Origin: a virus | Length of the DNA: 64,000 bases | Strand: one strand, 5' to 3' | Virus record (IMG/VR): IMGVR_UViG_3300043137_000281 | Shown here: positions 1-64,000 of the stretch, piece after piece | How the letters are laid out: each line of letters starts with the position of its first letter | Position numbering within the stretch: the first letter of the stretch is position 1 | Position numbers and translations under genes: made by a program | Notes under the pieces: model-generated | What the model was told of the DNA's origin: nothing | Seen by the model: only the letters and a program-made list of their open reading frames with translations | The model's database searches: none

Positions 1-477
1 ATTGAGGAAGAAATTCAGTTGCTTCTCCATCGCCGATTACGGCAACGCCTGTCCTCCGAATTGTCGCACTTGCCCGTGAACAAGAGTCGCTTACAGTCTG
101 ACTCAGAACAACTGGATACTGATTTAGGGAATTCGCAAGAACTCTATCAGTCCCCATCCGATCAGGCTCAGGATAAAGTATAGTGCCACCAACAAGAGCA
201 GCCCCTCTGCCATAAATGTCCCCAATAATTTTAGCATGGACTTCCCGCGGGAAAGGCCACTGGCCATATTTCTCAATTGCTTTCTCCCCAATATTGACTG
301 TTACAATTTGCTCGGATTGCGTTGGCGAACCGAGCATCAAATAATCATAAAACTTCAATCTTGTGGATTCTACCATGTATGGGTCAGATAGTTTTACCCA
401 AAGAAGAATACTAAAAGTAAGTAGCGCCAACCAAGGCGAGAGTAAAACTTTTTTAGTTCTTTGTGTAAGAGTATCCA
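1..477 (-). CDS. CHASE2 sensor-domain protein, N-terminal part. The ORF starts at 477 and runs off the window start
   Basis: Hand translation of the minus strand from the ATG at 477 gives MDTLTQRTKKVLLSPWLALLTFSILLWV (TM helix) then DPYMVESTRLKFYDYLM...VNIGEKAIEKYGQWPFPREVHAKII, which looks CHASE2-like. There is no stop before position 1. It overlaps the upstream gene by 24 nt. Confidence 0.45.
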
Positions 478-1907
478 TTACATGGTCCAGTCGTGCATGT
501 TATTTCCATTTTCGCAGAGTCGGCGGCAGTCAAGTTATTTTGTGTAACCGTTACACCAATTCCAGGACTATTTAGTAAAAGTTGAAATTGTTTTGCAGAC
601 GAACCTAGTTGAGTAACAGATGCAGTAACTCCGCCGAATGGAGCATTTATTTCTAAGAAGTGATTGCCAGCACCTTCTTGTAACGCACTGATAACATTAG
701 TATTTCCTAAAGCATTGATAAACAACGATTTTTCATTGACATCTTTTTGCTGGGCAGTTATTTGATTGCCCAGACCATTGGTTACAATCTCAGCATATTT
801 ACCAGCATATTGTTGTGTCAGTGATACAATGTTGTTGTTACCAGTAACAGAAACTTCTGCCAAGTTCTTACCGATTGGCGTGGTAGCTGTACCTTGATTG
901 ATAGTGATGTTGTTACCACTACCATTGATTGTCATAGCTTGTGCGCCATTGACACCCCGTATCTGGTTCTGCTTAGAAAACTGTTCAATATAAACTGAGT
1001 TGTTAGAGCCAGTTGCATTGATGTAGATAGAGTTTTGAGTAATAGAATTTTTTTGATTAATCTTTAGTGTTTGGTTAGCACTAATTGATGCAAGAGGATA
1101 AGTGGGTGCAGGTGGTTCAGGAGCAGGCGGTGGCGGTGCAGAAGAACCAGCATTCGGAGCAACTGGTGTAAAGGTTGTTCCGTTGAGTGAAGTTGTTCCT
1201 TGCATTTGGTCGATGAATAGAATTGGTGACAATGCTGTATCGCCTAGATTGAACGAGGCAAACCCTAGTAGATAGTTGCCATCTGTAGGTACAGTGAACA
1301 CCGCGACTTGCCAACCAGTAGCACCGTAAGAACCTACAGAATAGTTACCAGTTCCTTGATTGGTGAATCCCAGAAGCGCGAAGTCTTGTGTTTGACCGTT
1401 GATGGTGGCAGTTCCTGGACCACCCGTAACTGTGATCATCGAACCATCATTATATGGAACATAGTCGGTCGATAGATACTGCCAAGCATAAGTGTATGTC
1501 ACTCCCGCTTGAAGAAATACCGTTCTACTAATAGAAGTTGCGTTTGTAGGATACATGTTACCGTTGGAGTAAATAGTATTCTTGATTGACGTAATCGTAG
1601 AACTTTGTAATCCCAAGGTAGACATAGCACCATCAAATCCAGGAGAACCACCCCCTGCTTGTAGAGATACCATGTATGAACCATATGGTGTAACAGTCCA
1701 ACACTTGCCACCACCCGGACAATAGTTAGTCATACCAGTTGTTACTTGAACACCCGAACCATCTGGACCCCACGAGGTTCTTGCTGTGGTCGAACCATTA
1801 CTTACTGTCCAACCAGTATAGTTTCCATTTTCGAAACCATAGTTAGTAACTTGTGCAAATACTGGCATCGCAAAAAATAATAGAAAGAGAGCGGCTAGTC
1901 TTTTCAT
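453..1907 (-). CDS. Secreted protein: N-terminal carbohydrate-binding-module-like domain, Pro-rich linker, C-terminal curlin-like (Q-x-G-x-x-N) imperfect repeats
   Basis: Signal peptide MKRLAALFLLFFAMPVFAQ. The N-terminus has a GFENGNYTGWT motif. Then comes a PPPPAPEPPAP linker. The C-terminal about 200 aa has repeated N/Q/G-rich units (SVYIEQFSKQNQIRGVNGAQAMTINGSGNNITINQG...) resembling CsgA/CsgB repeats. Confidence 0.55.
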   Translation of the reverse strand: MKRLAALFLLFFAMPVFAQVTNYGFENGNYTGWTVSNGSTTARTSWGPDGSGVQVTTGMTNYCPGGGKCWTVTPYGSYMVSLQAGGGSPGFDGAMSTLGLQSSTITSIKNTIYSNGNMYPTNATSISRTVFLQAGVTYTYAWQYLSTDYVPYNDGSMITVTGGPGTATINGQTQDFALLGFTNQGTGNYSVGSYGATGWQVAVFTVPTDGNYLLGFASFNLGDTALSPILFIDQMQGTTSLNGTTFTPVAPNAGSSAPPPPAPEPPAPTYPLASISANQTLKINQKNSITQNSIYINATGSNNSVYIEQFSKQNQIRGVNGAQAMTINGSGNNITINQGTATTPIGKNLAEVSVTGNNNIVSLTQQYAGKYAEIVTNGLGNQITAQQKDVNEKSLFINALGNTNVISALQEGAGNHFLEINAPFGGVTASVTQLGSSAKQFQLLLNSPGIGVTVTQNNLTAADSAKMEITCTTGPCNGYSYTKN

Positions 1908-3049
1908 CTTACACCGGTTTCCTGCATCACCGTAATATTACCTTGTGGTCTACCTGTTCCCGATGATGTCCATTTATCGTCCATGAAGTTATACGCATCA
2001 ACTAGTCCGTTTTGAACTGAAACTACTTGCGCCTCAGTTCCCTTTTCTAACCAGATAGTAACTGCTTGCTGTTTATCCTCTGACAAGCGAGTATACACCC
2101 ACCCTACCTGAACGTTCTTCTTGAATATCGGGGAGACATTAGTATAGACTGTTTCTGCTGGCGTATTACCTTCATTATATTCAGCAAAAACTTCTAGTAG
2201 CTCTTGCGGTGTTGCTGGTCGACGCATCGCCGCGGCGACTTGTTCGACGTTATCGGTTGTGCCCGCATCAGGATCTTTATTGTCGTCCGATGCTGCTTTT
2301 GCCGGATTGGTAAATTTCTTCAAACTGTCTCTAGCAAGTTGTAAGAGACTTTGCCCATCATCTGTTTCCAAAGGAACAATTTGAACGTTGTTATCTAGCG
2401 TCTTCAATAGAGGATTGATAATCACGGGTGGTGCAGGTGGTGCAAAGTTGTTTTCGACAACAGTTGCTTGGAATGGTTGGTTTAGTGTGACCACACCTGA
2501 CGCAGTGATAACATCAATCATTCCATTAGGACATTCGGCAGTTTGCTTTGTAATATCTAATTCGTTATAGCATTCGGGAACCAGCACGACCGTAGAACGG
2601 CCTGCTTCATCAACCGACATAACGAAGTCTGTGCCACGAACTGCGATAGTAGCAGTTGGTGTGCGAATGTTTACGCCTTTTCCATTACTGTGGGCGATTT
2701 TACCTGAAGTGTATCTGACAGTTCCAAGCGCGACCCGAAGTCCAAGTTTACCCTTCGTCTTCCCTCCCCCATCATACACAAAGTCATCCACAAGAAGTCG
2801 AGAGTTTTCTGTAATATTAACTGTGGTCGAGTCATTGAATGTAATCCTAAATCTACCCTGAGAGTTGGTAGACACTGTGTCCATCTTTTGAACTCTCGCG
2901 CCTTTGGTAGCGAGAGTTGTTTTAGCACCACGCTTAATAGCACCACCACCTCTGAAATCTGTTATCGACCCTATGTCAGCAAAAGCTGGAGTCGATAACA
3001 GAAAAATCAGTAGAAGATTAGTGACCAGTTTTGATATTAAAGATACCAT
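1904..3049 (-). CDS. Secreted FecR-domain-like protein
   Basis: Signal peptide MVSLISKLVTNLLLIFLLSTPAFA. The motif NIRTPTATIAVRGTDFVMSV matches the FecR-domain core. Start and stop overlap the neighbouring genes (translational coupling). Confidence 0.45.
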   Translation of the reverse strand: MVSLISKLVTNLLLIFLLSTPAFADIGSITDFRGGGAIKRGAKTTLATKGARVQKMDTVSTNSQGRFRITFNDSTTVNITENSRLLVDDFVYDGGGKTKGKLGLRVALGTVRYTSGKIAHSNGKGVNIRTPTATIAVRGTDFVMSVDEAGRSTVVLVPECYNELDITKQTAECPNGMIDVITASGVVTLNQPFQATVVENNFAPPAPPVIINPLLKTLDNNVQIVPLETDDGQSLLQLARDSLKKFTNPAKAASDDNKDPDAGTTDNVEQVAAAMRRPATPQELLEVFAEYNEGNTPAETVYTNVSPIFKKNVQVGWVYTRLSEDKQQAVTIWLEKGTEAQVVSVQNGLVDAYNFMDDKWTSSGTGRPQGNITVMQETGVR

Positions 3050-3791
3050 TTGATCCCACGCTGTTGATGTTGATCACAGTTTCCGATGCACCATATTGTT
3101 GCGTTGTTATGGTGTTTAGAGAACCTGTTAGATTTACATACAGAGAGTGACCGAATGTCCCACCGAGGTCAGTTTGTGTAACATCAAAATCATTGTAGTT
3201 ACCTGTTACTAGGATTGTCTGTGATGCATTCGGTGATAGTGCATCCATATTGATTGTGTTATTGTTACCATTGAACTCCATTGAGTTGCGGATATTAGCG
3301 CCGGAACCACGGAAAACAAAGGCATTATTATTGCCAGTGAACTTAGCATTCATGTCAAGTTGGTTACACGAAGAATCTGATTGTAATACTCCGCAACGGA
3401 TATCTGCGGTATTCAGGTCACCGATTTGACGAATTGTTACATCGGCGATTCCTTGGGCACCTGTGTCAGATACGACGCCCATATAGAGCGAGTTTCCATT
3501 GCCTGTTTGTATTGCGATGACGCTTTGGTTGTCACCACGTAGGTAAATAGGATCAATAGCAGAACCGATGACATTAGCAGTCCCAGTTTGAACAACGTTA
3601 ACATCTACGTTATCTCCTTGCTGATCGATATACACCTTATTGGTTGTGGCAACAGAATTGGCTTCTGTTTCATTTGGCGAAGTTGTTACGATTGCTGGTG
3701 GAGTTGGTGCTGTTGGTAGCACAGTTTGTGCAATCGCAGATGTTCCATAACAAAGAGCAGCGCCAACGAATAAAAACTTACTTAGTTTCAT
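3018..3791 (-). CDS. Curlin-repeat secreted protein (CsgA/CsgB-like candidate amyloid subunit)
   Basis: Likely start at MKLSKFLFVGAALCYGTSAIAQ (RBS AAGGAAA 7 nt upstream). The ORF track start at 3839 is probably too long. Repeats include VYIDQQGDNVDVNVVQTGTANV, IAIQTGNGNSLYMG, FVFRGSGANIRNSMEFNGNNNTINMD. Confidence 0.5.
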   Translation of the reverse strand: MKLSKFLFVGAALCYGTSAIAQTVLPTAPTPPAIVTTSPNETEANSVATTNKVYIDQQGDNVDVNVVQTGTANVIGSAIDPIYLRGDNQSVIAIQTGNGNSLYMGVVSDTGAQGIADVTIRQIGDLNTADIRCGVLQSDSSCNQLDMNAKFTGNNNAFVFRGSGANIRNSMEFNGNNNTINMDALSPNASQTILVTGNYNDFDVTQTDLGGTFGHSLYVNLTGSLNTITTQQYGASETVININSVGSNGIFNIKTGH

Positions 3792-4608
3792 TTGTCGTTT
3801 CCTTTTGTTTGAATCTCCATAGATTTTTCTTTTCACCATCCTTGATCAACTCAACAACGGCCGTTTCTATGGCAGAACGGATCGCATAACTACCTGCTTC
3901 ATTACTTGTTTGTTGCCCATCAAATTCAAATGCTTTTGTTGCCATGTCGAAGAATGTAAAAGCAGTAACTCCCTCAGATGTGGAGAGAACTGTTTTCTCT
4001 ACAGTAACCGAATTGAGAACTTCGCCGGTTTGGACAGAAACTAGACGAAGACTAACTGTAACTTGGTCTTGTGTATATTGCTGATATGGACCGACGCCAA
4101 GGAAGCGAGCACCAGTACCACCGGTCTTAATGTTTGAGTTATAGTCGATAATACCACCTTCAATGATGATACCCGCAACTTTCAATGGAGGCAGAGGTTC
4201 AGCACCTTCACCTGAAATCTGTTCACGCATTTGACGAACAAGTTGACGTTCTTTGATTAGCGAATCAATACCAACACGTTCAACAGGAACAAACCACTTA
4301 CCATCACCGGTATCTTGTAATGTCTTAATCAAATATGCATCTGCACCCTGAGTAACCGCAGTAGAGAAACTTGCAAGAGTAGAAGATGGTTTACGTTGAC
4401 CAGTTCTATCTGTAAATGAATACAGTGCAATAGGAATTGGTTGACCATCTAACTCTGGTAGATTCTTGAACAGTTTTGGATTAGCAAAACGCTTGACTTC
4501 GGCATCGTCTCTGAATAGATATGATTGGTTAGCAGTAGGATGAAGCGCACCAACACAACCAGAAGTTGCAAGAAGAAGTGGAAGGAGAATTAACTTTTTC
4601 ATCGTCAT
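3778..4608 (-). CDS. csgG: CsgG-family curli secretion lipoprotein
   Basis: Lipoprotein signal MTMKKLILLPLLLATSGC. Long collinear similarity to E. coli CsgG: SFTDRTGQRKPSSTLASFSTAVTQGADAYLIKTLQDTG.WFVPVER and IIEGGIIDYNSNIKTGGTGARFLGVG...QYTQDQVTVSLRLVSVQTGEVLNSV. RBS GGAG before ATGACGATG. Confidence 0.8.
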   Translation of the reverse strand: MTMKKLILLPLLLATSGCVGALHPTANQSYLFRDDAEVKRFANPKLFKNLPELDGQPIPIALYSFTDRTGQRKPSSTLASFSTAVTQGADAYLIKTLQDTGDGKWFVPVERVGIDSLIKERQLVRQMREQISGEGAEPLPPLKVAGIIIEGGIIDYNSNIKTGGTGARFLGVGPYQQYTQDQVTVSLRLVSVQTGEVLNSVTVEKTVLSTSEGVTAFTFFDMATKAFEFDGQQTSNEAGSYAIRSAIETAVVELIKDGEKKNLWRFKQKETTNETK

Positions 4609-4612
4609 CTCC

Positions 4613-5062
4613 TTAGAACGCAAACGTGGCAATAGGAACAGTAACAACCGTAGTATTACCATTCTTATCGACAACTGTTAGGGTGACTTCTGTTCCAGTC
4701 TTGACGTAACTCACGGAGTTGCCATCAAGATTGAACGTGCCGGTGCTGGCATTCCCACCTTCTGCGAACAGATTGTTAGAAAGTTGTGTAGCAAGTTGCG
4801 CATAAACCTGAGATGTAAACAGCGCCATAAACTTTGCAAGAGGAGTGTTTGATGCTTCCGCCCTCGCTAGTGCCGCTTTTGCTGCCTCAGCATCTTTGAT
4901 TGCTTGTTCCCGAGAACGCTCTTGTGCATCGATTGATTGCACATGTGAAGACCACCCATAACCAGTAAAGGAAGGTGATTTAAACTGTTGAACAATGGGG
5001 TCGGCGTATGCAGGACTACTTAGACTTAGTAGTAGCAGGAGCATCGTCGCTCGTTTTAGCAT
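4613..5062 (-). CDS. csgF: CsgF-like curli assembly/secretion protein
   Basis: Signal peptide, then PIVQQFKSPSFTGYGW (compare CsgF MTFQFRNPNFGGNPNNG). The C-terminus GNTTVVTVPIATFAF resembles CsgF ...TSTIQVSGLQNNSTDF. Good RBS AAGGAAGAG. Confidence 0.6.
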   Translation of the reverse strand: MLKRATMLLLLLSLSSPAYADPIVQQFKSPSFTGYGWSSHVQSIDAQERSREQAIKDAEAAKAALARAEASNTPLAKFMALFTSQVYAQLATQLSNNLFAEGGNASTGTFNLDGNSVSYVKTGTEVTLTVVDKNGNTTVVTVPIATFAF

Positions 5063-5127
5063 GTTTCTCTTCCTTTATAGTTTTATTTGAAGAAAAATCT
5101 AACTCAAGCGTAAATACTTTAAGGATC

Positions 5128-5394
5128 TCAATTTTTATTTTTAACATCATTACTGTGATCCTCTTTTATTTGCAATACAACACTCACCTTCTGATTTAAT
5201 CTGATAAGATCGTTATCTAACATACGAATTCGGTCAATCAACGCGATCAAAATTACATTTGTCTCGCCAATCAACGGCATTAATTTATCTGTTACGAATT
5301 TATAAATGAACCACACGAAATATCCCATACCGACTGATGCCACAATGGGAAATCCATACTGCTTCACAAGGTCTGCAATCAGTTGCGGATCCAT
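5128..5394 (-). CDS. Small membrane protein, BhlA/UviB holin-like; paralog of the next gene
   Basis: N-terminal TM segment (GFPIVASVGMGYFVWFIY) followed by a coiled-coil tail. Shares the pattern GFPI.A...G..FV.F.......L.NR....L..D.IR with ORF 5394..5681. Confidence 0.4.
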   Translation of the reverse strand: MDPQLIADLVKQYGFPIVASVGMGYFVWFIYKFVTDKLMPLIGETNVILIALIDRIRMLDNDLIRLNQKVSVVLQIKEDHSNDVKNKN

Positions 5395-5681
5395 TAGTCC
5401 CGCCTTGCGTCATTCTTCCCGTCGGCTCGTGCAATTCTATCAAGGTCTGGTTTCAAACCCAAAGCGGAACTAACAACAGCATCAACGCGAATAATATCAT
5501 GGTTCATGGTCTTCACTCGGTTATCTAACCCCATGATAATACCCTGCATTCCCTTGATTGCCTTTACAACGCTCTCAAGAATGTAGTTGATGACAAAATA
5601 CACAAAGACACCACCGAGCAAGGCCGCTGCGATGGGGAATCCTACATCTCCAATAAGTTTAAATATAGTATCGTATGACAT
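5394..5681 (-). CDS. Small membrane protein, BhlA/UviB holin-like paralog
   Basis: Probable true start is MSYDTIFKLIGDVGFPIAAALLGGVFVYFV. The ORF track extends to 5792, but the homologous region starts at the internal Met. Confidence 0.4.
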   Translation of the reverse strand: MSYDTIFKLIGDVGFPIAAALLGGVFVYFVINYILESVVKAIKGMQGIIMGLDNRVKTMNHDIIRVDAVVSSALGLKPDLDRIARADGKNDARRD

Positions 5682-6642
5682 ATCACTTCTATTTATAAAT
5701 AAAAGTAAAAAAGGAACAGATTTAGTGACAGCAAATACAATTTTATCTGACATTAACGAAATCTGGACCGGGTATGTTATCAACGGTAACAAATGGTTTG
5801 ACCCTGTGGCCCAAGTGCAGTTTAATCAGCGCACAAAACAAGCAACAAAAGAAGAAGTTGATGATGCCAAGGGTAAGGCCGAAGCGATGGCAAAAGAATT
5901 CATCGCATGGGCTAAGACTAAGAAGTATTCTGGTACGGTGTCGGGTGTATATTGGACTGCTAGACCGGGATCTATGACTTCCGCAGTCGGAGTTGAAGTC
6001 GATCAGAAGAAAAACCCAACTGATATTCTAGTTAAATTCACTTTTGGACCAGCAAATGGGTTTTTGGGTCTATCCGCAAAAGCAACAAAGGGCAGCGGCG
6101 ATATTGGCTTCAAAAATCCGGGAATCGGCACTGTTGATAAGTCGCTGGGACTAGATTTGGCAGACACGAACAAGAAATTAGAAGACGAAGTAGTAAAAGA
6201 ACTCAAACTACCAGAGTCCAAGACGTTAAGAAAGTCTTATATTAGACAGAGACCCGCTTTAAAAAAGATAACTGAGAAAAAAGGCTCAGAAATTATGTCT
6301 AAGTTGCGTGATGCGCTCTTAGTCAAGCTAAAATCGATGCAAACTAAGAATTTGCGCGCCTATATTATCAGTGATTGGATGGATGCAGAAGAAGTTTACC
6401 CTCCATACATCAAAGTAACAGGAAAAGGGAGCAAAGCTCCCTATACTGCCGACACAACTGACCCATTGAACAATACAAAACTGTCAAAACTGATAGCCGC
6501 GACAACAATTACCTTGACAAAAGAGGGAAATGAGTCAATTGGTGTTGCTGTCAACGGCTCTCATATAATGAAAATGCGTTTTAAGTATGAATCAGAGAAA
6601 GTTGCTTCTTCTATGAAGCTATCTGGCGACCCCTGGCCTTAA
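5587..6642 (+). CDS. Hypothetical protein; the only plus-strand gene in the first 35 kb. True start may be the GTG near 5725 after AAGGAA.
   Basis: Long ORF with lysine-rich composition. Divergent from the minus-strand genes on both sides. Confidence 0.4.
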   Translation: MMTKYTKTPPSKAAAMGNPTSPISLNIVSYDISLLFINKSKKGTDLVTANTILSDINEIWTGYVINGNKWFDPVAQVQFNQRTKQATKEEVDDAKGKAEAMAKEFIAWAKTKKYSGTVSGVYWTARPGSMTSAVGVEVDQKKNPTDILVKFTFGPANGFLGLSAKATKGSGDIGFKNPGIGTVDKSLGLDLADTNKKLEDEVVKELKLPESKTLRKSYIRQRPALKKITEKKGSEIMSKLRDALLVKLKSMQTKNLRAYIISDWMDAEEVYPPYIKVTGKGSKAPYTADTTDPLNNTKLSKLIAATTITLTKEGNESIGVAVNGSHIMKMRFKYESEKVASSMKLSGDPWP

Positions 6643-7580
6643 ACGAATTCGTCTACGTCTAGTGCCATTGAATATTTTGTGTCTGGCGGCAGAGTAATCA
6701 GCTTCATACCATAATTGTTGACGCCTTCGGGAAGAACAACGCCGTCTTTTAGCTTCAATGTATTCTTCTTGAACGGCGTATAGTCAACATAGTGATGCCA
6801 GCGACCATAACGCCATACAACACGAGCAACATCTGGGTGCATATCAGCCAACATCTGTGACTTGTTGATGGTACCCTTCTCGTGGTAACGCTTGCCTTCT
6901 ACTTCTTCACCCTCTTCCAAGAATTCTTTGTGATAGAACTCTGCGGTGTTACCACCCTTGATGGTCTGTGTAGCAACTTTACCCTGCAAGAACGCATTGA
7001 ACTGCACCGTGCAGTCACCATCTTTGAGAACGCGAAGACAGATATCGGTATCTTCATTGTAACGACCGCGCCAACGATGCTTACAATCGTTGCGGATTAG
7101 CAATGTCGAGTAGATACGAGTGTTTGCGACATACGGAGGATACTTCTGGTTCGGTGCAATGAAGAAACGATACTGCGGACCAGCAATGTAAAGGTTCTCA
7201 TAGCGGTCAAAGAAGTCTTCCATGACAGTGAAGAACACACCAGACTCTACGCGAATACGTTCGTTGCGATGAAGACGATAGAAATCTGAAATGTTATCGT
7301 CTAGAACCCAGTGAGCGGTAGCACCAATACTGATAGAGTGGTCCCATGCCCAGTTTCTAGCACGACCAGGACCATCTCCGTGATTGGAGAACGGAGCAAC
7401 AAGCAGAGTTACATAATCAGTTAGACCAAAATTGATTTTAGCCTGTTCATAGTCTGCTTCATCTTGAGGTTCGATGATGATATAATGCGGTATCTTCATG
7501 CGAGTCAGCGACCGCGAAGTAATCATAGTGTCAGCGCGTCCCTTAGAAACAATGTAAACGGGATACTTAGGGTTAGTCAT
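6639..7580 (-). CDS. Hypothetical protein, paralog of 7580..8443 (possible transferase)
   Basis: The N-terminus PVYIVSKGRADTMITSRSL aligns with RIFIPTVKRADNQITYNNL of the adjacent gene. Confidence 0.5.
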   Translation of the reverse strand: MTNPKYPVYIVSKGRADTMITSRSLTRMKIPHYIIIEPQDEADYEQAKINFGLTDYVTLLVAPFSNHGDGPGRARNWAWDHSISIGATAHWVLDDNISDFYRLHRNERIRVESGVFFTVMEDFFDRYENLYIAGPQYRFFIAPNQKYPPYVANTRIYSTLLIRNDCKHRWRGRYNEDTDICLRVLKDGDCTVQFNAFLQGKVATQTIKGGNTAEFYHKEFLEEGEEVEGKRYHEKGTINKSQMLADMHPDVARVVWRYGRWHHYVDYTPFKKNTLKLKDGVVLPEGVNNYGMKLITLPPDTKYSMALDVDEFV

Positions 7581-8443
7581 TAAAATAAATCCTCCAAATT
7601 ACCTCTTTGGGCCGAACCAAGGGCTTCACTCCAGCGTATTTTACTCTTACCAAAATCACGAAATCCACCTTTGATACGCTCACCAGTCTTATCGTCATAT
7701 AAAATTGTGAAAATACCAGGGAACATCGATTCAACTATCTTATGATCCCGCTGTGTATTCTCATACGTCTGTTCATCCCACACAGTAGAAGTCATATCAG
7801 CTTTGTGGACACTGTTATTAAAGAATACAAACTCTTGACTGACACGATTGCCATAACCATGAGCCAATAAACTCAAAAGAAAAACAACATCTTCTGCGAC
7901 TTTCACGCGAGTTAGTTCAAGTTCGGGTAGTAAGTCTTTGAAATCATTACCATTTACAAAGATTGCACTACTAAGAGAAGAGTTGTTGCTATACGCACTG
8001 TCTTGTGGTGGGTTCTCGGCATGACCAGGACCACATACTGTCACAGTCGCATCGTCTAACCACTTACTATATAGGTCAAACATTTCTAGGACATCTTCGT
8101 CTGTAGCTTTACGCTTAGACATTTCCATGTTAGACACGCCAGTCCAGTATTTGGCGTTGCGTCTACCGAATGTAAGGTCATCATCAATAACTGCATACTT
8201 CATATTCTGTCCAGCCTCGTAGATTATCTTACGAGTCTTGGGTAAGCAATAGTAGTCAGTCAGATTGATTTCTTCTGGCAACACCAGATACTCGCATGGG
8301 TAATGATATTGGTCACGCTCCCACGCCTGCACAACCATCGTTACTCTACTCTTCAACTCTTCGGGAAGATTATTGTATGTAATCTGGTTGTCAGCCCGCT
8401 TGACTGTGGGAATGAAGATACGTTCAATCATTCTTCCACCCAC
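7580..8443 (-). CDS. Hypothetical protein, paralog of 6639..7580
   Basis: Shared N-terminal KxRADxxIT motif. Tandem paralog pair with a start/stop overlap. Confidence 0.5.
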   Translation of the reverse strand: MGGRMIERIFIPTVKRADNQITYNNLPEELKSRVTMVVQAWERDQYHYPCEYLVLPEEINLTDYYCLPKTRKIIYEAGQNMKYAVIDDDLTFGRRNAKYWTGVSNMEMSKRKATDEDVLEMFDLYSKWLDDATVTVCGPGHAENPPQDSAYSNNSSLSSAIFVNGNDFKDLLPELELTRVKVAEDVVFLLSLLAHGYGNRVSQEFVFFNNSVHKADMTSTVWDEQTYENTQRDHKIVESMFPGIFTILYDDKTGERIKGGFRDFGKSKIRWSEALGSAQRGNLEDLF

Positions 8444-9039
8444 CGCAGAAGATAGTTTGGTGTTCGCTCTAGCTTGGGGTGCCAGATAGCCTTAGACTTA
8501 TCCGTTAGCACCTGGTCAATACGCCGCGAGAACTCTTCATAGTCCTCAAGCCGACGGAACTTCACAATCACCGACCGAATGGGACCACTATCTTCTAGAT
8601 ACTCAAACTCTGGCATCCCCACCCAATGCTCTTTCCAAGCACTCTCTTCCGTTTCGTTCACTTCCACTTCAAGCGAAGCTAGATTCTTATCCTTTCGCGG
8701 AGCGCACAAACGCATATCCACATCCACCAATGGCACTTGGCCATCGTCAAACAGCGAAGCGCGAGGGTCTGCCAAAGGGTACCAGAAGTCTTTCAGGTTA
8801 TTCGCTACGATATACCCGATACGTTTCGAGAAGTCTACGATATCCTCAACGCTGCGGAAGTGGACGTAGATAGCCTTCCATAAATCAGGGTCGACCTTAC
8901 GCTTACCAGAATTATCCGCAAGGGGCGTATCTATCACCCCTACCAAATGCTCCAGGGACATGCGATACTCGTCTTGCATACGCGCATCTTGGTCCAGATA
9001 GTTTTCGTATTCGCCAGATTCTTTTACATCTACCGTCAT
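8428..9039 (-). CDS. Hypothetical protein with internal tandem duplication
   Basis: The modules HFRSVEDIVDFSKRIGYIV and KFRRLEDYEEFSRRIDQVL repeat within one protein. Confidence 0.45.
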   Translation of the reverse strand: MTVDVKESGEYENYLDQDARMQDEYRMSLEHLVGVIDTPLADNSGKRKVDPDLWKAIYVHFRSVEDIVDFSKRIGYIVANNLKDFWYPLADPRASLFDDGQVPLVDVDMRLCAPRKDKNLASLEVEVNETEESAWKEHWVGMPEFEYLEDSGPIRSVIVKFRRLEDYEEFSRRIDQVLTDKSKAIWHPKLERTPNYLLRWVEE

Positions 9040-9048
9040 AACATCTCC

Positions 9049-9588
9049 TTATTCCACCAATATACCACTATCGTCACCATTTGTCAAGAGTTTCCACTCT
9101 TCTGGACTAATTTCTTTACAGTTTTTAAGAAAATATAGGTAACACGAATACTCTGCTTTCAACTCTGGTGTAATCTCAATAGTAGAGTGGTGTGTTGCTA
9201 CAGTATCCGTAGAGACAGTAAGAGAAGACTTAGAGATATACTCAGATAATCTATCGAACCTTATTATCTCAAATGGGATAGAAGCATCTATTAGAGATAG
9301 ATACGGAGAATTGTGGGAGTTTATCCATTCCTCTCGTGTAATCTTTTTCCGAGACTTTTTAGAGTATGTTTTTCTACTAGCATCATTCGCATCAAATCTT
9401 CGTGTAGATACCCACCTATCAAAAGGATGTCTTATTACAAGAATTCGTCTAGAAGTAGAGTGTAACCAGCGAGAAAGATCCGCATCATTTTGAGAATAGG
9501 GAACAATGCCGAAGTATTCATACATTGAAGTATGACCGCATCGTGCAGCGGTAAACACACATACTTTACCATTGTCATGTATGAACAC
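9049..9588 (-). CDS. Sulfotransferase-like protein
   Basis: A 5'-PSB-like motif VCVFTAARCGHTSM and a 3'-PB-like motif VIRHPFDRWVS. This is the pattern of PAPS-dependent sulfotransferases. Confidence 0.45.
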   Translation of the reverse strand: MFIHDNGKVCVFTAARCGHTSMYEYFGIVPYSQNDADLSRWLHSTSRRILVIRHPFDRWVSTRRFDANDASRKTYSKKSRKKITREEWINSHNSPYLSLIDASIPFEIIRFDRLSEYISKSSLTVSTDTVATHHSTIEITPELKAEYSCYLYFLKNCKEISPEEWKLLTNGDDSGILVE

Positions 9589-9595
9589 TTAGAAT

Positions 9596-9820
9596 TTACT
9601 TTCTGTATTGTTTAACGATAGAAGCATCAACTAACTTCCACAGAATTTGCTCAATCATATTGGCTTCTTCATCCATATCCATAGCAAAGAGGGCATTCTG
9701 TAGCATACCTACTGAACCATCTACGAGCGCGTCGAAGTAGGGCGTATCAGCCTGCAACGCTTCTTCAAGTGTAGTCACGGGTGCAAACGGAGTGCCATCA
9801 ATCTTAGTAACGTTATTCAT
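9596..9820 (-). CDS. Hypothetical small protein
   Basis: ORF 74 aa, tightly packed. Confidence 0.35.
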   Translation of the reverse strand: MNNVTKIDGTPFAPVTTLEEALQADTPYFDALVDGSVGMLQNALFAMDMDEEANMIEQILWKLVDASIVKQYRK

Positions 9821-10062
9821 TATATTACCTCATCTATTTAGGTGCCAAATCTGGCCGGAAAAATTTTTTGGGTGCCAGGAAATAAAAATTGCGGTGCGTG
9901 GCGGTGCGTGGCAGCTTTTTTTGGTCCACAGGAAGACCTTTCAAAGCTCTAGTGTGTGCTAAACCCCCGGTCCACCACCAACCGTGTGGAGATTTTCTAT
10001 ATGGCTTTCCTGGCTCTAAGTCTGTGCAACCACTACGGACTACAACCTATACCAACTACAAC
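9821..10062. promoter_or_regulatory. About 240-bp repeat-containing intergenic region (candidate regulatory region or origin)
   Basis: Tandem GCGGTGCGTG x2. Direct repeats GGTGCCA(AATCTGG)/(GGAAATA). A/T runs (AAAAATTTTTT, AAAAATT, TTTTTTT). No convincing ORF. Confidence 0.3.
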
Positions 10063-10287
10063 TCACTTCATGGCCCTACGGAGCCGTGCCATATCTTTGT
10101 CCATAAAGTCACCATCGGCTGCCCACTGACGGAACGCTACACATTCTAGTCCCTTAGCGCCACACTCTTCCATCATAGGACATCCATCACAGGGTACATC
10201 CCGTGCGGACTCTGGTGTTCCAGTATCCAATAGAGCATTCCGTGAAGGTTCATGTTGATAATACTGATCAAAACCTATCATATCCAT
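10063..10287 (-). CDS. Cys-rich small protein
   Basis: CDGCPMMEECGAKGLEC motif. Confidence 0.35.
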   Translation of the reverse strand: MDMIGFDQYYQHEPSRNALLDTGTPESARDVPCDGCPMMEECGAKGLECVAFRQWAADGDFMDKDMARLRRAMK

Positions 10288-10299
10288 AATATAATTCCT

Positions 10300-10509
10300 T
10301 TAAACACCAAAGTCATCGATGATTTGCTCTACAGCGATCTCAATAATCTTCTCGAAATCATCATCTGGATGAAGCGAGTGATCGATGGAGACATCATTGT
10401 AGATTTCACTACAGGCTTGTTCAGCCAGCTTACCATGATTACCACTAATGCATTCATAAAAATACTCATAGGGGTCTTCATGAGCGGCGATTTGTTCAAA
10501 TAAATTCAT
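10300..10509 (-). CDS. Small acidic protein
   Basis: 69 aa, D/E-rich. Confidence 0.35.
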   Translation of the reverse strand: MNLFEQIAAHEDPYEYFYECISGNHGKLAEQACSEIYNDVSIDHSLHPDDDFEKIIEIAVEQIIDDFGV

Positions 10510-10521
10510 AATGTAATTCCT

Positions 10522-10854
10522 TTAGAGATAACGTGGGCCAGTCCACTGGATGCTATACCCACCGTCTACGATGTTACCACGTGCTTTGTTCTTCGTAGGT
10601 GCATTCCAACCGGCGGCTTTGAGGATATCACCCTTACGGAAACCCTTAGCGCAATCTTCTTTCTGAATGAAACCCCACACGCTGTTCTGTGTCACGATGC
10701 GGATATACTTACGGCCTTCTTCGACCCGGATACCCTCTACGAACTCGTCATACATACGGTCGTTGATCTCGCTGCGTGGCTTACCACTGCATGTCTGCCA
10801 TGCGCGGTAATCGGCGTTGATGTCTTGGATTAGCTGTTCAATCTGGTTCTGCAT
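10522..10854 (-). CDS. Hypothetical protein
   Basis: Preceded by a conserved promoter-leader cassette (10855-10920). Confidence 0.5.
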   Translation of the reverse strand: MQNQIEQLIQDINADYRAWQTCSGKPRSEINDRMYDEFVEGIRVEEGRKYIRIVTQNSVWGFIQKEDCAKGFRKGDILKAAGWNAPTKNKARGNIVDGGYSIQWTGPRYL

Positions 10855-10920
10855 GATTCGTTCTCTTTCTTCTGACTACTATTTCACTATACACGATTCG
10901 CAGGGAATGTCAAGCGGTAA
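10855..10920 (-). promoter_or_regulatory. Conserved promoter (TTGACA-17-TATAWT) plus 30-nt leader cassette, copy 1
   Basis: rc: CCGCTTGACATTCCCTGCGAATCGTGTATAGTGAAATAGTAGTCAGAAGAAAGAGAACGAATCATG. Confidence 0.55.
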
Positions 10921-11074
10921 TTCGCATTGGATTACCATGTGGTGTAATTAGTTCGGTATACCGTATGCCCGTTTGGACACGCATGTAATTCCAGAACTTA
11001 CGAGCATCTTCGAAAGATTCGAACATCTTTGTCTTGAGGGCGTAGTTATAATAGCGATACTGGACTTTATACAT
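10912..11074 (-). CDS. Hypothetical small protein (54 aa, MYKVQYRYYNYALKTKMFE...)
   Basis: Hand-translated. The start ATG overlaps the stop of the upstream micro-ORF (ATAATG). Its stop codon lies inside the -35 TTGACA of the next promoter cassette. Confidence 0.3.
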
Positions 11075-11175
11075 TATACAATCTCCGCAGGGACGAGTTC
11101 ATAACCAGCAACAAGGTCTTCACGAACAATCTGGAACATCACGAAGGCGACAACGGCAAGAGCAAACAACCACAT
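11074..11175 (-). CDS. Micro-ORF, 33 aa membrane peptide (MWLFALAVVAFVMFQIVRED...)
   Basis: Starts exactly at the conserved leader ...GTGATTCGAAAATG. Confidence 0.3.
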   Translation of the reverse strand: MWLFALAVVAFVMFQIVREDLVAGYELVPAEIV

Positions 11176-11236
11176 TTTCGAATCACTTTCTTCTCACTGA
11201 CTACTTACTCAATATAGCAGATTCGTCAGTAATGTC
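11176..11236 (-). promoter_or_regulatory. Promoter-leader cassette, copy 2
   Basis: rc: GGTTGACATTACTGACGAATCTGCTATATTGAGTAAGTAGTCAGTGAGAAGAAAGTGATTCGAAAATG. Confidence 0.55.
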
Positions 11237-11404
11237 AACCATTCATTTCGCTGTGCCTTAGTGATTGATTCAATAGAGTTATTCTTTAGTCGCTACACTC
11301 CTTTATAACATGGTCCAGCTGATTCGTCAAGAGTTTTATACAAAAAAGGTCCCCGAGTCGAAACCCGAGGACCTAAGTGTGACCTAGCGAAAGGAAAGTA
11401 AAAC

Positions 11405-11581
11405 TAGGTCATAATGAAACGCGGTGGCATAGCCCGTGGCATACGCCTGTTGATATAGGTAGTGGCATATTGCTCTACGGCCTGCTTGGTACCACGTCGG
11501 TCCGCTACCCAGGAACCGTCAACGTATAGGTCCAGCAGGTAGGTGCCGGGCTTTATCTTCGTAATGGTATAGTCTCGCATG
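11405..11581 (-). CDS. Hypothetical small protein (58 aa)
   Basis: Hand-translated. RBS GGAG 7 nt upstream. Clean sigma70-type promoter TTGACA-17-TATATT at about 11610-11645 (minus strand). Confidence 0.3.
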
Positions 11582-11609
11582 GTAGTTCTCCAGTGTGATT
11601 CGTATTATC

Positions 11610-11645
11610 TATAATATAACACAGACGGACCATGGTGTCAAGATA
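11610..11645 (-). promoter_or_regulatory. Sigma70-type promoter (different class) for the small ORF at 11405..11581
   Basis: rc: TTGACA-CCATGGTCCGTCTGTGT-TATATT. Confidence 0.4.
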
Positions 11646-11826
11646 AAAAACACCGTGGGTGGTCCAAGGAAAACTTTTTTGCCAAAGCATTTATCTCAGC
11701 CTATGGACGTAAGGTTTCTCTCTTTATCCGTGGTCTAGTTCATGGACACTGGATTGCGAATAATATACTAATAGTTAGAGGTTATTGCTAACCTTTATGT
11801 GGGATTTACTAGGGGTTCACCCAGGT

Positions 11827-12024
11827 TCACCAACTTATCCAAGTCAACGTGGTTAGAATAGCCCCTACCGCTGCTGCATTGAGGAGTGTTACCTTTGTTA
11901 TTGCGTTCTTCTTGATATCATTCACTACAATAGCGACATTTAATACCAATAGGATTATACCAATTGCTGTCATAATCATACTAGGATAACCAATACAACG
12001 ATGATTGCTACTACTAATGACCAT
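11827..12024 (-). CDS. Small membrane protein
   Basis: 65 aa, two hydrophobic helices. Confidence 0.3.
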   Translation of the reverse strand: MVISSSNHRCIGYPSMIMTAIGIILLVLNVAIVVNDIKKNAITKVTLLNAAAVGAILTTLTWISW

Positions 12025-12301
12025 TCTATTGGTCCATAGCTACTGATATTCTCTCTTATATACTGTATCATACTGGTATCTCTTTATACAAAAATAATGA
12101 AAATTTGTTCATTTCGGAGCCTGAGTGTTTGAAAACTTTATCGGCGGTTGAGCCACGCGGCTGCGCAACGGTTGAGCGTCTCGGTGCTGTCGTCCAGTCT
12201 TAGTAGCCGTTTTATCCTACGTGGGTTCATCGGTACTGGGTTGGTATAGTCTGTTGCTCGGTATACCTCTCCTAGGAGGATATTGACCATGGACTCTCTA
12301 C

Positions 12302-12535
12302 TCATAGTATCTTCTCGGCTTCTACATACCATTGGTATCGTTCGGGATAGGTGGCTAGATAGTAGGCTTCGGCCTTTGCGAAAGTCTCGAATACACCTAC
12401 CATATTGTCCATACCAGACGAATCATCTGACCCGTAGTTTACATATAACAGATATACCATCATTGTGCTATTCCTAATGCGTTGCGCATTTTCTTCTGAG
12501 CATCTTCCACACCTTGCTGGTATGCTGCTTCCCAT
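12302..12535 (-). CDS. Hypothetical protein
   Basis: ORF 77 aa. Confidence 0.35.
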   Translation of the reverse strand: MGSSIPARCGRCSEENAQRIRNSTMMVYLLYVNYGSDDSSGMDNMVGVFETFAKAEAYYLATYPERYQWYVEAEKIL

Positions 12536-12678
12536 ATCTTCTGTGTGTAAATATGAAGGGTTGTGGCTACATGCTCGGGATTATCTAATGGATATAGGAC
12601 CAGACCACCGCCTAATACTACAGACTTATCATGTGGTGTGGGACAATACCCTGCGAAATATTTTATTGGTTTGTTCAT
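12460..12678 (-). CDS. Hypothetical protein
   Basis: ORF 72 aa. Confidence 0.35.
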   Translation of the reverse strand: MNKPIKYFAGYCPTPHDKSVVLGGGLVLYPLDNPEHVATTLHIYTQKIWEAAYQQGVEDAQKKMRNALGIAQ

Positions 12679-12696
12679 AGTTCATCTCGGCCGGGG

Positions 12697-12879
12697 TTAG
12701 TAGTTTATGACTTGCTTACAAGCATCTTCATATGACAGGTCAACATCGATTACTGTTCCATCTACTAGATTTACATATACCTTCTCTGGCCATGGGCCTG
12801 TAGTGTATGTTACACTGATAACATGATTAACATTGATGTAATGCTTCTGTCCAGATCTTGCTGTAAACTCAACGAACAT
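12697..12879 (-). CDS. Hypothetical protein
   Basis: ORF 60 aa. Confidence 0.3.
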   Translation of the reverse strand: MFVEFTARSGQKHYINVNHVISVTYTTGPWPEKVYVNLVDGTVIDVDLSYEDACKQVINY

Positions 12880-13267
12880 TTAGATAACCCTTCCAGTTCT
12901 CTGGGAATGAACAGTTGATTGCACCTTTGAACATGGGTGCGACATCCTCGTCTTTATTGCCTGCTAGACCACAACCTACACGGGTCACGAAGAACTCCAT
13001 GTCTGGGTTCTCTAGCGTGAATAGGACAAATGTCTCCACATGGCTTCGGACTTCTTCTAGTGATAGACATTCGAAATTTGCAGTCTTGGTCGGGATTGCA
13101 TATGAATTACCTACCAGACCTTCGCCTTGGCCGAGCAATGCGCCGTACCGAAGTCTTGCTTCCAATGCAGCACCAGCACCATGCTTACCGCCTAAGTTAG
13201 AGCCGAATACGAATATGCGGCCGTCTTTGGGTGTGGTCTTGTCAACGTGGAATATCATTGTTTCCAC
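12869..13267 (-). CDS. Hypothetical protein with motif VFGSNLGGKHGAGAALEARLRYG
   Basis: ORF 132 aa, Gly-rich motif. Family not recognised. Confidence 0.45.
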   Translation of the reverse strand: METMIFHVDKTTPKDGRIFVFGSNLGGKHGAGAALEARLRYGALLGQGEGLVGNSYAIPTKTANFECLSLEEVRSHVETFVLFTLENPDMEFFVTRVGCGLAGNKDEDVAPMFKGAINCSFPENWKGYLNVR

Positions 13268-13461
13268 CTATCCTTATATTCAAGATAGTTCAATATGCCG
13301 CTATACAAGCAATATAATGCTCCGCCCACCAGCACCAACAATATTACCAGCGGAAACCTTGCGATGAGAACCGTCAAGATAGCCACGGAGATTGGTATTG
13401 CTAAGGTGATTAGCCAGGCTTTAAGTTTGATATTCATTTGCTTTCCTCTTTGGTGTTCCAC
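13255..13461 (-). CDS. Small membrane protein
   Basis: 68 aa, two TM helices. Confidence 0.35.
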   Translation of the reverse strand: MEHQRGKQMNIKLKAWLITLAIPISVAILTVLIARFPLVILLVLVGGALYCLYSGILNYLEYKDRWKQ

Positions 13462-13664
13462 TTGAAATGGTTGCGAGTATAGACGATGGCGAGTGCAATA
13501 CTCATAGGGATTAGACCCCAGGCTTGGCTAGCGATTATCCATGTTACCCATAGGACTTGATTGACAAGCCCGACTGCCCATGCGGACTGATTGTTGTTAC
13601 CAGCTAGGAGCGTCATCCAGATGGTCATGCAAGACATCAGCCACGGGAGGTATGTTACTATCAT
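13434..13664 (-). CDS. Small membrane protein
   Basis: 76 aa, Trp-rich TM helices. Confidence 0.35.
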   Translation of the reverse strand: MIVTYLPWLMSCMTIWMTLLAGNNNQSAWAVGLVNQVLWVTWIIASQAWGLIPMSIALAIVYTRNHFKWNTKEESK

Positions 13665-14119
13665 GCGGTTTCATCCAGTCTCTGCCGAATTTCAAGGTAA
13701 AACTGATTGTATTTGGCCAACCGAGCGATATCCTTTTCAGTGATGCCCTTGAGGCGACGGATATCGGTGTTGTGGCGCAAGTCTGCCATCTTAACACGCA
13801 TAGCATCAAGATTGGCAAATACCTCTAGCTTATACTCATCGTAGGACTGACCGGGCATCTTGGTCAACACTCGAACGGCACTGATAACACGACTGGTGCA
13901 ACCAATCTCACGCAGGTCTTCCCATGTGGTGTTGGTGTCTTCGATAACGTCATGAAGCAATGCGATGCACTGGAGTTCTTCGTCTGTTGTCTTGAGGTAA
14001 TGCATCACCTTCAATGGGTGAAGAATGTATGGGTTACCGCCGCGGTCAAACTGACCTGCATGGGCATTCGTGGCTAGGACGAGGACTTTACCGAGTAGTT
14101 CACCTTTTTTCATAATCAA
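13661..14119 (-). CDS. HD-domain (p)ppGpp hydrolase (small alarmone hydrolase, RelA/SpoT HD family)
   Basis: HAGQFDRGGNPYILHPLKV...LHDVIEDT is the diagnostic HD motif of the SpoT/Mesh1 hydrolase domain. Confidence 0.65.
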   Translation of the reverse strand: MIMKKGELLGKVLVLATNAHAGQFDRGGNPYILHPLKVMHYLKTTDEELQCIALLHDVIEDTNTTWEDLREIGCTSRVISAVRVLTKMPGQSYDEYKLEVFANLDAMRVKMADLRHNTDIRRLKGITEKDIARLAKYNQFYLEIRQRLDETA

Positions 14120-14182
14120 TCTCTTTCTCTATATTCTTATAGTAGACGATTCGAGACCAAATGTCAAGTGATTCTTACGCCG
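14120..14182 (-). promoter_or_regulatory. Promoter-leader cassette (variant leader), copy 3
   Basis: rc: CACTTGACATTTGGTCTCGAATCGTCTACTATAAGAATATAGAGAAAGAGATTGATTATG. Confidence 0.5.
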
Positions 14183-14282
14183 AACCACCATAAATCTACA
14201 CGGAAGAACCAGCGCCCGTTGTGCTTACCAAAGCCTATACGGAGCATACGGTTGTCGGTGTCAAGCGATATCTGGGTCAAGG

Positions 14283-15713
14283 TCATCCAAACATCACATA
14301 TAAGTTGTTGACGAATAAAAACTGCGTCGATTGTTGAGCATTGACTTGTGAGTATATAATGTCCAAATGCCCGTCGGAGTTCAAATCAAGCATACCCAAC
14401 GCTCTATCGGCAGAATCAAACGGAAACTTATATTCCGCCACAAATAGTTTACCCTTATCATTAAGTATAATTTTGCTGTCTGTGCCGAGGCTTATCAGGT
14501 CAGCAAAGCCATCATTGTTTACATCGTCAACATACAAATCTCTATTCCAGACAGTTCCGCTTACAACAACAGTCTGGTCCAACTGATAGCTACCAGAAGC
14601 ATTCTGCTTTAGAACATCGATTTGGTCTTGCTTATAGTAATTTGTTGATGCGACGGTGGTAGAATGGAGAATAATCTCGTTCTTGCCGTCATTGTCCAAG
14701 TCCGCAATATCTACAGAAGTTACCGAGCGGTTTGCATCATCGTTCAGGTATAGGTTCTGTTTGACAACAAATTTACTGCCGTCCCATGATAGTAACTCAC
14801 TGCCGTTACCAAATCCGGTTAGTATAAGATCAATCTTACCGTCTTTGTTCACATCACTCAGGTGTGACCCAGTATAGTTGAGGCCCTTGGCATTGACTTG
14901 GCTACTCGGAAATTTGCCAGGTAGACCAGATAGCAGATTAAAATTCTGAGTGAAATTGCCCTTACCATCATTGATTAGAAAATACGGGTCAATCGGATTC
15001 GGTTTACCAATATTGCCGACAAAAATATCAATATCGCCATCACTATCAATATCAGCCACAGTGGCGGAATGAGTGAAGTCTAATACAGCAGGCAATTTAC
15101 CGGCTACGAAACCACCGCCTGCTGTGCCGAATAAAAGACTGTTTTGACCACCGGGAAATGGGGAGGCATCATAGCCATGGTCGGCAATGAAAACGTCTTG
15201 AATGCCATCCCCGTTGAAGTCTGCCACAACAGCGCCGTCTGTACCTGCACCAGGATATGATACTTTGGCTGCGGAAGGCACAGGTGTTGCGCTCAATCCA
15301 TTCAGCCGATACGAAAATTCAGATAGGTATACGTCTGTATTCTTTCCGACCAATGTGGGGTCAGCATTCACCGCATGTGATGGATAAAATATAGGAAGAA
15401 CTGACAATATGCCGTTTGCAAAATAGAAACCACCATTCAGACTGAAATTCAAGGTCGCTAGGTCGAAAGTCGGCGTCATTTTCTGATTGATAGAAATGCC
15501 AGCAATCTGTTGAGGTGCCGAGAATGCCGAGGTGGCATTCGGTATAGCCACTGTTGTAGGAGGAGGTGTGGTAGGAGCAGGCGCAAAGGCTGGTACCGTT
15601 ATGATGGGAGGCGCTGAGGTACTACCTTCACCACCACAACCAGACAGCAATAGAGCACCCGCAATTACGCCGCCATACCCGAAGGTGCGAAAATCAGTAT
15701 CAAAAATCATCAC
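14283..15713 (-). CDS. FG-GAP/VCBS-repeat lipoprotein (beta-propeller, integrin-alpha-like)
   Basis: Lipoprotein signal ...LLSGC. At least 6 repeats of DxNxDGxxD: DFNGDGIQDVFIAD, DIDSDGDIDIFVGN, DVNKDGKIDLIL, DLDNDGKNEIILHS, DVNNDGFADLISL, DLNSDGHLDIIY. Confidence 0.65.
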   Translation of the reverse strand: MMIFDTDFRTFGYGGVIAGALLLSGCGGEGSTSAPPIITVPAFAPAPTTPPPTTVAIPNATSAFSAPQQIAGISINQKMTPTFDLATLNFSLNGGFYFANGILSVLPIFYPSHAVNADPTLVGKNTDVYLSEFSYRLNGLSATPVPSAAKVSYPGAGTDGAVVADFNGDGIQDVFIADHGYDASPFPGGQNSLLFGTAGGGFVAGKLPAVLDFTHSATVADIDSDGDIDIFVGNIGKPNPIDPYFLINDGKGNFTQNFNLLSGLPGKFPSSQVNAKGLNYTGSHLSDVNKDGKIDLILTGFGNGSELLSWDGSKFVVKQNLYLNDDANRSVTSVDIADLDNDGKNEIILHSTTVASTNYYKQDQIDVLKQNASGSYQLDQTVVVSGTVWNRDLYVDDVNNDGFADLISLGTDSKIILNDKGKLFVAEYKFPFDSADRALGMLDLNSDGHLDIIYSQVNAQQSTQFLFVNNLYVMFG

Positions 15714-15964
15714 AAATCCATATCAATTCTTACACGTTCTACCTGTTCCCATTCGGTGGGATTGGATACCACCTGACCATACTGGTCATAGTGCCACATG
15801 CGGTATTGGAGTTCTGTCTTGACAAGACGGAGACCCTTGGTGTATTCTACCACTCTAATCTCCATCTTCTCAGGCAGAGGGACGTTGATAGGCGGCAGGG
15901 GAGGAATGGTCGGCTGTGTGACCGCCACTGACCGTGGATTCATCATCATAGTTGCGTTACTCAT
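15710..15964 (-). CDS. Hypothetical protein
   Basis: ORF 84 aa. Confidence 0.4.
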   Translation of the reverse strand: MSNATMMMNPRSVAVTQPTIPPLPPINVPLPEKMEIRVVEYTKGLRLVKTELQYRMWHYDQYGQVVSNPTEWEQVERVRIDMDL

Positions 15965-16122
15965 CGGTCAGCCTTTCTATCTCATTGATGGCCCGTTGCA
16001 ATGACTGCAACTCGGCACCCATATCCATTACACCATGGGCATCACGGTTCTGGAGGAATACCTCTGCCATGTCCCAGCACTTGGCTTCACGCCAGCGGAG
16101 GTTGTCGATGGCTTCCTGTTCT

Positions 16123-16512
16123 CTAGTCAGCATCCCAGTCCTCATACATCTCGGTGATACCCCACATCTCGTTCATATCTTCTGGGATATTGGACAGGTC
16201 GTCCGGGTCAACATCATAGGATTCTTCTTCGCCGTTTATATATTGGCCGACGAAGGACGACTCAAAATAGTGTGCGTTGACGGTGAATCCTAGCTGCATG
16301 AGGTCGTCATAGAATGCGATGGGTGGCGACCACGCGGTCTCAAAGGCTACGCAAAGCACCTCGGGCATATAGCGGTCGATTACCTCACCATTGGAGATAT
16401 CCCACTTGGTACCCCAAGATTCAACGGCATCATCATATTTCCATTCAGTGAGAGGAACAAACGTCTGGAACAGATTGCTCTCCCGGACAGCTTGTTCAAA
16501 CTTGTCAATCAT
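16123..16512 (-). CDS. Acidic hypothetical protein
   Basis: ORF 129 aa, D/E-rich. Confidence 0.4.
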   Translation of the reverse strand: MIDKFEQAVRESNLFQTFVPLTEWKYDDAVESWGTKWDISNGEVIDRYMPEVLCVAFETAWSPPIAFYDDLMQLGFTVNAHYFESSFVGQYINGEEESYDVDPDDLSNIPEDMNEMWGITEMYEDWDAD

Positions 16513-16657
16513 TGCGGGGTCCGCATGTTCGACGGTAACAGTATTTGAACACCAATTTGGAATGACACTTCTCCTTCAAAAATAATAGATTTTAGACTAA
16601 CTATTTCAGTATAACAGAATAAACGTTATGTAAATACCTGAAGGCCTTTAGCCATAA

Positions 16658-16876
16658 TCAAACTCCTTCTTTCATCCACTTGGCCATCCGGGCCCGTTCA
16701 CCAATCTCTTTCCGCACTTCTGGAAAACGTGCCATCATAGCGAGAAGGGTGGACTCGTAGTATCCTGCTTTATAGGACATAAAAGACTCGGAGGGAACAT
16801 TGGCGCCCTCGATAAGAGCCGAAAGCATTTCGGCATCGGTCATTTCAGTAACATCAATCATAACAAAACTCCTCAA
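16658..16876 (-). CDS. Hypothetical protein
   Basis: ORF 72 aa. Confidence 0.35.
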   Translation of the reverse strand: MRSFVMIDVTEMTDAEMLSALIEGANVPSESFMSYKAGYYESTLLAMMARFPEVRKEIGERARMAKWMKEGV

Positions 16877-17048
16877 TCAAAAAAATTGCCAGCGGCCCAG
16901 TAGAAATCACAATCGGAGGAAACCTTGGGCATCCAGGCACCTTGGGGCAGGCTTCCGAACTGCTTGTTGGCTTCTGTCATGGCGGCTAGCACCTTTGGTG
17001 CCTCGACCACAATCTTCTTACCGTTTGCTTCGAACCGGAACTTCTTCA
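16872..17048 (-). CDS. Hypothetical small protein (58 aa, MKKFRFEANGKKIVVEAPK...)
   Basis: Hand-translated. Starts at the conserved leader ...GATTCGTTATG. Confidence 0.3.
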
Positions 17049-17117
17049 TAACGAATCACTTTCTTCTCACTGACTACTATCTAACAGTAGCAGGTTTTAC
17101 CAGAATGTCAACCCCTA
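17049..17117 (-). promoter_or_regulatory. Promoter-leader cassette, copy 4
   Basis: rc: GGGTTGACATTCTGGTAAAACCTGCTACTGTTAGATAGTAGTCAGTGAGAAGAAAGTGATTCGTTATG. Confidence 0.55.
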
Positions 17118-17119
17118 AA

Positions 17120-17356
17120 TTAATAGAGGTTGCGAATATCTTCCATGTTGAAGAGGGCCTGACGAACGGCAATCTTAGCAATAGAAAACTGGTGAGCAGG
17201 AGCATCGCTGGCTTTGGGGTAATATTCCATCAGGATGTTGTTCACGCAGGCGTTGATATCGCTGCTTCCAATCTCTTCGGCGTCATCAAACATCCACAGG
17301 ACATGCTCGGCTACAACGCGGTCAAACTTCGCTACGTTTTCTAGGATATCAATCAT
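17120..17356 (-). CDS. Hypothetical protein
   Basis: ORF 78 aa downstream of a promoter-leader cassette. Confidence 0.4.
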   Translation of the reverse strand: MIDILENVAKFDRVVAEHVLWMFDDAEEIGSSDINACVNNILMEYYPKASDAPAHQFSIAKIAVRQALFNMEDIRNLY

Positions 17357-17427
17357 TTCGAATCACTCTCTTTCTTCTCACTACTATCTAACAATAGCAG
17401 ATTCGCAGGAGAAGTCAAGCGATTCGT
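17357..17427 (-). promoter_or_regulatory. Promoter-leader cassette, copy 5
   Basis: Contains aatgtcaagcg (-35 on the minus strand) ... tagcagattcg ... gaatcactctctttcttctcactact. Confidence 0.55.
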
Positions 17428-17607
17428 TTGGTCAAATGGCGATTTCTGCTAAGATTTCTTGATACATTCCGTTCACATCGGATTCGGGTAGGAGTTCCAA
17501 TGATGCTTCGATTTGACGAATGACAAACGCATCCACTTCGGTCTGGGTCATGCCTTGGTAGATATCACCCGCGATTGCGGTAATCTTCATTTCTTGTGTA
17601 ATTTCGG

Positions 17608-18090
17608 TCATCGCTTGTTCTTTCGTTGTTGTTCAATAAAGTCTTTGTTGCCTACCCAGGTATAGGCTTTGAAGCGCATGGAGTTGTCTGCCAGGTCATG
17701 CTGTTTCGTAAACACGATATGTCCGTCGTCCATCATCTGTTGTGCCAACTTGGCGGCAAGTTCCCGCTTGACATGTAAATTCAGTTCTACCTCTGGCATA
17801 CCAGATGCCTTTATCCAATGCATGTCATACTTCATGGTATAATCTAGCAATTCTCCTGGACTTTGAGTATAGGTATTCGTGGCCGCGGTGATAGAACCAC
17901 TAGAGAGGCTATCGACTGGAATTGCAACACTATTCCAATCAAGAGGATTCCAAGGGGAAGCACCGCCGGCGTCACTTGGAAGTGACGCACTATCCCAATC
18001 ATTAGGCTTCCAAGTATTGCTTGCGGCCTTGTATACCGTTCCAATAAGAGTTTTATTTAAAATCGATGCATAATCGTCATCATCACCCAT
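17608..18090 (-). CDS. Hypothetical protein
   Basis: ORF 160 aa with N-terminal acidic run. Confidence 0.4.
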   Translation of the reverse strand: MGDDDDYASILNKTLIGTVYKAASNTWKPNDWDSASLPSDAGGASPWNPLDWNSVAIPVDSLSSGSITAATNTYTQSPGELLDYTMKYDMHWIKASGMPEVELNLHVKRELAAKLAQQMMDDGHIVFTKQHDLADNSMRFKAYTWVGNKDFIEQQRKNKR

Positions 18091-19391
18091 TATTTGTCCT
18101 CTCTAAACCTAACGAACCGTGGGAACCGCAGCGAATAGCTGCCGTCTTGGTTCTGAGTTATTACATCGCACAGGATTTCCACTGTGCGACCTACCACATC
18201 ACTCTTCTGATTCCAGAATAGGTCACGCTCGGTGTCACTAAAGCCACTACCAACGTTGACTGTGATATCTTTACCGTGGTCAATGCCACTGCACACCAGA
18301 GCGCCTAGGCGACCCTTGTTGCGACCAGTGCCTTCTTCTAGACCAATGACAGGTAGGTCTACGGTGATAACCGGTTTCCACTTCATCCAGAAGGTGTTGC
18401 GCTTACACTCATACGGTGCTTCCATGTCCTTAATCATGATGCCTTCGAACCCAGCCGTTACCATCTCTGTGGCATACTCATGGAGCTTGGTGCGGCCATC
18501 TTCGGTGCTGAGGTCTACCACAATCTGGCTATCTACCCGCGTAACGTTAGGCATGGCATCAAATACAGGCTGCATTTCAGTCAGGATTGCAAGCCGCTTG
18601 CGTAGCTGTGCATTCCAGAAGCCACGCTTGAAGTCCTCAAGAGGTAGAATGTCAAACACGTTGAACACGGTGTCCTGTGTCTGGACGTTCTCCTTACGCT
18701 GTGCTTGGCGCATCAGGTCTTGAAAGGACTTGCCCATAATCTCGCCATCAAGCACGAAGCCACCCTTGGTTTTAAGGTAAGCGCGGATAGCATACACATT
18801 GCTCAGGACCTGTTGTTCCACATGTGGGAAGTTATCAAATACCTTACCGTTGCGACTGTAGCACGTAGCGGTATTGTCCTCTGTAACCATCAGCAACACA
18901 CGGGCGCCATCCAGCTTAGGCTCAAGCCACTTGGTACCTACCATCTCTGGACGACCTTCGCTGTTAGCAGCAAGCTGGCAACCAAAGGTGGGTATCACGT
19001 AGTCGGTACCCTTGCATACCTTATTGATGGTCTTCTCACTAATACCGCACCGCATATCACGGCGCAGGATAGGGGCAAGAAACAGGTTCCACTCATCACT
19101 GTCAAACTTGAGGGACATGCCAAGAATGGCGTCACGCGCCGCATGACCAGTCAACTGCCTGATAGACAGGTTGGTGAGAAGCATATCAAACTCCTCATAC
19201 GGATTCGGTGCACCAGTGATGCCCTCCGTTGACGGTATCTGCTTCACACCAAATGTGATATACGGATTATAGCAGGTCCGCAGGCCGTTAAGGAAGATAT
19301 GGTCACCTGCAGCCAATGCCCGCGCAAGGACATCTTCCTTGTGCAGGCGGGAATCGGACTGATTCAGTTCTTTTATCCACTTATACTTCAT
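18090..19391 (-). CDS. ATP-dependent DNA ligase
   Basis: Motif I KLDGARV and the C-terminal motif ...RFPRFVRFREDK are typical of ATP-dependent ligases. Confidence 0.8.
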   Translation of the reverse strand: MKYKWIKELNQSDSRLHKEDVLARALAAGDHIFLNGLRTCYNPYITFGVKQIPSTEGITGAPNPYEEFDMLLTNLSIRQLTGHAARDAILGMSLKFDSDEWNLFLAPILRRDMRCGISEKTINKVCKGTDYVIPTFGCQLAANSEGRPEMVGTKWLEPKLDGARVLLMVTEDNTATCYSRNGKVFDNFPHVEQQVLSNVYAIRAYLKTKGGFVLDGEIMGKSFQDLMRQAQRKENVQTQDTVFNVFDILPLEDFKRGFWNAQLRKRLAILTEMQPVFDAMPNVTRVDSQIVVDLSTEDGRTKLHEYATEMVTAGFEGIMIKDMEAPYECKRNTFWMKWKPVITVDLPVIGLEEGTGRNKGRLGALVCSGIDHGKDITVNVGSGFSDTERDLFWNQKSDVVGRTVEILCDVITQNQDGSYSLRFPRFVRFREDK

Positions 19392-19656
19392 TAGGAAACC
19401 TCAACCCAAAAAATTCAATCATAACATCACGGACACCTTCGCGGTCGACCGAGTCAAGCGCAAGGTTCTCGTAGCCAACTCGCTTGGCGTAAATGTCGAA
19501 GGCGTCAAGGATCTGGCGCGAGGACGCACCCATATCATATAGACCACCCTCGGCGTAAAAGTCACCGACATAGGCTAGGAAGTTGCAAATCTGGCTCACA
19601 ACACCTTGAATATTCATACCAACAGGTTCGACTCGCATAACAATCTCCTTTTTCAC
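19381..19656 (-). CDS. Hypothetical protein
   Basis: ORF 91 aa downstream of a promoter cassette. Confidence 0.4.
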   Translation of the reverse strand: MKKEIVMRVEPVGMNIQGVVSQICNFLAYVGDFYAEGGLYDMGASSRQILDAFDIYAKRVGYENLALDSVDREGVRDVMIEFFGLRFPNEV

Positions 19657-19716
19657 TCTATATTCTCATAATAGCAGATTCGTAGGAAATGTCAAGCGGT
19701 TTTTGCTGGTTCTGTC
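19657..19716 (-). promoter_or_regulatory. Promoter cassette with divergent leader, copy 6
   Basis: rc: CCGCTTGACATTTCCTACGAATCTGCTATTATGAGAATATAGAGTGAAAAAGGAGATTGTTATG. Confidence 0.5.
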
Positions 19717-20450
19717 CATCTACCACTGGCGAATACCTCAACTCGCCCGGCTTTGGTCACCCGCATTGCCCCCTCATGTGGCCACGATGGCACTTTCCTC
19801 AGTGCATGATGACTCATCGTGCCCTGTGTATCGGTAGTCAATAGAGACCAACCGCGGTCAAGATATTTCTCCACACGGAATGGCTTCGGTGTGCCCTTGA
19901 AGTTAGGGTTCAGTATAATCTGCTTGCGCTTGATGGCGTCCAGTTGTTGTGGACTGATATACAATTCATCCTTGCTGTAGTCATAGTATGGCATACAGTG
20001 GATGAAATCAAAATACTTGCGGTGAGTGGCCGTTGCCATCGTAATCATTTGGAGACCGCACTTGAGCGTCACGGCATTAGCGGTAACCAGCTTACCATCA
20101 ACCTGGACTTGCGTGAAGTATGGTCCAGTGTCCTTAACGCATTGTAACAAGAGGCCTGCAGGGTCACCGTTCACCACCCGAGCCTGAAAATTGGACATGG
20201 TATTACCATCGTTGAAATAGAAGTCCCAGTCCTTAGGCTCTTCATGGTGCCACAGAGATGCAAAAGCACCGCCGGTAATGATGCCGTCCTTGAAATACTG
20301 GGTATACGACTGAGGAAGTTCTTCCTCAAAGTCTCCCATCTTAGCACGGAAGATATCCTTGATAGTATTAATCTTCCTTACATCTGCACTAGAGAACGCC
20401 ATACCAAAATCATCCATCACTATTAGAGTTGCTTTTTTGCCATGTAACAC
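19692..20450 (-). CDS. Hypothetical protein
   Basis: ORF 252 aa. Confidence 0.45.
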   Translation of the reverse strand: MLHGKKATLIVMDDFGMAFSSADVRKINTIKDIFRAKMGDFEEELPQSYTQYFKDGIITGGAFASLWHHEEPKDWDFYFNDGNTMSNFQARVVNGDPAGLLLQCVKDTGPYFTQVQVDGKLVTANAVTLKCGLQMITMATATHRKYFDFIHCMPYYDYSKDELYISPQQLDAIKRKQIILNPNFKGTPKPFRVEKYLDRGWSLLTTDTQGTMSHHALRKVPSWPHEGAMRVTKAGRVEVFASGRWTEPAKTA

Positions 20451-20728
20451 TAGTCGGTAGGGTACGGCAGGCGGTGGGGACTGTTTACAAAATCGCGGGC
20501 AAAGTCAAGCGCCGCGTCTGCGGTATAGTATGAACGGGTATCAACCCACTCGTTGTTCTCCCAGTAGCGGACCATGTATGCGGTGCGCCAAGGAGCCGTA
20601 GTCGAGTCGTTGTCAACTTCCTCATTCCATACGAGGGCTGTGCGGTGTTCTACCGACCACTCATCAATCAAATCACCCCATCCATCGAGGTTCTTGATAT
20701 ATTCCAATGTCTCTTCAATGGTATACAT
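20450..20728 (-). CDS. Hypothetical protein
   Basis: ORF 92 aa, Trp-rich. Confidence 0.4.
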   Translation of the reverse strand: MYTIEETLEYIKNLDGWGDLIDEWSVEHRTALVWNEEVDNDSTTAPWRTAYMVRYWENNEWVDTRSYYTADAALDFARDFVNSPHRLPYPTD

Positions 20729-20790
20729 AACTTCTCACTTTCTATAATCACTTATAGACGATTCGCAGGCAAATGTCAAGAAAATAAATG
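20729..20790 (-). promoter_or_regulatory. Promoter-leader cassette, copy 7
   Basis: rc: TTTTCTTGACATTTGCCTGCGAATCGTCTATAAGTGATTATAGAAAGTGAGAAGTTATG. Confidence 0.5.
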
Positions 20791-21858
20791 GTCCAATGTG
20801 ATAGGCACAGGCTTCTCAGGCTTTTTTGAGAATACCATAATGCTCTCATCGGTATTGATATCTACCTTGGCACTGGGTCTGGTTATATTCTTTAGCGTGA
20901 GGGACTCCACGTAATAAAATCCCAGACTTTCTGCAATCTCTCTTGTGTCTGCGCACAACTTATAATCGAGGAAATCTTTGATGTTGACTAGCATCTTTCC
21001 ATCATCAACCAAATACTTCTTGATGTTTTCCAGAGTGGGTCTTAGATATGTATCAAGCCATTCTTGATATGTGGTACCTGGCTTATATGACTGGTCACCA
21101 ATTCTATAATCTTCTAGGCTGAAATATGGAGGACTACTAAATGCTACACCGATGGTGTTCTCCCACTCTGGAACAAACGTTTGAGAACCATGGCATCGGA
21201 TGTCATACTTCGCCGATGTGCCATTCACGGCATTATAATCAGTAGCCATTTGGTTGAGACGTTCTACTAACAGATTATTCGGGTCAGTACCATAATATTC
21301 CACTCGGTTCCTCAGTGATGACAGCATTCTAACGCCCCAACCACAAGAGAAGTCATAGTATTTACCGTTGATATTATACCTAGATAGAATGGAGTCAACA
21401 GACTTGATTGGGTAGTTAGACGGCTTCATTGCAACGCCACCACCACTAAGCCGCAAGGCAGCCTCAAAGTTCTTGATATCTGAATCCGTCTTCGGATATA
21501 CCTTGTCACTAGAAAGCACCCTGCTCCAAAAGTATCGAATCAAATCCGTAGATTCAAATACCTCTTCAATTGACCACCGTGGAGACTCCAGTTTCACCTT
21601 GGCCATAAGGTCTTTTACATAGTAACTGGTAATGGTGCTTATGATAGTGCCGCCATTGAATACTGATTCAAGATTTTTCTTGACCAGTTCAAAATCAGGC
21701 TTTTCGTAATACGCAGCCTTCAATTGTAAGCACTTATCCTCTGGCAAGTCCACCCAGTGGTCGGTATGAAGTGTCTTGCCTAGATGGGTAATTTGATATT
21801 TTTTGGCCATACTACAATCAAGCAACCTTCTGGTATGGCTTGTTCCAGTCACCAGCAT
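20776..21858 (-). CDS. DNA methyltransferase (SPPY motif IV; N4-C or N6-A class)
   Basis: DFSCGWG (motif I-like) ... AFSSPPYF (motif IV). Confidence 0.55.
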   Translation of the reverse strand: MLVTGTSHTRRLLDCSMAKKYQITHLGKTLHTDHWVDLPEDKCLQLKAAYYEKPDFELVKKNLESVFNGGTIISTITSYYVKDLMAKVKLESPRWSIEEVFESTDLIRYFWSRVLSSDKVYPKTDSDIKNFEAALRLSGGGVAMKPSNYPIKSVDSILSRYNINGKYYDFSCGWGVRMLSSLRNRVEYYGTDPNNLLVERLNQMATDYNAVNGTSAKYDIRCHGSQTFVPEWENTIGVAFSSPPYFSLEDYRIGDQSYKPGTTYQEWLDTYLRPTLENIKKYLVDDGKMLVNIKDFLDYKLCADTREIAESLGFYYVESLTLKNITRPSAKVDINTDESIMVFSKKPEKPVPITLDHLFS

Positions 21859-22174
21859 TTACGTTGACGTACCAACCCACATCGAAGTAATCTATCTGTG
21901 AATTGCTGTTATCGTGGTTGCCATCGTGCATGGCGGCTTTGACTTCTTCGAGGAAGGCCAATTCCTTACCCTGATAATTGTCTGCTAACCAATACAAATT
22001 AACTTGGCTATAGCCACGGTCATTGTTGACCAGGTCAAGAGGACCAGACTTAAGGTTGAGAACAAGGGTGCTGTAGTTGCGAACCGCAAGACTACCCTTC
22101 ATATTATACTTCTTGAGGACTGCCTTAATCTTAGGGGCAAGACGAGCCTTCTCACTTTGGTTCATATAAGCCAT
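21818..22174 (-). CDS. Hypothetical protein
   Basis: ORF 118 aa. Confidence 0.4.
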   Translation of the reverse strand: MAYMNQSEKARLAPKIKAVLKKYNMKGSLAVRNYSTLVLNLKSGPLDLVNNDRGYSQVNLYWLADNYQGKELAFLEEVKAAMHDGNHDNSNSQIDYFDVGWYVNVNAGDWNKPYQKVA

Positions 22175-22245
22175 AACGAATCACCTTTCTCACTGACTAC
22201 TTTTATAATATACTCGATTCGCAATCAAATGTCAAGCGGTCATTT
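22175..22245 (-). promoter_or_regulatory. Promoter-leader cassette, copy 8
   Basis: rc: CCGCTTGACATTTGATTGCGAATCGAGTATATTATAAAAGTAGTCAGTGAGAAAGGTGATTCGTTATG. Confidence 0.55.
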
Positions 22246-22449
22246 CACGACGGGCGCAAAGGCTTCGGCCGCAAGAGCGGCAGGAGCAACAGGCATCGCC
22301 AAGACTTCTTCGTTGGCGAAGAGCCGCATCACACCGTTGGGCTTGATGAGCCAGACGGCTTTCTGAGGGGCAGGGTTGTTGTACCAGACCCGAACGGGGA
22401 GTTCTTCGTGGATCACAACTAGGTCGAGGGCAGGCTGGGCAACAATCAT
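22240..22449 (-). CDS. Hypothetical small protein
   Basis: 69 aa ORF directly after a promoter-leader cassette. Confidence 0.35.
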   Translation of the reverse strand: MIVAQPALDLVVIHEELPVRVWYNNPAPQKAVWLIKPNGVMRLFANEEVLAMPVAPAALAAEAFAPVVK

Positions 22450-22520
22450 TTCGAATCACTTTCTCTCACTGACTACATTATTGAATATAGCAGATTCGTG
22501 AGGAAAGTCAAGCGAATAAT
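22450..22520 (-). promoter_or_regulatory. Promoter-leader cassette, copy 9
   Basis: rc: TCGCTTGACTTTCCTCACGAATCTGCTATATTCAATAATGTAGTCAGTGAGAGAAAGTGATTCGAAATG. Confidence 0.55.
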
Positions 22521-23569
22521 TTTTCCAAAGAGGGTGTGGGAATAATATTCAAATCCATCATCACGGTCTCCAATAGAGAATGGACATAGTGCCTACTCAA
22601 TATTTTTTGTGTTGGTCCCATATAGTTTGCCAGAAACAAATCACGATAAAGATGCCTGTATTCAGCCATTCTTTTCTGAAATTCATCTACAATTCTTTTT
22701 TGGTCAGATTCCGTGATAGTATGGTCAGGTAGAGTAATTTGGTATGTGGTAAAACTTTTAGGAGAGCAATAGATTGCATCACCTGAATTGTATTTCACAC
22801 CATTACTCCACTTACCATTATCCAGTAGACCCACAACAAGATTTGTATTGGGAGGTGGCATACCAACATCCGTCTTTACGATGTTGATACCCCTGGCTCG
22901 ATTTATGTCCAGAAAGAATTTTTCGCCATATAGAAAATTATTTTCCGCTTTCAAAACTATATCGACGGTTTCACCTGAAGATAGAGACATTGGAAACTGT
23001 TGAGTATCACGGCGACCACGTTTCAGATGAATAACGCATATACCAGTGGTAGCATCATCAAAAACAGGAGTATTCCAATACTTCGCACTGACAATATGGT
23101 GAGTTTCGAATAGTTTCTTTCTTATACCTGCTCGACTCTCACAAAAAAAATTACTAGGAAGAACTTCTAAGGCTTCCTCACAATCAATTGCCAAACTTGC
23201 TAAATGGCATTTATAGTAATCGTTTTGTCCCCATTTATCATACACACTCTTGTCACCCTTACACTTGTTCTTTGCCAGATAAGGAGGATTAGTTACCACC
23301 AACATATCTTTGTATGATGGTGGATTATTCAAACTATCATTCTGTATGGTATTTGGATAATTAGGCTGTAAATCATATGTAACTACTGACTTCGCGCCAT
23401 TTCTAATTGACCATTCCAACAAGTCACCGCCACCGGCAAATGGATCAACTACAATTTTATCTTTCACCAACTCCTCATAGCCAGCGAGAATATAGTCGCT
23501 GTTCGTGGTGTAAAATTGGCCAAGGGCCTGCTTTTGTGATTGTGAAACGTGACGTTTAGCCAACTTCAA
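22508..23569 (-). CDS. N6-adenine DNA methyltransferase
   Basis: LGQFYTT (motif X), VVDPFAGGGDL (motif I), LVVTNPPYL (motif IV NPPY). Confidence 0.7.
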   Translation of the reverse strand: MKLAKRHVSQSQKQALGQFYTTNSDYILAGYEELVKDKIVVDPFAGGGDLLEWSIRNGAKSVVTYDLQPNYPNTIQNDSLNNPPSYKDMLVVTNPPYLAKNKCKGDKSVYDKWGQNDYYKCHLASLAIDCEEALEVLPSNFFCESRAGIRKKLFETHHIVSAKYWNTPVFDDATTGICVIHLKRGRRDTQQFPMSLSSGETVDIVLKAENNFLYGEKFFLDINRARGINIVKTDVGMPPPNTNLVVGLLDNGKWSNGVKYNSGDAIYCSPKSFTTYQITLPDHTITESDQKRIVDEFQKRMAEYRHLYRDLFLANYMGPTQKILSRHYVHSLLETVMMDLNIIPTPSLEKLFA

Positions 23570-24047
23570 CTGCTCCGATCAATCCCAGAGTGTTTTCGTT
23601 GCCGTAATACATGTATGTACCACTGTCGCCGTTTTTGCCACCATGCTGCGGCGAAAATATGCCATTTGCCACATTTTCTAATACTTTTTCTTTTGTCATG
23701 GACATGATAATGATTTTATCAGGATAAAACATGCTGAAAATCATTTGTGCATAGTCTTGCTTGGGTCGAATTTGTAGAAAAGTGAACAAATCGGTGTTCT
23801 TCATCAAGCAACTACCCTTGATTTCCGATTTCACACCGTCAATGATTCGGTCGTGATCGCTGTTCACCGGTTTATTTACCACTGACCCTCGACCACACAA
23901 AACGTTCTCAGTAATGAGTTCGTAGTATTTGCCTTTTTGCTTGGCACCCATGGCTTTTACAAATTTCATTGGGGTATTGTCGTACCGCGTATCGCGGTCT
24001 TCGGGCAATAAGAGTTCGGGAGAAACTTCTTCATAAATATAAGACAT
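23556..24047 (-). CDS. Hypothetical protein
   Basis: ORF 163 aa. Confidence 0.4.
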   Translation of the reverse strand: MSYIYEEVSPELLLPEDRDTRYDNTPMKFVKAMGAKQKGKYYELITENVLCGRGSVVNKPVNSDHDRIIDGVKSEIKGSCLMKNTDLFTFLQIRPKQDYAQMIFSMFYPDKIIIMSMTKEKVLENVANGIFSPQHGGKNGDSGTYMYYGNENTLGLIGAVEVG

Positions 24048-24106
24048 AAAACCTCACTGATTACTTTCTAAATATAGCAGATTCGCAATCAAATGTCAAG
24101 CACTAT
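24048..24106 (-). promoter_or_regulatory. Promoter-leader cassette, copy 10
   Basis: Contains aaatgtcaagcac ... atagcagattcgcaatc ... cactgattactttc. Confidence 0.5.
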
Positions 24107-24780
24107 TTTTTGTTGGCAGCGTCTTCCTTCTTGCCGATAGGATTACGAACTTCGGCAGAGGCTATCTTGCGGATGTGCTTATGGACCTGTGTCAGGCCAT
24201 GTTCGTCTGCGTGGTCATTATCCACAATGTGCATGTTCTCACGACCGAAATGCTTCTGGAAGTGGCCGATGTTGCCTTGCACTTGCTTGTGCATTCTTTC
24301 GACTTCGTGATGGGGAAGGCTGCGTTCACGTTGGTCGTTGCGCTTCTTGGCTGTTTCCAGTGAGGTGTTGACGAACACCATATGAGTATCGTAGCCCATC
24401 TTACGGAGATGCTCGGAGTGCTTTCTAATCTTCTCTGGGTCTTTACCTGTGCCGTCAATAACCAAGCCAAGGCGACCCTTGTGGTAATGATGTTCACGCT
24501 TCTTGGTTAGTTCCTTGGCATGGGCACGGATTTCTTGGCCCTTCTTGGAGTAGATATTTTCTGGTGTCGCAGCCAAACCATGCTTCTTCATACCCTTCTC
24601 GAATAGGTCATCCGAGTTGACATGCTTGAAGCCAAGACCATGTGTGGTCTTCTTAGATACATATGACTTGCCTGACCCTGGACCGCCTGCTAGGAAGATA
24701 GCCTTACGTCTAGCTGGGTCGTGGATACCCTCATCTAGAACTTCTTCTACGAGGTTGATAAAATCGGCAAATGATAACAT
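24103..24780 (-). CDS. P-loop kinase, polynucleotide-kinase (AAA_33)-like
   Basis: Walker A IFLAGGPGSGKSY (compare T4 Pnk GCPGSGKST). Walker B LVIDGTG. His/Lys-rich C-terminus. Confidence 0.5.
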   Translation of the reverse strand: MLSFADFINLVEEVLDEGIHDPARRKAIFLAGGPGSGKSYVSKKTTHGLGFKHVNSDDLFEKGMKKHGLAATPENIYSKKGQEIRAHAKELTKKREHHYHKGRLGLVIDGTGKDPEKIRKHSEHLRKMGYDTHMVFVNTSLETAKKRNDQRERSLPHHEVERMHKQVQGNIGHFQKHFGRENMHIVDNDHADEHGLTQVHKHIRKIASAEVRNPIGKKEDAANKK

Positions 24781-24816
24781 AATAGACTCCGTAAATATAT
24801 TCTGTCTATTTATATC

Positions 24817-25401
24817 TTACCGACCCTTTACCAAATCGTAAATGTCAGCCCACGTTTCAGCACGATACGCCAGCTTACCACCAACATTCACCATGCTGTT
24901 GGCATTGTGTTCGTGGTCAATCAGAATGCCACGCAGGCCGACTTTTAGACCGGCTTCGACGTTCTCTGGCTTATCTTCAATCCAGAACAGGCCACTGTCT
25001 TTGTAGGGTGCAAGCGCATCGTCTTTGTCTGCACCACAGTCGAGGCAAATCACGCTTTCGATGGCGTCACCGAAGAACTGCTTAAGGTTTGCTTCACGCG
25101 CTTTGACAGCCCATGGGTCCTTGCTCAGGCTGGTAATGACACGGAACTGATAACCCTGCTCTTCATACATACGCCGAACATAGTATAGGGCATCGCGGAA
25201 GGGCTTTAGGAAGCCGATGGCTGCGCTCTCGTTGAACTCACGCACCAGTTCCTTACTCTTCTTCTTGTCAATACCATAGCGGTCGTTGATGCCATAGACA
25301 TCTGTGCGAACTTCTTGATAGCCCTGGAGAGCCATCCACTCAATAAACGTTTGGTTCCAGTCTAGTAGAACACCATCACAGTCGGTCAGTATTAGCTTCA
25401 T
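24817..25401 (-). CDS. HAD-superfamily phosphatase
   Basis: N-terminal LILTDCDGVLLDW (DxDG HAD motif I). Confidence 0.6.
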   Translation of the reverse strand: MKLILTDCDGVLLDWNQTFIEWMALQGYQEVRTDVYGINDRYGIDKKKSKELVREFNESAAIGFLKPFRDALYYVRRMYEEQGYQFRVITSLSKDPWAVKAREANLKQFFGDAIESVICLDCGADKDDALAPYKDSGLFWIEDKPENVEAGLKVGLRGILIDHEHNANSMVNVGGKLAYRAETWADIYDLVKGR

Positions 25402-25458
25402 TATTATCTTTCTCTAAATTACTTGTTGACTATAGCAGATTTTACTGCCATGTCAAGT
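25402..25458 (-). promoter_or_regulatory. Promoter cassette (variant), copy 11
   Basis: rc: AATGACTTGACATGGCAGTAAAATCTGCTATAGTCAACAAGTAATTTAGAGAAAGATAATAATG. Confidence 0.45.
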
Positions 25459-26016
25459 CATTTTCATCACATCGTCAAAAGAAATCGGAGTGAAATTAAT
25501 CTGCTCCACACATACACACAGATAGCGAGGATCGGGATGTAAGTAACTACCAGGCTGTGTGTGACTAGAACTTATTAGCGTTTCATCAATCATAATCCGA
25601 TTGCCATGCAGGTGACCATGAACGTTACGCTTGAACCTCTCACCTACACAGTCTGGATGCAGGGGAATATGAGACAGGATGAACTGATCCACAAACACGC
25701 GAACGCCATGAATCTGTTCGAATCCTGCCTCATAATAGTCCTTATCCTTGAAAATGTCATGGTTTCCACGGATAAGGATTTTCCGCCCATTCAGACGCTT
25801 CACTGTTTCCAGGTGGCGTCGGGCGATTACTACGTCACCCAGATGATACACTGTATCCTGAGGTCTGACGACTCTGTTCCAGTTATCTACCATCGTCTCG
25901 TCCATCTCTTCTGTAGAGGTGAACGGACGCAACGGACTACCATCCGACAACGTGAACTTCTCCCACGTATTGGTGTGCCCGAAATGAGTATCACTGATTA
26001 GAAATCTATTTGCCAT
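25453..26016 (-). CDS. Metallophosphoesterase (calcineurin-like Ser/Thr phosphatase family)
   Basis: ISDTHFGH, RGNHD and HGHLHG motifs. Probable start at MANRFLISD. The ORF track gives 26088. Confidence 0.6.
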   Translation of the reverse strand: MANRFLISDTHFGHTNTWEKFTLSDGSPLRPFTSTEEMDETMVDNWNRVVRPQDTVYHLGDVVIARRHLETVKRLNGRKILIRGNHDIFKDKDYYEAGFEQIHGVRVFVDQFILSHIPLHPDCVGERFKRNVHGHLHGNRIMIDETLISSSHTQPGSYLHPDPRYLCVCVEQINFTPISFDDVMKMT

Positions 26017-26483
26017 TATGCTACCTTCTGCGCGGCCTGCCACTTGGCGAACAGGCCGACTTCCATTCCGTATGCTTCGATTTCCCATGGGCTATCGTAG
26101 TAGGCGTCTTGGCGGCGACCTGGCTTCCATACTTCACCCATCCACTTGCTGTGCATCTTCAAGCCACCACGTGCGGCGACCATGATGCCGCTCTGCAACT
26201 CGTTCTTGGCATGTTGCTTGACATGGACCATTTCATGTGCGAGGGTCTTGATCATCTCATCAATCTTTTGGTTTTTGAGACTGATGGTGAAGAACCGAGG
26301 GTTCCGAGCGCCATCTTCATCGATACATTCACCCTCAACGTCCAGGTTCTTGCTAATCTCAAGGTCGATCATCAGGTTGCGGACCATTCGTGGGTCCATC
26401 AACTTGGCGGCGAAAAATTCAGCAGCCTCGATCAGCGCAATCGCATCGCGCTTTCCGATCATTCCCGTGACATTGATTTGCAT
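26016..26483 (-). CDS. HExxH-motif protein (putative zinc metallopeptidase-like)
   Basis: LAHEMVHVKQH motif. Confidence 0.4.
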   Translation of the reverse strand: MQINVTGMIGKRDAIALIEAAEFFAAKLMDPRMVRNLMIDLEISKNLDVEGECIDEDGARNPRFFTISLKNQKIDEMIKTLAHEMVHVKQHAKNELQSGIMVAARGGLKMHSKWMGEVWKPGRRQDAYYDSPWEIEAYGMEVGLFAKWQAAQKVA

Positions 26484-26546
26484 GATTCGTTCTCTCTACT
26501 AACTACTCTCTTACAATAGCAGATTCGTAGGAAAAGTCAAGTGTTA
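26484..26546 (-). promoter_or_regulatory. Promoter-leader cassette, copy 12
   Basis: Contains aaagtcaagtg ... atagcagattcgtagg ... gattcgttctctctactaactact. Confidence 0.5.
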
Positions 26547-26722
26547 TCTTCAATCCATTCGATTTGATGATTGGCTACCGTAATGGTAATGATGTTACCT
26601 GCATCGTCCTCAAGGGTCATCTCCACCGCAGTGGAGTTTTCTCTCCGCTTGGCTTGATGGACAAAATAAGTCTTGCCCACATGCTGCCACTCGTCGTTGT
26701 GGATTCTACAGTTGCTTGTCAT
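26537..26722 (-). CDS. Hypothetical small protein
   Basis: ORF 61 aa. Confidence 0.3.
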   Translation of the reverse strand: MTSNCRIHNDEWQHVGKTYFVHQAKRRENSTAVEMTLEDDAGNIITITVANHQIEWIEDNT

Positions 26723-26900
26723 ATAGGGCTGACCTGATATCCTTGTATGCTTGGTCTAGAATGGTCTTGATATGAGCCTTTTCTGATGGCATGGCACCCT
26801 TGGCTTCAATGTAAATGTTACAATTGAGAGTGCTTTCACCAGCTTCTGTTTCCATGTCGCTGGTCATATCGCTGTAAAATAGTTGTGTGTTGATATTCAT
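26706..26900 (-). CDS. Hypothetical small protein
   Basis: ORF 64 aa. Confidence 0.3.
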   Translation of the reverse strand: MNINTQLFYSDMTSDMETEAGESTLNCNIYIEAKGAMPSEKAHIKTILDQAYKDIRSALYDKQL

Positions 26901-27100
26901 TACAAATCTCCTATACCATGTAGTTGTTTCAAATGTTCAATTTCTGTTTTGATTTTTAGCTTGCGGCGCTTGATTGTATTCACCAGCCAGTTTTGCGGCT
27001 GAGGGCGCTGCATTAGAATATCAAGACTTTCGTCTTGTTCGTGGTGTTTCTGTTCAAGTGCTTTAATGTGATTTATTACGCTCTGTTTATCCATATTCAC
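26900..27100 (-). CDS. Hypothetical small protein
   Basis: ORF 66 aa, coupled stop/start. Confidence 0.3.
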   Translation of the reverse strand: MNMDKQSVINHIKALEQKHHEQDESLDILMQRPQPQNWLVNTIKRRKLKIKTEIEHLKQLHGIGDL

Positions 27101-27101
27101 C

Positions 27102-27401
27102 TCACATGTATTTGCGTATGGACTCCATAGTGGACCTTACGTCTTGCTGTTGTTCTACATCTTTTGTAAATTTGTTAATGACATGGCGCCAGTCGCCTTT
27201 GTCCATGACAGTAGTAAGAATATTTTTAGAAAGTACCTGCAGAAGGGAGCCGAGTGCGATGAGGTCTTCTTCATCATCACAATACATCACAATCTCTTGG
27301 ACATATGTATCAACATCTTCTATCAGAGAAACACGCTTTTGTTTGCGTTCTCTACCAGTAAGTCTACGAGTTGGATCATAAGAGTTATCAATCATATTCA
27401 T
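27102..27401 (-). CDS. Hypothetical protein
   Basis: ORF 99 aa. Confidence 0.35.
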   Translation of the reverse strand: MNMIDNSYDPTRRLTGRERKQKRVSLIEDVDTYVQEIVMYCDDEEDLIALGSLLQVLSKNILTTVMDKGDWRHVINKFTKDVEQQQDVRSTMESIRKYM

Positions 27402-27403
27402 AT

Positions 27404-28186
27404 TTATTCAAAATATTCCTTGAACCAATTAGCCACATGAACGTGGGCTTCTTCGCTTGGATGGTCGTCCCATGGACATAATAGGTTCTTACCTAAAGAC
27501 TCGAATGTCTTGCTCTTGTCGAACAGGAAGATATTTGAGTCTGTCTCCAGATAATCGATATATTCGTCCATGGTCTTACGAGAAGCAATACGCCGAGTTT
27601 GAAGGCCGCGCTTCAATGCGTTGTCGATACAGGCATCACGGAACCACAGCTGGACACAGGTAATATTCAGAGAATCGCATAGGTTCTTGATAGTGGCCAC
27701 ATGATATAGAGTTTTCAGTAGGTCCGAATGATACGAGGATAACTGTTCATAGTATGTGGCCAGAGCCTTCTTAGTTGCTTTCGGAATATCATCAAAATCT
27801 ACCGACGAGCCTCGAAGTTGAAGCGCATCTACATCGAAGGGATACGGCTCATCACGGTAGTCAGTAAACTCAAATCGTGAGGGATCGGACCACACGATAA
27901 TAACACGCTCTGGTTTATGTTGTAAAATATCAATGAAAGCACGGCGGGCAATTCGGGAGTTAGAAGAGCCTGGCACTGCCACGTTCATTTCTTCCATTTC
28001 CCATGCATCAGCCAGTAGCTTAGAGAAACGCCTGGCTTCACACTTAGAATAAACTTCCTTCATGTTGCCGGGTGCGTAACGCTCAATACCTATACCATAG
28101 GCAAAACTGCAACCATTTACGTATAACTTCATGTTCTTCTCCAGAAGGGGACAAAGGTTTCGCCCGCCCATTTCGATTGAGGGCAC
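27404..28186 (-). CDS. Hypothetical protein (possible hydrolase/transferase). The start may be the internal MKLYVNGCSF near 28132.
   Basis: ORF 260 aa. Confidence 0.4.
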   Translation of the reverse strand: MPSIEMGGRNLCPLLEKNMKLYVNGCSFAYGIGIERYAPGNMKEVYSKCEARRFSKLLADAWEMEEMNVAVPGSSNSRIARRAFIDILQHKPERVIIVWSDPSRFEFTDYRDEPYPFDVDALQLRGSSVDFDDIPKATKKALATYYEQLSSYHSDLLKTLYHVATIKNLCDSLNITCVQLWFRDACIDNALKRGLQTRRIASRKTMDEYIDYLETDSNIFLFDKSKTFESLGKNLLCPWDDHPSEEAHVHVANWFKEYFE

Positions 28187-28314
28187 TTAGTATATAGTAG
28201 CTTCACTTTAGCTGGCATATAGCAATGGCAAATGCTGCATGTATTACCGTTCAGATACTCACATTCATGGCAAATTGCCAAACGTCTTTCTTGTTCTTCT
28301 TCACTTGCTATCAT
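28129..28314 (-). CDS. Small zinc-ribbon protein
   Basis: CHECEYLNGNTCSICHC (CxxC...CxxC). Confidence 0.35.
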   Translation of the reverse strand: MIASEEEQERRLAICHECEYLNGNTCSICHCYMPAKVKLLYTKCPQSKWAGETFVPFWRRT

Positions 28315-28642
28315 AATCGATTGCGTTCACAAATGAAAATTTCTGTCCATCTGTCCACTCTTTTAGATACTCATTGTCCTCATCAAACTGGCGCAGATAC
28401 TCGGCATCATCAATTTCACGAGCGGAGGTTACCAATTCTTCGACATGGCGTTGAGAAAACTCCGCGAGTTCTCCCACGTTCGTAGTGACTTCATCTTTGG
28501 CATCGGATGCGTTGTTTGCTTCAACGACATACCGCATACGGAACATGGAAATTGTTTCTACAAGATACTTAGGCATCGATACGTCCCAATCGGTGAAGTA
28601 GGTTTGAGATAACAGCAACATCTGGATGAGGGTCACGTTCAC
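28301..28642 (-). CDS. Hypothetical protein
   Basis: ORF 113 aa. Confidence 0.35.
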   Translation of the reverse strand: MNVTLIQMLLLSQTYFTDWDVSMPKYLVETISMFRMRYVVEANNASDAKDEVTTNVGELAEFSQRHVEELVTSAREIDDAEYLRQFDEDNEYLKEWTDGQKFSFVNAIDYDSK

Positions 28643-28753
28643 TATATCCCTCTACTCGCATAAGGTCGAGTAGATAAGAGTGCAATGCCCGCTTGATAAC
28701 GGGAATATCCGCTGGTGCGAATACACCACCTTTTACTTGCTTTGGTTCAGTCA

Positions 28754-29308
28754 TTAGTCCCATAGTCCTCTATAATAGACACCAAACAGTCTGGTGCCGT
28801 TGTCAATACGTGCATTGTATGCTTTCCATTTTTCTACGTCAAGAATACCATCGTTGAAGTAAATGGAATCGGAATCTTCATCAACAATCTGTTCAAACGC
28901 CCAGATCATTTCATTTAGCACCCACTCCCAACGCTTATGCCAGTTGCTATCGGTTTCAAATTCATGTCCTGGATTTTCGGCCGCGGCAAAGCGAAGTTCT
29001 TCGGGTACATCTGCATCTGAAACAGATGGAGAACCGTGCTTAGTGTCCCGTAACTGTTTCAACATCGGCAGAATTATGATAGCTAGAGTGTCGTCCATAC
29101 TCCATGTGTCATAAGGATCGATTCGGACTTTGACCTTTCTCTTGCTGAAAAACCATAGTGACGATATTCTTGCAATTGGCGTATACTTATCTAACCATTC
29201 TCCGAATGCGAAAACTACAGCATCTTCCTTGTCTTTCCAGAACAGGAGTTTTTCTGCTAGTTGGTATGGACCAAACCATTTGCGATATGGTCGAATATCA
29301 ACTTTCAT
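28754..29308 (-). CDS. Hypothetical protein
   Basis: ORF 184 aa. Confidence 0.4.
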   Translation of the reverse strand: MKVDIRPYRKWFGPYQLAEKLLFWKDKEDAVVFAFGEWLDKYTPIARISSLWFFSKRKVKVRIDPYDTWSMDDTLAIIILPMLKQLRDTKHGSPSVSDADVPEELRFAAAENPGHEFETDSNWHKRWEWVLNEMIWAFEQIVDEDSDSIYFNDGILDVEKWKAYNARIDNGTRLFGVYYRGLWD

Positions 29309-29831
29309 CTTTCTTGCTCCAACTTATTAGTAACATCATTCGAGGAATCTTCCAATCTTGTAATGCTTTAGATACCCAATGTTCTTCGTCTCTCGAATAT
29401 ATGACCATTCTATTGGGTAATGATGGAACGGATTTACTGTGGACTTCGAAGTTGCCCCCAAGACTTTCGTCCCACTCATCATTTAGATATACAATAGAAC
29501 TATAGCATTTGTCAATAGATTTTTCACGAATTGAACCGTCTTTATGTGGATGAATAATATAGTCAGAGTTGGTACATTGATATCGAAAACTATATGGTAC
29601 CACATCAACACTCAGAACATCCTTGAAATAATTTTGTGTCTTTTCTGTGGTGGTTTTCCATATCACGCCCAGCCTATAATGAATATCATTCAGCTGGCCA
29701 TTCTCAATTTCATGCGAATGCACCCACATCCCAAGTTGTTTGAGTGTGGATACATTCACTTTGGCAAGCACCATAGTTCTATGGTATTCAAGTTCCATCG
29801 CAGACAGAAAATTGTCGGCGACAGATATCAT
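29298..29831 (-). CDS. 2OG-Fe(II) oxygenase family protein
   Basis: HPHKDG (HxD) ... later His (EEHWV), and the spacing of the double-stranded beta-helix fold. Confidence 0.5.
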   Translation of the reverse strand: MISVADNFLSAMELEYHRTMVLAKVNVSTLKQLGMWVHSHEIENGQLNDIHYRLGVIWKTTTEKTQNYFKDVLSVDVVPYSFRYQCTNSDYIIHPHKDGSIREKSIDKCYSSIVYLNDEWDESLGGNFEVHSKSVPSLPNRMVIYSRDEEHWVSKALQDWKIPRMMLLISWSKKDES

Positions 29832-30995
29832 TTACAGCGCACCCCAATACATGTTATTCTTAACAGCCTTCTTAGTCAGTTGGACACGTTGTCCTTGTGC
29901 GTTAGTGAAGACAAACGACCCTGCCTTTGCGTTGACGCTGGTAAGGTCGGCAGGAGTAAATTCTGCACGAGCATTAACAGACTTCTTCGTCGCACGAGTG
30001 CGATTTGGACGCCATGGGTCATTACGACTCACAACTGCTGGTACTGCTACCAGATCGTCTTCAAGATCATAGTCATCTTCATCATCGGCATAGTCGGTAC
30101 CGTAGTAAACAGTCCAAGCATCACAAGTCAGAGGATTATAGTCAATCTCCTTGGTGCCAAGATACTGTTCAGGAACAATCTGACCATCAACAATCAGTTG
30201 AACCGTATAGTCGGGTTCATTGTTATCATATTCAGGTTTCGCATTCAGAAGACGCATTGCTTCCTGTGGTGTTTCGTTGTAACGATTCATGTCCTCGACA
30301 AGTGCCTTAAGCATATCAAAATTGAATTGAGAGAACAGTGTGGCAATCTTGGTAATCTGGTCGATATACGTTTTGTTATTCAGGACATCGTTACAGTAGT
30401 CGCGGATAAACTCTTCCGATAGACCCTTGAAGTCAACCGAATAGAAGATACGTCCTGGACGATTCCGCATATGGGCATCGATACGCCACTGGTCGTTACA
30501 GGTAAGAATGAATAGTGTCTTGCTGGCATATACACCGTCGAGCAGGGTCAGCATCTTCTCTTGCTCTTCTCGGTTATATACCTTTTCAAATTCATCAAAC
30601 AAAACAATAGATGGTTGTTCGATATCCTGAATTAGTTTGTTGAACGAGTCACCATTCCAAGACGAGTTAATCACGATGGTAGGCATATTTTCTTCATAAC
30701 CCATGATAGACAGATGCTTTGCCAGAAGTGTCTTACCAGAACCCTTCTCGCCCGTGAGCAACACACCAGTGGATGCACTGCGGTCCTTGAAGGTGCGCCA
30801 GATGCGCTCTGCATTACGGAGAGTATCACCGTAATACTTGGTCAGAGGTTCGAAGCGGTCAACCGTCTCAAGGAACAGGTTACCGAACTGGTCTGCCTTG
30901 ACAAGATAGTTGTCAGCAGGAAGGTGAGAGGTGATGTCAATCGAGTTTTCGTCGGTGACACGGAAGGTATTTGCATTACGAAGATAATATGTCAC
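29832..30995 (-). CDS. AAA+ ATPase
   Basis: Walker A GVLLTGEKGSGKTLLAKHL. Walker B IVLFDEFEKV. GTG start with a weak RBS. Confidence 0.55.
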   Translation of the reverse strand: MTYYLRNANTFRVTDENSIDITSHLPADNYLVKADQFGNLFLETVDRFEPLTKYYGDTLRNAERIWRTFKDRSASTGVLLTGEKGSGKTLLAKHLSIMGYEENMPTIVINSSWNGDSFNKLIQDIEQPSIVLFDEFEKVYNREEQEKMLTLLDGVYASKTLFILTCNDQWRIDAHMRNRPGRIFYSVDFKGLSEEFIRDYCNDVLNNKTYIDQITKIATLFSQFNFDMLKALVEDMNRYNETPQEAMRLLNAKPEYDNNEPDYTVQLIVDGQIVPEQYLGTKEIDYNPLTCDAWTVYYGTDYADDEDDYDLEDDLVAVPAVVSRNDPWRPNRTRATKKSVNARAEFTPADLTSVNAKAGSFVFTNAQGQRVQLTKKAVKNNMYWGAL

Positions 30996-31166
30996 TGTTT
31001 TATGTCTTACTTATTAATGTTGTCTAGATAGGGATCATAACCGAAGTCAAGTGGAAAATCCATATCACTTACGGATTCTACAATCTTAGTGATACCATAT
31101 ACCGCCAGTGCTGCGATGCCGAACACAGCAACATATGGAATGGCATCAATTGCCTTTTCTTTTAGG

Positions 31167-31418
31167 TCATCCTTTGTCATCTGTAATTCCCATATCTGCT
31201 AGTTGTTCTGGAGTTGCATACCACGTGAGGATAAGTTCCAGTGCATCAATATGCTTCTGAATTTCGGAATCTTCTGCCTCTTGGTCGCCCCAGACAAACA
31301 CCCACTTACCAGCGCCCAAGTCGCTCTTGAGGTTCTGCCATGTGTCACGCAATTGCCCGACCACAATGCCGTCAATTGTTTCCCAATCAAGTTCTACTGT
31401 AATCTTACTCATCTTCAT
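31167..31418 (-). CDS. Hypothetical protein
   Basis: ORF 83 aa. Confidence 0.35.
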   Translation of the reverse strand: MKMSKITVELDWETIDGIVVGQLRDTWQNLKSDLGAGKWVFVWGDQEAEDSEIQKHIDALELILTWYATPEQLADMGITDDKG

Positions 31419-31426
31419 TTACCTTT

Positions 31427-31627
31427 TTAGTTGGAAAGTACCGCTGCGGTAATCACTATCAATATCACGGCAGTTGCTTGCCACTTGACTCGTGAAAACA
31501 TCATTTGCGTTTGTTTTTGTTGCGATGTGATAGTTTGCGTTTGCGAAAACGAAACGAGACCTCTAAGTAATGCAAACAGTGTAAATGCTGCCGCAATAGC
31601 TATAAGAACAATAAAAAATATCAACAT
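31427..31627 (-). CDS. Small membrane protein
   Basis: 66 aa, two TM helices. Confidence 0.3.
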   Translation of the reverse strand: MLIFFIVLIAIAAAFTLFALLRGLVSFSQTQTITSQQKQTQMMFSRVKWQATAVILIVITAAVLSN

Positions 31628-31941
31628 TATTCATGTTCGCCAGTAGGACTACGGCCCCAACCAGCCTTTTTTACAAAAAGTTCAGGCTTCACAGTGGCAG
31701 CGGTCCATGTTGCCACTGTAATGGTAGCAGCACCAATCAATGCGGCATGTGCGAGAAAGTTTACATAGAAGAACGTTGCATTACCGACAGCAATACTAAA
31801 CGCCACTACCCACATAAAAGCAAGAGCCTGCAAAACATAATGCCGTGTTGAAATGTCAGGAATATTTCGAAGAGGACTTACCTCGTGGTTGAAAATAAAG
31901 TTCCATGGATATACCACACCATATTTCAAAATCTTAGTCAT
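31627..31941 (-). CDS. Membrane protein
   Basis: 104 aa, hydrophobic helices. Confidence 0.35.
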   Translation of the reverse strand: MTKILKYGVVYPWNFIFNHEVSPLRNIPDISTRHYVLQALAFMWVVAFSIAVGNATFFYVNFLAHAALIGAATITVATWTAATVKPELFVKKAGWGRSPTGEHE

Positions 31942-32332
31942 CTACATTCACCTTCTTATAACGATAATAAACACCATCTTCCTCGACCATAATCTCATCA
32001 AGGTTGTCATTTTTTGCCATCACACGTTGTTCACCTTCGGCGACAATATGTCCACGCTCACGCAGAACCCGCATCACCGCATTAGCAATACCAAACTTAT
32101 TGCGACCAGTGTCGGCAGCATTTTGTGCTGCCTCTGCACAATCATTGTAGACTTCATCGGGTAGCGACCAAGACAAATCCATAGCATTTCCAAAATCGCC
32201 TACGCGACGAAGATAAGACTGTCCGCCATCTACCGAGATAGCACCACAAGTGCAAGTTACAAAGTCATGTCGATGCCTGGAGAAAATCTTGTCCCCACAA
32301 CTCAGACATACTGCGGTATTCTCAATAATCAT
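31934..32332 (-). CDS. Zinc-ribbon-containing hypothetical protein
   Basis: CLSCGDK...CTCG motif. Confidence 0.35.
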   Translation of the reverse strand: MIIENTAVCLSCGDKIFSRHRHDFVTCTCGAISVDGGQSYLRRVGDFGNAMDLSWSLPDEVYNDCAEAAQNAADTGRNKFGIANAVMRVLRERGHIVAEGEQRVMAKNDNLDEIMVEEDGVYYRYKKVNVDD

Positions 32333-32562
32333 TCTGCTATCACCTTTTCATGTACCGCAACAATGTGCTTACACTTGTTGTGGAAGTTATACCCCATGCA
32401 ATTACAAACCCAACCACTTGGGGTCAACGTGGTATCATACTGCTTGCCTTTGGAATTGACGTAAGGCCATGTGAAGCCATTTAGAAAATGACTTTCGCCG
32501 TAATTCATACCCGGCAATTGCACGGGTTTACGAAAAGCACTTACACCAGCAGGAAGAATCAT
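32329..32562 (-). CDS. SWIM zinc-finger small protein
   Basis: CNCMGYNFHNKCKHI (CxCx(n)CxH). Confidence 0.4.
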   Translation of the reverse strand: MILPAGVSAFRKPVQLPGMNYGESHFLNGFTWPYVNSKGKQYDTTLTPSGWVCNCMGYNFHNKCKHIVAVHEKVIAE

Positions 32563-32774
32563 TAGTTCAACTTTCCATCATAAGTTCGCAGCCAAGGCTG
32601 ACCAAAGACATACTTGGCTTCTAGGTCATCAGCCACACCGTGCCAATACGCTTGAAACCATTCACTCTTAGCTTTATACGCTGTTTCGCGGCATTTGTCA
32701 ATAGATTTAAATATCTTTGCGTAATTAGTCATTTTCTTTTTTCGCCTTATACAACATGACATTCGCTTCTGCAA
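32562..32774 (-). CDS. Hypothetical small protein
   Basis: ORF 70 aa. Confidence 0.3.
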   Translation of the reverse strand: MQKRMSCCIRRKKKMTNYAKIFKSIDKCRETAYKAKSEWFQAYWHGVADDLEAKYVFGQPWLRTYDGKLN

Positions 32775-33156
32775 ACATCAACTCGGTAATATCCCAGTTG
32801 AACGTATCTTCCCTATCTGGTTCATAACAGATAACCTTCTTGATACCACGCTGGATGATGCTCTTGGCGCATTCATTACACGGCATCATCGGTACATACA
32901 TCGTGCAACCCTCAACCGACATGGGAGAGTTATCTAGTGCATTGCGCTCGGCATGAGCCACAAACAGGTGCTTGGTGGGTCGGTCTTCGTAGCGTTTTGC
33001 TAGGTCCTTGACACCACGCGGGAAGCCATTATAGCCGATTGAGATAATGCGATTGCGGTCATCTACAATCACTGCACCAACTTTGGTGCGAGGATCATAC
33101 GACCATTCACCAATATGGTCGGCTAGGTCAAGAAACCTCTGGCACCATTTAGACAC
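32725..33156 (-). CDS. cd: dCMP deaminase
   Basis: HAERNAL ... PCNECAKSI zinc-binding motifs of the cytidine/dCMP deaminase family. GTG start preceded by GGAG. Confidence 0.8.
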   Translation of the reverse strand: MSKWCQRFLDLADHIGEWSYDPRTKVGAVIVDDRNRIISIGYNGFPRGVKDLAKRYEDRPTKHLFVAHAERNALDNSPMSVEGCTMYVPMMPCNECAKSIIQRGIKKVICYEPDREDTFNWDITELMFAEANVMLYKAKKEND

Positions 33157-33257
33157 TGGTCAAAACTCCTATAACGGCGGCTAAAACAAATAACAGGACG
33201 ATACCGAGACAGCCTGCCTCAGACAAGCCATTCCACATCTCACGTTGCCGCGGATGC

Positions 33258-33470
33258 TTAATCATAATCGACGCCTTCATCCTGCTTACGACCCATGTAG
33301 TGGTCGTCGCTCACACAATGAAACTGTGCCTGGAGTTTGCTGTTGATAATGGTGCGAGTGACATTACCCGCGAACTGTTCGCATTGCTCCTTAGAGGCAG
33401 TCTCGTAGACATCCTTGGAGATAAACTCACCCTCTTGCGTGAACAGAAAAACTAAAAGCCAATAACTCAT
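33258..33470 (-). CDS. Hypothetical small protein
   Basis: ORF 70 aa. Confidence 0.3.
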   Translation of the reverse strand: MSYWLLVFLFTQEGEFISKDVYETASKEQCEQFAGNVTRTIINSKLQAQFHCVSDDHYMGRKQDEGVDYD

Positions 33471-33488
33471 TTCATAACCCCTTGTCTA

Positions 33489-33716
33489 TCATGTGGTCTC
33501 AAAGGCCAACGCACGGTCTTCAACAGACTTATCGGCATCATAGGACTTCATCCACATTGTGACGAGCGAACGGGCCACCGCTTTATCGTGACCCAAATCG
33601 TTCTCGACATAGTTGCTTGCGCCAAACATGTTGACTAGGCCAGTTTCACGTAACCTATCGAGGTATGTAAAACCCTCTATCAATTGGTCAAAATCAAAAA
33701 CCATAGTATCGTTCAT
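33489..33716 (-). CDS. Hypothetical small protein
   Basis: ORF 75 aa. Confidence 0.3.
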   Translation of the reverse strand: MNDTMVFDFDQLIEGFTYLDRLRETGLVNMFGASNYVENDLGHDKAVARSLVTMWMKSYDADKSVEDRALAFETT

Positions 33717-33919
33717 TTCACAACTCCATACAAAAGGATGGCGGTAATGAAACCATTAACTACCATCAAAGGTTTATCATTCATCTTGAAAGCAGCATAG
33801 CCCCAAGCGGCGGCACCGATAATCGACAGGATAAGGTCCACCGTATGGAACTCAAATGCCCGACAAGTTGCTGCGACGATGACACACGCGGTGCCGAACC
33901 ATTTTATAATCTCAAGCAT
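33713..33919 (-). CDS. Small membrane protein
   Basis: 68 aa, two TM helices. Confidence 0.3.
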   Translation of the reverse strand: MLEIIKWFGTACVIVAATCRAFEFHTVDLILSIIGAAAWGYAAFKMNDKPLMVVNGFITAILLYGVVK

Positions 33920-34053
33920 ATTTTTCTTCTTCCAACATAAGAGAGATACCAGCGATGAACATCATCAAACCAAAGCCGCCCTGTAGAGCGAAACGAAGAA
34001 AACCAGCTTCTTCAGGAACACACATCACAAACAAACCGGCAAACATCAAGGCA
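33907..34053 (-). CDS. Micro-ORF, 49 aa membrane peptide (MKYALMFAGLFVMCVPEEAGF...)
   Basis: Hand-translated. Starts at the conserved leader ...GATTCGTTATG. Its stop overlaps the next start. Confidence 0.3.
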
Positions 34054-34123
34054 TACTTCATAACGAATCACTTTCTCTTCTCAGCTTATACTTTATAATA
34101 GCATATTCTGAGGAAATGTCAAG
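34054..34123 (-). promoter_or_regulatory. Promoter-leader cassette, copy 13
   Basis: rc: TACCACTTGACATTTCCTCAGAATATGCTATTATAAAGTATAAGCTGAGAAGAGAAAGTGATTCGTTATG. Confidence 0.55.
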
Positions 34124-34454
34124 TGGTAATTTTGTCAAAGCCAAATGAGGCACACCGATAGAGCGTACCGTCATGGTCGGCGACAATATCACCGACAGAC
34201 ATGGACGAGCAAGGACCGAGTTTCTCGACCCGATTGAACAACGAACTCTCTTGCCACAGGTTCATGGCTTCGAATGCTTGCTCGAACCCATCTACATCAA
34301 CGTTAGCAACGTGAGTGTAATATTGGAAGTTTTCAGCTTTGAAAGTGCGCTCGAAACTACGGTCGAAATACGCCTGAATGCGGACACTGGTTTCGCCGTT
34401 ATTGACAGCGGTAATTTCAGCATCTGTTAGCTGGATTTGGTAAACTTTAATCAT
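34119..34454 (-). CDS. Hypothetical protein
   Basis: 111 aa ORF after a promoter-leader cassette. Confidence 0.4.
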   Translation of the reverse strand: MIKVYQIQLTDAEITAVNNGETSVRIQAYFDRSFERTFKAENFQYYTHVANVDVDGFEQAFEAMNLWQESSLFNRVEKLGPCSSMSVGDIVADHDGTLYRCASFGFDKITT

Positions 34455-34524
34455 AACGAATCACTTTCTCTTTCTGACTACTCTTACATCCTAGCAGATT
34501 CGCAGAGAAAGTCAAGTGGTATTT
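34455..34524 (-). promoter_or_regulatory. Promoter-leader cassette, copy 14
   Basis: rc: TACCACTTGACTTTCTCTGCGAATCTGCTAGGATGTAAGAGTAGTCAGAAAGAGAAAGTGATTCGTTATG. Confidence 0.55.
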
Positions 34525-34841
34525 TAGCCCATCAGAGAGCCCCCGGCTTTCTTACGTGCTTTTTCCACTGCATCTCGTGTCTTGATTGCTTTATGGTCTT
34601 TCTTACCATATTGCTGCGCCAGAGGACTATTTGGATTCGCTTCTGAAATCTTAGACATCACTTCCTTGAAGTGATCCGGCACCTTGCCGCCGCCATCTGA
34701 CCCCGTGGCATGCACAAAGTTCACTTGTTTATAAACTATGCGGATGGCACCGTCCGCAGTAAGTTCTTTCATGTCTTCATAAGACATTTTTTCTTCCCAC
34801 TCTTCACCGGTTTCTACATTCATTAGATCATATACTGGCAT
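34524..34841 (-). CDS. Hypothetical protein
   Basis: 105 aa ORF. Confidence 0.35.
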   Translation of the reverse strand: MPVYDLMNVETGEEWEEKMSYEDMKELTADGAIRIVYKQVNFVHATGSDGGGKVPDHFKEVMSKISEANPNSPLAQQYGKKDHKAIKTRDAVEKARKKAGGSLMG

Positions 34842-34882
34842 GTTATTCTTTCGTTACTATTACGTTATTTTACTATACGATA

Positions 34883-35341
34883 TTATTCAGGATTAATCAA
34901 TAGTTTTTTGAGACAATATGCATTTTTGATATCATTGTCAGAAATTATCCAGTCGCTTGTTAGGGTAAATCCAGCAGCCTCATATGTTTTTCTGCTGGTA
35001 TCACGAGGAAAACTCCATATTCCATTGCAATTCAGTTGTTGCGCTTTAGTAATACCGGCAGTCAGTAATGGAACACCCAGTCCCTTTCCTCGATATTCTT
35101 TTTCTATCCATAGTCCTCTACTTCTGTAAAGATTGTCCGGAGTAGTGTGGCCGCTGTTGACGCCGACAATTTTATCATCGACCAGCAAAGCAAAATATGT
35201 GATATTAGGAATATAGTCTAAACCGAAATATCCGCCACCATACCGCATACAGCTATGAGGTTCTAATGTTTCTTTGTTACTCCACGGCCAAAGACTTCGC
35301 CAGAATGGAATGATTTGTTCAAATGAAATTTCAGTTATCAT
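34883..35341 (-). CDS. GNAT-family N-acetyltransferase
   Basis: RGKGLGVPLLTAGITKAQQ acetyl-CoA binding motif (R/Q-x-x-G-x-G/A). Confidence 0.55.
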   Translation of the reverse strand: MITEISFEQIIPFWRSLWPWSNKETLEPHSCMRYGGGYFGLDYIPNITYFALLVDDKIVGVNSGHTTPDNLYRSRGLWIEKEYRGKGLGVPLLTAGITKAQQLNCNGIWSFPRDTSRKTYEAAGFTLTSDWIISDNDIKNAYCLKKLLINPE

Positions 35342-35384
35342 AAAGTTATATATAATCTATACAAAGAATTAATATGAGTGTTTC

Positions 35385-36014
35385 ATGGCCAGTATTACGG
35401 ACCTAGTTTCAAATTTCGGTGATATCATAGAGCTTGATTACCAGTGGAATCTAGGTGACCCAGAAAAATTAATATCGCATCCTGGATGGGTGAAGTATAA
35501 TCCCCGTAAAGACGGATACAATCGATATGGACTTTCTGTTACAAGCGCGGACGGCGGTTTCTCTGGAATTCCAGATTTGGATTCCCTTCGCGAATATAAT
35601 AGAATTAACAACACAACTTTCACTGAGGCTGACTTCAATAAGAAAACCAGTATCGTATCTCGCTATCAAGAATTAGAGCAAATTCTCAATCTATTTGGAA
35701 ATGATTGTGGCCGATGTCACTTTCTTCGTTTGGACCGCGGCGGATTTTTCCCGCCGCATCGCGATAACGGCACATCTTTGCCTAGCAAGACCTTTAGAAT
35801 AATTGTCCCTCTTCATAATTTCGGCAAACATCAAGTTAAATGGATACAAGAGGATAAAGTCCTAAATTTTGAAATCGGCAGAGCCTACTTTGTTAATACA
35901 ACAAAAGAGCATTCTGTCTTTTCCTTTGTAGATAATTCTATCATGTTTGTGATGAATATTATGGCGACAGAAAATAGCATTCAACAAGTAGCAAATAATG
36001 CCAAAATTTTATGA
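35385..36014 (+). CDS. Cupin / 2OG-Fe(II) oxygenase-like (Asp/Asn beta-hydroxylase-like) protein
   Basis: FFPPHRDNG (HxD) ... TTKEHSVF (distal His). Confidence 0.45.
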   Translation: MASITDLVSNFGDIIELDYQWNLGDPEKLISHPGWVKYNPRKDGYNRYGLSVTSADGGFSGIPDLDSLREYNRINNTTFTEADFNKKTSIVSRYQELEQILNLFGNDCGRCHFLRLDRGGFFPPHRDNGTSLPSKTFRIIVPLHNFGKHQVKWIQEDKVLNFEIGRAYFVNTTKEHSVFSFVDNSIMFVMNIMATENSIQQVANNAKIL

Positions 36015-36993
36015 TGAATGGATAACATCTAGTATTGATGGTAATGCTATGGTATGGAAATTGAATCTCACGCCCGACGAAATAGATTCAATTGACCCCA
36101 GCGACATTTCGAAATACTCAATCGATGCAGTAAATACATTGTTGCCAAATTTGGGGGCAAGGCCCGCTGTTTGTTTGAGTGGAGGAATAGACAGTCAAGT
36201 CATGGTTGACTGTTTCATTAGAGCTGGTGTTTCTTTCGATGTTGTCATAATGAGATTTCCTGATAATCTAAATTGGCATGACATCAAAACTGCCATAGAA
36301 TTTTGTGATAGCAGAAAATTACCATATACGTTTATAGATATAGATGTTATCAGATTTCTTAGTAGAGATTTAATCTCGTTTGCTGACAAGTATGATGTCA
36401 GTAGTCCACAATTTGCAACACACTTTAAAATGTTTGAGAAACTTCAAGAGTTGGGATATACTTCTGCGGTGTGCGGAGGAAATACTCTTCTAAACACAGC
36501 CGATGGCTGGATTTATCCTACTACTAAAGAGCAAAATGACTGGAGAAGTTTTTCAGAGAGATCCAACTTTTATGTCATGGGAGATTTTCTATCATATCAC
36601 TGGAAGTTTTCTCTTGCGTTTAGTTGTCACCAAGAAAAATCAAATCTAATTGACAAAACAAAAATTAATTTATTATCGAATGTGGCCAATCATGATGCTC
36701 TAGTATCAGATAGGTATAAAATAAAAGTTTCCGGTTTCATGTCGGCTGGGTTCGATATAATTCCACAAGAGGCAAAATTTACTGGCTTCGAGGAAGTAAA
36801 GGAAAAAATCAAAGACCATGATACTGGTGATGGTTGGGCGTTCGAGAAAAGATTTAGATTTCCTTTGCGTCTAAAAAATCCCACTCCAAATGTCAACAAG
36901 TTTCAATTATCTAATGAACAGGAAATAGCGTTAAATGCGCTATATGATAAATGTGTTTTTTCTAGGCAATCCTCTACCTGGATTACTGATTAA
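35998..36993 (+). CDS. PP-loop ATP pyrophosphatase (asparagine-synthetase-like / TilS / QueC superfamily)
   Basis: PAVCLSGGIDSQVMVDC contains the SGGxDS PP-loop signature. Confidence 0.55.
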   Translation: MPKFYDEWITSSIDGNAMVWKLNLTPDEIDSIDPSDISKYSIDAVNTLLPNLGARPAVCLSGGIDSQVMVDCFIRAGVSFDVVIMRFPDNLNWHDIKTAIEFCDSRKLPYTFIDIDVIRFLSRDLISFADKYDVSSPQFATHFKMFEKLQELGYTSAVCGGNTLLNTADGWIYPTTKEQNDWRSFSERSNFYVMGDFLSYHWKFSLAFSCHQEKSNLIDKTKINLLSNVANHDALVSDRYKIKVSGFMSAGFDIIPQEAKFTGFEEVKEKIKDHDTGDGWAFEKRFRFPLRLKNPTPNVNKFQLSNEQEIALNALYDKCVFSRQSSTWITD

Positions 36994-37662
36994 TCTCGTG
37001 CCGTTTTCAGACTTGTCGTAAGTTTCAGTGCCGCCGTGAATCCAAATTATTTCAGATAGGTCTAAGTCTTCGTATAGCGTGTATTCTCCTGCATACGGGT
37101 CATTAGTTGGTGCGGTACCTGTAATCAAGATTTTTTGTTTGCCACTATCTTCGGCTAACCATTTTTCTAATACGCCACGCTCTTGTTCATAAAACGCATT
37201 CATCTCTTCTAACGTAACAAAATATCTAAATTTGGTATTACAACATTCACCGTCTTTTAGATAACGTGGTCGAGGAGTGCCAAAAACTCTTTCAAGTTTA
37301 GGTGAAATTTCATTCACTTTTGGCCAGCCCACCAGAGTTAAAATATCATAGTCGTCAATCACAAAAGGTTTCTTAGAATAATATAGATTCTTTAGTGGAC
37401 TATTCTCATATCTAACTCGCATACCGCTATATAGAATATCTGGCACTTCGGTATTGTAATCTATTGGTCCCGTATTCAATATGAATTTGATGTCGGGATA
37501 CTTTTCTACCAAAGTCTCACAATACAGTAAGGAACGTTTCATTCGATTTGAAAATCCACCACAAAAAATTACCAGATCTACAGCATCAGGAATGACTTCA
37601 TCTTCTTCTGGAGTAAATTCGTGGAACTTCAAATCTAAATTACTTAAAACGTGGACTAGCAT
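36940..37662 (-). CDS. Hypothetical protein (possible degenerate phosphoesterase)
   Basis: 240 aa ORF, convergent with the plus-strand block. Confidence 0.35.
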   Translation of the reverse strand: MLVHVLSNLDLKFHEFTPEEDEVIPDAVDLVIFCGGFSNRMKRSLLYCETLVEKYPDIKFILNTGPIDYNTEVPDILYSGMRVRYENSPLKNLYYSKKPFVIDDYDILTLVGWPKVNEISPKLERVFGTPRPRYLKDGECCNTKFRYFVTLEEMNAFYEQERGVLEKWLAEDSGKQKILITGTAPTNDPYAGEYTLYEDLDLSEIIWIHGGTETYDKSENGTRLISNPGRGLPRKNTFII

Positions 37663-37722
37663 AACGTGCCTTTATAAATATAATAGAATTTACCTTGTTA
37701 ATCTTAGATAGGATTATATCAA

Positions 37723-39429
37723 ATGCAATACCAATTAACCTTCTCTACCATTGAGAATAGAAACGTTTTTGCAGAAAAGTGCGGTTTAGCAACTTCTGAA
37801 TCAGAAACTATTTATATTCCCTTAGCCCTTCTTGGTGTCGCTAAAGCAGACGCCAACGTTCAAGGTATTGTTCTTGACGGCGAGGGTGAGCTAACAGTTA
37901 TCATCAATACAGATGATGCCGCAGTTTTAGAGACGGTGACAATCGAAGAAGATTTGGGCGAGGGCGTCTATGTAGTGAAGACTTCTGACCCGCTTGCATT
38001 ATATGACTTAGTTGCTGGTAAAATGGACCCAGCCGATGCACCGGTAAAATTGATGAGTGAGTTGTCGGGAGAAACTACCGACCTATCCTCACAAGATGCA
38101 CAATGGGCAAGAATCCGTATCACATCTCGTTATCGTCCTTTCCCTACCAGCTTTGAAAAAATCTCTTCCGATTATAAATCAAAGCCAGAAATCTTTGTTA
38201 TCGATTCTGGTATCAATTTCAATCATGCCGAATTTCAAGACGATGCACTAGAAGTCGTAGATTTCTTCAAGATAAACGCAATTGCCAATTACGCTGACAA
38301 TTTAGGTCACGGAACGGCCATTGCTTCTACAATCGCTGGTAAGAATGTTGGTCTACAACAACATGCAAAATTGATGAACGTCAAAACTTTTGACCTCAAT
38401 CAAAAGCCAACTCTACTCGACTTGGGTGCAGCTATCGACGCAATTCTTGCGCACCATCAAAATACACCTACTGTGCCCAAAGTAGTCAATTGCTCATGGT
38501 TAGTACCAAAGAGCTTTTACCTAGAGCAAAAAATTCAAAGCCTAATCAATTCAGGTATCACTGTTGTTGCCGCTGCAGGTAACTTCGGAGACGATGTTGC
38601 ACTTTATTCGCCAGCCGGTATGGCAAATGTTATTACGGTTGCCGCGTCAGATAGTGACGATATTGCAGCAGGTTTCAATAACTTTGCCACTTCGAGTGAT
38701 GTCACAACCAACTTTGGTCAAGTTGTAGATATCTTTGCACCAGGTGTTCAAGTTACCGTAGCAGATGTTGCTGGAGCATATGTCAAGACAGATGGTACTT
38801 CTATCTCAGCAGGTTTTGTTAGTGGTGCAGCGGCGGCACTAATGTCAGTAGCAAATTCTGTGCAGACACCAGAAACTGTATTGAATCTTCTGGTACAGGA
38901 TTCTACGAAGGGTGTTCTTCTAGTAGACAATGCAAAATTTTCAAGCAATCAGAACAGAATGATTCACTTGGTTGATGGTAATGGCGAAATCGCAAACTAT
39001 GGCGATCTAGATTTCTATATGGGCATCTTCAACGATACCACAGAAACCATGGACGGAGATATCAACAATCTGGCATTTGGTTCTGCTACGGATATTTTCG
39101 GAAATTCGGCGGCATACAGTCTGGTATGGGATAACGAAGATATCAAAACGAAGTATGAACAATATGTCGCTCTAAATTCTGAGACTGGCGAATTTAATAT
39201 CTCGAAGCCACTGGAAACTTTACCAGAGGGGCAAACACTTGAAATCGTCAAATTCAAGATTCGACAAACTTCGACAGTAGGGGAAGCATTTTCTCCAAAT
39301 CTATTCTTCTTCGCAACCGACCCTTCTCGTGATGCCAGCTATGACTATAATACAGATATTGCCTCGGCACTTGAAAATATTAACAGCCAATCATACTTTG
39401 CTGCATGGCGAGGCGCTCACATTAAGTAA
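37723..39429 (+). CDS. Subtilisin-like serine protease (peptidase S8)
   Basis: Catalytic triad motifs FVIDSGI (Asp), LGHGTAIAST (His) and GTSISAGFVSGAAA (Ser) in the canonical order. Confidence 0.75.
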   Translation: MQYQLTFSTIENRNVFAEKCGLATSESETIYIPLALLGVAKADANVQGIVLDGEGELTVIINTDDAAVLETVTIEEDLGEGVYVVKTSDPLALYDLVAGKMDPADAPVKLMSELSGETTDLSSQDAQWARIRITSRYRPFPTSFEKISSDYKSKPEIFVIDSGINFNHAEFQDDALEVVDFFKINAIANYADNLGHGTAIASTIAGKNVGLQQHAKLMNVKTFDLNQKPTLLDLGAAIDAILAHHQNTPTVPKVVNCSWLVPKSFYLEQKIQSLINSGITVVAAAGNFGDDVALYSPAGMANVITVAASDSDDIAAGFNNFATSSDVTTNFGQVVDIFAPGVQVTVADVAGAYVKTDGTSISAGFVSGAAAALMSVANSVQTPETVLNLLVQDSTKGVLLVDNAKFSSNQNRMIHLVDGNGEIANYGDLDFYMGIFNDTTETMDGDINNLAFGSATDIFGNSAAYSLVWDNEDIKTKYEQYVALNSETGEFNISKPLETLPEGQTLEIVKFKIRQTSTVGEAFSPNLFFFATDPSRDASYDYNTDIASALENINSQSYFAAWRGAHIK

Positions 39430-39431
39430 TT

Positions 39432-40172
39432 ATGTCGAAGTTGGTTTTTCAAACAGAATTGGAGGGCATGTATTTGCCCTCCAAAATATGGGTTTATAAT
39501 GACTTCTTAGACGAAGATACTAGAATATGTATCAATAACTATATTAAACATAGAACTAGTGGCAAATGGAAACAAAATTTAAATGAGCAAAGAAGTTTTG
39601 TTTTCCAGGGTCAAAATATAAAGTTATGCGGTCTTTCTGGATATAGAGCATATCAAATTTTGTGGTCGCTCTCACAAATTCCAGAGTATTTTCACCAGAC
39701 AAACGATACTATTGCCGACTGGGCAGAACAACATCTCAATAAAAACTTAGACCCTGTCTGTCGATTGATGATACAATCTGCTAGAAATGCAGCGCCGTTC
39801 AACGGTGACAAAAATTGGATTCCGTTTAGAGGCATCATCAATATTTTGCCGGTGGGAGAAAATCTAGAGGCGCATCTTGATGCGGACGACCAAGTAATCG
39901 ACACAGAAAAAAGCCAAGTTCATAGCTTTACATATTATGCTAATGGTGCTAATGGCGGAGATTTTTGGGCGCACGATAAGTATGATGAAGAGTTTAGATA
40001 TTCACCGAGTGCAAATGATGCGTTGATTATTCAAGGTACCGGGACATATCATGGCGTCTCTAAGGTCAAAGAAAATACCAGACTTTGTATGACAATTAGG
40101 TTTATCCATGCAGATGACTTGATTCTTCATGGTCATCCAGATAAGTTCTTATGGAAACCTAATCTAGAATAA
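39432..40172 (+). CDS. 2OG-Fe(II) oxygenase family protein
   Basis: AHLDADD (HxD) ... GTGTYHGVS (distal His). Tightly linked to the protease gene, with a 2-nt gap. Confidence 0.45.
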   Translation: MSKLVFQTELEGMYLPSKIWVYNDFLDEDTRICINNYIKHRTSGKWKQNLNEQRSFVFQGQNIKLCGLSGYRAYQILWSLSQIPEYFHQTNDTIADWAEQHLNKNLDPVCRLMIQSARNAAPFNGDKNWIPFRGIINILPVGENLEAHLDADDQVIDTEKSQVHSFTYYANGANGGDFWAHDKYDEEFRYSPSANDALIIQGTGTYHGVSKVKENTRLCMTIRFIHADDLILHGHPDKFLWKPNLE

Positions 40173-40701
40173 CACCCTTGCAATGAATGGTATATCTTTT
40201 TTCTCTAGCGTTAGTTGTAACGGGTGTAACTAGATGTGGCTCTACCTTTGATTGGTTAATTAGACCACATGAGTTATACTCAGGAAGAAACACTTTGTAT
40301 TCTTCATCATCTAGATATACATACAGTCCACCATCGTCTGGTCGCCAATCTTTATTCAAATAGAACGTTGCATTGAACATATATCTACTGTCATCGTGGA
40401 TTCCAGTGGCTGCACCAACATCCCAAATCTGATAAAAAGCAGTGAAATCATATCCTCTAATGTTCGAATCGATTTCAATTAGTTTCTGGCGAATAAGATT
40501 TTTGATATCACCATTGATGTATTTAAATGTAATCTCACCTTGCTCATGAGGATATTCAGTAGTATTTTTTGTACCCGATGCTTCTGCAACATTGACTTTG
40601 GCTCGTGACCATGTGTGCCATCCACCTTTAAGCAATTCATTATCAAGGTCTGTGTGGATTCTTTCCAACTCATCTTCTGAGAAAACATCGGTTATAAACA
40701 T
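40159..40701 (-). CDS. 2OG-Fe(II) oxygenase family protein
   Basis: TGIHDDSRY (HxD) ... RYTIHCKGV (distal His, basic residue). Confidence 0.45.
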   Translation of the reverse strand: MFITDVFSEDELERIHTDLDNELLKGGWHTWSRAKVNVAEASGTKNTTEYPHEQGEITFKYINGDIKNLIRQKLIEIDSNIRGYDFTAFYQIWDVGAATGIHDDSRYMFNATFYLNKDWRPDDGGLYVYLDDEEYKVFLPEYNSCGLINQSKVEPHLVTPVTTNAREKRYTIHCKGVILD

Positions 40702-40777
40702 GGCAGCTAATCTCTTGGATTTAAATACAAAAATATGGACAGTTTCACATCATGTCCAGGATGTCACACGAGTGGGA

Positions 40778-41254
40778 TTAGAAACGAAGTCCTACGCCAA
40801 CAAGACCACCATGCTTGCCAACGCTACCGTCGAAATCGGTATAGCGGTATTCTACCTTAGTATAGACAGGTCCAAGAAGATTAACTTCAAGTCCGCCGCC
40901 GAGACGGAGACCCTCGAGGTCTACACCGCGAACCTGACGCCAGTTAGAGTAACCAGCTTTACCATAGAGTAGAACGTTATCGTTGATGGTATAACCTAGA
41001 CGGCCAGCAACGCCAATATCACGGCGGTCAAAAACGTTGTCCGCAGTCGCTTCTACACCAACTACAACCTTACCGAGTTGAAGGTCATAACCAAGACCTG
41101 CACCATAAGTTACATCTGTAGGGTCAACACCCTGTGTAACATCATCGGCACCAGCAGTAACTTCTAGTCGTGGACCAGAAAAGTCGCCAGCAAATGCAGG
41201 AGTTGTAAGTGTGGCAGTGCCTAGAGCGGCTGCAATCATAAAGTTTTTCATATA
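40778..41254 (-). CDS. Outer-membrane beta-barrel protein (OmpA-like/OMP_b-brl)
   Basis: Signal peptide MKNFMIAAALGTATLTTPAFA with RBS AAAGGTAAAA. Alternating hydrophobic beta-strands. C-terminal ...GVGLRF (terminal Phe). Confidence 0.55.
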   Translation of the reverse strand, partial: YMKNFMIAAALGTATLTTPAFAGDFSGPRLEVTAGADDVTQGVDPTDVTYGAGLGYDLQLGKVVVGVEATADNVFDRRDIGVAGRLGYTINDNVLLYGKAGYSNWRQVRGVDLEGLRLGGGLEVNLLGPVYTKVEYRYTDFDGSVGKHGGLVGVGLRF

Positions 41255-41290
41255 AGTTTTACCTTTAGTTGTTAATATAATCATAATATA

Positions 41291-41366
41291 TGGTACGGAG
41301 TGACGGGCTCGAACCGCCGACATTCTGCGTGTAAAGCAGACGCTCTACCATCTGAGCTAACCCCGC
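41291..41366 (-). tRNA. tRNA-Val(TAC)
   Basis: Cloverleaf folds by hand: acceptor GCGGGGT/ACTCCGT (2 GU), D GCTC/GAGC, anticodon loop TTTACAC, T-loop TTCGAGC, encoded CCA. Confidence 0.75.
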
Positions 41367-41797
41367 ACAACATGGTCCGCTGCATGGGTAGCAGCGAAGG
41401 AATCTGGTTTGATTTTAGCATCAATACCCAGAGTTCCCTTAACGTAGCCGAGTGCTTCTTTGACGGCTACATTACTCTTATACTTTGGATTTGGGTTAAT
41501 GTCAAGATGAATTTCCAACTTTCTTTCACCCAAAACGTCAAGTATAGATGTTGCGGCTTCAATAGCAAAACCAACTTCTGAAATTAGACGTTGACGTAAG
41601 TTACCGAAGTCACGCATTTCAATGTTTTTATGAAAAATTCTAGCGCCGTGCTTAGAATCCATGTGAAGAATAATTACGGTTGAATACTTGGCGTACCAAT
41701 GACCGTCTTTACGCTTGAATCTAATCGAATCGGCACCGATATAAACAGATGACGCTTCACTAGAATTTAGAATTGCTTCTCTTGCTTCATCATACAT
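41357..41797 (-). CDS. Hypothetical protein (possibly RNase H-like fold)
   Basis: 146 aa ORF with IYIGADS...HLDINPNPKYKSN motifs. Confidence 0.3.
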   Translation of the reverse strand: MYDEAREAILNSSEASSVYIGADSIRFKRKDGHWYAKYSTVIILHMDSKHGARIFHKNIEMRDFGNLRQRLISEVGFAIEAATSILDVLGERKLEIHLDINPNPKYKSNVAVKEALGYVKGTLGIDAKIKPDSFAATHAADHVVRG

Positions 41798-41815
41798 ACG
41801 TCACCTGTTCATAAA

Positions 41816-41889
41816 TGGCGAAGGTGCCGGGATTCGAACCCGGAACGACGGTTTTGGAGACCGTAATGATACCATTTCACTACACCGAC
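41816..41889 (-). tRNA. tRNA-Trp(CCA)-like, atypical acceptor stem
   Basis: Perfect anticodon arm ACGGT-CTCCAAA-ACCGT and T-arm CCGGG-TTCGAAT-CCCGG, encoded CCA. The acceptor stem has two mismatches (U2-U71, C3-U70). Confidence 0.45.
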
Positions 41890-41895
41890 AAAAAC

Positions 41896-41973
41896 TGGTC
41901 GGGAATGTAGGATTCGAACCTACGACCCCCTGCTCCCAAAGCAGGTGCGCTACCCAGACTGCGCTAATCCCCG
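41896..41973 (-). tRNA. tRNA-Pro(TGG)
   Basis: Acceptor CGGGGAT/ATTCCCG, anticodon loop TTTGGGA, T-loop TTCGAAT, encoded CCA. Confidence 0.75.
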
Positions 41974-41983
41974 AATTCTTTAA

Positions 41984-42166
41984 TTACTTTGGCTGTTCAT
42001 TTTCACCAAGCGCAGGTTCCGCAGCTGGTTCCACTGCATTTGCTGTAGCAAGTGCTTCATCGGCTGCTGGGCCCGCTGCTTCTATAACGGATGGTGCTTC
42101 TGTGCTAGGCGCACATGCCGCAGTAAGTGCTACAACTGCCGCTGCCATAAAAGTCTTGATGTTCAT
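41984..42166 (-). CDS. Small Ala/Pro-rich lipoprotein
   Basis: MNIKTFMAAAVVALTAAC lipobox. Strong RBS AAAGGAAAA. Sits between tRNA genes. Confidence 0.45.
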   Translation of the reverse strand: MNIKTFMAAAVVALTAACAPSTEAPSVIEAAGPAADEALATANAVEPAAEPALGENEQPK

Positions 42167-42187
42167 ATTATTTTCCTTTGTTGAAAA

Positions 42188-42268
42188 TGGAGCCCCCGAC
42201 AGGACTCAAACCTGCATGTAATTCAGTTAACCTTTCCACTGGTTCGTAGCCAGAGGGTATACGGAGGC
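42188..42268 (-). tRNA. tRNA-like gene of uncertain identity (81 nt)
   Basis: Perfect 7-bp acceptor GCCTCCG/CGGGGGC, T-arm GCAGG-TTTGAGT-CCTGT and encoded CCA. The interior does not fold into standard D and anticodon arms. A clean CTGG-CTACGAA-CCAG hairpin (ACG) sits too close to the 5' end. Confidence 0.35.
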
Positions 42269-42270
42269 AT

Positions 42271-42344
42271 TGGAGCGGATAGTGAGACTCAAACTCACCT
42301 CTTTAGCTTGGAAGGCTAAGGCACAATCTCTATACCATACCCGC
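42271..42344 (-). tRNA. tRNA-Gly(TCC)
   Basis: Acceptor GCGGGTA/TATCCGC. Anticodon arm TTAGC-CTTCCAA-GCTAA, near-identical to E. coli tRNA-Gly(UCC). T-loop TTTGAGT (C56 replaced by U), encoded CCA. Confidence 0.7.
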
Positions 42345-42360
42345 ATAATATTATTTATAG

Positions 42361-42437
42361 TGGCGACTCGGACGGGACTTGAACCCGCAACTTCCAGCGT
42401 GACAGGCTGGTGCTCTAACCAGTTGAACTACCGAGCC
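42361..42437 (-). tRNA. tRNA-Asp(GTC)
   Basis: Acceptor GGCTCGG/CCGAGTC, anticodon loop CTGTCAC, T-loop TTCAAGT, encoded CCA. Confidence 0.75.
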
Positions 42438-42461
42438 AAATAGAGTATGCATATATAACAT

Positions 42462-43085
42462 ATGCATTTTGATCCTAGACAGATTAAACATCTAACTGAT
42501 TCAGTCGATGATGTTCTAATTAAGACCTTATTGAATACTGCCAAAGAAGCAAAGTCTTCTCAAGCCACAGTGGGAAGTGTGGTTGATGACAGCTATGTTG
42601 CTGTTCACAATACTGACATCTGCACAGCCAACTTTGTAGATTATAACAACTTTGCTGATAATGTTGAACTACTTGTAATGCGCTGCAAGGAGCTTGTAGA
42701 GCATCACTATAGCGTGGAATGTGTGTCACATTCCATTGACTTTCTTCACTATCCAGACGGAACTCACTATTGGCCGCATATAGATGGTCAATACATAGAC
42801 GGTACATTTGTTCGCAGAAGTGATATCAATCGTGACATAACTTGCGTAGTGTATCTAAATGATGACTATCAAGGTGGCGAAGTATATTTTCCATTCTTTG
42901 ACATTGAGAAGAAGCCTAATACGGGCGACATATTAATGTATCCTGGTAGTTGGCAATATCTTCACGGCGTCAAGAAAGTAGAAGGTGTTCGTTACGCAAT
43001 AGTAGTTTGGTTCCATACAAGTCCTGAAATGTATCAGGATGAGGAAATTAAACATCATCACATAATGAGAACACTCACTCATTAA
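42462..43085 (+). CDS. Prolyl 4-hydroxylase-like 2OG-Fe(II) oxygenase
   Basis: HYWPHIDG (HxD), ...YLHGVKKVEGVRYAIVVWF (distal His and Arg). Plus strand, inside the tRNA island. Confidence 0.6.
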   Translation: MHFDPRQIKHLTDSVDDVLIKTLLNTAKEAKSSQATVGSVVDDSYVAVHNTDICTANFVDYNNFADNVELLVMRCKELVEHHYSVECVSHSIDFLHYPDGTHYWPHIDGQYIDGTFVRRSDINRDITCVVYLNDDYQGGEVYFPFFDIEKKPNTGDILMYPGSWQYLHGVKKVEGVRYAIVVWFHTSPEMYQDEEIKHHHIMRTLTH

Positions 43086-43170
43086 TGGTGGGCCAGTGAG
43101 GTATCGATCCTCCCCCGGTAACGGACGAGATTTACAGTCTCGCTGCTAGAGCCACTAGCTTTACCGACCC
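43086..43170 (-). tRNA. tRNA-Tyr(GTA), long variable arm
   Basis: Acceptor GGGTCGG/CTGGCCC, anticodon arm CGAGA-CTGTAAA-TCTCG, type-II variable arm, encoded CCA. The T-loop is unusual (ATCGATA). Confidence 0.6.
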
Positions 43171-43175
43171 AAAAA

Positions 43176-43269
43176 TGGTAGTCCCTGGTGGATTCGAACC
43201 ACCGACGCTCTCTAATCTGGAGACGATGCTGGATATAAGCCAGGTGTTTTACCGCTAAACTAAGGGACC
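43176..43269 (-). tRNA. Atypical 94-nt tRNA-like gene (anticodon loop CUUAUAU = UAU?, extra 24-nt variable hairpin)
   Basis: Good acceptor GGTCCCT/AGGGACT, D GTTT/AAAC, T-arm GGTGG-TTCGAAT-CCACC, encoded CCA. The anticodon stem has a C27-C43 mismatch. The variable region contains a TCTC-CAGATTA-GAGA hairpin. Confidence 0.45.
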
Positions 43270-43273
43270 GAAA

Positions 43274-43349
43274 CTGGTGCTCCCGAACGGATTCGAACCG
43301 CTGACACTCGGTTCTTCAAACCGATGCTCTACCAACTGAGCTACAGGAG
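43274..43349 (-). tRNA. tRNA-Phe(GAA)
   Basis: Acceptor GCTCCTG/CGGGAGC, anticodon loop TTGAAGA, T-loop TTCGAAT, encoded CCA. Confidence 0.8.
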
Positions 43350-43356
43350 CATATAA

Positions 43357-43439
43357 TGGTGCGGGTAGAGGGACTCGAACCCCCACGGTTGCCCGTCTGG
43401 ACCTAAACCAGGTGCGTCTACCAATTTCGCCATACCCGC
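43357..43439 (-). tRNA. tRNA-Leu(TAG), type II
   Basis: Acceptor GCGGGTA/TACCCGC, anticodon loop TTTAGGT, long variable arm, T-loop TTCGAGT, encoded CCA. Confidence 0.7.
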
Positions 43440-43440
43440 A

Positions 43441-43527
43441 AACTTGAGCGACCACCTAAGTGTGCCTTGAACGAATACGTCCGGACGCTTCGTTCTTCCT
43501 TTTCAGGTTCAGCATAGGTGGTCTAAC
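43441..43527 (-). ncRNA. Strongly structured roughly 85-nt spacer element between tRNA-Leu and tRNA-Ala (candidate small RNA or processing hairpin)
   Basis: Nested inverted repeats GACCACCTA...TAGGTGGTC, AACGAA...TTCGTT and central ACGTCCGGACGT palindrome. No T-arm motif. Confidence 0.3.
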
Positions 43528-43528
43528 T

Positions 43529-43604
43529 TGGTGGAGAATAACGGGATCGAACCGTTGACATCCAGCTTGCAAAGCTGGCGCTCTACCATCTGAGCTAATT
43601 CCCC
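43529..43604 (-). tRNA. tRNA-Ala(TGC)
   Basis: Acceptor GGGGAAT/ATTCTCC, anticodon arm CCAGC-TTTGCAA-GCTGG, T-arm AACGG-TTCGATC-CCGTT, encoded CCA. Confidence 0.8.
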
Positions 43605-43608
43605 AAAA

Positions 43609-43728
43609 CTTATTAGAAGAACACACAAGATATAGAATAGTGTTGGCGCACTACCGTTCGCTACTCGCCAAAGTAACCGAACCGCCGATTGGGCTAAAAC
43701 CGTCTAATGTGTTCATCTAATAAGTCTT
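43609..43728 (-). repeat. About 120-bp structured element with roughly 17-bp terminal inverted repeats, copy 1, fused to the 5' end of tRNA-Ala (candidate small stable RNA or processing element)
   Basis: CTTATTAGAAGAACACACAAG...CTAATGTGTTCATCTAATAAGTCTT. The termini are reverse-complementary. About 85% identical to copy 2. Confidence 0.5.
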
Positions 43729-44065
43729 TGTGAAGCATGAGATTACTGCTTCTAATTGAGTGCCTTTGGTCATTACCGAGTCCCTTGCGAGGATCGTTCT
43801 ACCGTTATCCACTAAAGTCCTTTCGGATTCTCTAGTATCACTCAGTGCTGCCTTTTTTGAGGTCTGGCGTTTGACCTATCATGCTACGCTATTCGTCCCT
43901 CAATCTTCCGTTTGCCTTGCGAGCAATTCGGTTCCGCTAAGAACCTACGTCTTCAATCCGAACAATCACATCATCCTTGCGGGAATCCGTGAACCCAATT
44001 CACTTCCGTGTCAGGTATTAAGCACCTTTCACATAGCACTGGAGCAGACTTTCGCTTTTGTTATA

Positions 44066-44140
44066 CAAACCAGGAATTGAACCTAGATCGACAGTTTAAG
44101 AGACTGTTGTCTTACCATTAGACAATTTGCGAACCTACCA
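44066..44140 (-). pseudogene. tRNA-like pseudogene/fragment inside the non-coding island (intact D, anticodon CTT-loop and T arms, but no pairable acceptor stem)
   Basis: Minus-strand GTCT-AATGGTA-AGAC, ACAGT-CTCTTAA-ACTGT and CTAGG-TTCAATT-CCTGG arms. The flanking 7-mers are not complementary. Confidence 0.35.
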
Positions 44141-44751
44141 AGAAGTGCTGCTCCAGCAGATCCATATCTTGTTAGATACGGAATACTACACTCCTCATGT
44201 CTTTTACCTTGCGGGCTACTCAACGGCACTTCTAGTTTCCCCTCATCGGTTCTACTATTGTGCTACCGCTTTGCCTTTCCTTGCTAGGTCAGACTTAGCG
44301 ATTACCCATTAGTTTTCAGCATTCGCGAGTTTGGTTCGATACAGCTAGACCACCACAGTCTATTAGAACTCACCGACTGGCTCTGTTCGTATCCTTTCGG
44401 ACTTATATCACTCACTTACTGCCTACCGCCATTCTACTGACGGGAGATGCTTTCGGTAATGCCGAGACATCTCTAACTTGGGCTTGCATAGATGAACCAT
44501 TACTGGCGCAGTTACGTAGGAGTCCCTGCTTTGGCCGCATTACTGCGGTTATTCTAACGAGGCTATGCCCCCAATTCTTATTCTCTACTTATACACCACT
44601 TTATGGTGTTTGTAAATACTTTTTTGAAAAATATTTACGAGAAACTAGGCCCGGGATATTTTACAAGCATACGGGCGGCGCTTGCCGTTTTGTTTACAAC
44701 GTATAATCTGTTAGGGTATATACGTTGGTTCAGCAGACGGTACTGCTTATC

Positions 44752-44826
44752 TGGTTGCAGGAGTCGGACTTGAACCGACGACCTTCTGGTTATGAGCCAG
44801 ACGAGCTACCACTGCTCCACCCTGCG
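44752..44826 (-). tRNA. Initiator tRNA-fMet(CAT)
   Basis: About 85% identical in layout to E. coli tRNA-fMet, including the C1:A72 mismatch and CTCATAA loop: CGCAGGGTGGAGCAGTGGTAGCTCGTCTGGCTCATAACCAGAAGGTCGTCGGTTCAAGTCCGACTCCTGCAACCA. Confidence 0.8.
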
Positions 44827-44832
44827 TCAAAC

Positions 44833-44907
44833 TGGCTCCCTAAGATGGATTCGAACCACCGACCAATTGATTAACAGTCAACTGCGCTACCGCTGCGCCA
44901 TTAGGGA
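44833..44907 (-). tRNA. tRNA-Asn(GTT)
   Basis: Acceptor TCCCTAA/TTAGGGA, D GCGC/GCGC, anticodon loop CTGTTAA, T-loop TTCGAAT, encoded CCA. Confidence 0.75.
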
Positions 44908-44996
44908 ATATAAGCACCTCACGTCTTGGTGCTTACGTCAAACATTCTCGACAGACTCCATACACCATACGGTATGCGAGTAGTTTGACTATAAAA

Positions 44997-45072
<76 letters not shown>

Positions 45073-45076
45073 AAGA

Positions 45077-45201
45077 CTTATTAGAAGAACACACAAGATA
45101 TAAAAAGGTGTTGGCGCACCAATCGTTCGCTATCCGCCAAGATAACCGATCCGCCACCTCAATAGGCTAAGATCGTCTAATGTATTCATCTAATAAGTCT
45201 T
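45077..45201 (-). repeat. About 120-bp terminal-inverted-repeat element, copy 2, fused to the 5' end of tRNA-Thr
   Basis: Same termini and internal GTTGGCGCAC...CGCCAA hairpin as copy 1. Begins 4 nt from the tRNA-Thr 5' end, as copy 1 does from tRNA-Ala. Confidence 0.5.
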
Positions 45202-45240
45202 GTGTGGGGAGCCGAAGCTCCCCGACACAAACTTTTTTCT
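45202..45240 (+). terminator. Stem-loop followed by a T-run (factor-independent terminator-like) immediately beside TIR element copy 2
   Basis: TTGTGTGGGGAGC-CGAA-GCTCCCCGACACAA then ACTTTTTT on the plus strand. The orientation relative to the minus-strand tRNA operon suggests it may instead be an RNA processing hairpin. Confidence 0.3.
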
Positions 45241-45261
45241 AACGATGTCAAAGAACAGAAC

Positions 45262-45296
45262 TAATATATATACTGTTTTACCGAAAATGTCAAGAA
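45262..45296 (-). promoter_or_regulatory. Sigma70-type promoter of the tRNA-His ... tRNA-fMet operon (minus strand)
   Basis: rc reads TTGACA-TTTTCGGTAAAACAGTA-TATATA, followed by the conserved GTTCTGTTCTTTGACATCGTTAG that is shared with the promoter at 48562-48600. Confidence 0.5.
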
Positions 45297-45322
45297 CTTT
45301 TTTAATTATTTTCGAAAAACTT

Positions 45323-45398
45323 TGGGGTGAATGAAGGGGATCGAACCCTCGACATGCGGCACCACAAGCCACCGCTCTACCACTGAGCTACACTCACC
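45323..45398 (-). tRNA. tRNA-His(GTG) with encoded G-1
   Basis: Extra 5' G pairing with the C73 discriminator (bacterial His identity). Acceptor GTGAGTG/CATTCAC, anticodon loop TTGTGGT, T-loop TTCGATC, encoded CCA. Confidence 0.75.
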
Positions 45399-45561
45399 AT
45401 AATACCGATGAAGGTTCAAACGATGTATGCATCCATCTCCCTACTCGACGTATTCTCCCACTCGGTAAAACATGGGCGCTTACTTTTGGCGGAGTTGCCA
45501 ATCGCGCAAAACAGAATACCAACTGCGATCGACCATTACCGTATTCTCGACTCCATAAACT

Positions 45562-45648
45562 TGGCGGAAGGTGTGGGAGTCGAACCCACTCAACCATTTC
45601 TGGTTGACGCATTAGCAGTGCGTTGCATTACCGTCCTGCCCACCTTCC
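45562..45648 (-). tRNA. tRNA-Ser(GCT), type II
   Basis: Acceptor GGAAGGT/ACCTTCC, anticodon arm ACGCA-CTGCTAA-TGCGT, variable arm CAACCA/TGGTTG, T-arm GTGGG-TTCGACT-CCCAC, encoded CCA. Confidence 0.75.
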
Positions 45649-45655
45649 GTTTATA

Positions 45656-46453
45656 TTACTTGACGTTCACAATACCCTTGAAGTCATAAGGAACGATAAT
45701 CGTAGAAACCTTACCTTCTTTGACTGCCTCTGCAATCGTTACAAGAGCGGTTGCTTCCATGTATTTGGTAGCGCCAGCGTTAGCATTCAATGCAGCAATA
45801 CGTTCTGCTTCCAACTTCGCGGTACGAACTTCAACCAGCTTCTGCTTTTCAGCATTTTGTGCCTGCACCAGTTGGTTAGCAGACGCTACGATGTTGGCAG
45901 CTGGCTTGACCTGACGAACGAGAACCTGTGACACATCAATCTGGCCGTCAAGTTTTTCGGCAACGAGGCTGGCAATAATTTCCTGACGAATCAACACTTC
46001 CATCTCGGCGCGATTATCAGCCATCTTCAAAGATTCGTAACGACGAGCAACCTTGTATGCAGCGTTACGGCCGAGCTGGCGAATGTAGTTATACATCAAC
46101 AGCGTATCACCTTCTTCGGTATCAGCGTGGAAACCACGGTTCTTTTCTACATAGATTTCAGCCGCGCTAGTCGGATTGATTGAATAAATCACTGACATAT
46201 CGAAGTCGGCAACAGTTGAGTTGTCGCTGGCAAGAGGAGTCAAGTCAACGATATCAACCTGAACATCCTTCGTCGGGAAAGTAAGAACTTCACCAAAAAT
46301 AGTCTGATTGATAGAACCTGGCTGTAGTTCAGTGGTTTCAATGGTCTTGTCGAACGAACGACGGACACCAACTTCACCTGTTTCAATTCGGGTACAGGCA
46401 GCGGTACCAACCAGAAGAAGCGACAGGGCGGAAATCTTAGCAACACGATTCAT
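45656..46453 (-). CDS. SPFH/Band-7 (prohibitin/HflK-like) lipoprotein
   Basis: Lipobox LLLVGTAAC. Band-7 core followed by an Ala/Glu-rich coiled-coil tail (QAQNAEKQKLVEVRTAKLEAERIAALNANAG). RBS AAGGAA before MNRVAK. Confidence 0.6.
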   Translation of the reverse strand: MNRVAKISALSLLLVGTAACTRIETGEVGVRRSFDKTIETTELQPGSINQTIFGEVLTFPTKDVQVDIVDLTPLASDNSTVADFDMSVIYSINPTSAAEIYVEKNRGFHADTEEGDTLLMYNYIRQLGRNAAYKVARRYESLKMADNRAEMEVLIRQEIIASLVAEKLDGQIDVSQVLVRQVKPAANIVASANQLVQAQNAEKQKLVEVRTAKLEAERIAALNANAGATKYMEATALVTIAEAVKEGKVSTIIVPYDFKGIVNVK

Positions 46454-46467
46454 AATAATTTTATTCC

Positions 46468-46645
46468 TTAGAAAATCAAAACAATTGCCGTAACAACGAC
46501 CATCGCTGCTACAGAACACACTATACTATAGGCGAACAACTTTGTCAAGCCTAATTTTTCAGATTTAGTCATTTTTCTGAACATATCAATACCGACAATA
46601 AATCCAAACAGGATAAACATGAAGGCAACAATCATTTTACTCATA
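46468..46645 (-). CDS. Small membrane protein (58 aa)
   Basis: Two TM helices. The upper part of ORF 46468..46890 overlaps tRNAs and is discarded. Confidence 0.35.
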
Positions 46646-46652
46646 ACAAGAC

Positions 46653-46727
46653 TTTCTGTGTTGGTAGCCCGAACGGGTTTCGATCCCGCTTCTCTGCCTT
46701 GAAAGGGCAGTGTCCTAGCCACTAGAC
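46653..46727 (-). tRNA. tRNA-Glu(TTC)
   Basis: Close to E. coli tRNA-Glu: GGCCCGGTCGTCTAGTGGCTAGGACACTGCCCTTTCAAGGCAG... The T-loop is ATCGAAA (T54 replaced by A). Encoded CCA. Confidence 0.7.
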
Positions 46728-46730
46728 GAC

Positions 46731-46805
46731 CGGGCCATTTGGAGCGGGGGAGCGGATTCGAACCGCCGACCGTCTCGTTGGCAACGAGATGCTCTACCAC
46801 TGAGC
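46731..46805 (-). tRNA. tRNA-Gly(GCC)
   Basis: Acceptor GCGGGTG/CCCCCGC (one U-C mismatch), anticodon arm TCTCG-TTGCCAA-CGAGA, T-loop TTCGAAT, encoded CCA. Confidence 0.7.
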
Positions 46806-46809
46806 TACA

Positions 46810-46887
46810 CCCGCATTGTGGAGTCACGAGCCGGATTCGAACCGGCGGCTTTACGGATTTGCAATCCGTTGCATTGGACCACTCTGC
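46810..46887 (-). tRNA. tRNA-Cys(GCA)
   Basis: Acceptor GTCACGA/TCGTGAC, anticodon arm ACGGA-TTGCAAA-TCCGT, T-arm GCCGG-TTCGAAT-CCGGC, encoded CCA. Confidence 0.7.
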
Positions 46888-46888
46888 C

Positions 46889-46960
46889 ATCGTGACATGG
46901 TACCAGCAGGTGGTAACGCTCCACCCGAACCAACCTTATGAGAGTCGGTCGAACACTTGT
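46889..46960 (-). tRNA. Aberrant 72-nt tRNA-like gene with CAT anticodon loop (possible tRNA-Ile2/Met variant or pseudogene)
   Basis: Acceptor ACCAGTA/TGCTGGT pairs (A1-U72). Anticodon arm CGACT-CTCATAA-GGTTG. The D-arm is truncated (GAAC-AAGT-GTTC) and the T-loop AGCGTTA is non-canonical. Encoded CCA. Confidence 0.35.
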
Positions 46961-46961
46961 T

Positions 46962-47037
46962 CTACTGGTGTGGTGCGAGTGACAGGGTTCGAACCTGTGA
47001 CCTAACGATTATCGGTCGTTTGCTCTACCAACTGAGC
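46962..47037 (-). tRNA. tRNA-Ile(GAT)
   Basis: Acceptor GCGAGTG/CACTCGC, anticodon arm AACGA-CCGATAA-TCGTT, T-loop TTCGAAC, encoded CCA. Confidence 0.8.
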
Positions 47038-47042
47038 TACAC

Positions 47043-47118
47043 TCGCAAATATGGTGGACACTCTGGGGTTCGAACCCAGGACCTACAGGTTAAAAGCCCG
47101 TTGCTCTACCTACTGAGC
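47043..47118 (-). tRNA. tRNA-Lys(TTT)
   Basis: Acceptor GGACACT/AGTGTCC, anticodon loop CTTTTAA, T-loop TTCGAAC, encoded CCA. Confidence 0.8.
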
Positions 47119-47124
47119 TAAGTG

Positions 47125-47200
47125 TCCGTGAAATGGTAGACGATGTAGGATTCGAACCTACGACCTAAGGATTAAGAGTCCCGCGCTCTACCGACTGAGC
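47125..47200 (-). tRNA. tRNA-Lys(CTT)
   Basis: Acceptor GGACGAT/ATCGTCT, anticodon loop CTCTTAA, T-arm GTAGG-TTCGAAT-CCTAC, encoded CCA. Confidence 0.7.
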
Positions 47201-47217
47201 TAATCGTCCATTAAACT

Positions 47218-47418
47218 TTAACCGATGTAGATCCGATGACGTTCGGAATCTACAGATGCACCAACTACACGATGTTCTATGTAGTAGGCATCGATAAACT
47301 GATCACCGTCACGAGTATACACACCGTAGGCAGTCCGAGCTTCTTCCTCAGAAGCATACACACCTAACAACAGCGAACCGTGGAGATCAAACTCACCTAA
47401 CAACGCAAAAACTTCCAT
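47218..47418 (-). CDS. Hypothetical small protein
   Basis: 66 aa after a promoter-leader cassette. Confidence 0.4.
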   Translation of the reverse strand: MEVFALLGEFDLHGSLLLGVYASEEEARTAYGVYTRDGDQFIDAYYIEHRVVGASVDSERHRIYIG

Positions 47419-47483
47419 AACGAATCACTTTCTCTCTGACTATATTCTCATAATAACAGATTCGCAGAGAATGTCAAGCATTA
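47419..47483 (-). promoter_or_regulatory. Promoter-leader cassette, copy 15
   Basis: Contains aatgtcaagcatt ... aacagattcgcagag ... gaatcactttctctctgactat. Confidence 0.55.
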
Positions 47484-47487
47484 TATT

Positions 47488-47562
47488 TGGTGCGCCCGGC
47501 AGGACTCGAACCCGCAACCAAACCGTTATGAGCGGTCGGCTCTACCATTGAGCTACAGGCGC
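47488..47562 (-). tRNA. tRNA-Met(CAT), elongator-type (or tRNA-Ile2 if lysidinylated)
   Basis: Acceptor GCGCCTG/CGGGCGC with a normal G1-C72. Anticodon arm GACCG-CTCATAA-CGGTT, T-loop TTCGAGT, encoded CCA. Confidence 0.75.
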
Positions 47563-47568
47563 AAACTG

Positions 47569-47955
47569 TTATTCAGCAAGCCACTGCTTGAGGGCGCCAA
47601 ACTTTATGTCGAAGCACCACTCTAGGCGCTCGGCACCATAAAACTTGTATGCATCGGCCTCATCTTCGGCATCTGCAATGATTTCTACGGCGCGAACCTT
47701 GTCGCAATTACAAAGCAGCATGGTTTCTGCCACGCGCTCCTTGAACTTCTCAAGGTTAGCCGTCTGACGAATGGCATCTTCGTCAATCTGCACCGAAAGT
47801 TTCTCAACCAGATTTTTGAAATCTGCATCAAAATTCTCGATAGACGCAAAAGTAATGCCACGAGGGCGAAAACCATACACATCCTTGTGTAGGTCAGAAT
47901 AAATGTCGCCATCTCGACTATCGGTGGCGACATTTATTTCAGCAAGCGTAAGCAT
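47569..47955 (-). CDS. Hypothetical protein
   Basis: 128 aa after a promoter-leader cassette. Confidence 0.45.
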   Translation of the reverse strand: MLTLAEINVATDSRDGDIYSDLHKDVYGFRPRGITFASIENFDADFKNLVEKLSVQIDEDAIRQTANLEKFKERVAETMLLCNCDKVRAVEIIADAEDEADAYKFYGAERLEWCFDIKFGALKQWLAE

Positions 47956-48023
47956 TTCGAATCACCTTCTCATCAACTACTCTTTCTTTATAGCTGATTC
48001 GCAGGTAAATGTCAAGCGATAAA
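47956..48023 (-). promoter_or_regulatory. Promoter-leader cassette, copy 16
   Basis: rc: ATCGCTTGACATTTACCTGCGAATCAGCTATAAAGAAAGAGTAGTTGATGAGAAGGTGATTCGAAATG. Confidence 0.55.
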
Positions 48024-48025
48024 TT

Positions 48026-48262
48026 TTATACGCCAATCGCATTTCGATATGTGTCAAGAATCATATCTTCTTCTTGACGGATATGCGCTTCCTTTTTACG
48101 TAGGCGAATAATCTGGCGAGTTGCCTTAGCATCGTAACCCTCACCCTTCAATTCAGAATAGACTTCCTTGCGGTCAATCTTCTTTGCATCAATTTCGGCT
48201 TCGATAGTCTCAATACGTTCAATAAAAAGACGATACTTATCAATTGCAATAATGTCACTCAT
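48026..48262 (-). CDS. DUF2312/GapR-like small nucleoid-associated protein
   Basis: IDKYRLFIERIETIEAEID...KEVYSELKGEGYDAKATRQIIRLRKKEAHIRQEEDMILDTYRNAIG matches the UPF0335/GapR pattern (IERLEeE...dVYaEAKG.GfD.KalR.i.rlRK....R.E.e.iLd.Y..AlG), a family typical of alphaproteobacteria and their phages. Confidence 0.6.
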   Translation of the reverse strand: MSDIIAIDKYRLFIERIETIEAEIDAKKIDRKEVYSELKGEGYDAKATRQIIRLRKKEAHIRQEEDMILDTYRNAIGV

Positions 48263-48281
48263 TATATAACCTTTCTAGAAA

Positions 48282-48357
48282 TGGATGCCCCGTCAGGTCT
48301 CGAACCTGAACTCTTCGGAATCAAAATCCGACGTGTTGCCAATTACACCACGGGGCA
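48282..48357 (-). tRNA. tRNA-Gln(TTG)
   Basis: U1-A72 acceptor TGCCCCG/CGGGGCA, anticodon arm TCGGA-TTTTGAT-TCCGA, T-loop TTCGAGA, encoded CCA. Confidence 0.75.
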
Positions 48358-48358
48358 T

Positions 48359-48434
48359 TGGTAGGGATGATGGGACTCGAACCCACACTGGAAGGATTTT
48401 AAGTCCTCTGTCTCTGCCATTGGACTACATCCCC
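48359..48434 (-). tRNA. Class-I (short variable loop) tRNA with UAA anticodon (nominally Leu, structurally atypical)
   Basis: Acceptor GGGGATG/CATCCCT, anticodon arm GAGGA-CTTAAAA-TCCTT, 5-nt variable loop (not type II), T-loop TTCGAGT, encoded CCA. Confidence 0.5.
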
Positions 48435-48438
48435 AAAC

Positions 48439-48526
48439 TGGAGGAAGCGGTGGGATTCGAACCCACGGTACCTTGCGGTACGACAGTTTTCAAGACTGTA
48501 GGTTTCAACCACTCACCCACGCTTCC
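48439..48526 (-). tRNA. tRNA-Ser(TGA), type II
   Basis: Acceptor GGAAGCG/CGCTTCC, anticodon arm ACAGT-CTTGAAA-ACTGT, variable arm GTACC/GGTAC, T-loop TTCGAAT, encoded CCA. Confidence 0.75.
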
Positions 48527-48561
48527 TATAAAAAACTTCTAACAATGTCAAAGAACAGAAT

Positions 48562-48600
48562 ACTATATATAACAGTTTTTGACATTTATCAAGAGTTTTT
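48562..48600 (-). promoter_or_regulatory. Sigma70-type promoter of the tRNA-Ser/Leu/Gln block (minus strand), a paralog of the 45262-45296 promoter
   Basis: rc reads TTGATA-AATGTCAAAAACTGTTA-TATATA, then GTATTCTGTTCTTTGACATTGTTAG. Confidence 0.5.
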
Positions 48601-49121
48601 TAAAAATTATCTGGTTTATATGGGTCGTAAAATCTTCCCCATAACCAACCAGATGGTAGAATGAACGTGACTGGGTCTACCAGATGTGTTTTACCCGACG
48701 GCTCTACACACCACGCTCTTCTACGTTGTCTCGCTCTCATCGCTATCAGATTGCGAGTTTCCCATGTTTGGCGTCTGCCATACATAGGATTATTTTCGTT
48801 TCTCCTAGTTCCTCGCATTTTGCGACGAATTTTGGCCTTTGTTTCTTCTTTCAAACCACCCCAATTAGGGTTGTTGCTTCCACTTAACGCTAGAGCAATC
48901 TTTCGTTTATGCTCTGTTGTTAAAGCCGGTATCTTCTTTCTACTGACTTTATCACGAAATGTCAAGCCTTTTCCTAAAGAATTTACTTTATCTCTGATAT
49001 ATTCGATATTAGAGTTTTGAAGTAGAAGTTCTCTCGGCTTAGGTACCTGTTCAGGATTTTTGACTAACCAGATTTCGCTCTTGTGCTTAAAAAGGAAGTA
49101 TCTCACGTATACCCCTATCAA
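48600..49121 (-). CDS. NUMOD3-motif homing-endonuclease-like protein (possibly degenerate)
   Basis: Two NUMOD3-like DNA-binding repeats (TEHKRKIALALSGSNNPNWGG and KAKIRRKMRGTRRNENNPMYG) as in T4 Seg/I-Tev proteins. Non-ATG start (TTG/GTG). Located at the edge of the tRNA island. Confidence 0.45.
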   Translation of the reverse strand: MIGVYVRYFLFKHKSEIWLVKNPEQVPKPRELLLQNSNIEYIRDKVNSLGKGLTFRDKVSRKKIPALTTEHKRKIALALSGSNNPNWGGLKEETKAKIRRKMRGTRRNENNPMYGRRQTWETRNLIAMRARQRRRAWCVEPSGKTHLVDPVTFILPSGWLWGRFYDPYKPDNF

Positions 49122-49491
49122 GTAGCGTTAGACCATGTTCTCTATCAATATACTTGTATTGAACGTCCACTGGACCAAAATCGCTTAGTGCTAGAAATAC
49201 ATCTTCAATGTTTAATTTCGAACAGGTGTAAACATCCAGTTGCATCAATGCAGGATGCACTTCATCCCACACATGCATAGCAATATGGCTGGTTTCGATA
49301 ATTGTTACGGCTGTTAGTCCTTGATTGCCTACCATATCGGAATACACGGCATATGGACCCATAAGTATCTTCATATCAATCTTAGCGACCAAAAGTTTCA
49401 TCCAGTCCTGGATTGCTTCTACGCATTTAGGTGGATTTTTTAATTCTGCACGAATGATTAGATGCTTATGTTCCAGAATTGCGCCCATCAA
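49087..49491 (-). CDS. speD: S-adenosylmethionine decarboxylase (SpeH/SpeD class 1 proenzyme)
   Basis: TIIETSHIAMHVWDE matches the autoprocessing site (ESH|S) and surroundings of prokaryotic AdoMetDC. Confidence 0.6.
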   Translation of the reverse strand: MMGAILEHKHLIIRAELKNPPKCVEAIQDWMKLLVAKIDMKILMGPYAVYSDMVGNQGLTAVTIIETSHIAMHVWDEVHPALMQLDVYTCSKLNIEDVFLALSDFGPVDVQYKYIDREHGLTLLDRGIREILPF

Positions 49492-49601
49492 AGTATCTCC
49501 GTTTGAAAGTTCGAGAACAGCTATTTATTAGTGTTACAAACCCCAAGGTTTTTTCACACCCCATGTCACTGGAATATATTGCTCTCTTACGAATAATTTT
49601 T

Positions 49602-50120
49602 TTATTCTTCGGAGATACTCTCGGACTTTTTTGATGCCCTCTTCTTCTTAACCTCTGGCTTTTTCCAACCAACAAGAAAGGTCTCAAGAACATCTGCCAG
49701 AGAAGGATAAAGTTCAAGTAACTTTTGATCCTTTACCGAGTCAAGCAATACTGCTTCGTTCTGGTGAACTCCTTGGCAAATCTGCATCCAGATTTCTTCG
49801 CGGCGCCACTGAGGCACGTTCGATGCACTGCCACCTGGTAGCAAAGTCAAAATACGACGGAACTCTTGTGTGATATTGGTATCTCCCATATCAACAGGAA
49901 GTTCTTCGTTCTTGGTGGGAGTTCTACCTTCTGGAAGATTGACTGGACCTTGTTCATATCCTACACCCCATGCAACAAACCGCATAAAAATAGAATTGCC
50001 AGTAGAAACTGCACGAACTCTTTCACGCAACTCGTCTGCGGTTTTTGCTTCGGTTGCCCAATTCAGGGCTTGGTCCAATTGTCTAAATTTTTTAGGCTGT
50101 AATCGTGTTGCCATTTTCAA
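49602..50120 (-). CDS. Hypothetical protein
   Basis: 172 aa ORF. Confidence 0.4.
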   Translation of the reverse strand: MKMATRLQPKKFRQLDQALNWATEAKTADELRERVRAVSTGNSIFMRFVAWGVGYEQGPVNLPEGRTPTKNEELPVDMGDTNITQEFRRILTLLPGGSASNVPQWRREEIWMQICQGVHQNEAVLLDSVKDQKLLELYPSLADVLETFLVGWKKPEVKKKRASKKSESISEE

Positions 50121-50523
50121 TTCTCTTTCTCAATTCGCTTGTGCTAAAGCCATGCCTACGAGAGTTGTAGTATGTTTCAATTCCCAATTCATGACCAGTA
50201 AAAGGTTTACCGTAATACTCTTCACCGATGATGCGAACATCCCAGTCGTAGCATTGTAGTATATTTAGCAAGTCCTGCTCGGTCGTATATGGAATAATCT
50301 GATCGACATACTTACAACCCTCTACCTGAATATAACGTTCAACCAGAGATTGAACGGGCTTATTCTTCTCAGGGCGGTCAATCGTGGGGTCAGTCTGTAG
50401 AGCAACTACGAGACGGTCACACTGTTCCTTAGCTTCCTGTAGCATAAGAACATGGCCCGCGTGAAACAGGTCAAAGCAACTGGCGGTGATGCCAACTCTC
50501 TCGTCGGAATTATTAAAATTCAT
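50092..50523 (-). CDS. Cytidylyl/adenylyl-transferase (RfaE domain II / glycerol-3-phosphate cytidylyltransferase family)
   Basis: GITASCFDLFHAGHVLML contains the (H/T)xGH nucleotidyltransferase signature. Confidence 0.6.
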   Translation of the reverse strand: MNFNNSDERVGITASCFDLFHAGHVLMLQEAKEQCDRLVVALQTDPTIDRPEKNKPVQSLVERYIQVEGCKYVDQIIPYTTEQDLLNILQCYDWDVRIIGEEYYGKPFTGHELGIETYYNSRRHGFSTSELRKRIENGNTITA

Positions 50524-51394
50524 CGATTAAATCAATCATCTGTTTCATGCGGTTGGCAATGAAGTAGTTCAGGAGACCACTACGGTCGCCACCTTGCTGC
50601 TTCTCGTAGCTATCGATAATAGCTTCCTTGATATCTTCTGGAATACGTGACAAGTCTACAAGTTCACGATTACGCTGGAAGTTGCGCCACATTTCATCAC
50701 TGGTGATGAAGTCTTCGGGTTTCTGAGTCTTCCACTCTGCAACTTTGTCTTTTCTCATGGGACGCTGGCGTGAACCAGTGACAAACGTATCATCGTCTGA
50801 TAGAATGTTGGGAACACCATCACCCTTATCACCCATAATGATATGTTCCATAAGAACCGCTTCGGGTGTATCAGTCAACTTGACAAACTTCTTTTGCACA
50901 GGCGCATACTGCTTGACGTTTGACCACTTCTGCAACTGATTGAAGTCGTGGTCACCAGAGAGAACCAAAAATGGCTCTGCACTGGGCAGAAGGCCATCAG
51001 TGTTCGAAGTCTGGCTATATTCAGCCAATGCACCGATTACATCATCTGCTTCTGCGCCATCGACATCAATAACAGGATAAGGGAAGTGTTCTGACAATTC
51101 TGCACGAACCTGGTGCAGGGCTTCGAAGATAGAATTCCAATCAAAGCCGCTATCTGCACGGTTCTTCTTACGATTAGCTTTGTAGTTAGGGAAGAACTGG
51201 CGGCGCCAGTAGTGGCGATTGTCACATGCAATAACAATCTCACCAAATTCTGCACCGAACTTGCGCTTATATGAACGGATTGAATTGATAATCATGTGAC
51301 GGATTAGAGGCACATTGACTTCTACATCACGCCGACCACCAAGTTCTGCCATCATATTACTAATTGCGACCTGATTAAAATCTACTACTATCAT
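50513..51394 (-). CDS. rnh: T4-type RNase H / 5'-3' exonuclease (FEN family)
   Basis: Collinear similarity to T4 RNase H: VVDFNQVAISNMM...VPLIRHMIINSIRSY...IVIACDN.HYWRRQFFPNYKANRKKNR...DWNSIFE (T4: LIDFSQIALSTAL...NLSMVRHLILNSIKFN...IVLCIDNAKSGYWRRDFAYYYKKNRGKAREESTWDWEGYFE). Confidence 0.8.
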   Translation of the reverse strand: MIVVDFNQVAISNMMAELGGRRDVEVNVPLIRHMIINSIRSYKRKFGAEFGEIVIACDNRHYWRRQFFPNYKANRKKNRADSGFDWNSIFEALHQVRAELSEHFPYPVIDVDGAEADDVIGALAEYSQTSNTDGLLPSAEPFLVLSGDHDFNQLQKWSNVKQYAPVQKKFVKLTDTPEAVLMEHIIMGDKGDGVPNILSDDDTFVTGSRQRPMRKDKVAEWKTQKPEDFITSDEMWRNFQRNRELVDLSRIPEDIKEAIIDSYEKQQGGDRSGLLNYFIANRMKQMIDLIDEF

Positions 51395-51729
51395 TCGCTT
51401 TCATCCTTCTTGGCTCTAGTTAAGACTTCGCGAATGTCATCCAACAGATTTATTTCTGGACAATGGACGCCAGCTTGACGCATAAACATACCCTGTATCA
51501 TAACAGCAATAACCGCGGCGTCACCATTAATATTGTCATCCAGCTTACCCAGCTTTTTGTCGGCGGCTCTTAGGATACCGTTCATACAAGCGGCGGCAAA
51601 AGCCTCTGAGTCCTGATATGCAGCATATTCTGTTGCACCCTCAAGAAAATAATTAAGAGATTCCAAATCTTCTTTTGTGGGTGGTGCCACACGTGGTCGA
51701 AGATATGTTACGTTATCATTATCTGACAT
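51391..51729 (-). CDS. Hypothetical protein (112 aa, acidic C-terminus)
   Basis: ORF 112 aa immediately upstream of rnh. Confidence 0.4.
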   Translation of the reverse strand: MSDNDNVTYLRPRVAPPTKEDLESLNYFLEGATEYAAYQDSEAFAAACMNGILRAADKKLGKLDDNINGDAAVIAVMIQGMFMRQAGVHCPEINLLDDIREVLTRAKKDESE

Positions 51730-52850
51730 TAAAAGACTTTCAAAATTAGAGTTGTTGCCGTGAGTCGCGGGCGCACATTCGCATTCTTACTTCTAACAGA
51801 AGAATACCATTTTGTCAAGTCTTTTTTGGCAGTAGCAGAAAATGCAGGGACCTGTTCTTCTGGCTTTCGAAGCAACTTGCAACTGGACATAGCCTCTTCG
51901 TAGCCTACAAGTGACGCACCCTTCACAGTGATGCCGCCGCCGACGGGACTGAAATATCTGGAAATCTTACGTGTCTTGGTATCGAACGTCCAGACTTCAC
52001 TACAGTTAAGAAGGCTGATAGGGTCAACACTCTTACCGAACTTAGCGTCCTCGGCGAGGAACTTCAAGCCACGAATCAACTTGGTCTTATCTTTGGGCTT
52101 CTTCTTGCGAACCTTAGCTACCTGCTTACTGATATATGACTTCTTAAGGTCATTGATGTAGCCTTCAATAAGCTGGACAACCTTTTTAATGATTGTGATG
52201 CCAGAGAACGGAAACGAATCTACAAATTCTATCTGTTCTTCGGTAAGTGTCTTGCGGTCAGTCCGACGAAGTTCTAGGACCTCTGAGAATTCTGCCAGAA
52301 GAGGCTGCAATTTATCTACACATGCCGCGTATTGCTTGTCGGACATCTTGTATGGCATCAAAATTTGCCCCATGGTCTTAGGGTCTTCACCGATGATGAG
52401 ATTTTCGATTTCATCATTGACATCTGATACGATGAAGGTAGAAGCCAGCTTGACTGGCTTGACTACCTTTACTACAGGTGCAGCAACGGGTTCATCTTCG
52501 TCGGACTTTGTGCGCTTACCTACTACCTCTTGTACCTTTTCCCAGATGCGGTTCTGGTGAACCTCACTGACGGGGAAACCTCGCATGGCAATACGAGCGG
52601 TATTGGCATAGGTGCGCGGCAGAAACTTGTCAGGTACCTGACCAAGAGCCTTTAGCTTCTCTTTGTCACTCTTGAACCAATCTACCAAAAATGCACGGCA
52701 ATCTTTGGTTTCGGCAACATAATTATACCAGTTCAAGGCATTGCCGTATTCTCGTTGATAGTTGGCTGGTTCATAACCATCTGCCCAGACAGGCTCGGTG
52801 CCAACAAACTTCGATTCTGCAATGGGTACCTTAAGTTTATACATAATCAC
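51729..52850 (-). CDS. Hypothetical protein (373 aa)
   Basis: Long ORF. No recognisable similarity to T4 gp32 or gp59. Confidence 0.45.
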   Translation of the reverse strand: MIMYKLKVPIAESKFVGTEPVWADGYEPANYQREYGNALNWYNYVAETKDCRAFLVDWFKSDKEKLKALGQVPDKFLPRTYANTARIAMRGFPVSEVHQNRIWEKVQEVVGKRTKSDEDEPVAAPVVKVVKPVKLASTFIVSDVNDEIENLIIGEDPKTMGQILMPYKMSDKQYAACVDKLQPLLAEFSEVLELRRTDRKTLTEEQIEFVDSFPFSGITIIKKVVQLIEGYINDLKKSYISKQVAKVRKKKPKDKTKLIRGLKFLAEDAKFGKSVDPISLLNCSEVWTFDTKTRKISRYFSPVGGGITVKGASLVGYEEAMSSCKLLRKPEEQVPAFSATAKKDLTKWYSSVRSKNANVRPRLTATTLILKVF

Positions 52851-52893
52851 TCCTTGTCAATATATCTCACTATACGATATATTAAGGTATTTG

Positions 52894-53190
52894 TCAACCC
52901 TCAAATTTCACTGAAATTACAGAGTCATAACGAAAGGAACGCCAAGCATTCTTTTCTAGGTCCCATACGGCCAGCGAATCAGTAGAACCTTTTTTCTGAA
53001 TCGATTCTTCAAGGTCAGTCTGCGCGGGAAGCACTGATTCCTGAAGAGTGCACCGCATAATACGTTCATCGCCATTCTGTTTGGTAAAAGTAACAGTGCC
53101 TACCTTAGCACGGAGGCTGCTCTTAAGGTCTTCACGCATAGCTTCAACTGTGGTCATCATTTCACATTCTCCTAATATTATCTTCATCAA
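52894..53190 (-). CDS. Hypothetical protein
   Basis: 98 aa ORF. Confidence 0.35.
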   Translation of the reverse strand: MMKIILGECEMMTTVEAMREDLKSSLRAKVGTVTFTKQNGDERIMRCTLQESVLPAQTDLEESIQKKGSTDSLAVWDLEKNAWRSFRYDSVISVKFEG

Positions 53191-54142
53191 CTACAATTTG
53201 ACCTCTCGCGTTTTTACGAGGAGGGTCGGGCATTATAATATCGTGCGTAGAGCCGTGTTTCTCAAAAGCAAAGAAATCTGGAACTTCTGGTGCTATTGGC
53301 TGAGGCTTTTTCTTACGATTACTCTTAGTCTTTTTTACAACATCTTTAGTTACTTCTGCGGGTTCGTTATCTACAACCGAAGAAGCAGTTTTAACTATAT
53401 CTGGTTCTTCTCGTTTTGTCAACCCTAAAAACGTCATATTTGCTGCAATTATCAAAAGAATTGCCAGTGGGTCAAAAACAAAGATAAGAATGATAATCAT
53501 CATACGAACGGCCTTGTCGATAGTGGCATTATCGCCACTACCATAGAATAGTTCCGCTACATATTTGATTGGTCCTACTTCCGCTTCGAGTTTGAGGTTC
53601 TCTGTTTTGAGCGGTATGAGATTAGTCTCAATAGTCTGAATGTCTGTAGTCGCACCCTCAATTTCCTTATTAAGAGCCGTGCGTTCCCTCTTCTGTCTAT
53701 TTCTAATGAAATTAGCATCGAGGATGTTCTCGCCAGAAGCGAGTCGGTCCAAAGTATCCAAAGATGTTTGTGCATTCTTTAGTCTCCTTTCTGCCGCAGT
53801 CTTCTGACTTTCTAGTTGTGCTATTTGTAACTGCGCTGAACCACCTACAGTGGTGTGTTCAATATGGGCTTTACTTAGATAGCCGAATACACCCATACTG
53901 GTGATAAATGACAGAACGACCACTGCTATTGTAAAGTATGTCTTCAATAGCTTATTGGCAATCTTCCAGTTGCGATAGACCCAGCTTGCTGTTACTAATT
54001 TAGATAATTCTAAAACCCCTCCCATAGCAGCGATTGCATATGGAGAAGCGGGAAAAATTGCAATCAATCCGAGAATTGAAAAATATCCAGAAACTAATGA
54101 TATAGAAATTGCAGTGAGAAATAATAAAATTGCGTATGCCAT
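53162..54142 (-). CDS. Membrane protein with central coiled-coil region
   Basis: Three or four N-terminal TM helices, an internal TM helix, and a lysine-rich tail. Confidence 0.45.
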   Translation of the reverse strand: MAYAILLFLTAISISLVSGYFSILGLIAIFPASPYAIAAMGGVLELSKLVTASWVYRNWKIANKLLKTYFTIAVVVLSFITSMGVFGYLSKAHIEHTTVGGSAQLQIAQLESQKTAAERRLKNAQTSLDTLDRLASGENILDANFIRNRQKRERTALNKEIEGATTDIQTIETNLIPLKTENLKLEAEVGPIKYVAELFYGSGDNATIDKAVRMMIIILIFVFDPLAILLIIAANMTFLGLTKREEPDIVKTASSVVDNEPAEVTKDVVKKTKSNRKKKPQPIAPEVPDFFAFEKHGSTHDIIMPDPPRKNARGQIVVDEDNIRRM

Positions 54143-54775
54143 TTATAACCCCATTTTAAATCCTAAATTATTTGCCATCTCTATTATTTTCAATGCTCGG
54201 TTGTCATTTGATAGATCGATATCTTTGCCATCATATATTTTATTTGGAGTTGGAATAATATTCCCCCCCGAAATAGAGACAACATCTTCCATTGCAATTA
54301 CAATATTATTGGTTTTTTTGTGATGTAGTTGATAATGGCGCAATAAATTCAAGATACTCTGATACATATTTTCTTTTATTTTCTTTATCATGGAATCAAA
54401 TTCGCCAGCATCTATCTCAATAATATCCTCATCTGGCAACCATGCCCATTTATCAGTAATAGTTGCAATAATCAAAGATTTTAATTGTTTAGAAATACTA
54501 TTTCTATATAAAAAAACTTTATGGTGTTCAAATTCTTCAACTAATTCATGTAATTTATCGTAAGTGTTACTTCTTATTTTTATTGCAAACGGCTGGTTGT
54601 TGCTCAATTCTGTTCGTATAAATTTTTCAGGAGCATAACAATAAAAATCTAAATTGCTAGGATGCAATTCGGCAAATTCTACATTATAACCCTGGTTGCG
54701 CAAAACACTTCTTAGATATGTAGAGCCAACTCTCGCATCACCGTAGATGAAATAATTTTTATGTTCAAAAATCAC
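54143..54775 (-). CDS. Stf0-like sulfotransferase (putative)
   Basis: YFIYGDARVGSTYLRSVL resembles the Stf0 PAPS-binding motif (RSGST.L). A later RNSISKQLKS (3'-PB-like) is also present. Confidence 0.4.
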   Translation of the reverse strand: MIFEHKNYFIYGDARVGSTYLRSVLRNQGYNVEFAELHPSNLDFYCYAPEKFIRTELSNNQPFAIKIRSNTYDKLHELVEEFEHHKVFLYRNSISKQLKSLIIATITDKWAWLPDEDIIEIDAGEFDSMIKKIKENMYQSILNLLRHYQLHHKKTNNIVIAMEDVVSISGGNIIPTPNKIYDGKDIDLSNDNRALKIIEMANNLGFKMGL

Positions 54776-55106
54776 CTGGTCTCCAGTCTGGCAACTTTAA
54801 TTCTTTCAAGTGCGATAGTCGTAGTCGAACATTCCACATGTCATTGATGCATCGGTCATCAAAACGATATTCCCACTGTAGAATATGTTCAACTGCTTTT
54901 GCGTGAGATTTGCTGCCATATTCAGCAACAACTTCTTTACGCATTTCGCCTTCATAGTTAGTCACATATGAGGAACTACCGAAATACTTTTCGAATAGTT
55001 TATCTGTCTTACATGAATACCCAATATAATATTTGCCGTCGTCGAAGTAAGTGCAATAGACTCTATGCACCTTCTTCGGCAACGGCTTCTTTTTCTTAAT
55101 AACCAT
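54765..55106 (-). CDS. Stand-alone GIY-YIG nuclease-domain protein
   Basis: VYCTYFDDGKYYIGYS contains the GIY...YIG spacing. Located next to nrdB, a classical homing-endonuclease position. Confidence 0.45.
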   Translation of the reverse strand: MVIKKKKPLPKKVHRVYCTYFDDGKYYIGYSCKTDKLFEKYFGSSSYVTNYEGEMRKEVVAEYGSKSHAKAVEHILQWEYRFDDRCINDMWNVRLRLSHLKELKLPDWRPGDF

Positions 55107-55287
55107 AAGTTCACTCCGAAGTGTGAACTATTTATTCGTCCTCGTCCCAGTCATCCCAGTTGAGGCCGTCTTCTTCCTCAATCTTGGTGCCACAAAAAGG
55201 ACAGTATTTTATTTTATAGTATTCTGTGTCATTATCATGTGCTACCTCAAATATGGCATCACATGAAAAGCATTCTAGTTCTTCCAT

Positions 55288-56277
55288 TTACGCAGCAACT
55301 CCCCAAACATCATCCCATTTACCCGAGAGAGCGCCCTTAGCATAGTCAGTTGCACGATTTTCAAAGAAGTTTGTATGCGTTGGAGCATTGATCATTTCTT
55401 CGACCCAAGGTAGTGGATTCTTCTTGACTTTAAAAATACCCTTTAGACCTAGACTAATCAATCTACGGTCACAAATGTAGCGAATATACTTTTTAACATC
55501 TGCTTCTGTCAAATCTTGCATCTCGCCCATTGAGAATGAAAGTTCGATAAACTTATCTTCCAATTCTACCATTTTCTCTGCAATAGTATAGATTTTACCC
55601 TTGAGTTCGTCGTTCCAGAGTTCTCGGTTTTCTTCTACATATGAACGGAACAACTTAATCATTGACTCGGCATGTTGTGTTTCATCAACAATAGACCAAG
55701 TAACAATCTGTCCCATACCCTTCATCTTTCCATGACGGGGAAAGTTTAGAAGCATGATGAAGGATGAGAACAGTTGCATACCCTCAGTGAATGCACTAAA
55801 TGCGGCGATATTAGTGGCGATAGTTTCGGGCGTTGCGCCCGCATTCGACAGACCTAAGAAATAATCATGCTTTGCTTTCATGGAATCATACTCAAGAAAT
55901 TCTTGATATGTCGTTTCAGGCATACCCAGAGTTTCAATAAGATGTGAGTAGGCTGCGACATGCAACGCTTCTCTAGCAGCAAAACCCATCAGCATCATAC
56001 GGATTTCAGGCTGAGGAAAATATGGCAGGTAGTTGTTCACATAACCGCCAGCAACATCGATATCACCCTGTGTAAAGAAACGAAAAATATTAGTGAGAAA
56101 GTGCTTCTCACCATCAGTAAGTCTCTTCTTCCAGTCTTGCACATCTTCTACCATTGGCACTTCTGTGTGCAACCAATGTGACTGTTCGTGTTTTAACCAT
56201 GCATCATATGCCCACGGGTAATTGAATGGTTTAAAATAAGAACGTTCATCCATAAGAGTAATCGAGGTTTTTGTCAT
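55288..56277 (-). CDS. nrdB: Ribonucleotide reductase small (beta) subunit, class Ia
   Basis: Ferritin-like di-iron ligands ...FAAREALHVAAYSHLIE... and the overall R2 pattern. Confidence 0.8.
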   Translation of the reverse strand: MTKTSITLMDERSYFKPFNYPWAYDAWLKHEQSHWLHTEVPMVEDVQDWKKRLTDGEKHFLTNIFRFFTQGDIDVAGGYVNNYLPYFPQPEIRMMLMGFAAREALHVAAYSHLIETLGMPETTYQEFLEYDSMKAKHDYFLGLSNAGATPETIATNIAAFSAFTEGMQLFSSFIMLLNFPRHGKMKGMGQIVTWSIVDETQHAESMIKLFRSYVEENRELWNDELKGKIYTIAEKMVELEDKFIELSFSMGEMQDLTEADVKKYIRYICDRRLISLGLKGIFKVKKNPLPWVEEMINAPTHTNFFENRATDYAKGALSGKWDDVWGVAA

Positions 56278-56328
56278 TTAATAGCTTTCCTGTGTGACAT
56301 TTAGTTTAGTCGTAGACATTTGTTTAAA

Positions 56329-56565
56329 TCAATTTTCCACGGCCCATTTGACAAGATCATCATAGCCACCAATATGTTCACCGTTAATCCAGATTTGAGG
56401 AACAGTAGTGACATTGGGGAGTTGCGCCGTAATGTCTTCCCACTGGCAGTCTTTTCCAACTACCATTTCAGTATACTGGATGTCCATACCTGCCATAAAC
56501 TCTTTTGCCTTCACACAATATGGGCAATCTGGTTTCGATACTATCTGTGCAAAAAATTGTGTCAT
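56329..56565 (-). CDS. Glutaredoxin (NrdC/NrdH-like)
   Basis: CPYC active site (SKPDCPYCVKAKEF). Located between nrdA and nrdB. Confidence 0.75.
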   Translation of the reverse strand: MTQFFAQIVSKPDCPYCVKAKEFMAGMDIQYTEMVVGKDCQWEDITAQLPNVTTVPQIWINGEHIGGYDDLVKWAVEN

Positions 56566-56568
56566 TTC

Positions 56569-58368
56569 TTATCCTTCGCAGGCTACACAGGTATCGCCGT
56601 CGATCATTGCTCGGAAGTCAATCTCTTTGATGACTTCTCTTTCAATGCGCTTCGATACCTTGTCTGCCTTACCGATTTTTTCAGAGCGGCAGTAGTATAG
56701 CGTTTTTAACCCTTGTTTCCATGCAAGATAATGTACCGCATGAAGATACTTGATATTGGCATCAGGACGGAAGAAAGTATTGAGGGACTGGGCCTGGTCA
56801 ATAAACTTCTGTCGGTCAGCGGCATGTTCAATAACCCACCGCTGGTCTATTTCCATCGATGTCTTATATATCTCTTTCGTGATTTGATCCATCCAAGAAA
56901 GATGTTGAACAGAACCGTCGTTAGCGATAATAGAAGACCAAACTTCGTCATACCAGCCGTCTTTCTGATTTACGGCTTCAAACTTGATGATTCCATCCAG
57001 GTATTTATTCTTATTGAGGAATGAACCCGATAATGTATCTTGACGATATGCATTTGCTCTCCAAGGTTCAATCGATGGAGAAGTATTGCCCATGATGATT
57101 GATGAAGACGCATTCGGCGCAATAGCTTGCATGTGGCTGAAACGACGACCAGTACCAGCAGCATCGGGTGCTTCACCGCGCTCCGTACCGAGTTCTAGAT
57201 TAGCCTCATCTAGCTTCTTCTTGATGAGCTTGAATATCCGCATATTTGTTCCCTTAGCAACCGCGGATTCCCATGCAATACCCTTACGCTGGAGATATGC
57301 GTGAAAGCCCAGAGCGCCAATACCGATAGAACGTTCACGCTTGGCTGAGTAGATTGCTCTCGAAACTTGCTTTGGTGCATTGTCAATGAAATACTGTAGA
57401 ACGTTGTCTAGCATTTCTGCCATGTCCTTCAGGAACAACGGGTCTTTCGACCATGCATCATAGTATTCCAAGTTGACAGAAGACAAGCAACAAACGGCTG
57501 TGCGCTTTCTATCAGTAGGAAGAATGATTTCCGAGCAAAGATTTGACTGGTGAATTTTTAGTCCAAGGTCTTTCTGGAACTGAGGCATTGCACGGTTCGA
57601 AGTGTCGATGAAGTGAATATATGGTTCACCTGTCATCATTCGAAGTTCGAGAATCTTCTGCCAAAGTTCCTTAGCAGAAACAGTATCACGAATTTCACCA
57701 GACTTGGGATCAGTTAGATTCCAACTATCGTCGGCATCACTATCTGCCATGCAACGTTCGATAATTTCCATGAAGTCATCTGTAATGTTGATACCATGGT
57801 GCAAGTTGAGCGCCCGCATATTTGGATCGCCCGTCGGCTTGCGCATTTCTAGAAAAAGCCCAACATCAGGGTGAGAAATATCCAGATAAGCAGCATAAGA
57901 ACCACGGCGAGTGCGACCTTGACGGTAAGCCATACTAGAAGCATCATAAGTGCGAAGATGAGGCATAACGCCAGTAGACTTATCATCTGCGGCGCGAATG
58001 CCAAAACCAATACCAACGCCACCCCCAAGCATAGACAGCCAATTGGTTTCTGAAAGATTGTCAACTAGTCCCTCCGCAGTATCGTCAATGAAGTTTAGAA
58101 AGCAACTGATTGGCATTCCGCGCTTGGAACGACCAAACGAAAGAATGGGAGTTGCATACGAAAGCCAATGCTTTGACGCATACTCATACAGGCGCTGGGC
58201 GTGTTCTGGATTAGAACCGAAAGTTTTAGATACAAAAGCAAATCTATGCTGCGGAGATGTTTCATCATCCCGCATATACGATTCCTGTAGTCGCTGAATA
58301 CCTAGCTTATCAAACAGGTTGTCGCGTGATAAATCAATTTCAATTCCGAGATAGTTTTCTTTTGCCAT
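56569..58368 (-). CDS. nrdA: Ribonucleotide reductase large (alpha) subunit, class Ia
   Basis: 599 aa ORF containing ...SNLCSEI... and C-terminal Cys/Tyr motifs. Adjacent to grx-nrdB. Confidence 0.8.
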   Translation of the reverse strand: MAKENYLGIEIDLSRDNLFDKLGIQRLQESYMRDDETSPQHRFAFVSKTFGSNPEHAQRLYEYASKHWLSYATPILSFGRSKRGMPISCFLNFIDDTAEGLVDNLSETNWLSMLGGGVGIGFGIRAADDKSTGVMPHLRTYDASSMAYRQGRTRRGSYAAYLDISHPDVGLFLEMRKPTGDPNMRALNLHHGINITDDFMEIIERCMADSDADDSWNLTDPKSGEIRDTVSAKELWQKILELRMMTGEPYIHFIDTSNRAMPQFQKDLGLKIHQSNLCSEIILPTDRKRTAVCCLSSVNLEYYDAWSKDPLFLKDMAEMLDNVLQYFIDNAPKQVSRAIYSAKRERSIGIGALGFHAYLQRKGIAWESAVAKGTNMRIFKLIKKKLDEANLELGTERGEAPDAAGTGRRFSHMQAIAPNASSSIIMGNTSPSIEPWRANAYRQDTLSGSFLNKNKYLDGIIKFEAVNQKDGWYDEVWSSIIANDGSVQHLSWMDQITKEIYKTSMEIDQRWVIEHAADRQKFIDQAQSLNTFFRPDANIKYLHAVHYLAWKQGLKTLYYCRSEKIGKADKVSKRIEREVIKEIDFRAMIDGDTCVACEG

Positions 58369-58911
58369 TTATAGACCCTGATCTTTCAAAACTTTTTCGA
58401 TGTTTGGCTTAAAGTAAGTATCTGGCTTTAGAATCTTACCGTCTGCCCGCTTCTTAATCTTTCCGCCCTCGGAAACCTTACTCATATTCGACGCACGGAC
58501 TTCTTCCCATACAGCATCAAAGTTGATGCCTAGTGTGGTAAACAAACCCTTGACGACCCATACTAGGTCTGCGCCGCCGTCAGCAACATCACCGATGTGG
58601 CGACGAAGAAATCCATCACAAAGTTCACGGAATTCCTCGTCAATTAGATCAATATATAGCTTGGCTTGAGCCTCATTATTTTCATTTAGATGTGGAGTAG
58701 CACCGATATACTGGTCGGCTGCGGCCATAAACTGTTCGACATCATTTTGATAATTAGCATTCTTCTTAGTCAATGTATAACTCCCATCTTCATTTTCTTC
58801 CCAAATTATTGTGTCGCCGGGCTTCCAACCGGTCTCTTCTTCTAGTCCATCCCAAGCGATATAATGTTCGTCTGAAACTGCATCATATTGAACTGTAACT
58901 GTTTCTGGCAT
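58369..58911 (-). CDS. MazG-like nucleoside-triphosphate pyrophosphohydrolase (with N-terminal extension)
   Basis: EEFRELCDGFLRRHIGDVADGGADLVWVVKGL matches the MazG EExxE/ELGDxLW core. Confidence 0.55.
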   Translation of the reverse strand: MPETVTVQYDAVSDEHYIAWDGLEEETGWKPGDTIIWEENEDGSYTLTKKNANYQNDVEQFMAAADQYIGATPHLNENNEAQAKLYIDLIDEEFRELCDGFLRRHIGDVADGGADLVWVVKGLFTTLGINFDAVWEEVRASNMSKVSEGGKIKKRADGKILKPDTYFKPNIEKVLKDQGL

Positions 58912-59614
58912 TTTTCGCTTCCTCTAGAATGTTGAACTTTGGTTCCCAACCATAACTTTTTAGTATGGATATATCTGCATGTGTCTCTTGTCTTTCACCG
59001 AAGACTTCTTTTATTGGAACATCACGATATCCATATGCATTGGCAACATCAATTACTGATACTGGATCACCAGAACCAATATCTAACTTACACGAAATTC
59101 TCGTGTCTGTCAAGATAATTTTCATTGCCGACACAACATCTTCAACATGTGTCCAGTCTCGCTTGTGGTCTGTCAGATATTCTACTTTGTTGTTTAGCAT
59201 CATATCATAAAACATATCGGGTCTGGAATCTGGTCCATAAACAGTGTGAAATCTCATGCCCACTGAATATTTCGGGGCTAGTTCTTCCATAGCTTTTTTA
59301 CTGGTGGCATACGGATTCTTCCACCACTCATATACGGAGGAAGATGATGCATAGACGCAACGGAGATTTAGTCTATTACATTCATCGAAAACTTTCTTCG
59401 AACCAGCAACATTTACATCCCAGTATTCTTCTGGATTATCCCAACTCTTTCTAACGCCAGCAAGGGCTGCTAGATGAAGAACTGCAAAATAATATTCGGA
59501 GATTTTGAAATCTCTGATATCACCTTGATATGGAATTACTTCAAAATCTTCTGATAGAATACGCACAGCATTTCTGCCAATGAATCCTTCGTGTCCGGTA
59601 ACTAGAATGCGCAT
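58883..59614 (-). CDS. NAD-dependent epimerase/dehydratase (SDR superfamily)
   Basis: N-terminal Rossmann motif MRILVTGHEGFIGRN. Confidence 0.6.
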   Translation of the reverse strand: MRILVTGHEGFIGRNAVRILSEDFEVIPYQGDIRDFKISEYYFAVLHLAALAGVRKSWDNPEEYWDVNVAGSKKVFDECNRLNLRCVYASSSSVYEWWKNPYATSKKAMEELAPKYSVGMRFHTVYGPDSRPDMFYDMMLNNKVEYLTDHKRDWTHVEDVVSAMKIILTDTRISCKLDIGSGDPVSVIDVANAYGYRDVPIKEVFGERQETHADISILKSYGWEPKFNILEEAKNARNSYSSI

Positions 59615-59699
59615 TATTTTCCACCCGACTTTTTTGGGTCAAAATTTTGGAGCGAAAAAAATTGGGTCTCCCGGTTTTGAAAAAGTTTCCAGATTTTGG

Positions 59700-60404
59700 T
59701 CAAGGTAGTTTTCTCTCGAACTCAGCCCGTGCTGCCATACTATCAAGTGCCGCCTTTACATCAGGGAAGTGGTGACTGATAATATCCCAGCACTGTTCTG
59801 CAACGATGCGGTGTTCTTTCTGAGTTGCCTTATCCATACGGAGTTCGCAGTAGTGAACCCACGAGCGAAGAGAACCGGACATAATCATCACAGATTCAGT
59901 ATTGCCTTCCGGAAGCACTGCACGAGCCTGTTCCTTAGCGATACCATTACGAATAGCCCATTCATACGCCTCGGTAGCAGATTCAATATTATATTGCTGA
60001 ATCATATTCCATTCTTCGGCCAGTCGGTTTTCGTCGGGTCCCAACTCGACCGAGTTTTGCCTGTTCTTGGCATCCTGTAAACGTGCTTCTCGCTTGACAA
60101 ATCCAAGGTCTTTAGTCGGGTCTGCATATCTCTGCGAAAATTCTTGGAAGGAAAAAGATCGATGGCGAAGGATTTGACGAGCGATATCACGAGTCGTTTT
60201 AATTTCCATTGATACATGAATCATCTCCAAAGGTGACCAATGTTTGTTCTTGATAAGATATTGAACTAACTTTGGTGCTGTTGTGGTGTTGTTTTGATTA
60301 CTGGGATTAGATACTCTTGCTGCCCATGCAACCAGTTCATTAGCAGTATTACATTCTGTATAAGCACTCGGTTTTGTAAGACCGACTAGATTTACTTCAC
60401 TCAT
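59700..60404 (-). CDS. thyX: Flavin-dependent thymidylate synthase
   Basis: RHRSFSFQEFSQRY is the ThyX signature RHRxxSxxxxSxR. Confidence 0.8.
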   Translation of the reverse strand: MSEVNLVGLTKPSAYTECNTANELVAWAARVSNPSNQNNTTTAPKLVQYLIKNKHWSPLEMIHVSMEIKTTRDIARQILRHRSFSFQEFSQRYADPTKDLGFVKREARLQDAKNRQNSVELGPDENRLAEEWNMIQQYNIESATEAYEWAIRNGIAKEQARAVLPEGNTESVMIMSGSLRSWVHYCELRMDKATQKEHRIVAEQCWDIISHHFPDVKAALDSMAARAEFERKLP

Positions 60405-60421
60405 TAAAATAGGTCCTTCGA

Positions 60422-60961
60422 TTAATAGCCCAATATTTCGTATTCTTTTTTAAGAAATTCTAAACAGAAATTTCTTTCTTCGGGAGATATATCTATGTGA
60501 ATAGGATTTACATTCTCCCTAGGCAATTCAAAATTTTCAATTTCTAGATACTCACCTAGAGAGGATAAATCTTCTAGTTTGAATACTCTTATGTTCCCAG
60601 TAACAGAATTTTCTATCCATGATAACTGCGAATCATAAAAGTTAGACAGAAAAGGTCTAGTGTAATGCTCTCTCATTCTTTGACAGAAATTTGAGAATGT
60701 GCCAAATTTACTAGGATTATTTCCATATTTAAACACACTGATTAGTCTATTCAGAGGCTCCCTAACTATCACAAATTCTTTATAGTCTCCTGGCAAACTT
60801 ACAAATTTTTTTGCGTGTGTTTGGTTGATATTAATAGGGTCAAAATTTTGTTTTAATACCATAACAGGTTCAGAATGCTCGGCCAGAGCAAGTCTAATAG
60901 AAGTACCAGCAGTTTTAGGTATATGAAAAAACATAAACCTCTTGCTATGAGAAAGTAACAT
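60422..60961 (-). CDS. Sulfotransferase (Sulfotransfer_2-like)
   Basis: FFHIPKTAGTS (5'-PSB) and VIVREPLNRLIS (3'-PB) motifs. Confidence 0.55.
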   Translation of the reverse strand: MLLSHSKRFMFFHIPKTAGTSIRLALAEHSEPVMVLKQNFDPININQTHAKKFVSLPGDYKEFVIVREPLNRLISVFKYGNNPSKFGTFSNFCQRMREHYTRPFLSNFYDSQLSWIENSVTGNIRVFKLEDLSSLGEYLEIENFELPRENVNPIHIDISPEERNFCLEFLKKEYEILGY

Positions 60962-61239
60962 TATTCTACACTGAATTCCTTGACGGTCTGGAACTGTGCC
61001 TTGCTTACGAAACCAATACCCAATAGAGTATCTACGCGATCGGTTGCGTCGGCATAATCTGCATATCTACCATCATCGAACCACCACCAGCGGTCAAGAC
61101 CAAGAAACCAGCGAGGCTCTCGACGGTATTCAACCAACCACATATCGTCTGTTCGATGAATACGCAATTTTGTAATCTTAATATGGCGTATCTCTACACC
61201 ATATTCATTAGCGACAAGTTCGCTCATATCTTCCTCCAC
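60961..61239 (-). CDS. Hypothetical protein
   Basis: 92 aa ORF. Confidence 0.35.
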   Translation of the reverse strand: MEEDMSELVANEYGVEIRHIKITKLRIHRTDDMWLVEYRREPRWFLGLDRWWWFDDGRYADYADATDRVDTLLGIGFVSKAQFQTVKEFSVE

Positions 61240-62264
61240 ATGGCGTATCTCGCCTTTGCTGCCAGTCCTTGAAAAGTATTATCATTTATAATACTATGGA
61301 TTTCACCAGAAGTCAACCCATTTTCAATCATCTCATTAATATCTTTACCGGGAACACTGTCTGGCCAGATTACCATCTTATATCCCATCTCTATATACTT
61401 ATTCATCAACTTACCGACTTCTCGGTTTTTAGGTTGATTATCAAAAATAATTGTTATTTTTTCTTTTTGTATCGGGAGTTGGTCGATTTTTCCGAATGAT
61501 GTTCCAGCACAAGCAATAGAATTGTCCAGAAAAAGGGAGTCAAGGGGCCCTTCGACAACAAGAATTTCTTTGCTAGGATCGACCTGATCCAAACCAAAAA
61601 TAGAAGGCGCATCTTCATCTACCTTAACATTAATATAACGTAGCGACTCGCCTCTGATTCCGCGAAGGCTAACAACAAGGAGTTTACCAGAGCCATCAAA
61701 AAAAGGAATCGCGAGCCGCGGCTCGGTGGTAATGATGGAGTCTTTGTATTTAGCATTAAGTTGTATGATGTCTTTAACATTAGGTATGAAATACAACCGA
61801 CTAAAAGCATCGCGAGGGATTTTGCGGTCAGTAACATAATGAATTACCTCATGGTCGTCTGGTAGTGTGTCAAGTCGATCCATAATCTGGTCGATGAGTT
61901 TAGGGTCTGGCTTCTTAGTGAATACCGGTGGTGAAAAATCTAGAACGTCTTGAATTTTCTTGTGTGACTTTGCAGGTCCAACCTTAGCAGTGTCAGCATA
62001 TCGCTGGATTACATACTGCTTGTATTGATTGTCATCAAACTGCTTTAGAAACGCGCCGAACCCCATAGATACACCACAGTTATGGCACTTGTAGTTCAAG
62101 TCGTTCTTACCCAAGAAGAAATAACCTCGGGCCTTTCTCTTGTTGCGCGAGGAGTCACCGCAGATGGGACACCTGCAGTTCCAAAGGTCATTAGATTTTT
62201 TCTTGAAGTTCTCCAGACGATACGAAATGGCATGGAGAAACTGAATGTCAATATATGCGCTCAT
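61224..62264 (-). CDS. DNA primase (T4 gp61-like: zinc ribbon + Toprim)
   Basis: N-terminal zinc ribbon CRCPICGDS...CHNCG. Toprim-like VVEGPLDSLFL and FDNQPKNRE. Confidence 0.65.
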   Translation of the reverse strand: MSAYIDIQFLHAISYRLENFKKKSNDLWNCRCPICGDSSRNKRKARGYFFLGKNDLNYKCHNCGVSMGFGAFLKQFDDNQYKQYVIQRYADTAKVGPAKSHKKIQDVLDFSPPVFTKKPDPKLIDQIMDRLDTLPDDHEVIHYVTDRKIPRDAFSRLYFIPNVKDIIQLNAKYKDSIITTEPRLAIPFFDGSGKLLVVSLRGIRGESLRYINVKVDEDAPSIFGLDQVDPSKEILVVEGPLDSLFLDNSIACAGTSFGKIDQLPIQKEKITIIFDNQPKNREVGKLMNKYIEMGYKMVIWPDSVPGKDINEMIENGLTSGEIHSIINDNTFQGLAAKARYAMWRKI

Positions 62265-62305
62265 AGATTTAACTATACACCATTAGCTGGTGTATGTCAA
62301 CCCTT

Positions 62306-62770
62306 TTAGAAGAACTTCATCACCAGAGGTAATATTTTTGTGATAATAGCACCGACTACTATGCCGCCACCTATCATGACATACTTGGTTTTTTCCAATT
62401 TGTCAATACGTTCTTTATGTTTTTCTTCTTCTTTCTCGACCGATTTTTTAAGATCGCCGATAGCACTGAGAAGTTTATCTTCGGTGGTTTGAATTTTTGC
62501 TTCAAGTTCCCGAGTAGTAGTGGTGATACGCGAATGTAACTCGGCGTTACTTGCCTTAGTTTCTTGTCTATGCACTTCTAAACTCGTATAGATGTCTTCG
62601 TTGACATTTTCTTGTAACTCCAGTTTAGTGTCATGCACAGCCAGCATTTTGTTGATACAGTTGGAGACATCGCCGATCTTTTCAATCGCCACATCAAGGC
62701 GACCGAATACGACCTGAACTTGCTTCAAGTCATTTTCCAGAATGGCGACTTTGGTCTCCAACGTATCCAT
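62306..62770 (-). CDS. Coiled-coil protein with C-terminal transmembrane anchor (lysis-associated?)
   Basis: Heptad-rich sequence. C-terminal YVMIGGGIVVGAIITKILPLVMKFF. Confidence 0.4.
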   Translation of the reverse strand: MDTLETKVAILENDLKQVQVVFGRLDVAIEKIGDVSNCINKMLAVHDTKLELQENVNEDIYTSLEVHRQETKASNAELHSRITTTTRELEAKIQTTEDKLLSAIGDLKKSVEKEEEKHKERIDKLEKTKYVMIGGGIVVGAIITKILPLVMKFF

Positions 62771-62771
62771 T

Positions 62772-63032
62772 TTACTTCTTCTTTGGACCAGAGCGTTTCT
62801 TGCCCTTAGCCGCAGCTACAACATCTTTCGATTGCTTTACTGCTTCCTTGACAGCTACAACCACATCGGCAGCTTCTGTCTTAACCGCTTCCACTCTTGC
62901 TTTGACATCGGCTACGGCCGCATCAGCCTTTGCTTTTGCTACATCCGCATCGGCGGTGTCTAGTTTTCCATCCTTGTTTACATCTAGGAATGGAAGATAT
63001 TTTAATAGAAATACTTTAAGTTGGTCGAACAT
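62772..63032 (-). CDS. Small Ala/Lys-rich protein with EF-hand-like calcium-binding loop
   Basis: DVNKDGKLDTAD (DxNxDGxxD). Confidence 0.35.
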   Translation of the reverse strand: MFDQLKVFLLKYLPFLDVNKDGKLDTADADVAKAKADAAVADVKARVEAVKTEAADVVVAVKEAVKQSKDVVAAAKGKKRSGPKKK

Positions 63033-63035
63033 GGT

Positions 63036-64000
63036 TTATCCCCAATTTGCGAATTGTTTTGTTTTCTTGATACGATCATCTAGACCGTGTGTGCCACCAT
63101 TCACTCTACGGGTGATTTGGCCGATCACCGCATCGGTTACGCCCTTACCAGCAATTGCAAACAGACCGTTCTTATTAAAGAACCATAGTGCGGATTCAAA
63201 TGCTAATTCAGTTGCAACGATATCTGGATTTGTTAGAACGTCTGGGCGTCCAACATCGGAAGCAAACTGAGTGTAGTTCGACTTACCTGTCAACTGGATT
63301 GGTCCACGACCACGGAACTTCCAGCCATCACCCGATGACTCTGGTCCGTTACCCATACGATTTGCATATACCTTGTTCGCAATCTTTTCAGGCTTACGAG
63401 CATAACCCGCAGTCGAAGCGATTGTCGGGAAATACTTCTTGAAGATGCCGTTTAGACCCTTGTCAGAGTAGTTTAGATTCTCTGAGAACACCTTGAAGCC
63501 ACCAGATTCGTGGGCACATTGACCAAAGAAGTGGGCTGCTTGTGCAGTTGATAGTTTGAAGTAATCTCTAGCAGCCTTGAATGTACCAGGTCCCCACTTA
63601 CCATCAGCCGCAACACCACACTTCGCTTGTAGTGATTGCATTGGTCCAAGGCCAGCGATATTCGTGGCGGCTGTAGCTACCTTAGCAACCTGTGCTACTG
63701 CTTGAACTACAGGTGCACCAGCTTCTTTAGTTGTGCGAGGGTCGAAGTCAGCAACAGGTGTATACTTTGTGCCACCAGCTTTAGACTTAGAAGCAATCAA
63801 ACGTTGACGGCGATTGCCACCTTCCTTCTTGATTGATGCGTGAACCCAACCAGAGTTCTTATCACCAGCTGAATAGAATTCTAGAATGACCTGGTCAAAC
63901 TCTAGATTGTCTGCAACCCAGTCAGCAACAGTCTTGTTGTCAACACCTTTAACTTCGAAGTCAATTGCTTGGCCGTTAACGTGTTGCGAGGTCTTTGAAC
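63036..64000 (-). CDS. Multidomain endolysin (C-terminal part): GH19 lysozyme-like + peptidoglycan-binding domain, preceded by a peptidase-M15-like domain. Continues beyond the window end.
   Basis: AAHFFGQCAHESGGF (GH19 catalytic region). CGVAADGKWGPGTFKAARDYF (PG_binding_1-like). The frame stays open upstream to position 64000 (...EFYSAGDKNSGWVHASI, M15-like). Confidence 0.6.
   Translation of the reverse strand, partial: SKTSQHVNGQAIDFEVKGVDNKTVADWVADNLEFDQVILEFYSAGDKNSGWVHASIKKEGGNRRQRLIASKSKAGGTKYTPVADFDPRTTKEAGAPVVQAVAQVAKVATAATNIAGLGPMQSLQAKCGVAADGKWGPGTFKAARDYFKLSTAQAAHFFGQCAHESGGFKVFSENLNYSDKGLNGIFKKYFPTIASTAGYARKPEKIANKVYANRMGNGPESSGDGWKFRGRGPIQLTGKSNYTQFASDVGRPDVLTNPDIVATELAFESALWFFNKNGLFAIAGKGVTDAVIGQITRRVNGGTHGLDDRIKKTKQFANWG

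Follow-up and report, generated by a model that had tools for sequence, protein, structure and literature searches.

We found that the window, a 64,000-nucleotide stretch of viral DNA (IMG/VR record IMGVR_UViG_3300043137_000281), carries a curli (type VIII secretion, T8SS) module organized as an eight-gene operon, which occupies positions 1-5697 and continues for ~1.6 kb past position 1. Purifying selection is strong on all eight genes, which are kept functional (dN/dS 0.03-0.14, compared to 0.075-0.087 for neighbouring phage genes). The carrier is a divergent, uncultured T4-like myophage. The same module was already known from marine phages of SAR11 and OM43 (2013-2022), and the one in the window is a further member of this known type. 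On balance, the sequence features favour a module that would be expressed late and would combine curli-like fibres on the infected cell with envelope-sensing cAMP signalling.

Gene content of the module

The earlier note proposed a curli-type module of six minus-strand genes at positions 1-5062 (CsgF, CsgG, curlin-repeat protein 1, FecR-domain protein, curlin-like protein 2, and the start of a CHASE2 sensor). All six open reading frames were present at these positions. Profile matches bore out the assignment, Pfam backing CsgG, CsgF, FecR, CHASE2, and curlin 1, while curlin-like protein 2 remained below the cut-off. The six genes are real, but the unit has eight, as the two small genes at 5128-5394 and 5394-5681 belong to it. 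The order is two small inner-membrane proteins, CsgF, CsgG, curlin 1, FecR, curlin 2, and a CHASE2-adenylate cyclase (Table 1). According to the ORF coordinates, neighbouring genes either share 4-32 nt or lie 4 nt apart. Signal-peptide-like N-termini could be read in the translations of the secreted proteins. As the earlier note had stated, CsgE, CsgC, and CsgD were not found by Pfam among the module genes and their immediate neighbours; they are likewise missing from phage T8SS modules (PMC9599517).

Table 1. Features of the curli module in the window.
Feature	Coordinates	Strand	Evidence
TATAAATA (T4 late-promoter consensus)	5690..5697	-	8 nt upstream of first module gene
Small membrane protein type A, 95 aa, first module gene	5394..5681	-	PHROG 18771, E=4.5e-29
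Small membrane protein type B, 88 aa, paralogue of type A	5128..5394	-	PHROG 18771, E=1.7e-31
CsgF homologue, 149 aa, signal peptide	4613..5062	-	Pfam PF10614, E=5e-18
CsgG homologue, 276 aa, lipoprotein (…LLLATSG|C)	3778..4608	-	Pfam PF03783, E=1.2e-52
Curlin-repeat secreted protein 1, 257 aa, CsgA/B-like	3018..3791	-	Curlin_rpt PF07012, 27.2 bits, cut-off 20.7
Secreted FecR-domain protein, 381 aa	1904..3049	-	Pfam PF04773, E=1.2e-12
Curlin-like secreted protein 2, 484 aa	453..1907	-	Curlin_rpt only E=0.066, under cut-off
CHASE2-class III adenylate cyclase, first 159 aa (TM helix + CHASE2 start)	1..478	-	Translation

The CsgF match to PF10614 is full-length (profile positions 4-132 of 132). 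The protein also matches PHROG 35372 (E=1.2e-34), is 36-41% identical to phage orthologues, and has a dN/dS of 0.042. Its mature N-terminus, VQQFKSPSFTG, is presumably similar to the peptide through which E. coli CsgF binds CsgG. The CsgG reading frame spans 3778-4674, with a likelier start at 4608 (MTMKK...SGC lipobox). In phmmer searches, CsgG matched the E. coli CsgG structures 3x2r, 4uv3, and 6l7a (E=5e-48) and aligned collinearly with E. coli CsgG from residue 3 to 270, including the lipobox Cys. The product, whose dN/dS is 0.034, is a predicted outer-membrane channel.

The presence of fibre subunits is suggested by the Curlin_rpt match above cut-off and the Q/N/G ladder of protein 1 (N-x2-Y-x2-Q-x-G…Q-x-G-x2-N-x2-G, invariant in phage and bacterial members of the family), by the repetitive all-beta model of this protein, and by the periodicity of protein 2 (23 and 45 residues, as in CsgA). 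The AlphaFold2 model of protein 1 (dN/dS 0.068) had a mean pLDDT of 79; residues 51-257 were all-beta with regular repeats, at pLDDT 81-96. All of its Foldseek matches were beta-helix or solenoid proteins, none of them significant, and matches to NCBIfam CsgB and CsgA were weak, far under their cut-offs. Protein 2 (867 database clusters; dN/dS 0.072) consists of an N-terminal beta-sandwich, a Pro-rich linker, and C-terminal degenerate repeats of ~22-23 aa. Profiles of the protein 1 family match the C-terminal half of protein 2, and cross-matches between both curlin profiles were obtained. The protein 2 model was poor overall (mean pLDDT 58.6), with regular strands at 75-85 in the C-terminal repeats. 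Its N-terminal domain gave weak, non-significant Foldseek matches to CBM61, CBM4, and gingipain adhesin jelly rolls, and neither curlin model significantly matched solved CsgA. The absence of a significant CsgA match, the poor protein 2 model, the degeneracy of the repeats, the position of protein 2 under the Pfam cut-off, and the Pro/Thr-rich N-terminal region of protein 1, which is unlike the E. coli CsgA secretion signal, are features that count against fibres.

The type A small protein, whose start (ATG at 5681) was picked by alignment with orthologues, has one N-terminal hydrophobic segment followed by a predicted helical tail with a DGKNDARRD end. It has no relative in Pfam, NCBIfam, or PDB, and its dN/dS is 0.04; in HTVC008M, Melnitz, and all related viral loci, an orthologue immediately precedes csgF. 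The position and order of type B are also conserved among related loci (dN/dS 0.066). In a collection of 50,697 phage records, the two genes were found only in records carrying the curli module and are thus module-specific. The earlier note had treated these "holin-like" neighbours as independent phage context; given their distribution, they provide no such evidence.

The FecR-domain protein (PHROG 37870, E=1.2e-60; dN/dS 0.073) is 42-44% identical to phage orthologues over its N-terminal ~230 aa, and its C-terminal half is without a recognised fold; it is weakly similar to leptospiral LipL45 and Lsa33. The gene that runs off the window was extended by ~1.6 kb past position 1 using three contigs that show 100% identity to the window in the shared stretch; it is complete on L003 and L004, while L005 ends inside it. 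The full-length protein of 687 aa contains the expected CHASE2 domain (PF05226, 1.6e-38), and its output domain is Guanylate_cyc (PF00211, 5.3e-18) with the catalytic motifs FTDVRGFT, KYIGD, and GDGVNLAARLE present. We know of no ligand for any CHASE2 domain.

Phage context and related systems

The window carries T4-type primase, ribonucleotide reductase, and ligase genes, and the closest cultured relative is Pelagibacter phage Mosig. Of the 24 IMG/VR loci found to carry the module, 23 could be aligned to the window, with nucleotide identities of 80-92%. Some 20 of these 23 extend unbroken from the cyclase (approximately -1500) to ~5700; three are short contigs that stop within the module. The junction at 5.06-5.13 kb, together with both flanks, is continuous in ~20 independent viral contigs of up to 171 kb, so that no break was seen at 5.0-5.2 kb in contigs long enough to span it, and the view that the module is phage cargo and not host DNA was upheld. 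The GC content of the module (42.4%) is close to that of the whole window (43.5%), and the module is bordered by T4-type genes in other lineages as well. MAG contigs of 32-41% GC that bear the module also carry the phage-specific small genes; they are probably mis-binned phage, as checked directly for L030 by alignment to the window.

The suggestion that no such phage function had been described did not stand. GenBank annotations show an identical gene order in HTVC008M (KC465899; Pelagibacter phage) and Melnitz (MZ577097; Methylophilales phage), which have the same eight genes and are likewise T4-like myophages of the Kyanoviridae type. Every gene of the window module is detectably homologous to its counterpart in these phages, the six core genes being collinear at 25-48% amino-acid identity. 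Curlin protein 2 is longer in the window (484 aa versus 338-441), with a large N-terminal beta-sandwich. At the nucleotide level, the module matched no phage in the 50,697-record collection. The GC content of the window, ~43%, is presumably above that of marine HTVC008M/Melnitz-type phages.

The T8SS module of pelagimyophages and Melnitz was reported by Zaragoza-Solas 2020, Buchholz 2022, and Wittmers 2022. Phage modules of this kind are discussed in PMC7029224, PMC9004378, and PMC9599517, where aggregation or 'sibling capture', superinfection exclusion, and a repurposed pore have already been proposed. What is added here is the eight-gene unit, the TATAAATA motif, purifying selection, a Caulobacteraceae counterpart, and the independence of the FecR/CHASE2-cyclase pair. 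The module is widespread, and its viral genes were detected in ocean metatranscriptomes (PMC9599517). By published description, a similar module occurs in HTVC023P-type pelagipodophages, whose carrier is a podophage and not a myophage; it comprises one or two 'HK' genes, CsgF, CsgG, CsgA/B, and FecR, and often a second CsgA/B and an adenylate cyclase (PMC9599517). By position and copy number, these 'histidine kinase' genes would correspond to the ~90-aa small proteins of the window, in which no kinase domain or HK similarity was detectable in Pfam, NCBIfam, or PDB searches.

With the curli system of E. coli and Salmonella (csgBAC-csgDEFG), the phage module shares the CsgG lipoprotein channel (39% identical, collinear), CsgF, and secreted subunits with Q/N/G curlin repeats of ~22-23 residues. 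In contrast to the two divergent enterobacterial operons, the phage module is a single operon. It lacks CsgE, CsgC, and CsgD and contains in addition two small TM proteins, the FecR-domain protein, and the CHASE2-cyclase. Its curlin repeats are far more degenerate, and one subunit has a globular N-terminal domain.

A closer counterpart was found in two Caulobacteraceae MAGs (CANGCO010000005 and CANGEH010000001; loci L035 and L036), which contain a chromosomal CsgF-CsgG-curlin-curlin-FecR-CHASE2/cyclase operon. The neighbours of L035 are ordinary bacterial genes (methylmalonyl-CoA mutase, acyl-CoA dehydrogenase), and the GC content is 54-57%. The six-gene core is collinear with the phage module (identity to L035: CsgG 54%, cyclase 55%, FecR 40%, CsgF 37%), but two short curlin genes precede FecR, whereas in the phage one precedes and one follows it. 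Small TM genes were not detected in L035 or L036. The window CsgG and cyclase are nearer to this operon than to the marine phages, the cyclase also being nearer to the phage lineage of L110 and L111. These two T4-like phage contigs are the closest relatives of the Caulobacteraceae operon (CsgG 70-72%, FecR 68%).

FecR-domain genes adjoin CHASE2-cyclase genes in ~17 of ~69 unrelated bacterial loci without curli genes, and in bacteria the two form an independent pair. Such pairs are reported from the Burkholderia BiofilmReg operon (PMC5192318) and from S. meliloti cyaD1-smc02177 (PMC5498481), where a gene for a secreted or periplasmic FecR protein lies beside that of a periplasmic-CHASE2 sensor, as it does here. 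However, neither pair is linked to a T8SS, a LysM domain is part of the FecR protein there, and the Burkholderia output domain is a histidine kinase instead of a cyclase.

Upstream motif and possible function

The TATAAATA motif sits inside a palindrome, TATTTATAAATA, which also gives TATAAATA on the plus strand at 5694-5701. In 32 of the 37 loci compared, it precedes the first small gene by at most 45 nt, usually lying 4-8 nt from the ATG, and is kept despite unrelated sequence further upstream, which supports late expression. In Melnitz, it overlaps the ATG of the first gene; in HTVC008M, it was not found upstream of the first module gene. From what we know of T4, we take the motif to be a putative late promoter of the module. 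The short spacing implies a leaderless or near-leaderless mRNA, which is unusual and counts against this assignment.

In the reading that we favour, the operon would be transcribed from this late promoter abutting the first gene, and host Sec would export CsgF, CsgG, both curlin-like proteins, and the FecR-domain protein, in line with their signal peptides and lipobox. By homology to the E. coli CsgG-CsgF complex, CsgG would form the outer-membrane channel and CsgF its cap. The curlin-like proteins would cross this channel unfolded and polymerise on the surface as beta-solenoid amyloid fibres, on which the second subunit may display a lectin-like beta-sandwich head. Since the pairing of their genes is conserved in bacteria, the periplasmic FecR-domain protein and the CHASE2 of the cyclase may convert a signal from the envelope or periplasm into cAMP. 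Against fibres, CsgE, which delivers and gates the substrate in E. coli, is missing from the phage module. Also, no clumping of Melnitz-infected cells was seen in cytograms or TEM (Buchholz et al., PMC9004378).

The lack of clumping would also suit a phage that used the CsgG-CsgF channel alone, as a gated secretin- or pinholin-like lysis timer or a conduit for solute uptake or efflux, with curlins that form no fibres. A repurposed pore was put forward for Melnitz from structural modelling and synteny (PMC9004378), and solute uptake was suggested in PMC7029224 and PMC9599517. With the periplasmic gate CsgE missing, the channel could stand open, and the late-promoter-like TATAAATA fits a lysis-associated role. 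We nevertheless consider such a pore rather unlikely. Both curlin-like genes encode signal peptides, and purifying selection acts on them as strongly as on CsgG and CsgF; at least one curlin-like gene is found in every lineage examined, L029, L110, and L111 keeping protein 1 without protein 2. CsgG resides in the outer membrane, and its opening therefore cannot depolarise the inner membrane as pinholin does. CsgF is conserved, though dispensable for channel assembly (PMC7029224).

Less likely still is a module serving mainly to produce cAMP in the infected cell, in which FecR and the CHASE2 cyclase would report envelope state and reprogram host metabolism or transcription, the T8SS being an accessory or input. 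No module gene is larger than the cyclase, which has intact catalytic motifs, occurs in every complete locus, and forms with FecR a pair that is autonomous in bacteria. However, it is also the least constrained module gene (dN/dS 0.136), and no cAMP receptor is encoded within the module according to Pfam. Moreover, cyclase and second curlin are frequent but not constant, while CsgF, CsgG, and one curlin are universal (PMC9599517). Finally, that 1-5062 is host DNA misjoined to the phage or a decaying bacterial operon remnant has next to no probability: three short JGI contigs stop at 6.4-6.7 kb, just outside the module, and several module-bearing contigs are binned in MAGs of assorted bacterial phyla, but this idea is refuted by the continuous viral contigs and by dN/dS values that exclude decay.

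If the module indeed builds late curli-like fibres coupled to cAMP signalling, candidate pay-offs for the phage are the aggregation of neighbouring host cells, the exclusion of competing phages, and remodelling of the envelope before lysis.

Gene content and known phage relatives

Six minus-strand ORFs, which the earlier note had described in window 1-5062 as a unit next to holin-like phage genes, were all found in the ORF listing. The six genes are real, but the unit comprises eight genes, both small upstream genes being module-specific (see the table). The assignments of CsgG, CsgF and the FecR-domain protein were borne out by Pfam searches. CsgG of the window is collinear with solved E. coli CsgG chains (E=5e-48 against PDB sequences), with the lipobox Cys in register, which makes 4608 (MTMKK…) its likely start. 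N-termini in the translations of the module ORFs appeared signal-peptide-like by eye. As the earlier note had stated, the CsgE periplasmic adaptor, the CsgC chaperone, and the CsgD regulator had no Pfam match among the eight module genes and their neighbours; in this the phage module differs from enterobacterial curli operons (csgBAC-csgDEFG), and the same absence has been reported for phage T8SS (PMC9599517).

Features of the module and of related loci (window positions unless a contig is named)
Feature	Coordinates	Strand	Remarks
CHASE2-cyclase gene	1-478	-	runs off window edge
Curlin protein 2 (Cur2)	453-1907	-	484 aa
FecR-domain protein	1904-3049	-	Pfam FecR, E=1.2e-12
Curlin protein 1	3018-3839/3791	-	257 aa from 3791
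CsgG	3778-4674	-	Pfam PF03783, E=1.2e-52
CsgF	4613-5062	-	Pfam PF10614, E=5e-18, full profile covered
Small TM protein type B	5128-5394	-	PHROG 18771; paralogue of type A
Small TM protein type A	5394-5681	-	PHROG 18771; start ATG 5681 by alignment
Late-promoter-like motif TATAAATA	5690-5697	-
Palindrome TATTTATAAATA	5690-5701
Divergent ORF, 305-350 aa	~5725-6642	+	no Pfam or PHROG match
TET-associated glycosyltransferase	6639-7580	-	PF20691, E=2e-42; PHROG 842
TET-associated glycosyltransferase	7580-8431	-	PF20691, E=1e-8; PHROG 842
tRNA array	41291-48526	-	25 genes, most amino acids
GOLLD RNA (Rfam RF02032)	43734-44196	-	194 bits, gathering score 150; model positions 1-416, full-length
tRNA-Lys(ctt)	44060-44133	-	nested in GOLLD RNA
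CsgF-CsgG-curlin-curlin-FecR-CHASE2/cyclase operon	L035 6990-13085		Caulobacteraceae MAG CANGCO010000005
Same operon	L036 7067-13124		Caulobacteraceae MAG CANGEH010000001
Module lacking curlin protein 2	L029 4081-10127
Type A gene of L110	L110 1185-1472

The ORF at the window edge, noted previously as a CHASE2 sensor, is the N-terminus of the sixth protein. An exact-sequence lookup of the 484-aa Cur2 returned three JGI contigs, 100% identical to the window from position 1 to 6.4-6.7 kb, two of which reach ~3.1 kb beyond position 1; extension past this position completed the gene. The resulting 687-aa protein contains CHASE2 (Pfam, 1.6e-38) and class III cyclase (Guanylate_cyc, 5.3e-18) domains, and its hydrophobic segments (10-28, 320-338, and 368-386) leave CHASE2 between TM helices. 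The cyclase motifs FTDVRGFT, KYIGD, and GDGVNLAARLE are intact; we read them as the metal-binding Asp, substrate Lys-Asp, and transition-state Asn-Arg of class III cyclases. By these features, the product is a predicted class III adenylate cyclase with a CHASE2 sensor.

A tblastn search with CsgG led to Pelagibacter phage HTVC008M (KC465899) and Methylophilales phage Melnitz (MZ577097), both Kyanoviridae. Their GenBank records list, in this order, CsgF, CsgG, a curlin-associated protein, a FecR-domain protein (labelled hypothetical in HTVC008M), a curlin-associated repeat protein, and an adenylate/guanylate cyclase. All six core proteins of the window have homologues there, at 25-48% identity, and the order CsgF-CsgG-curlin-FecR-(curlin)-adenylate cyclase after the small genes is collinear with HTVC008M, Melnitz, and 24 IMG/VR loci. 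A “curli operon” was reported in pelagimyophages, with macromolecule uptake or “sibling capture” proposed as its role (Zaragoza-Solas et al. 2020, PMC7029224). The Melnitz CsgGF was later modelled, no clumping was observed, and pinholin- or secretin-like lysis timing was proposed (Buchholz et al. 2022, PMC9004378). The full module with CsgA/B-like subunits, FecR, and cyclase was described in podo- and myophages and shown at each of the 65 GOV2.0 stations as well as in metatranscriptomes, with superinfection exclusion, aggregation, and import discussed as roles (Wittmers et al. 2022, PMC9599517). Our literature search returned neither an experimental test of phage curli function nor fibre biochemistry for any phage copy, and no freshwater phage curli report beyond these three papers. 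Because the module is annotated in GenBank and published, the claim that this was not a described phage function is wrong. The original observation is confirmed and its interpretation holds in part, while the novelty is refuted: the window module is a divergent representative of a type of phage module that is already published, and carries little weight as the discovery of a phage function.

The two small proteins (88 and 95 aa, each combining a single hydrophobic segment and a helical tail) represent two orthologous types, whose genes directly precede csgF, in fixed order, in the window, in HTVC008M and Melnitz, and in the remaining viral loci that include that region. In a collection of 50,697 phage records, their genes occur in only six, all with the complete module; the seventh CsgG match in this collection is an unannotated 1.5-kb Salmonella phage fragment. 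Pfam and NCBIfam scans of the small proteins gave no match, and a PDB profile search gave weak coiled-coil matches only (best E=0.057); since these searches yield no family, neither “holin” nor “histidine kinase” was kept as a label. As judged by position and copy number only, they are probably the products of the genes preceding csgF that were labelled “a histidine kinase, sometimes two” (PMC9599517), a label at odds with their size and with the lack of HisKA and HATPase_c domains. The type A proteins of the window and of the T4-like phage contig L110 share 93% identity, whereas CsgG of the same two is only ~48% identical; either this small gene alone was exchanged recently, or it is under exceptionally strong constraint.

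Late-promoter-like motif, curlin-like subunits, and proposed function

In the window, the motif TATAAATA, which we take to be the T4 late-promoter consensus, lies upstream of the first small gene, 8 nt from its ATG. It is present within 45 nt, and usually 4-8 nt, upstream of this gene in 32 of 37 loci, and is kept also in lineages with unrelated upstream flanks. The module probably starts at a late promoter; with T4 geometry and a 5-nt spacer, transcription would start on the A of the AUG, yielding a leaderless late mRNA. In the window the motif is palindromic (TATTTATAAATA) and reads TATAAATA on both strands, between the module and the divergent plus-strand ORF, and may act as a late promoter in both directions. 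Related viral contigs lose their nucleotide similarity to the window at ~5700-6640, at this ORF, where three independent JGI contigs end as well; the region looks like a hypervariable spot beside the module.

Curlin protein 1 is a curlin-repeat protein, as had been claimed (Curlin_rpt, 27.2 bits against a gathering score of 20.7). In marine phages, the window lineage, and bacterial copies, its family retains an invariant N-x2-Y-x2-Q-x-G … Q-x-G-x2-N-x2-G ladder. An AlphaFold2 model shows a repetitive all-beta structure over residues 51-257 (pLDDT 81-96), for which a Foldseek search of the PDB gave beta-helix/solenoid matches only, none of them significant (Pontibacter CsgA, 8c50, ranked 30th, E=1.3). 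Single-sequence phmmer searches of PDB sequences with the curlin protein and with CsgF gave nothing meaningful. Cur2 was a weaker case: its Curlin_rpt match is sub-threshold (E=0.066), but the periodicity is shared and the profiles cross-hit. Its C-terminal half has the 23/45-residue periodicity of CsgA and is modelled with regular strands at pLDDT 75-85, in a model of low overall quality (pLDDT 58.6). The N-terminal domain, poorly modelled, gave weak jelly-roll/CBM-type Foldseek matches only; the CBM-like domain proposed earlier is a weak lead, since nothing in the PDB matched either model at E<=0.001. The models thus support a “beta-solenoid” for the subunits in a general sense only. Curlin protein 1 is present in every phage lineage examined, unlike protein 2. 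In L029, L110, and L111, phage loci without the second curlin-like gene, the FecR gene is directly followed by the cyclase gene, which shows that protein 2 can be dispensed with.

The best-supported reading is a late-expressed, complete but CsgE-less T8SS. The analysis shows the homologies, the order of the genes, their constraint, the sequence motifs, and a conserved promoter-like element, whereas assembly, secretion, polymerisation, signalling, and timing are inferred. Sec would export five module proteins, and CsgG with a CsgF cap would form the outer-membrane channel. Both curlin-like proteins would polymerise outside the cell into beta-solenoid fibres, one of them bearing a lectin-like head, and the FecR-domain protein together with the CHASE2 cyclase would turn an envelope signal into cAMP. 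The main rival, in which the pore is repurposed and no fibres are made, agrees with the report that neither fibres nor clumping were seen (PMC9004378). It is weakened by the location of CsgG in the outer membrane and by the constraint on CsgF and the curlin genes. All eight module genes have dN/dS values of 0.03-0.14 (pairwise Nei-Gojobori against 17-24 related loci; dS ~0.6-1.0), with 0.075-0.087 for two neighbouring phage genes. The values for the curlin-like genes, 0.068 and 0.072, indicate constraint like that on CsgG and CsgF, and such strong constraint on the whole unit, fibre subunits included, argues against a pore only.

Phage context and host hints

An IMG/VR scan with CsgG revealed 24 viral loci, with CsgG identities of 71-99% and on contigs of up to 171 kb; 23 of them can be aligned to the window, with a nucleotide identity of 80-92%. 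For about 20 of these, a single unbroken alignment extends from inside the cyclase gene (~-1500) to ~5700, spanning the 5062/5128 junction; three short contigs stop within the module. Elsewhere the window carries genes for a T4-type primase, an ATP-dependent ligase, and the two subunits of ribonucleotide reductase, and the GC content of the module (42.4%) matches that of the window (43.5%). The module is phage cargo, as the earlier note had claimed, and the misassembly it had considered at 5.0-5.2 kb is excluded by the unbroken cross-junction alignments, the phage genes, and the matching GC content.

The window primase is closest to that of Pelagibacter phage Mosig (41%) and of cyanomyophages. 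Megablast of window 1-5200 and 5200-25000 against the 50,697 phage records gave no match, and kinship to known phages is visible at the protein level only. For a phage segment of such length the tRNA array is large, and a GOLLD RNA sits inside it. GOLLD RNA was first described from lake metagenomes, and some of the related contigs bear lake-derived MAG names. Together with the GC content of ~43%, these features hint at a host other than SAR11/OM43, possibly a freshwater one. Beyond the hypervariable spot, two adjacent glycosyltransferase paralogues suggest, by their family, sugar hypermodification of the phage DNA.

Bacterial counterparts and exchange between phage and cell

A chromosomal counterpart of the module is found in two Caulobacteraceae MAG contigs, L035 and L036 (GC 54-57%). 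Identity with this operon reaches 54% for the window CsgG and 55% for the cyclase, more than with HTVC008M or Melnitz. A mis-binned phage was rejected for L035 (82 kb) in view of its GC of 54% and its bacterial housekeeping flanks (methylmalonyl-CoA mutase, acyl-CoA dehydrogenase, and similar); L036 was assessed as bacterial by GC and near-identity to L035 only. The nearest kin of the Caulobacteraceae copies (CsgG 70-72%, FecR 68%) are the T4-like phage contigs L110 and L111, where the neighbours are gp45, gp44, RegA, and DNA polymerase B; the module has thus moved between phage and cell. The six-gene operon also calls for a qualification of the published view that bacterial T8SS operons contain neither FecR nor the cyclase. 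Other module contigs (L030-L034, L037, and L039; GC 32-41%, with phage-specific small genes) lie in MAGs labelled Bacteroidetes, Rhodobacteraceae, Luteolibacter, Pirellulales, Flavobacteriaceae, and Pelagibacter, which are unrelated phyla. These are probably phage contigs mis-binned into bacterial genomes, the one case examined directly, by alignment to the window, being L030.

A scan of a genome collection with the FecR-domain protein showed that in ~17 of ~69 ordinary bacterial loci the FecR-domain gene adjoins a CHASE2-cyclase gene, with no curli genes. The taxa include Alphaproteobacteria, Deltaproteobacteria/Myxococcota, a spirochaete, and an Omnitrophota MAG. FecR is also paired with a CHASE2 kinase in a biofilm-regulating operon of Burkholderia (PMC5192318), and a FecR-domain gene with cyaD1 in S. 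meliloti (PMC5498481). Since the pairing exists in bacteria without curli, the phage module looks as if a T8SS had been coupled to a ready-made periplasmic sensing pair borrowed from bacteria.

A broader reading, which we regard as rather unlikely in its entirety, combines four features in a self-contained, late-expressed “sense-and-spin” device. Both highly conserved small membrane proteins may be new inner-membrane components of the CsgE-less T8SS, and the FecR/CHASE2 pair may tie cAMP to the state of the envelope or to fibre export. The cassette as a whole may travel between T4-like phages and free-living Alphaproteobacteria (Caulobacteraceae), and the window may stand for a branch of this traffic outside SAR11, possibly in freshwater. 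If such traffic is real, certain curli systems of bacteria would stem from phages, or vice versa.

The module now extends to a divergent and very abundant T4-like lineage (867 database clusters for the Cur2 gene), distinct from the cultured SAR11/OM43 phages. The role of phage curli, a question that predates the window, is testable in the cultured HTVC008M and Melnitz systems, and is sharpened here by the constraint, the probable late promoter, the borrowed sensing pair, and the chromosomal bacterial counterpart.

Follow-up and report, generated by a model that had tools for sequence, protein, structure and literature searches.

Promoter-leader cassettes as probable modules of early gene expression and crossover points in an uncultured T4-type phage

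We suggest that a short promoter-leader cassette, present in 16 copies in an uncultured T4-type (pelagimyophage-like) phage, probably represents a modular unit that starts early gene expression, serves at the same time as a crossover point, and carries independent boxes that act at the DNA level. The copy number and architecture of the cassettes, their conservation across diverged phages, the recombination junctions and the absence of covariation are settled by the analysis. The window, that is, the whole stretch analysed, comprises 64 kb of a contig from this phage. An initial annotation had claimed at least 16 copies upstream of minus-strand genes, and scanning the window with an nhmmer profile built from the cassette copies bears this out: exactly 16 cassettes were recovered (E 1e-18 to 8.5e-8), all 16 of them minus-strand, spread from 10852 to 48019 and co-directional with the genes, and no 17th was found in the window, the next match having E = 0.24. 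By its sequence the phage is a T4-type myovirus related to pelagimyophages, as its gp61-type primase is nearest to those of Pelagibacter phage Mosig and cyanomyophages and its CsgF-CsgG-curlin operon is syntenic with that of Pelagibacter phage HTVC008M.

Each cassette measures about 75 bp, occupies the entire intergenic gap, and consists, in order, of an A/T tract, GCTTGACA, a 16-17 bp spacer, a TGn-extended -10, a purine-rich leader of 16-29 nt and an ATG. Without exception the 16 copies terminate in the ATG of an ORF of 33-194 aa, located 51-63 nt downstream of the -35 (whose coordinate is given here as the first T of TTGAC), and in most of them the stop codon of the upstream gene lies inside the -35 or 4-9 nt from it. 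CGAATCTGCTA is exact in seven copies. The leader had been described as nearly invariant, which proved overstated: the 27-nt AGTAGTCAGTGAGAAGAAAGTGATTCG occurs only twice even with three mismatches allowed, because copies differ by indels, and the 3' part of this 27-mer is missing in five copies. A leader box, as GTGATTCG plus 2-3 A/T before the ATG, is present in 9/16 copies and inverted to AACGAATCATG in two (-35 at 26540 and 10913), whereas five leaders have no box (25456, 24099, 20779, 19695 and 14167) and three spacers lack CGAATC (34122, 25456 and 17111).

Along the minus strand, cassette 1 (47953..48019; -35 TTGACA at 48015) has the spacer box CGAATCA, which reads TGATTCG on the other strand, a -10 TATAAA and the leader box GGTGATTCGAA, and opens a 128-aa ORF at ATG 47955. 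Cassette 2 (47416..47481; -35 at 47477; spacer box CGAATCT; -10 TATTAT; leader box TGATTCG) opens a 66-aa ORF at 47418; it adjoins a tRNA-Met (47488-47562), lying directly after it. Cassette 3 (34452..34519; -35 TTGACT at 34515) combines CGAATCT with the unusual -10 TAGGAT and a TGATTCG leader box upstream of a 111-aa ORF (ATG 34454). In cassette 4 (34059..34126; -35 at 34122) the spacer has AGAATAT and no box, the leader box is TGATTCG, and the upstream gene has its stop codon in the TGA of TTGACA; a 49-aa hydrophobic ORF starts at 34061. Cassette 5 (26481..26544; -35 at 26540) carries CGAATCT, a -10 TATTGT and the inverted leader box before a 155-aa ORF (ATG 26483), and the degenerate cassette 6 (25399..25460; -35 at 25456) has neither box and precedes a 194-aa NT5C/HAD-type nucleotidase (ATG 25401). 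Cassette 7 (24045..24103; -35 at 24099; CGAATCT) has a short, box-less leader with a GAGG Shine-Dalgarno and a 163-aa ORF from 24047. Both boxes are found in cassettes 8 (22447..22515; -35 at 22511; CGAATCT; 69-aa ORF, ATG 22449) and 9 (22172..22239; -35 at 22235; CGAATCG; 118-aa ORF, ATG 22174), each with TGATTCG in its leader.

Cassette 10 (20726..20783; -35 at 20779; CGAATCG; no leader box; 92-aa ORF, ATG 20728) shares the TGA of its -35 with the stop codon of a methyltransferase-like gene (20776..21858). The same arrangement holds for cassette 11 (19626..19699; -35 at 19695; CGAATCT), where the TGA ends a 252-aa gene missing from the related contigs L046 and L030; this copy has a canonical AAGGAG Shine-Dalgarno, and a CGAGTCG box stands directly after the ATG (19638), within the coding sequence of the 85-aa ORF. 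Cassette 12 (17354..17427; -35 at 17418; CGAATCT; leader box TGATTCG; 78-aa ORF, ATG 17356) has an extra CGAATCG just upstream of the -35, and cassette 13 (17047..17115; -35 at 17111; -10 TACTGT; 58-aa ORF, ATG 17049) has AAAACCT in place of a spacer box, followed by a full consensus leader. Cassette 14 (14111..14171; -35 at 14167; CGAATCG; no leader box) precedes a 150-aa protein with a SpoT/RelA-type HD domain (ATG 14113), cassette 15 (11173..11242; -35 at 11238; CGAATCT; full consensus leader) a 33-aa hydrophobic micro-ORF (ATG 11175), and cassette 16 (10852..10917; -35 at 10913; CGAATCG; inverted leader box) a 110-aa ORF (ATG 10854). Of the micro-ORFs, which had been described as membrane peptides, the 33-aa (11175..11074) and 49-aa (34061..33912) products are hydrophobic and the 58-aa product (17049..16873) is not.

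The promoter reading agrees with the near-consensus -35, the 16/17-bp spacer, the TGn-extended -10, the A/T tract at -45..-40 (A/T fraction 0.8-0.9) and the direction of the genes; promoter activity, start site and early timing are predicted from these sequence features. The cassette promoters scanned match the consensus at 9-11 of 12 positions, and when the 10-30 kb stretch was scanned independently with the consensus, six of the seven sites matching at 11/12 were cassettes, the seventh being a generic promoter at 11641. TG precedes the -10 in 8/14 cassettes in that stretch, and among 124 unique cassette copies the spacer is 16 bp in 84 and 17 bp in 39. The generic site belongs to a predicted non-cassette sigma-70-type promoter on the same strand (11581..11646; TTGACA, 17 bp, TATATT; ATG 11580), which carries, at about +6 to +12, a CGAATCA box that reads TGATTCG on the opposite strand. 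Only one strong intrinsic terminator was found in the 10-30 kb stretch (11290..11374, minus strand; 12-bp stem, 11374-11347); downstream of it stands a promoter-like TTGACGAATCAGC...TATAAA whose box, centred near -28, shares bases with the -35 at its 3' end. No stem-loop enrichment was found upstream of the cassettes.

The suggestion that the repeat is recombination-prone and shuffles early genes finds strong support in related contigs, where hybrid cassettes mark the places at which DNA has been deleted, inserted or transposed. In different phages, the end of the gene at 24103..24780 continues by way of a single hybrid cassette into one of three downstream genes, and cassette 7 is one junction partner in two different deletions/insertions of relatives. 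The 69-aa gene and the methyltransferase-like gene occupy different cassette-bounded loci in relatives; in L046 and L032 the former, with its flanking cassettes, lies at the position equivalent to 17.4 kb here. The 33-aa micro-ORF is missing from L046 and L093, and L015 has one cassette in place of cassettes 15 and 16. A cassette lies within 15 nt of one end in 26 of 97 junction events and of both ends in 10, with cassettes plus margins making up ~3% of the DNA; when any gene boundary is taken as the null, the enrichment of events bounded by cassettes on both sides is only about 2-5 fold. Many indels between relatives also fall at cassette-free gene boundaries, for example at 28-33 kb, and therefore cassettes are one shuffling route but not the sole one. 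Comparison of the related phages shows that the repeated 60-75 bp of homology provides the site of crossover.

Could the copies simply be recent duplicates homogenised by gene conversion, with conserved blocks that mark only a generic promoter? Recombination inside cassettes clearly occurs and could homogenise them, yet we consider this highly improbable. The 179 cassette matches in IMG/VR, at 67 loci, include phages whose still alignable stretches share only ~68% identity, and there the blocks persist while the segments between them vary. Moreover, orthologous cassettes are 90.7% identical, compared with 83-86% for flanking coding DNA, the private -10 TAGGAT of cassette 3 is kept by orthologues at six related loci, and the box offsets are fixed. 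The cassette was not found among the 109 bacterial-genome loci matching the promoter pattern in a 596-Gb collection.

The two boxes had been interpreted as a dyad for a dimeric regulator, an interpretation we abandon: on their sequences they are GATTCG boxes, independent of each other and built on a GANTC core, whose inverted orientation is not kept, whose spacing varies by at least 3 bp and either of which can be absent (over the 124 unique copies, 18 have the spacer box only and 19 the leader box only). The spacer box is fixed at -20..-16 and the leader box lies at ~+18..+26, 2 nt before the ATG, a position fixed relative to the ATG and not to the -10. Of the 124 copies, 95 have a spacer GANTC, whose offset is fixed in all but two of them (93/95), and the leader box takes the forms TGATTCG (76), inverted CGAATCA (7), CGAGTCG (6) and TGAGTCG (1). 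Because box orientations change without compensation, pairing as an RNA hairpin is rejected, as is a symmetric operator for a dimer, and each box is probably an independent protein recognition site on DNA.

What reads these boxes we infer from their form and position. A GcrA-like sigma-70 cofactor recognising N6-methylated GANTC is the most specific, though tentative, candidate, and strictly a lead: the phage boxes equal the consensus of this methylation-dependent Caulobacter factor (TGATTCG / YGAKTCK; PMC4647560), and their positions are close to the reported -20+/-1, -30+/-2 or +5..+30 (PMC9976885). However, if transcription starts 7 nt after the -10, the spacer box is centred at -18, 1 bp beyond the published -20+/-1; its commonest form, AGATTCG, lacks the Y of YGAKTCK; a search for a GcrA homologue found none; the methyltransferase-like gene of the phage encodes SPPY where CcrM has DPPY; and boxes of this type are absent from the promoters of HTVC008M and Cr30, which are cultured relatives. 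It is also conceivable, though rather improbable, that the boxes are operators of a sequence-specific phage or host repressor that switches off the whole early promoter set together, the cassettes still being promoters, with the spacer site blocking RNA polymerase binding and the site at ~+20 forming a roadblock. A site between -35 and -10 plus one just past the start is the classic repression layout, the spacer offset is fixed, and the boxes are promoter-specific, 17 of the 41 YGAKTCG matches in the window lying within cassettes and three more being promoter-associated (20/41). Furthermore, with alt, modA/B, asiA and motA, the early/middle switch genes of T4, missing from pelagimyophages (PMC7029224), another shut-off mechanism would be needed. 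Yet no DNA-binding family was detected among the 47 small ORFs of the region, single 6-7 bp half-sites of changing orientation and spacing are unusual for dimeric repressors, and one box is missing in about a quarter of copies.

Part of the leader-box conservation may be translational, because GUGAU can extend Shine-Dalgarno pairing with the 16S 3' end. That the leader box acts in the mRNA altogether, with GAAAGUGAUUCG either lengthening the Shine-Dalgarno or serving a RegA-like translational repressor as its operator and the spacer 6-mer coincidental or unrelated, seems to us unlikely. In its favour, exactly 2 nt separate the box from the AUG in 73/76 copies, GAGAAAGUGAUU can, in our reading, pair over 12-13 nt with two mismatches to the conserved 16S rRNA 3' end, copies without a leader box have a canonical GGAG/GAGG nearer the ATG, and non-cassette genes have GGAG/GGTGA-type ribosome sites. 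This reading does not account, however, for the reverse-complement 6-mer fixed in the non-transcribed spacer of 95/124 copies (chance of order 1e-3), for the inverted CGAATCA and the in-coding ATG-CGAGTCG, which are different RNAs but the same double-stranded DNA site, or for the non-cassette promoter whose box, at about +9, is far from its ATG. A further reading, modelled on the T4 lysozyme (gene e) and soc leaders, is that spacer CGAAUC pairs with leader GAUUCG in transcripts reading through from upstream and hides the ribosome site, leaving only own-promoter transcripts translated. Genes packed without terminators make read-through expected, the 6-mers are reverse complementary in 51/124 copies (central bases A in the spacer and T in the leader), and cognate spacer-leader duplexes are ~0.5 kcal/mol better than non-cognate ones. 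But compensatory change is absent, the pairs (T,T), (A,A) and (A,G) occurring 9, 7 and 8 times and (T,A) never, and this lack of covariation largely refutes the pairing, which we hold to be very improbable. The helix also appears in only 2/16 minimum-free-energy folds, compared with shuffles most copies give weak z-scores (averaging ~-1, with three below -2), a candidate stem overlapping the -10 pairs at 71% against 73% with permuted arms, and a 6-bp helix around a ~40 nt loop is marginal. A common translational or RNA-stability control, as raised in the initial annotation, is possible. The leaders themselves fold weakly (MFE -2.6 to -8.5 kcal/mol), with no structure shared among those folded and no matching Rfam family, and the stretch from Shine-Dalgarno to AUG has an unpaired probability of 0.62, compared with 0.54 in shuffled leaders.

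Among known kinds of element, the PeSL regulatory cassettes of T4-like phages come closest. They share with the present cassettes a pattern in which related phages are distinguished by deletions, by insertions and by transposed genes, with hybrid cassettes at the junctions; no supported stem-loop or terminator was found in the present cassettes, which sets them apart from PeSLs. We propose that the near-consensus sigma-70 -35, often containing the stop codon of the upstream gene, would direct transcription to a predicted start at the first base of the conserved, weakly structured, purine-rich leader (AGTAGTCAGTGAGAAGAAAG...), which would in turn provide the ribosome-binding site. The small accessory genes form a co-directional array, at each cassette of which the host RNA polymerase holoenzyme would fire, and, as no terminators separate these genes, transcription may sum along the array.

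The repeated elements on the minus strand form a family of promoter-leader cassettes that resemble PeSLs and occur in a new phage lineage; they are more than a list of promoters. Each cassette is a unit of about 75 bp that runs from a -35 element through a spacer, an extended -10 element and a leader to an ATG. When every TTGAC(A/T) was listed with its downstream sequence, 16 minus-strand sites had similarity beyond the promoter consensus, and a profile scan of the window (nhmmer) returned exactly 16 matches (E values 1e-18 to 8.5e-8), the best match after them having E = 0.24. This agrees with the count of at least 16 copies in the initial annotation, as does their location, all of them lying within 10852-48019. 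All 16 are co-directional with the genes, and each terminates in the ATG of an ORF of 33-194 aa; they are spread among small, mostly unannotated ORFs from 10.8 to 48 kb and are absent from the replication-gene block at 48-64 kb. The cassette occupies the entire intergenic gap, and in at least seven copies the TGA within TTGACA is the stop codon of the upstream gene. A single strong terminator was found in 10-30 kb. Cassette-driven genes on the minus strand include those for a small SpoT/RelA-type HD-domain protein, possibly a (p)ppGpp hydrolase (13661-14113), and an NT5C-type 5'-nucleotidase (24817-25401), while a zeta-toxin/AAA_33-type kinase (24103-24780) and a PdeM-like metallophosphoesterase (25453-26088) are encoded immediately upstream of cassettes.

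The anatomy of the cassette was derived from 124 unique copies, taken from the window as well as from related contigs. At -45..-40 there is an A/T tract (A/T fraction 0.8-0.9); then come G/C, the -35 hexamer TTGACA, TTT, a variable 5-6 nt, a spacer box CGAWTC, whose G lies 8 nt upstream of the -10 in 93 of 95 copies, and TGC. The -10 itself is TATWWT and, because it is preceded by TG, is of the extended type; after about 6 variable nt comes the leader, (A/T)(G/A)TAG(T/A)CAG(T/A)GAGA plus a purine tract of variable length, which ends in a second box, TGATTCG, two A/T and the ATG, with a 2-nt gap in 73 of 76 copies. Spacers of 16 bp (84 copies) outnumber those of 17 bp (39 copies). With 9-11 of 12 consensus positions matched, a 16/17-bp spacer and a TGn-extended -10, the cassettes read, at the sequence level, as strong sigma-70-like promoters (TTGACA, N17, TATAAT). 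When 10-30 kb was scanned independently with the consensus, seven promoter-like sites had 11/12 matches, six of them cassettes and the other a generic promoter at 11641. For a predicted start 7 nt past the -10, +1 is the first base of the conserved leader, whose length is 16-29 nt. Its description as nearly invariant was too strong, since a leader 27-mer occurs only twice, even at 3 mismatches, because the purine tract differs among copies by indels. What recurs is the leader end: GTGATTCG plus 2-3 A/T and ATG in 9 of the 16 window copies, and an inverted form, AACGAATC-ATG, in two. The leader lacks a box in five window copies, and the spacer lacks CGAATC in three. The minus strand also carries a second, generic class of sigma-70-like promoters, (G)GTTGACA ... 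TGnTATAGT/TATATT, with -35 elements at 62300, 61316, 53422, 52897, 46548, 45293, 41505 and 9087; these have neither GATTCG boxes nor a common leader, and precede replication genes and tRNA blocks.

The cassettes are widely retained in related viruses. In two pattern scans of IMG/VR, 47 stretches had the promoter part and 78 had the leader part, and the profile identified 179 cassettes in 67 of those loci, whose identity to the window, over aligned stretches only, ranges from 98% down to ~68%. The most distant group keeps the blocks TTGACATTT, CGAATC/CGATTC, a TATGAT-type -10, AGTAG(T/A)CAG, GTGATTCG and ATG, while the segments between these blocks differ. Orthologous cassettes are 90.7% identical, compared with 83% and 86% for the 100 nt of coding DNA on either side. 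Furthermore, private oddities are retained, such as the TAGGAT -10 of the cassette at 34515, which is present in six loci. Judging from these alignments, orthologous conservation together with the private oddities indicates that the cassette blocks are under selection and not just homogenized by conversion.

The proposal in the initial annotation that the cassettes might be a recombination-prone repeat that shuffles early genes is borne out by comparison of the window with the related loci (blastn), in which synteny breaks coincide with cassettes and junction cassettes are hybrid. This is best illustrated by the kinase-like gene at 24103..24780, whose 3' end is followed by one cassette and then by a 163-aa gene in the window, a 69-aa gene in four related loci (L020, L026, L030 and L039) and a 118-aa gene in two others (L006 and L046). 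The junction cassettes are visibly hybrid, the left part resembling one window cassette and the right part another. In addition, two loci (L046 and L032) have the 69-aa gene between two cassettes at a position equivalent to 17.4 kb of the window; in L077 and L082 a methyltransferase-like gene adjoins the cassette equivalent to 48019 (cassettes are named here by upper coordinate); L011 and L071 are without the segment between cassettes 48019 and 47481; and L015 has a single cassette in place of the window's two at 10917 and 11242. At least five independent cassette-to-cassette events can be recognized. Of the 97 distinct junction events, 26 reach to within 15 nt of a cassette on at least one side and 10 do so on both; cassettes and margins together make up ~3% of the aligned DNA. 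Many other indels fall at ordinary gene boundaries, so cassettes are one shuffling route among several; for this route, the evidence from comparison of the sequences is direct. The related loci L046, L006 and L039 also carry insertions of 1.0-1.4 kb that coincide precisely with the upstream edges of cassettes 14171 and 34126 (window 14169-14171 and 34123-34138).

The closest known counterparts are the PeSLs, the promoter-early stem-loops of the T4-like phages RB49/phi1, T4/PST and KVP40/nt-1 (Arbiol et al. 2010, PMC2839356; Comeau et al. 2014, PMC4122927). As with PeSLs, the elements described here are short intergenic cassettes, repeated among the small accessory genes of a hyperplastic region in a T4-type myovirus. 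An A/T-rich stretch at their 5' end contains the upstream stop codon, a near-consensus sigma-70 promoter comes next, and the 3' end supplies the Shine-Dalgarno sequence and start codon for the downstream gene; close relatives differ by indels and gene replacements with crossovers inside cassettes. Another PeSL feature is the excision of mini-circles by recombination between neighboring elements (PMC2839356, PMC4122927). The PeSL stem-loop acts as a terminator or attenuator and lies upstream of the promoter in PST/nt-1, and between the -35 and -10 or over the -10 in RB49 (PMC2839356, PMC4122927). However, no stem-loop or terminator is supported here: stem-loops are not enriched in the 60 nt upstream of cassettes (mean z -0.43), and a terminator scan found 16 terminators versus 15.4 expected, one of them near a cassette. 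A partly complementary consensus around the -10, CTGCTAT/TAGTCAG, which resembles the RB49 PeSL stem, was considered and rejected, as its arms pair in 71% of cases versus 73% when permuted and hence show no covariation. Also unlike PeSLs, the leader sequence is conserved from the predicted start site to the ATG, and two GANTC-core boxes stand at fixed positions. The stem-loop, one of the defining PeSL features, is therefore unsupported here, and the conserved 5' UTR and the paired GANTC-core boxes are features not described for PeSLs.

The spacer CGAATC and the leader GATTCG are indeed reverse complements, as had been noticed. It would be tempting to read them as a dyad for a dimeric regulator, yet this idea is not supported, as orientation is not kept, the spacing between boxes varies and either box may be absent. 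Among the 124 unique copies, 18 have the spacer box alone and 19 the leader box alone. The GANTC core is kept at both sites while its central base flips between A and T, and the whole box is inverted (CGAATCA) in one cassette sub-family. For the two boxes to pair as a CGAAUC/GAUUCG hairpin occluding the ribosome site in read-through transcripts, compensatory changes would be expected; the central bases (spacer, leader) are (A,T) in 51 copies, (T,T) in nine, (A,A) in seven and (A,G) in eight, and never (T,A), which argues against any compensation, and we reject this hairpin. In the window, the helix appears in the minimum-free-energy fold of 2 of 16 copies, with weak z-scores. The hairpins of T4 genes e and soc occlude the ribosome site and RegA operators are translational. 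The cassettes are similar to these systems in having a conserved AUG-adjacent sequence in many early mRNAs with upstream-promoter read-through, but differ in that covariation for a hairpin is lacking and the box is also found inverted and in untranscribed DNA.

Folding of the leader together with the first 33 coding nt is weak (-2.6 to -8.5 kcal/mol), and the Shine-Dalgarno-to-AUG region is slightly more open than in shuffled leaders (0.62 versus 0.54). Rfam gave no family match in the leaders, only tRNAs and one GOLLD RNA being found. When the variable part of the spacer was paired with the leader copy by copy, cognate pairs were better than non-cognate ones by just 0.5 kcal/mol, which shared descent of sub-families could explain. 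Because the leader box is fixed 2 nt from the ATG and its GUGAU might pair with the 16S 3' end, there is room for a translational contribution. The boxes also occur outside these settings, once just within the coding sequence (ATG-CGAGTCG at 19629) and at two non-cassette promoters, at about +9 (promoter 11641) and about -28 (promoter ~11330). YGAKTCG has 41 matches in the window, 17 of which are in cassettes and three more at promoters. Compared with an RNA hairpin or a symmetric dimer operator, independent DNA-level sites fit these observations best.

By its gene content, the genome is that of an uncultured T4-type phage related to pelagimyophages. It carries 25 tRNA genes, ribonucleotide reductase and DNA ligase, its gp61-type primase is most closely related to those of Pelagibacter phage Mosig (41%) and cyanomyophages, and its CsgF-CsgG-curlin-repeat operon, a known pelagimyophage hallmark (PMC7029224), has the same gene order as in Pelagibacter myophage HTVC008M. 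By megablast, no cultured phage matched a 20-kb stretch of the window (10000-30000), and the promoter pattern had only chance-level matches in 596 Gb of bacterial genomes, none of them with the full cassette. The phage-borne curli (type VIII secretion) operon (453-5062, minus strand) encodes CsgF (4613-5062), CsgG (3778-4662, E 1e-52) and a protein with curlin repeats (3018-3839); next come a FecR-domain protein (1904-3049) and an ORF of 484 aa, in the order of gp014-gp018 of HTVC008M; against plasmids, CsgG is just ~40% identical to proteins of Pseudoalteromonas and E. coli. The tRNA cluster contains a full-length GOLLD RNA (43734-44196, minus strand; Rfam RF02032, 194 bits against a gathering threshold of 150, E 3.6e-53) in which tRNA-Lys(ctt) (44060-44133) is embedded. 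Several short palindromes are strongly avoided across the whole window (GTAC, 58 observed versus 194 expected; GATC, 83 versus 259; CCGG, 64 versus 140), which suggests restriction pressure from the host; HTVC008M also avoids GATC.

The commonest box, TGATTCG, is identical to the MEME consensus of Caulobacter crescentus GcrA, given more broadly as YGAKTCK (Haakonsen et al. 2015, PMC4647560). GcrA, a monomeric cofactor of sigma-70, recognizes N6-methylated GANTC. Its sites have their centers at -20+/-1 or -30+/-2 when in the spacer, and others fall within +5..+30 (Wu et al. 2023, PMC9976885). The likeness may extend to architecture. As at GcrA/CcrM promoters, boxes may be single, in either orientation or two per promoter, and from the predicted start one would lie close to -20, between the -35 and -10, and the other in the +5..+30 range. 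The leader boxes are TGATTCG in 76 copies, its inverse in seven, CGAGTCG in six and TGAGTCG in one, the minor variants CGAGTCG and TGAGTCG also satisfying YGAKTCG, and they are centered at about +20..+23 from the inferred start. Spacer boxes are GATTCG on either strand; the forms CGAATCG, CGAATCA and CGATTCG satisfy the Y, whereas the commonest, CGAATCT (AGATTCG), does not. The spacer GANTC lies 3 bp upstream of the -10, so that its center falls at -18 or -19 for an inferred start 7 or 8 nt after the -10, compared with -20+/-1 for GcrA. Cultured relatives infect SAR11, an alphaproteobacterium, or OM43, and the group to which SAR11 has been assigned is reported to possess GcrA and CcrM (PMC2877005).

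There are several points on the other side. Unlike at GcrA-activated promoters, the -35 and -10 are already consensus, so the need for an activator is not obvious, and a repressor acting through the same boxes is an equally ordinary alternative. HTVC008M, a related lineage with the curli operon and T4-type replication genes in common, has similar early promoters in our scan of NC_020484, GCTTGAC(T/A)TTT ... TG(T/n)GATATAAT with an extended -10, but these related promoters (GCTTGACTTTT..TGTGATATAAT) have neither a GANTC box nor a common leader. HTVC008M strongly avoids GANTC (29 observed versus ~157 expected in 100 kb); the window shows no more than a mild depletion (O/E 0.81, or 0.71 outside cassettes), which is not decisive. 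Caulobacter phage Cr30, like HTVC008M a T4-type phage of an alphaproteobacterium, showed no TTGACA-type cassettes or box enrichment in its first 50 kb, and a literature search for TGATTCG returned only primers and unrelated matches. No GcrA-like ORF was detected by tblastn with a Caulobacter query in the window and 102 related loci, which is a weak negative, and PF07750 was not found among 47 small ORFs. The GcrA match is striking, yet we treat it as a lead. We speculate, regarding it as possible but rather unlikely, that a methylation-read, GcrA-type mechanism ties the early promoters directly to the epigenetic control of the cell cycle in an alphaproteobacterial host. Each cassette would present two GcrA boxes (TGATTCG, with its GANTC methylation core), the first between the -35 and -10 and the second near +20. 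Sigma-70 holoenzyme loaded with GcrA would be required for early transcription, which would also depend on the N6-adenine methylation state of injected versus replicated phage DNA, and this would give this T4-type lineage a built-in early on/off switch. If true, this would be the first phage promoter family read via host GANTC methylation, and host class would be predictable from phage sequence alone.

A CcrM-like METHYLTRANSFERASE was not found; the PF01555-type ORF has SPPY and another motif order, with motif I followed by SPPY versus the beta-class DPPY, and it matched no NCBIfam family and no solved structure (PDB). This methyltransferase-like ORF (20776-21858, minus strand; motif I DFSCGWG, then SPPY) matches PF01555 at its C-terminus only, and a second one (22508-23569, minus strand) matches, at its N-terminus, only the last ~40 positions of that profile; two cassettes and two small genes separate them. 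The counterpart of the former in L077 and L082 occupies a different cassette-bounded locus, adjoining a QueC-like ORF. Candidates for DNA hypermodification, all on the minus strand, are a beta-glucosyl-HMC-alpha-glucosyltransferase-like ORF (6639-7580, phrog_842), an ORF of the TET-associated glycosyltransferase family (7580-8431, PF20691), a 2OG-Fe(II) oxygenase (29298-29831) and a dCMP deaminase (32725-33156). Modified cytosines may occur in the phage DNA and, if present, would affect any protein reading the boxes.

In PeSL-bearing phages, repeated regulatory cassettes have been viewed as a plug-and-socket system for the shuffling of accessory genes (PMC2839356, PMC4122927). Our results extend this idea from the T4-like phages of enterobacteria and Vibrio to an uncultured aquatic lineage related to pelagimyophages, with support wholly from metagenomic relatives that have clean hybrid junctions, and show that shuffling does not require a stem-loop. 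The cassette profile is also of use in annotation, as it marks the true start codons of very small early ORFs (33-70 aa) that gene callers miss. The GANTC-core boxes are the unexpected part, as they point to a second, DNA-level input to otherwise consensus promoters. Cultured pelagimyophages are without the T4 alt/mod/asiA/motA genes (PMC7029224), and the match to GcrA sites offers a testable hypothesis on how early genes might be timed without the T4 early/middle switch genes, and also bears on the kind of bacterium infected.
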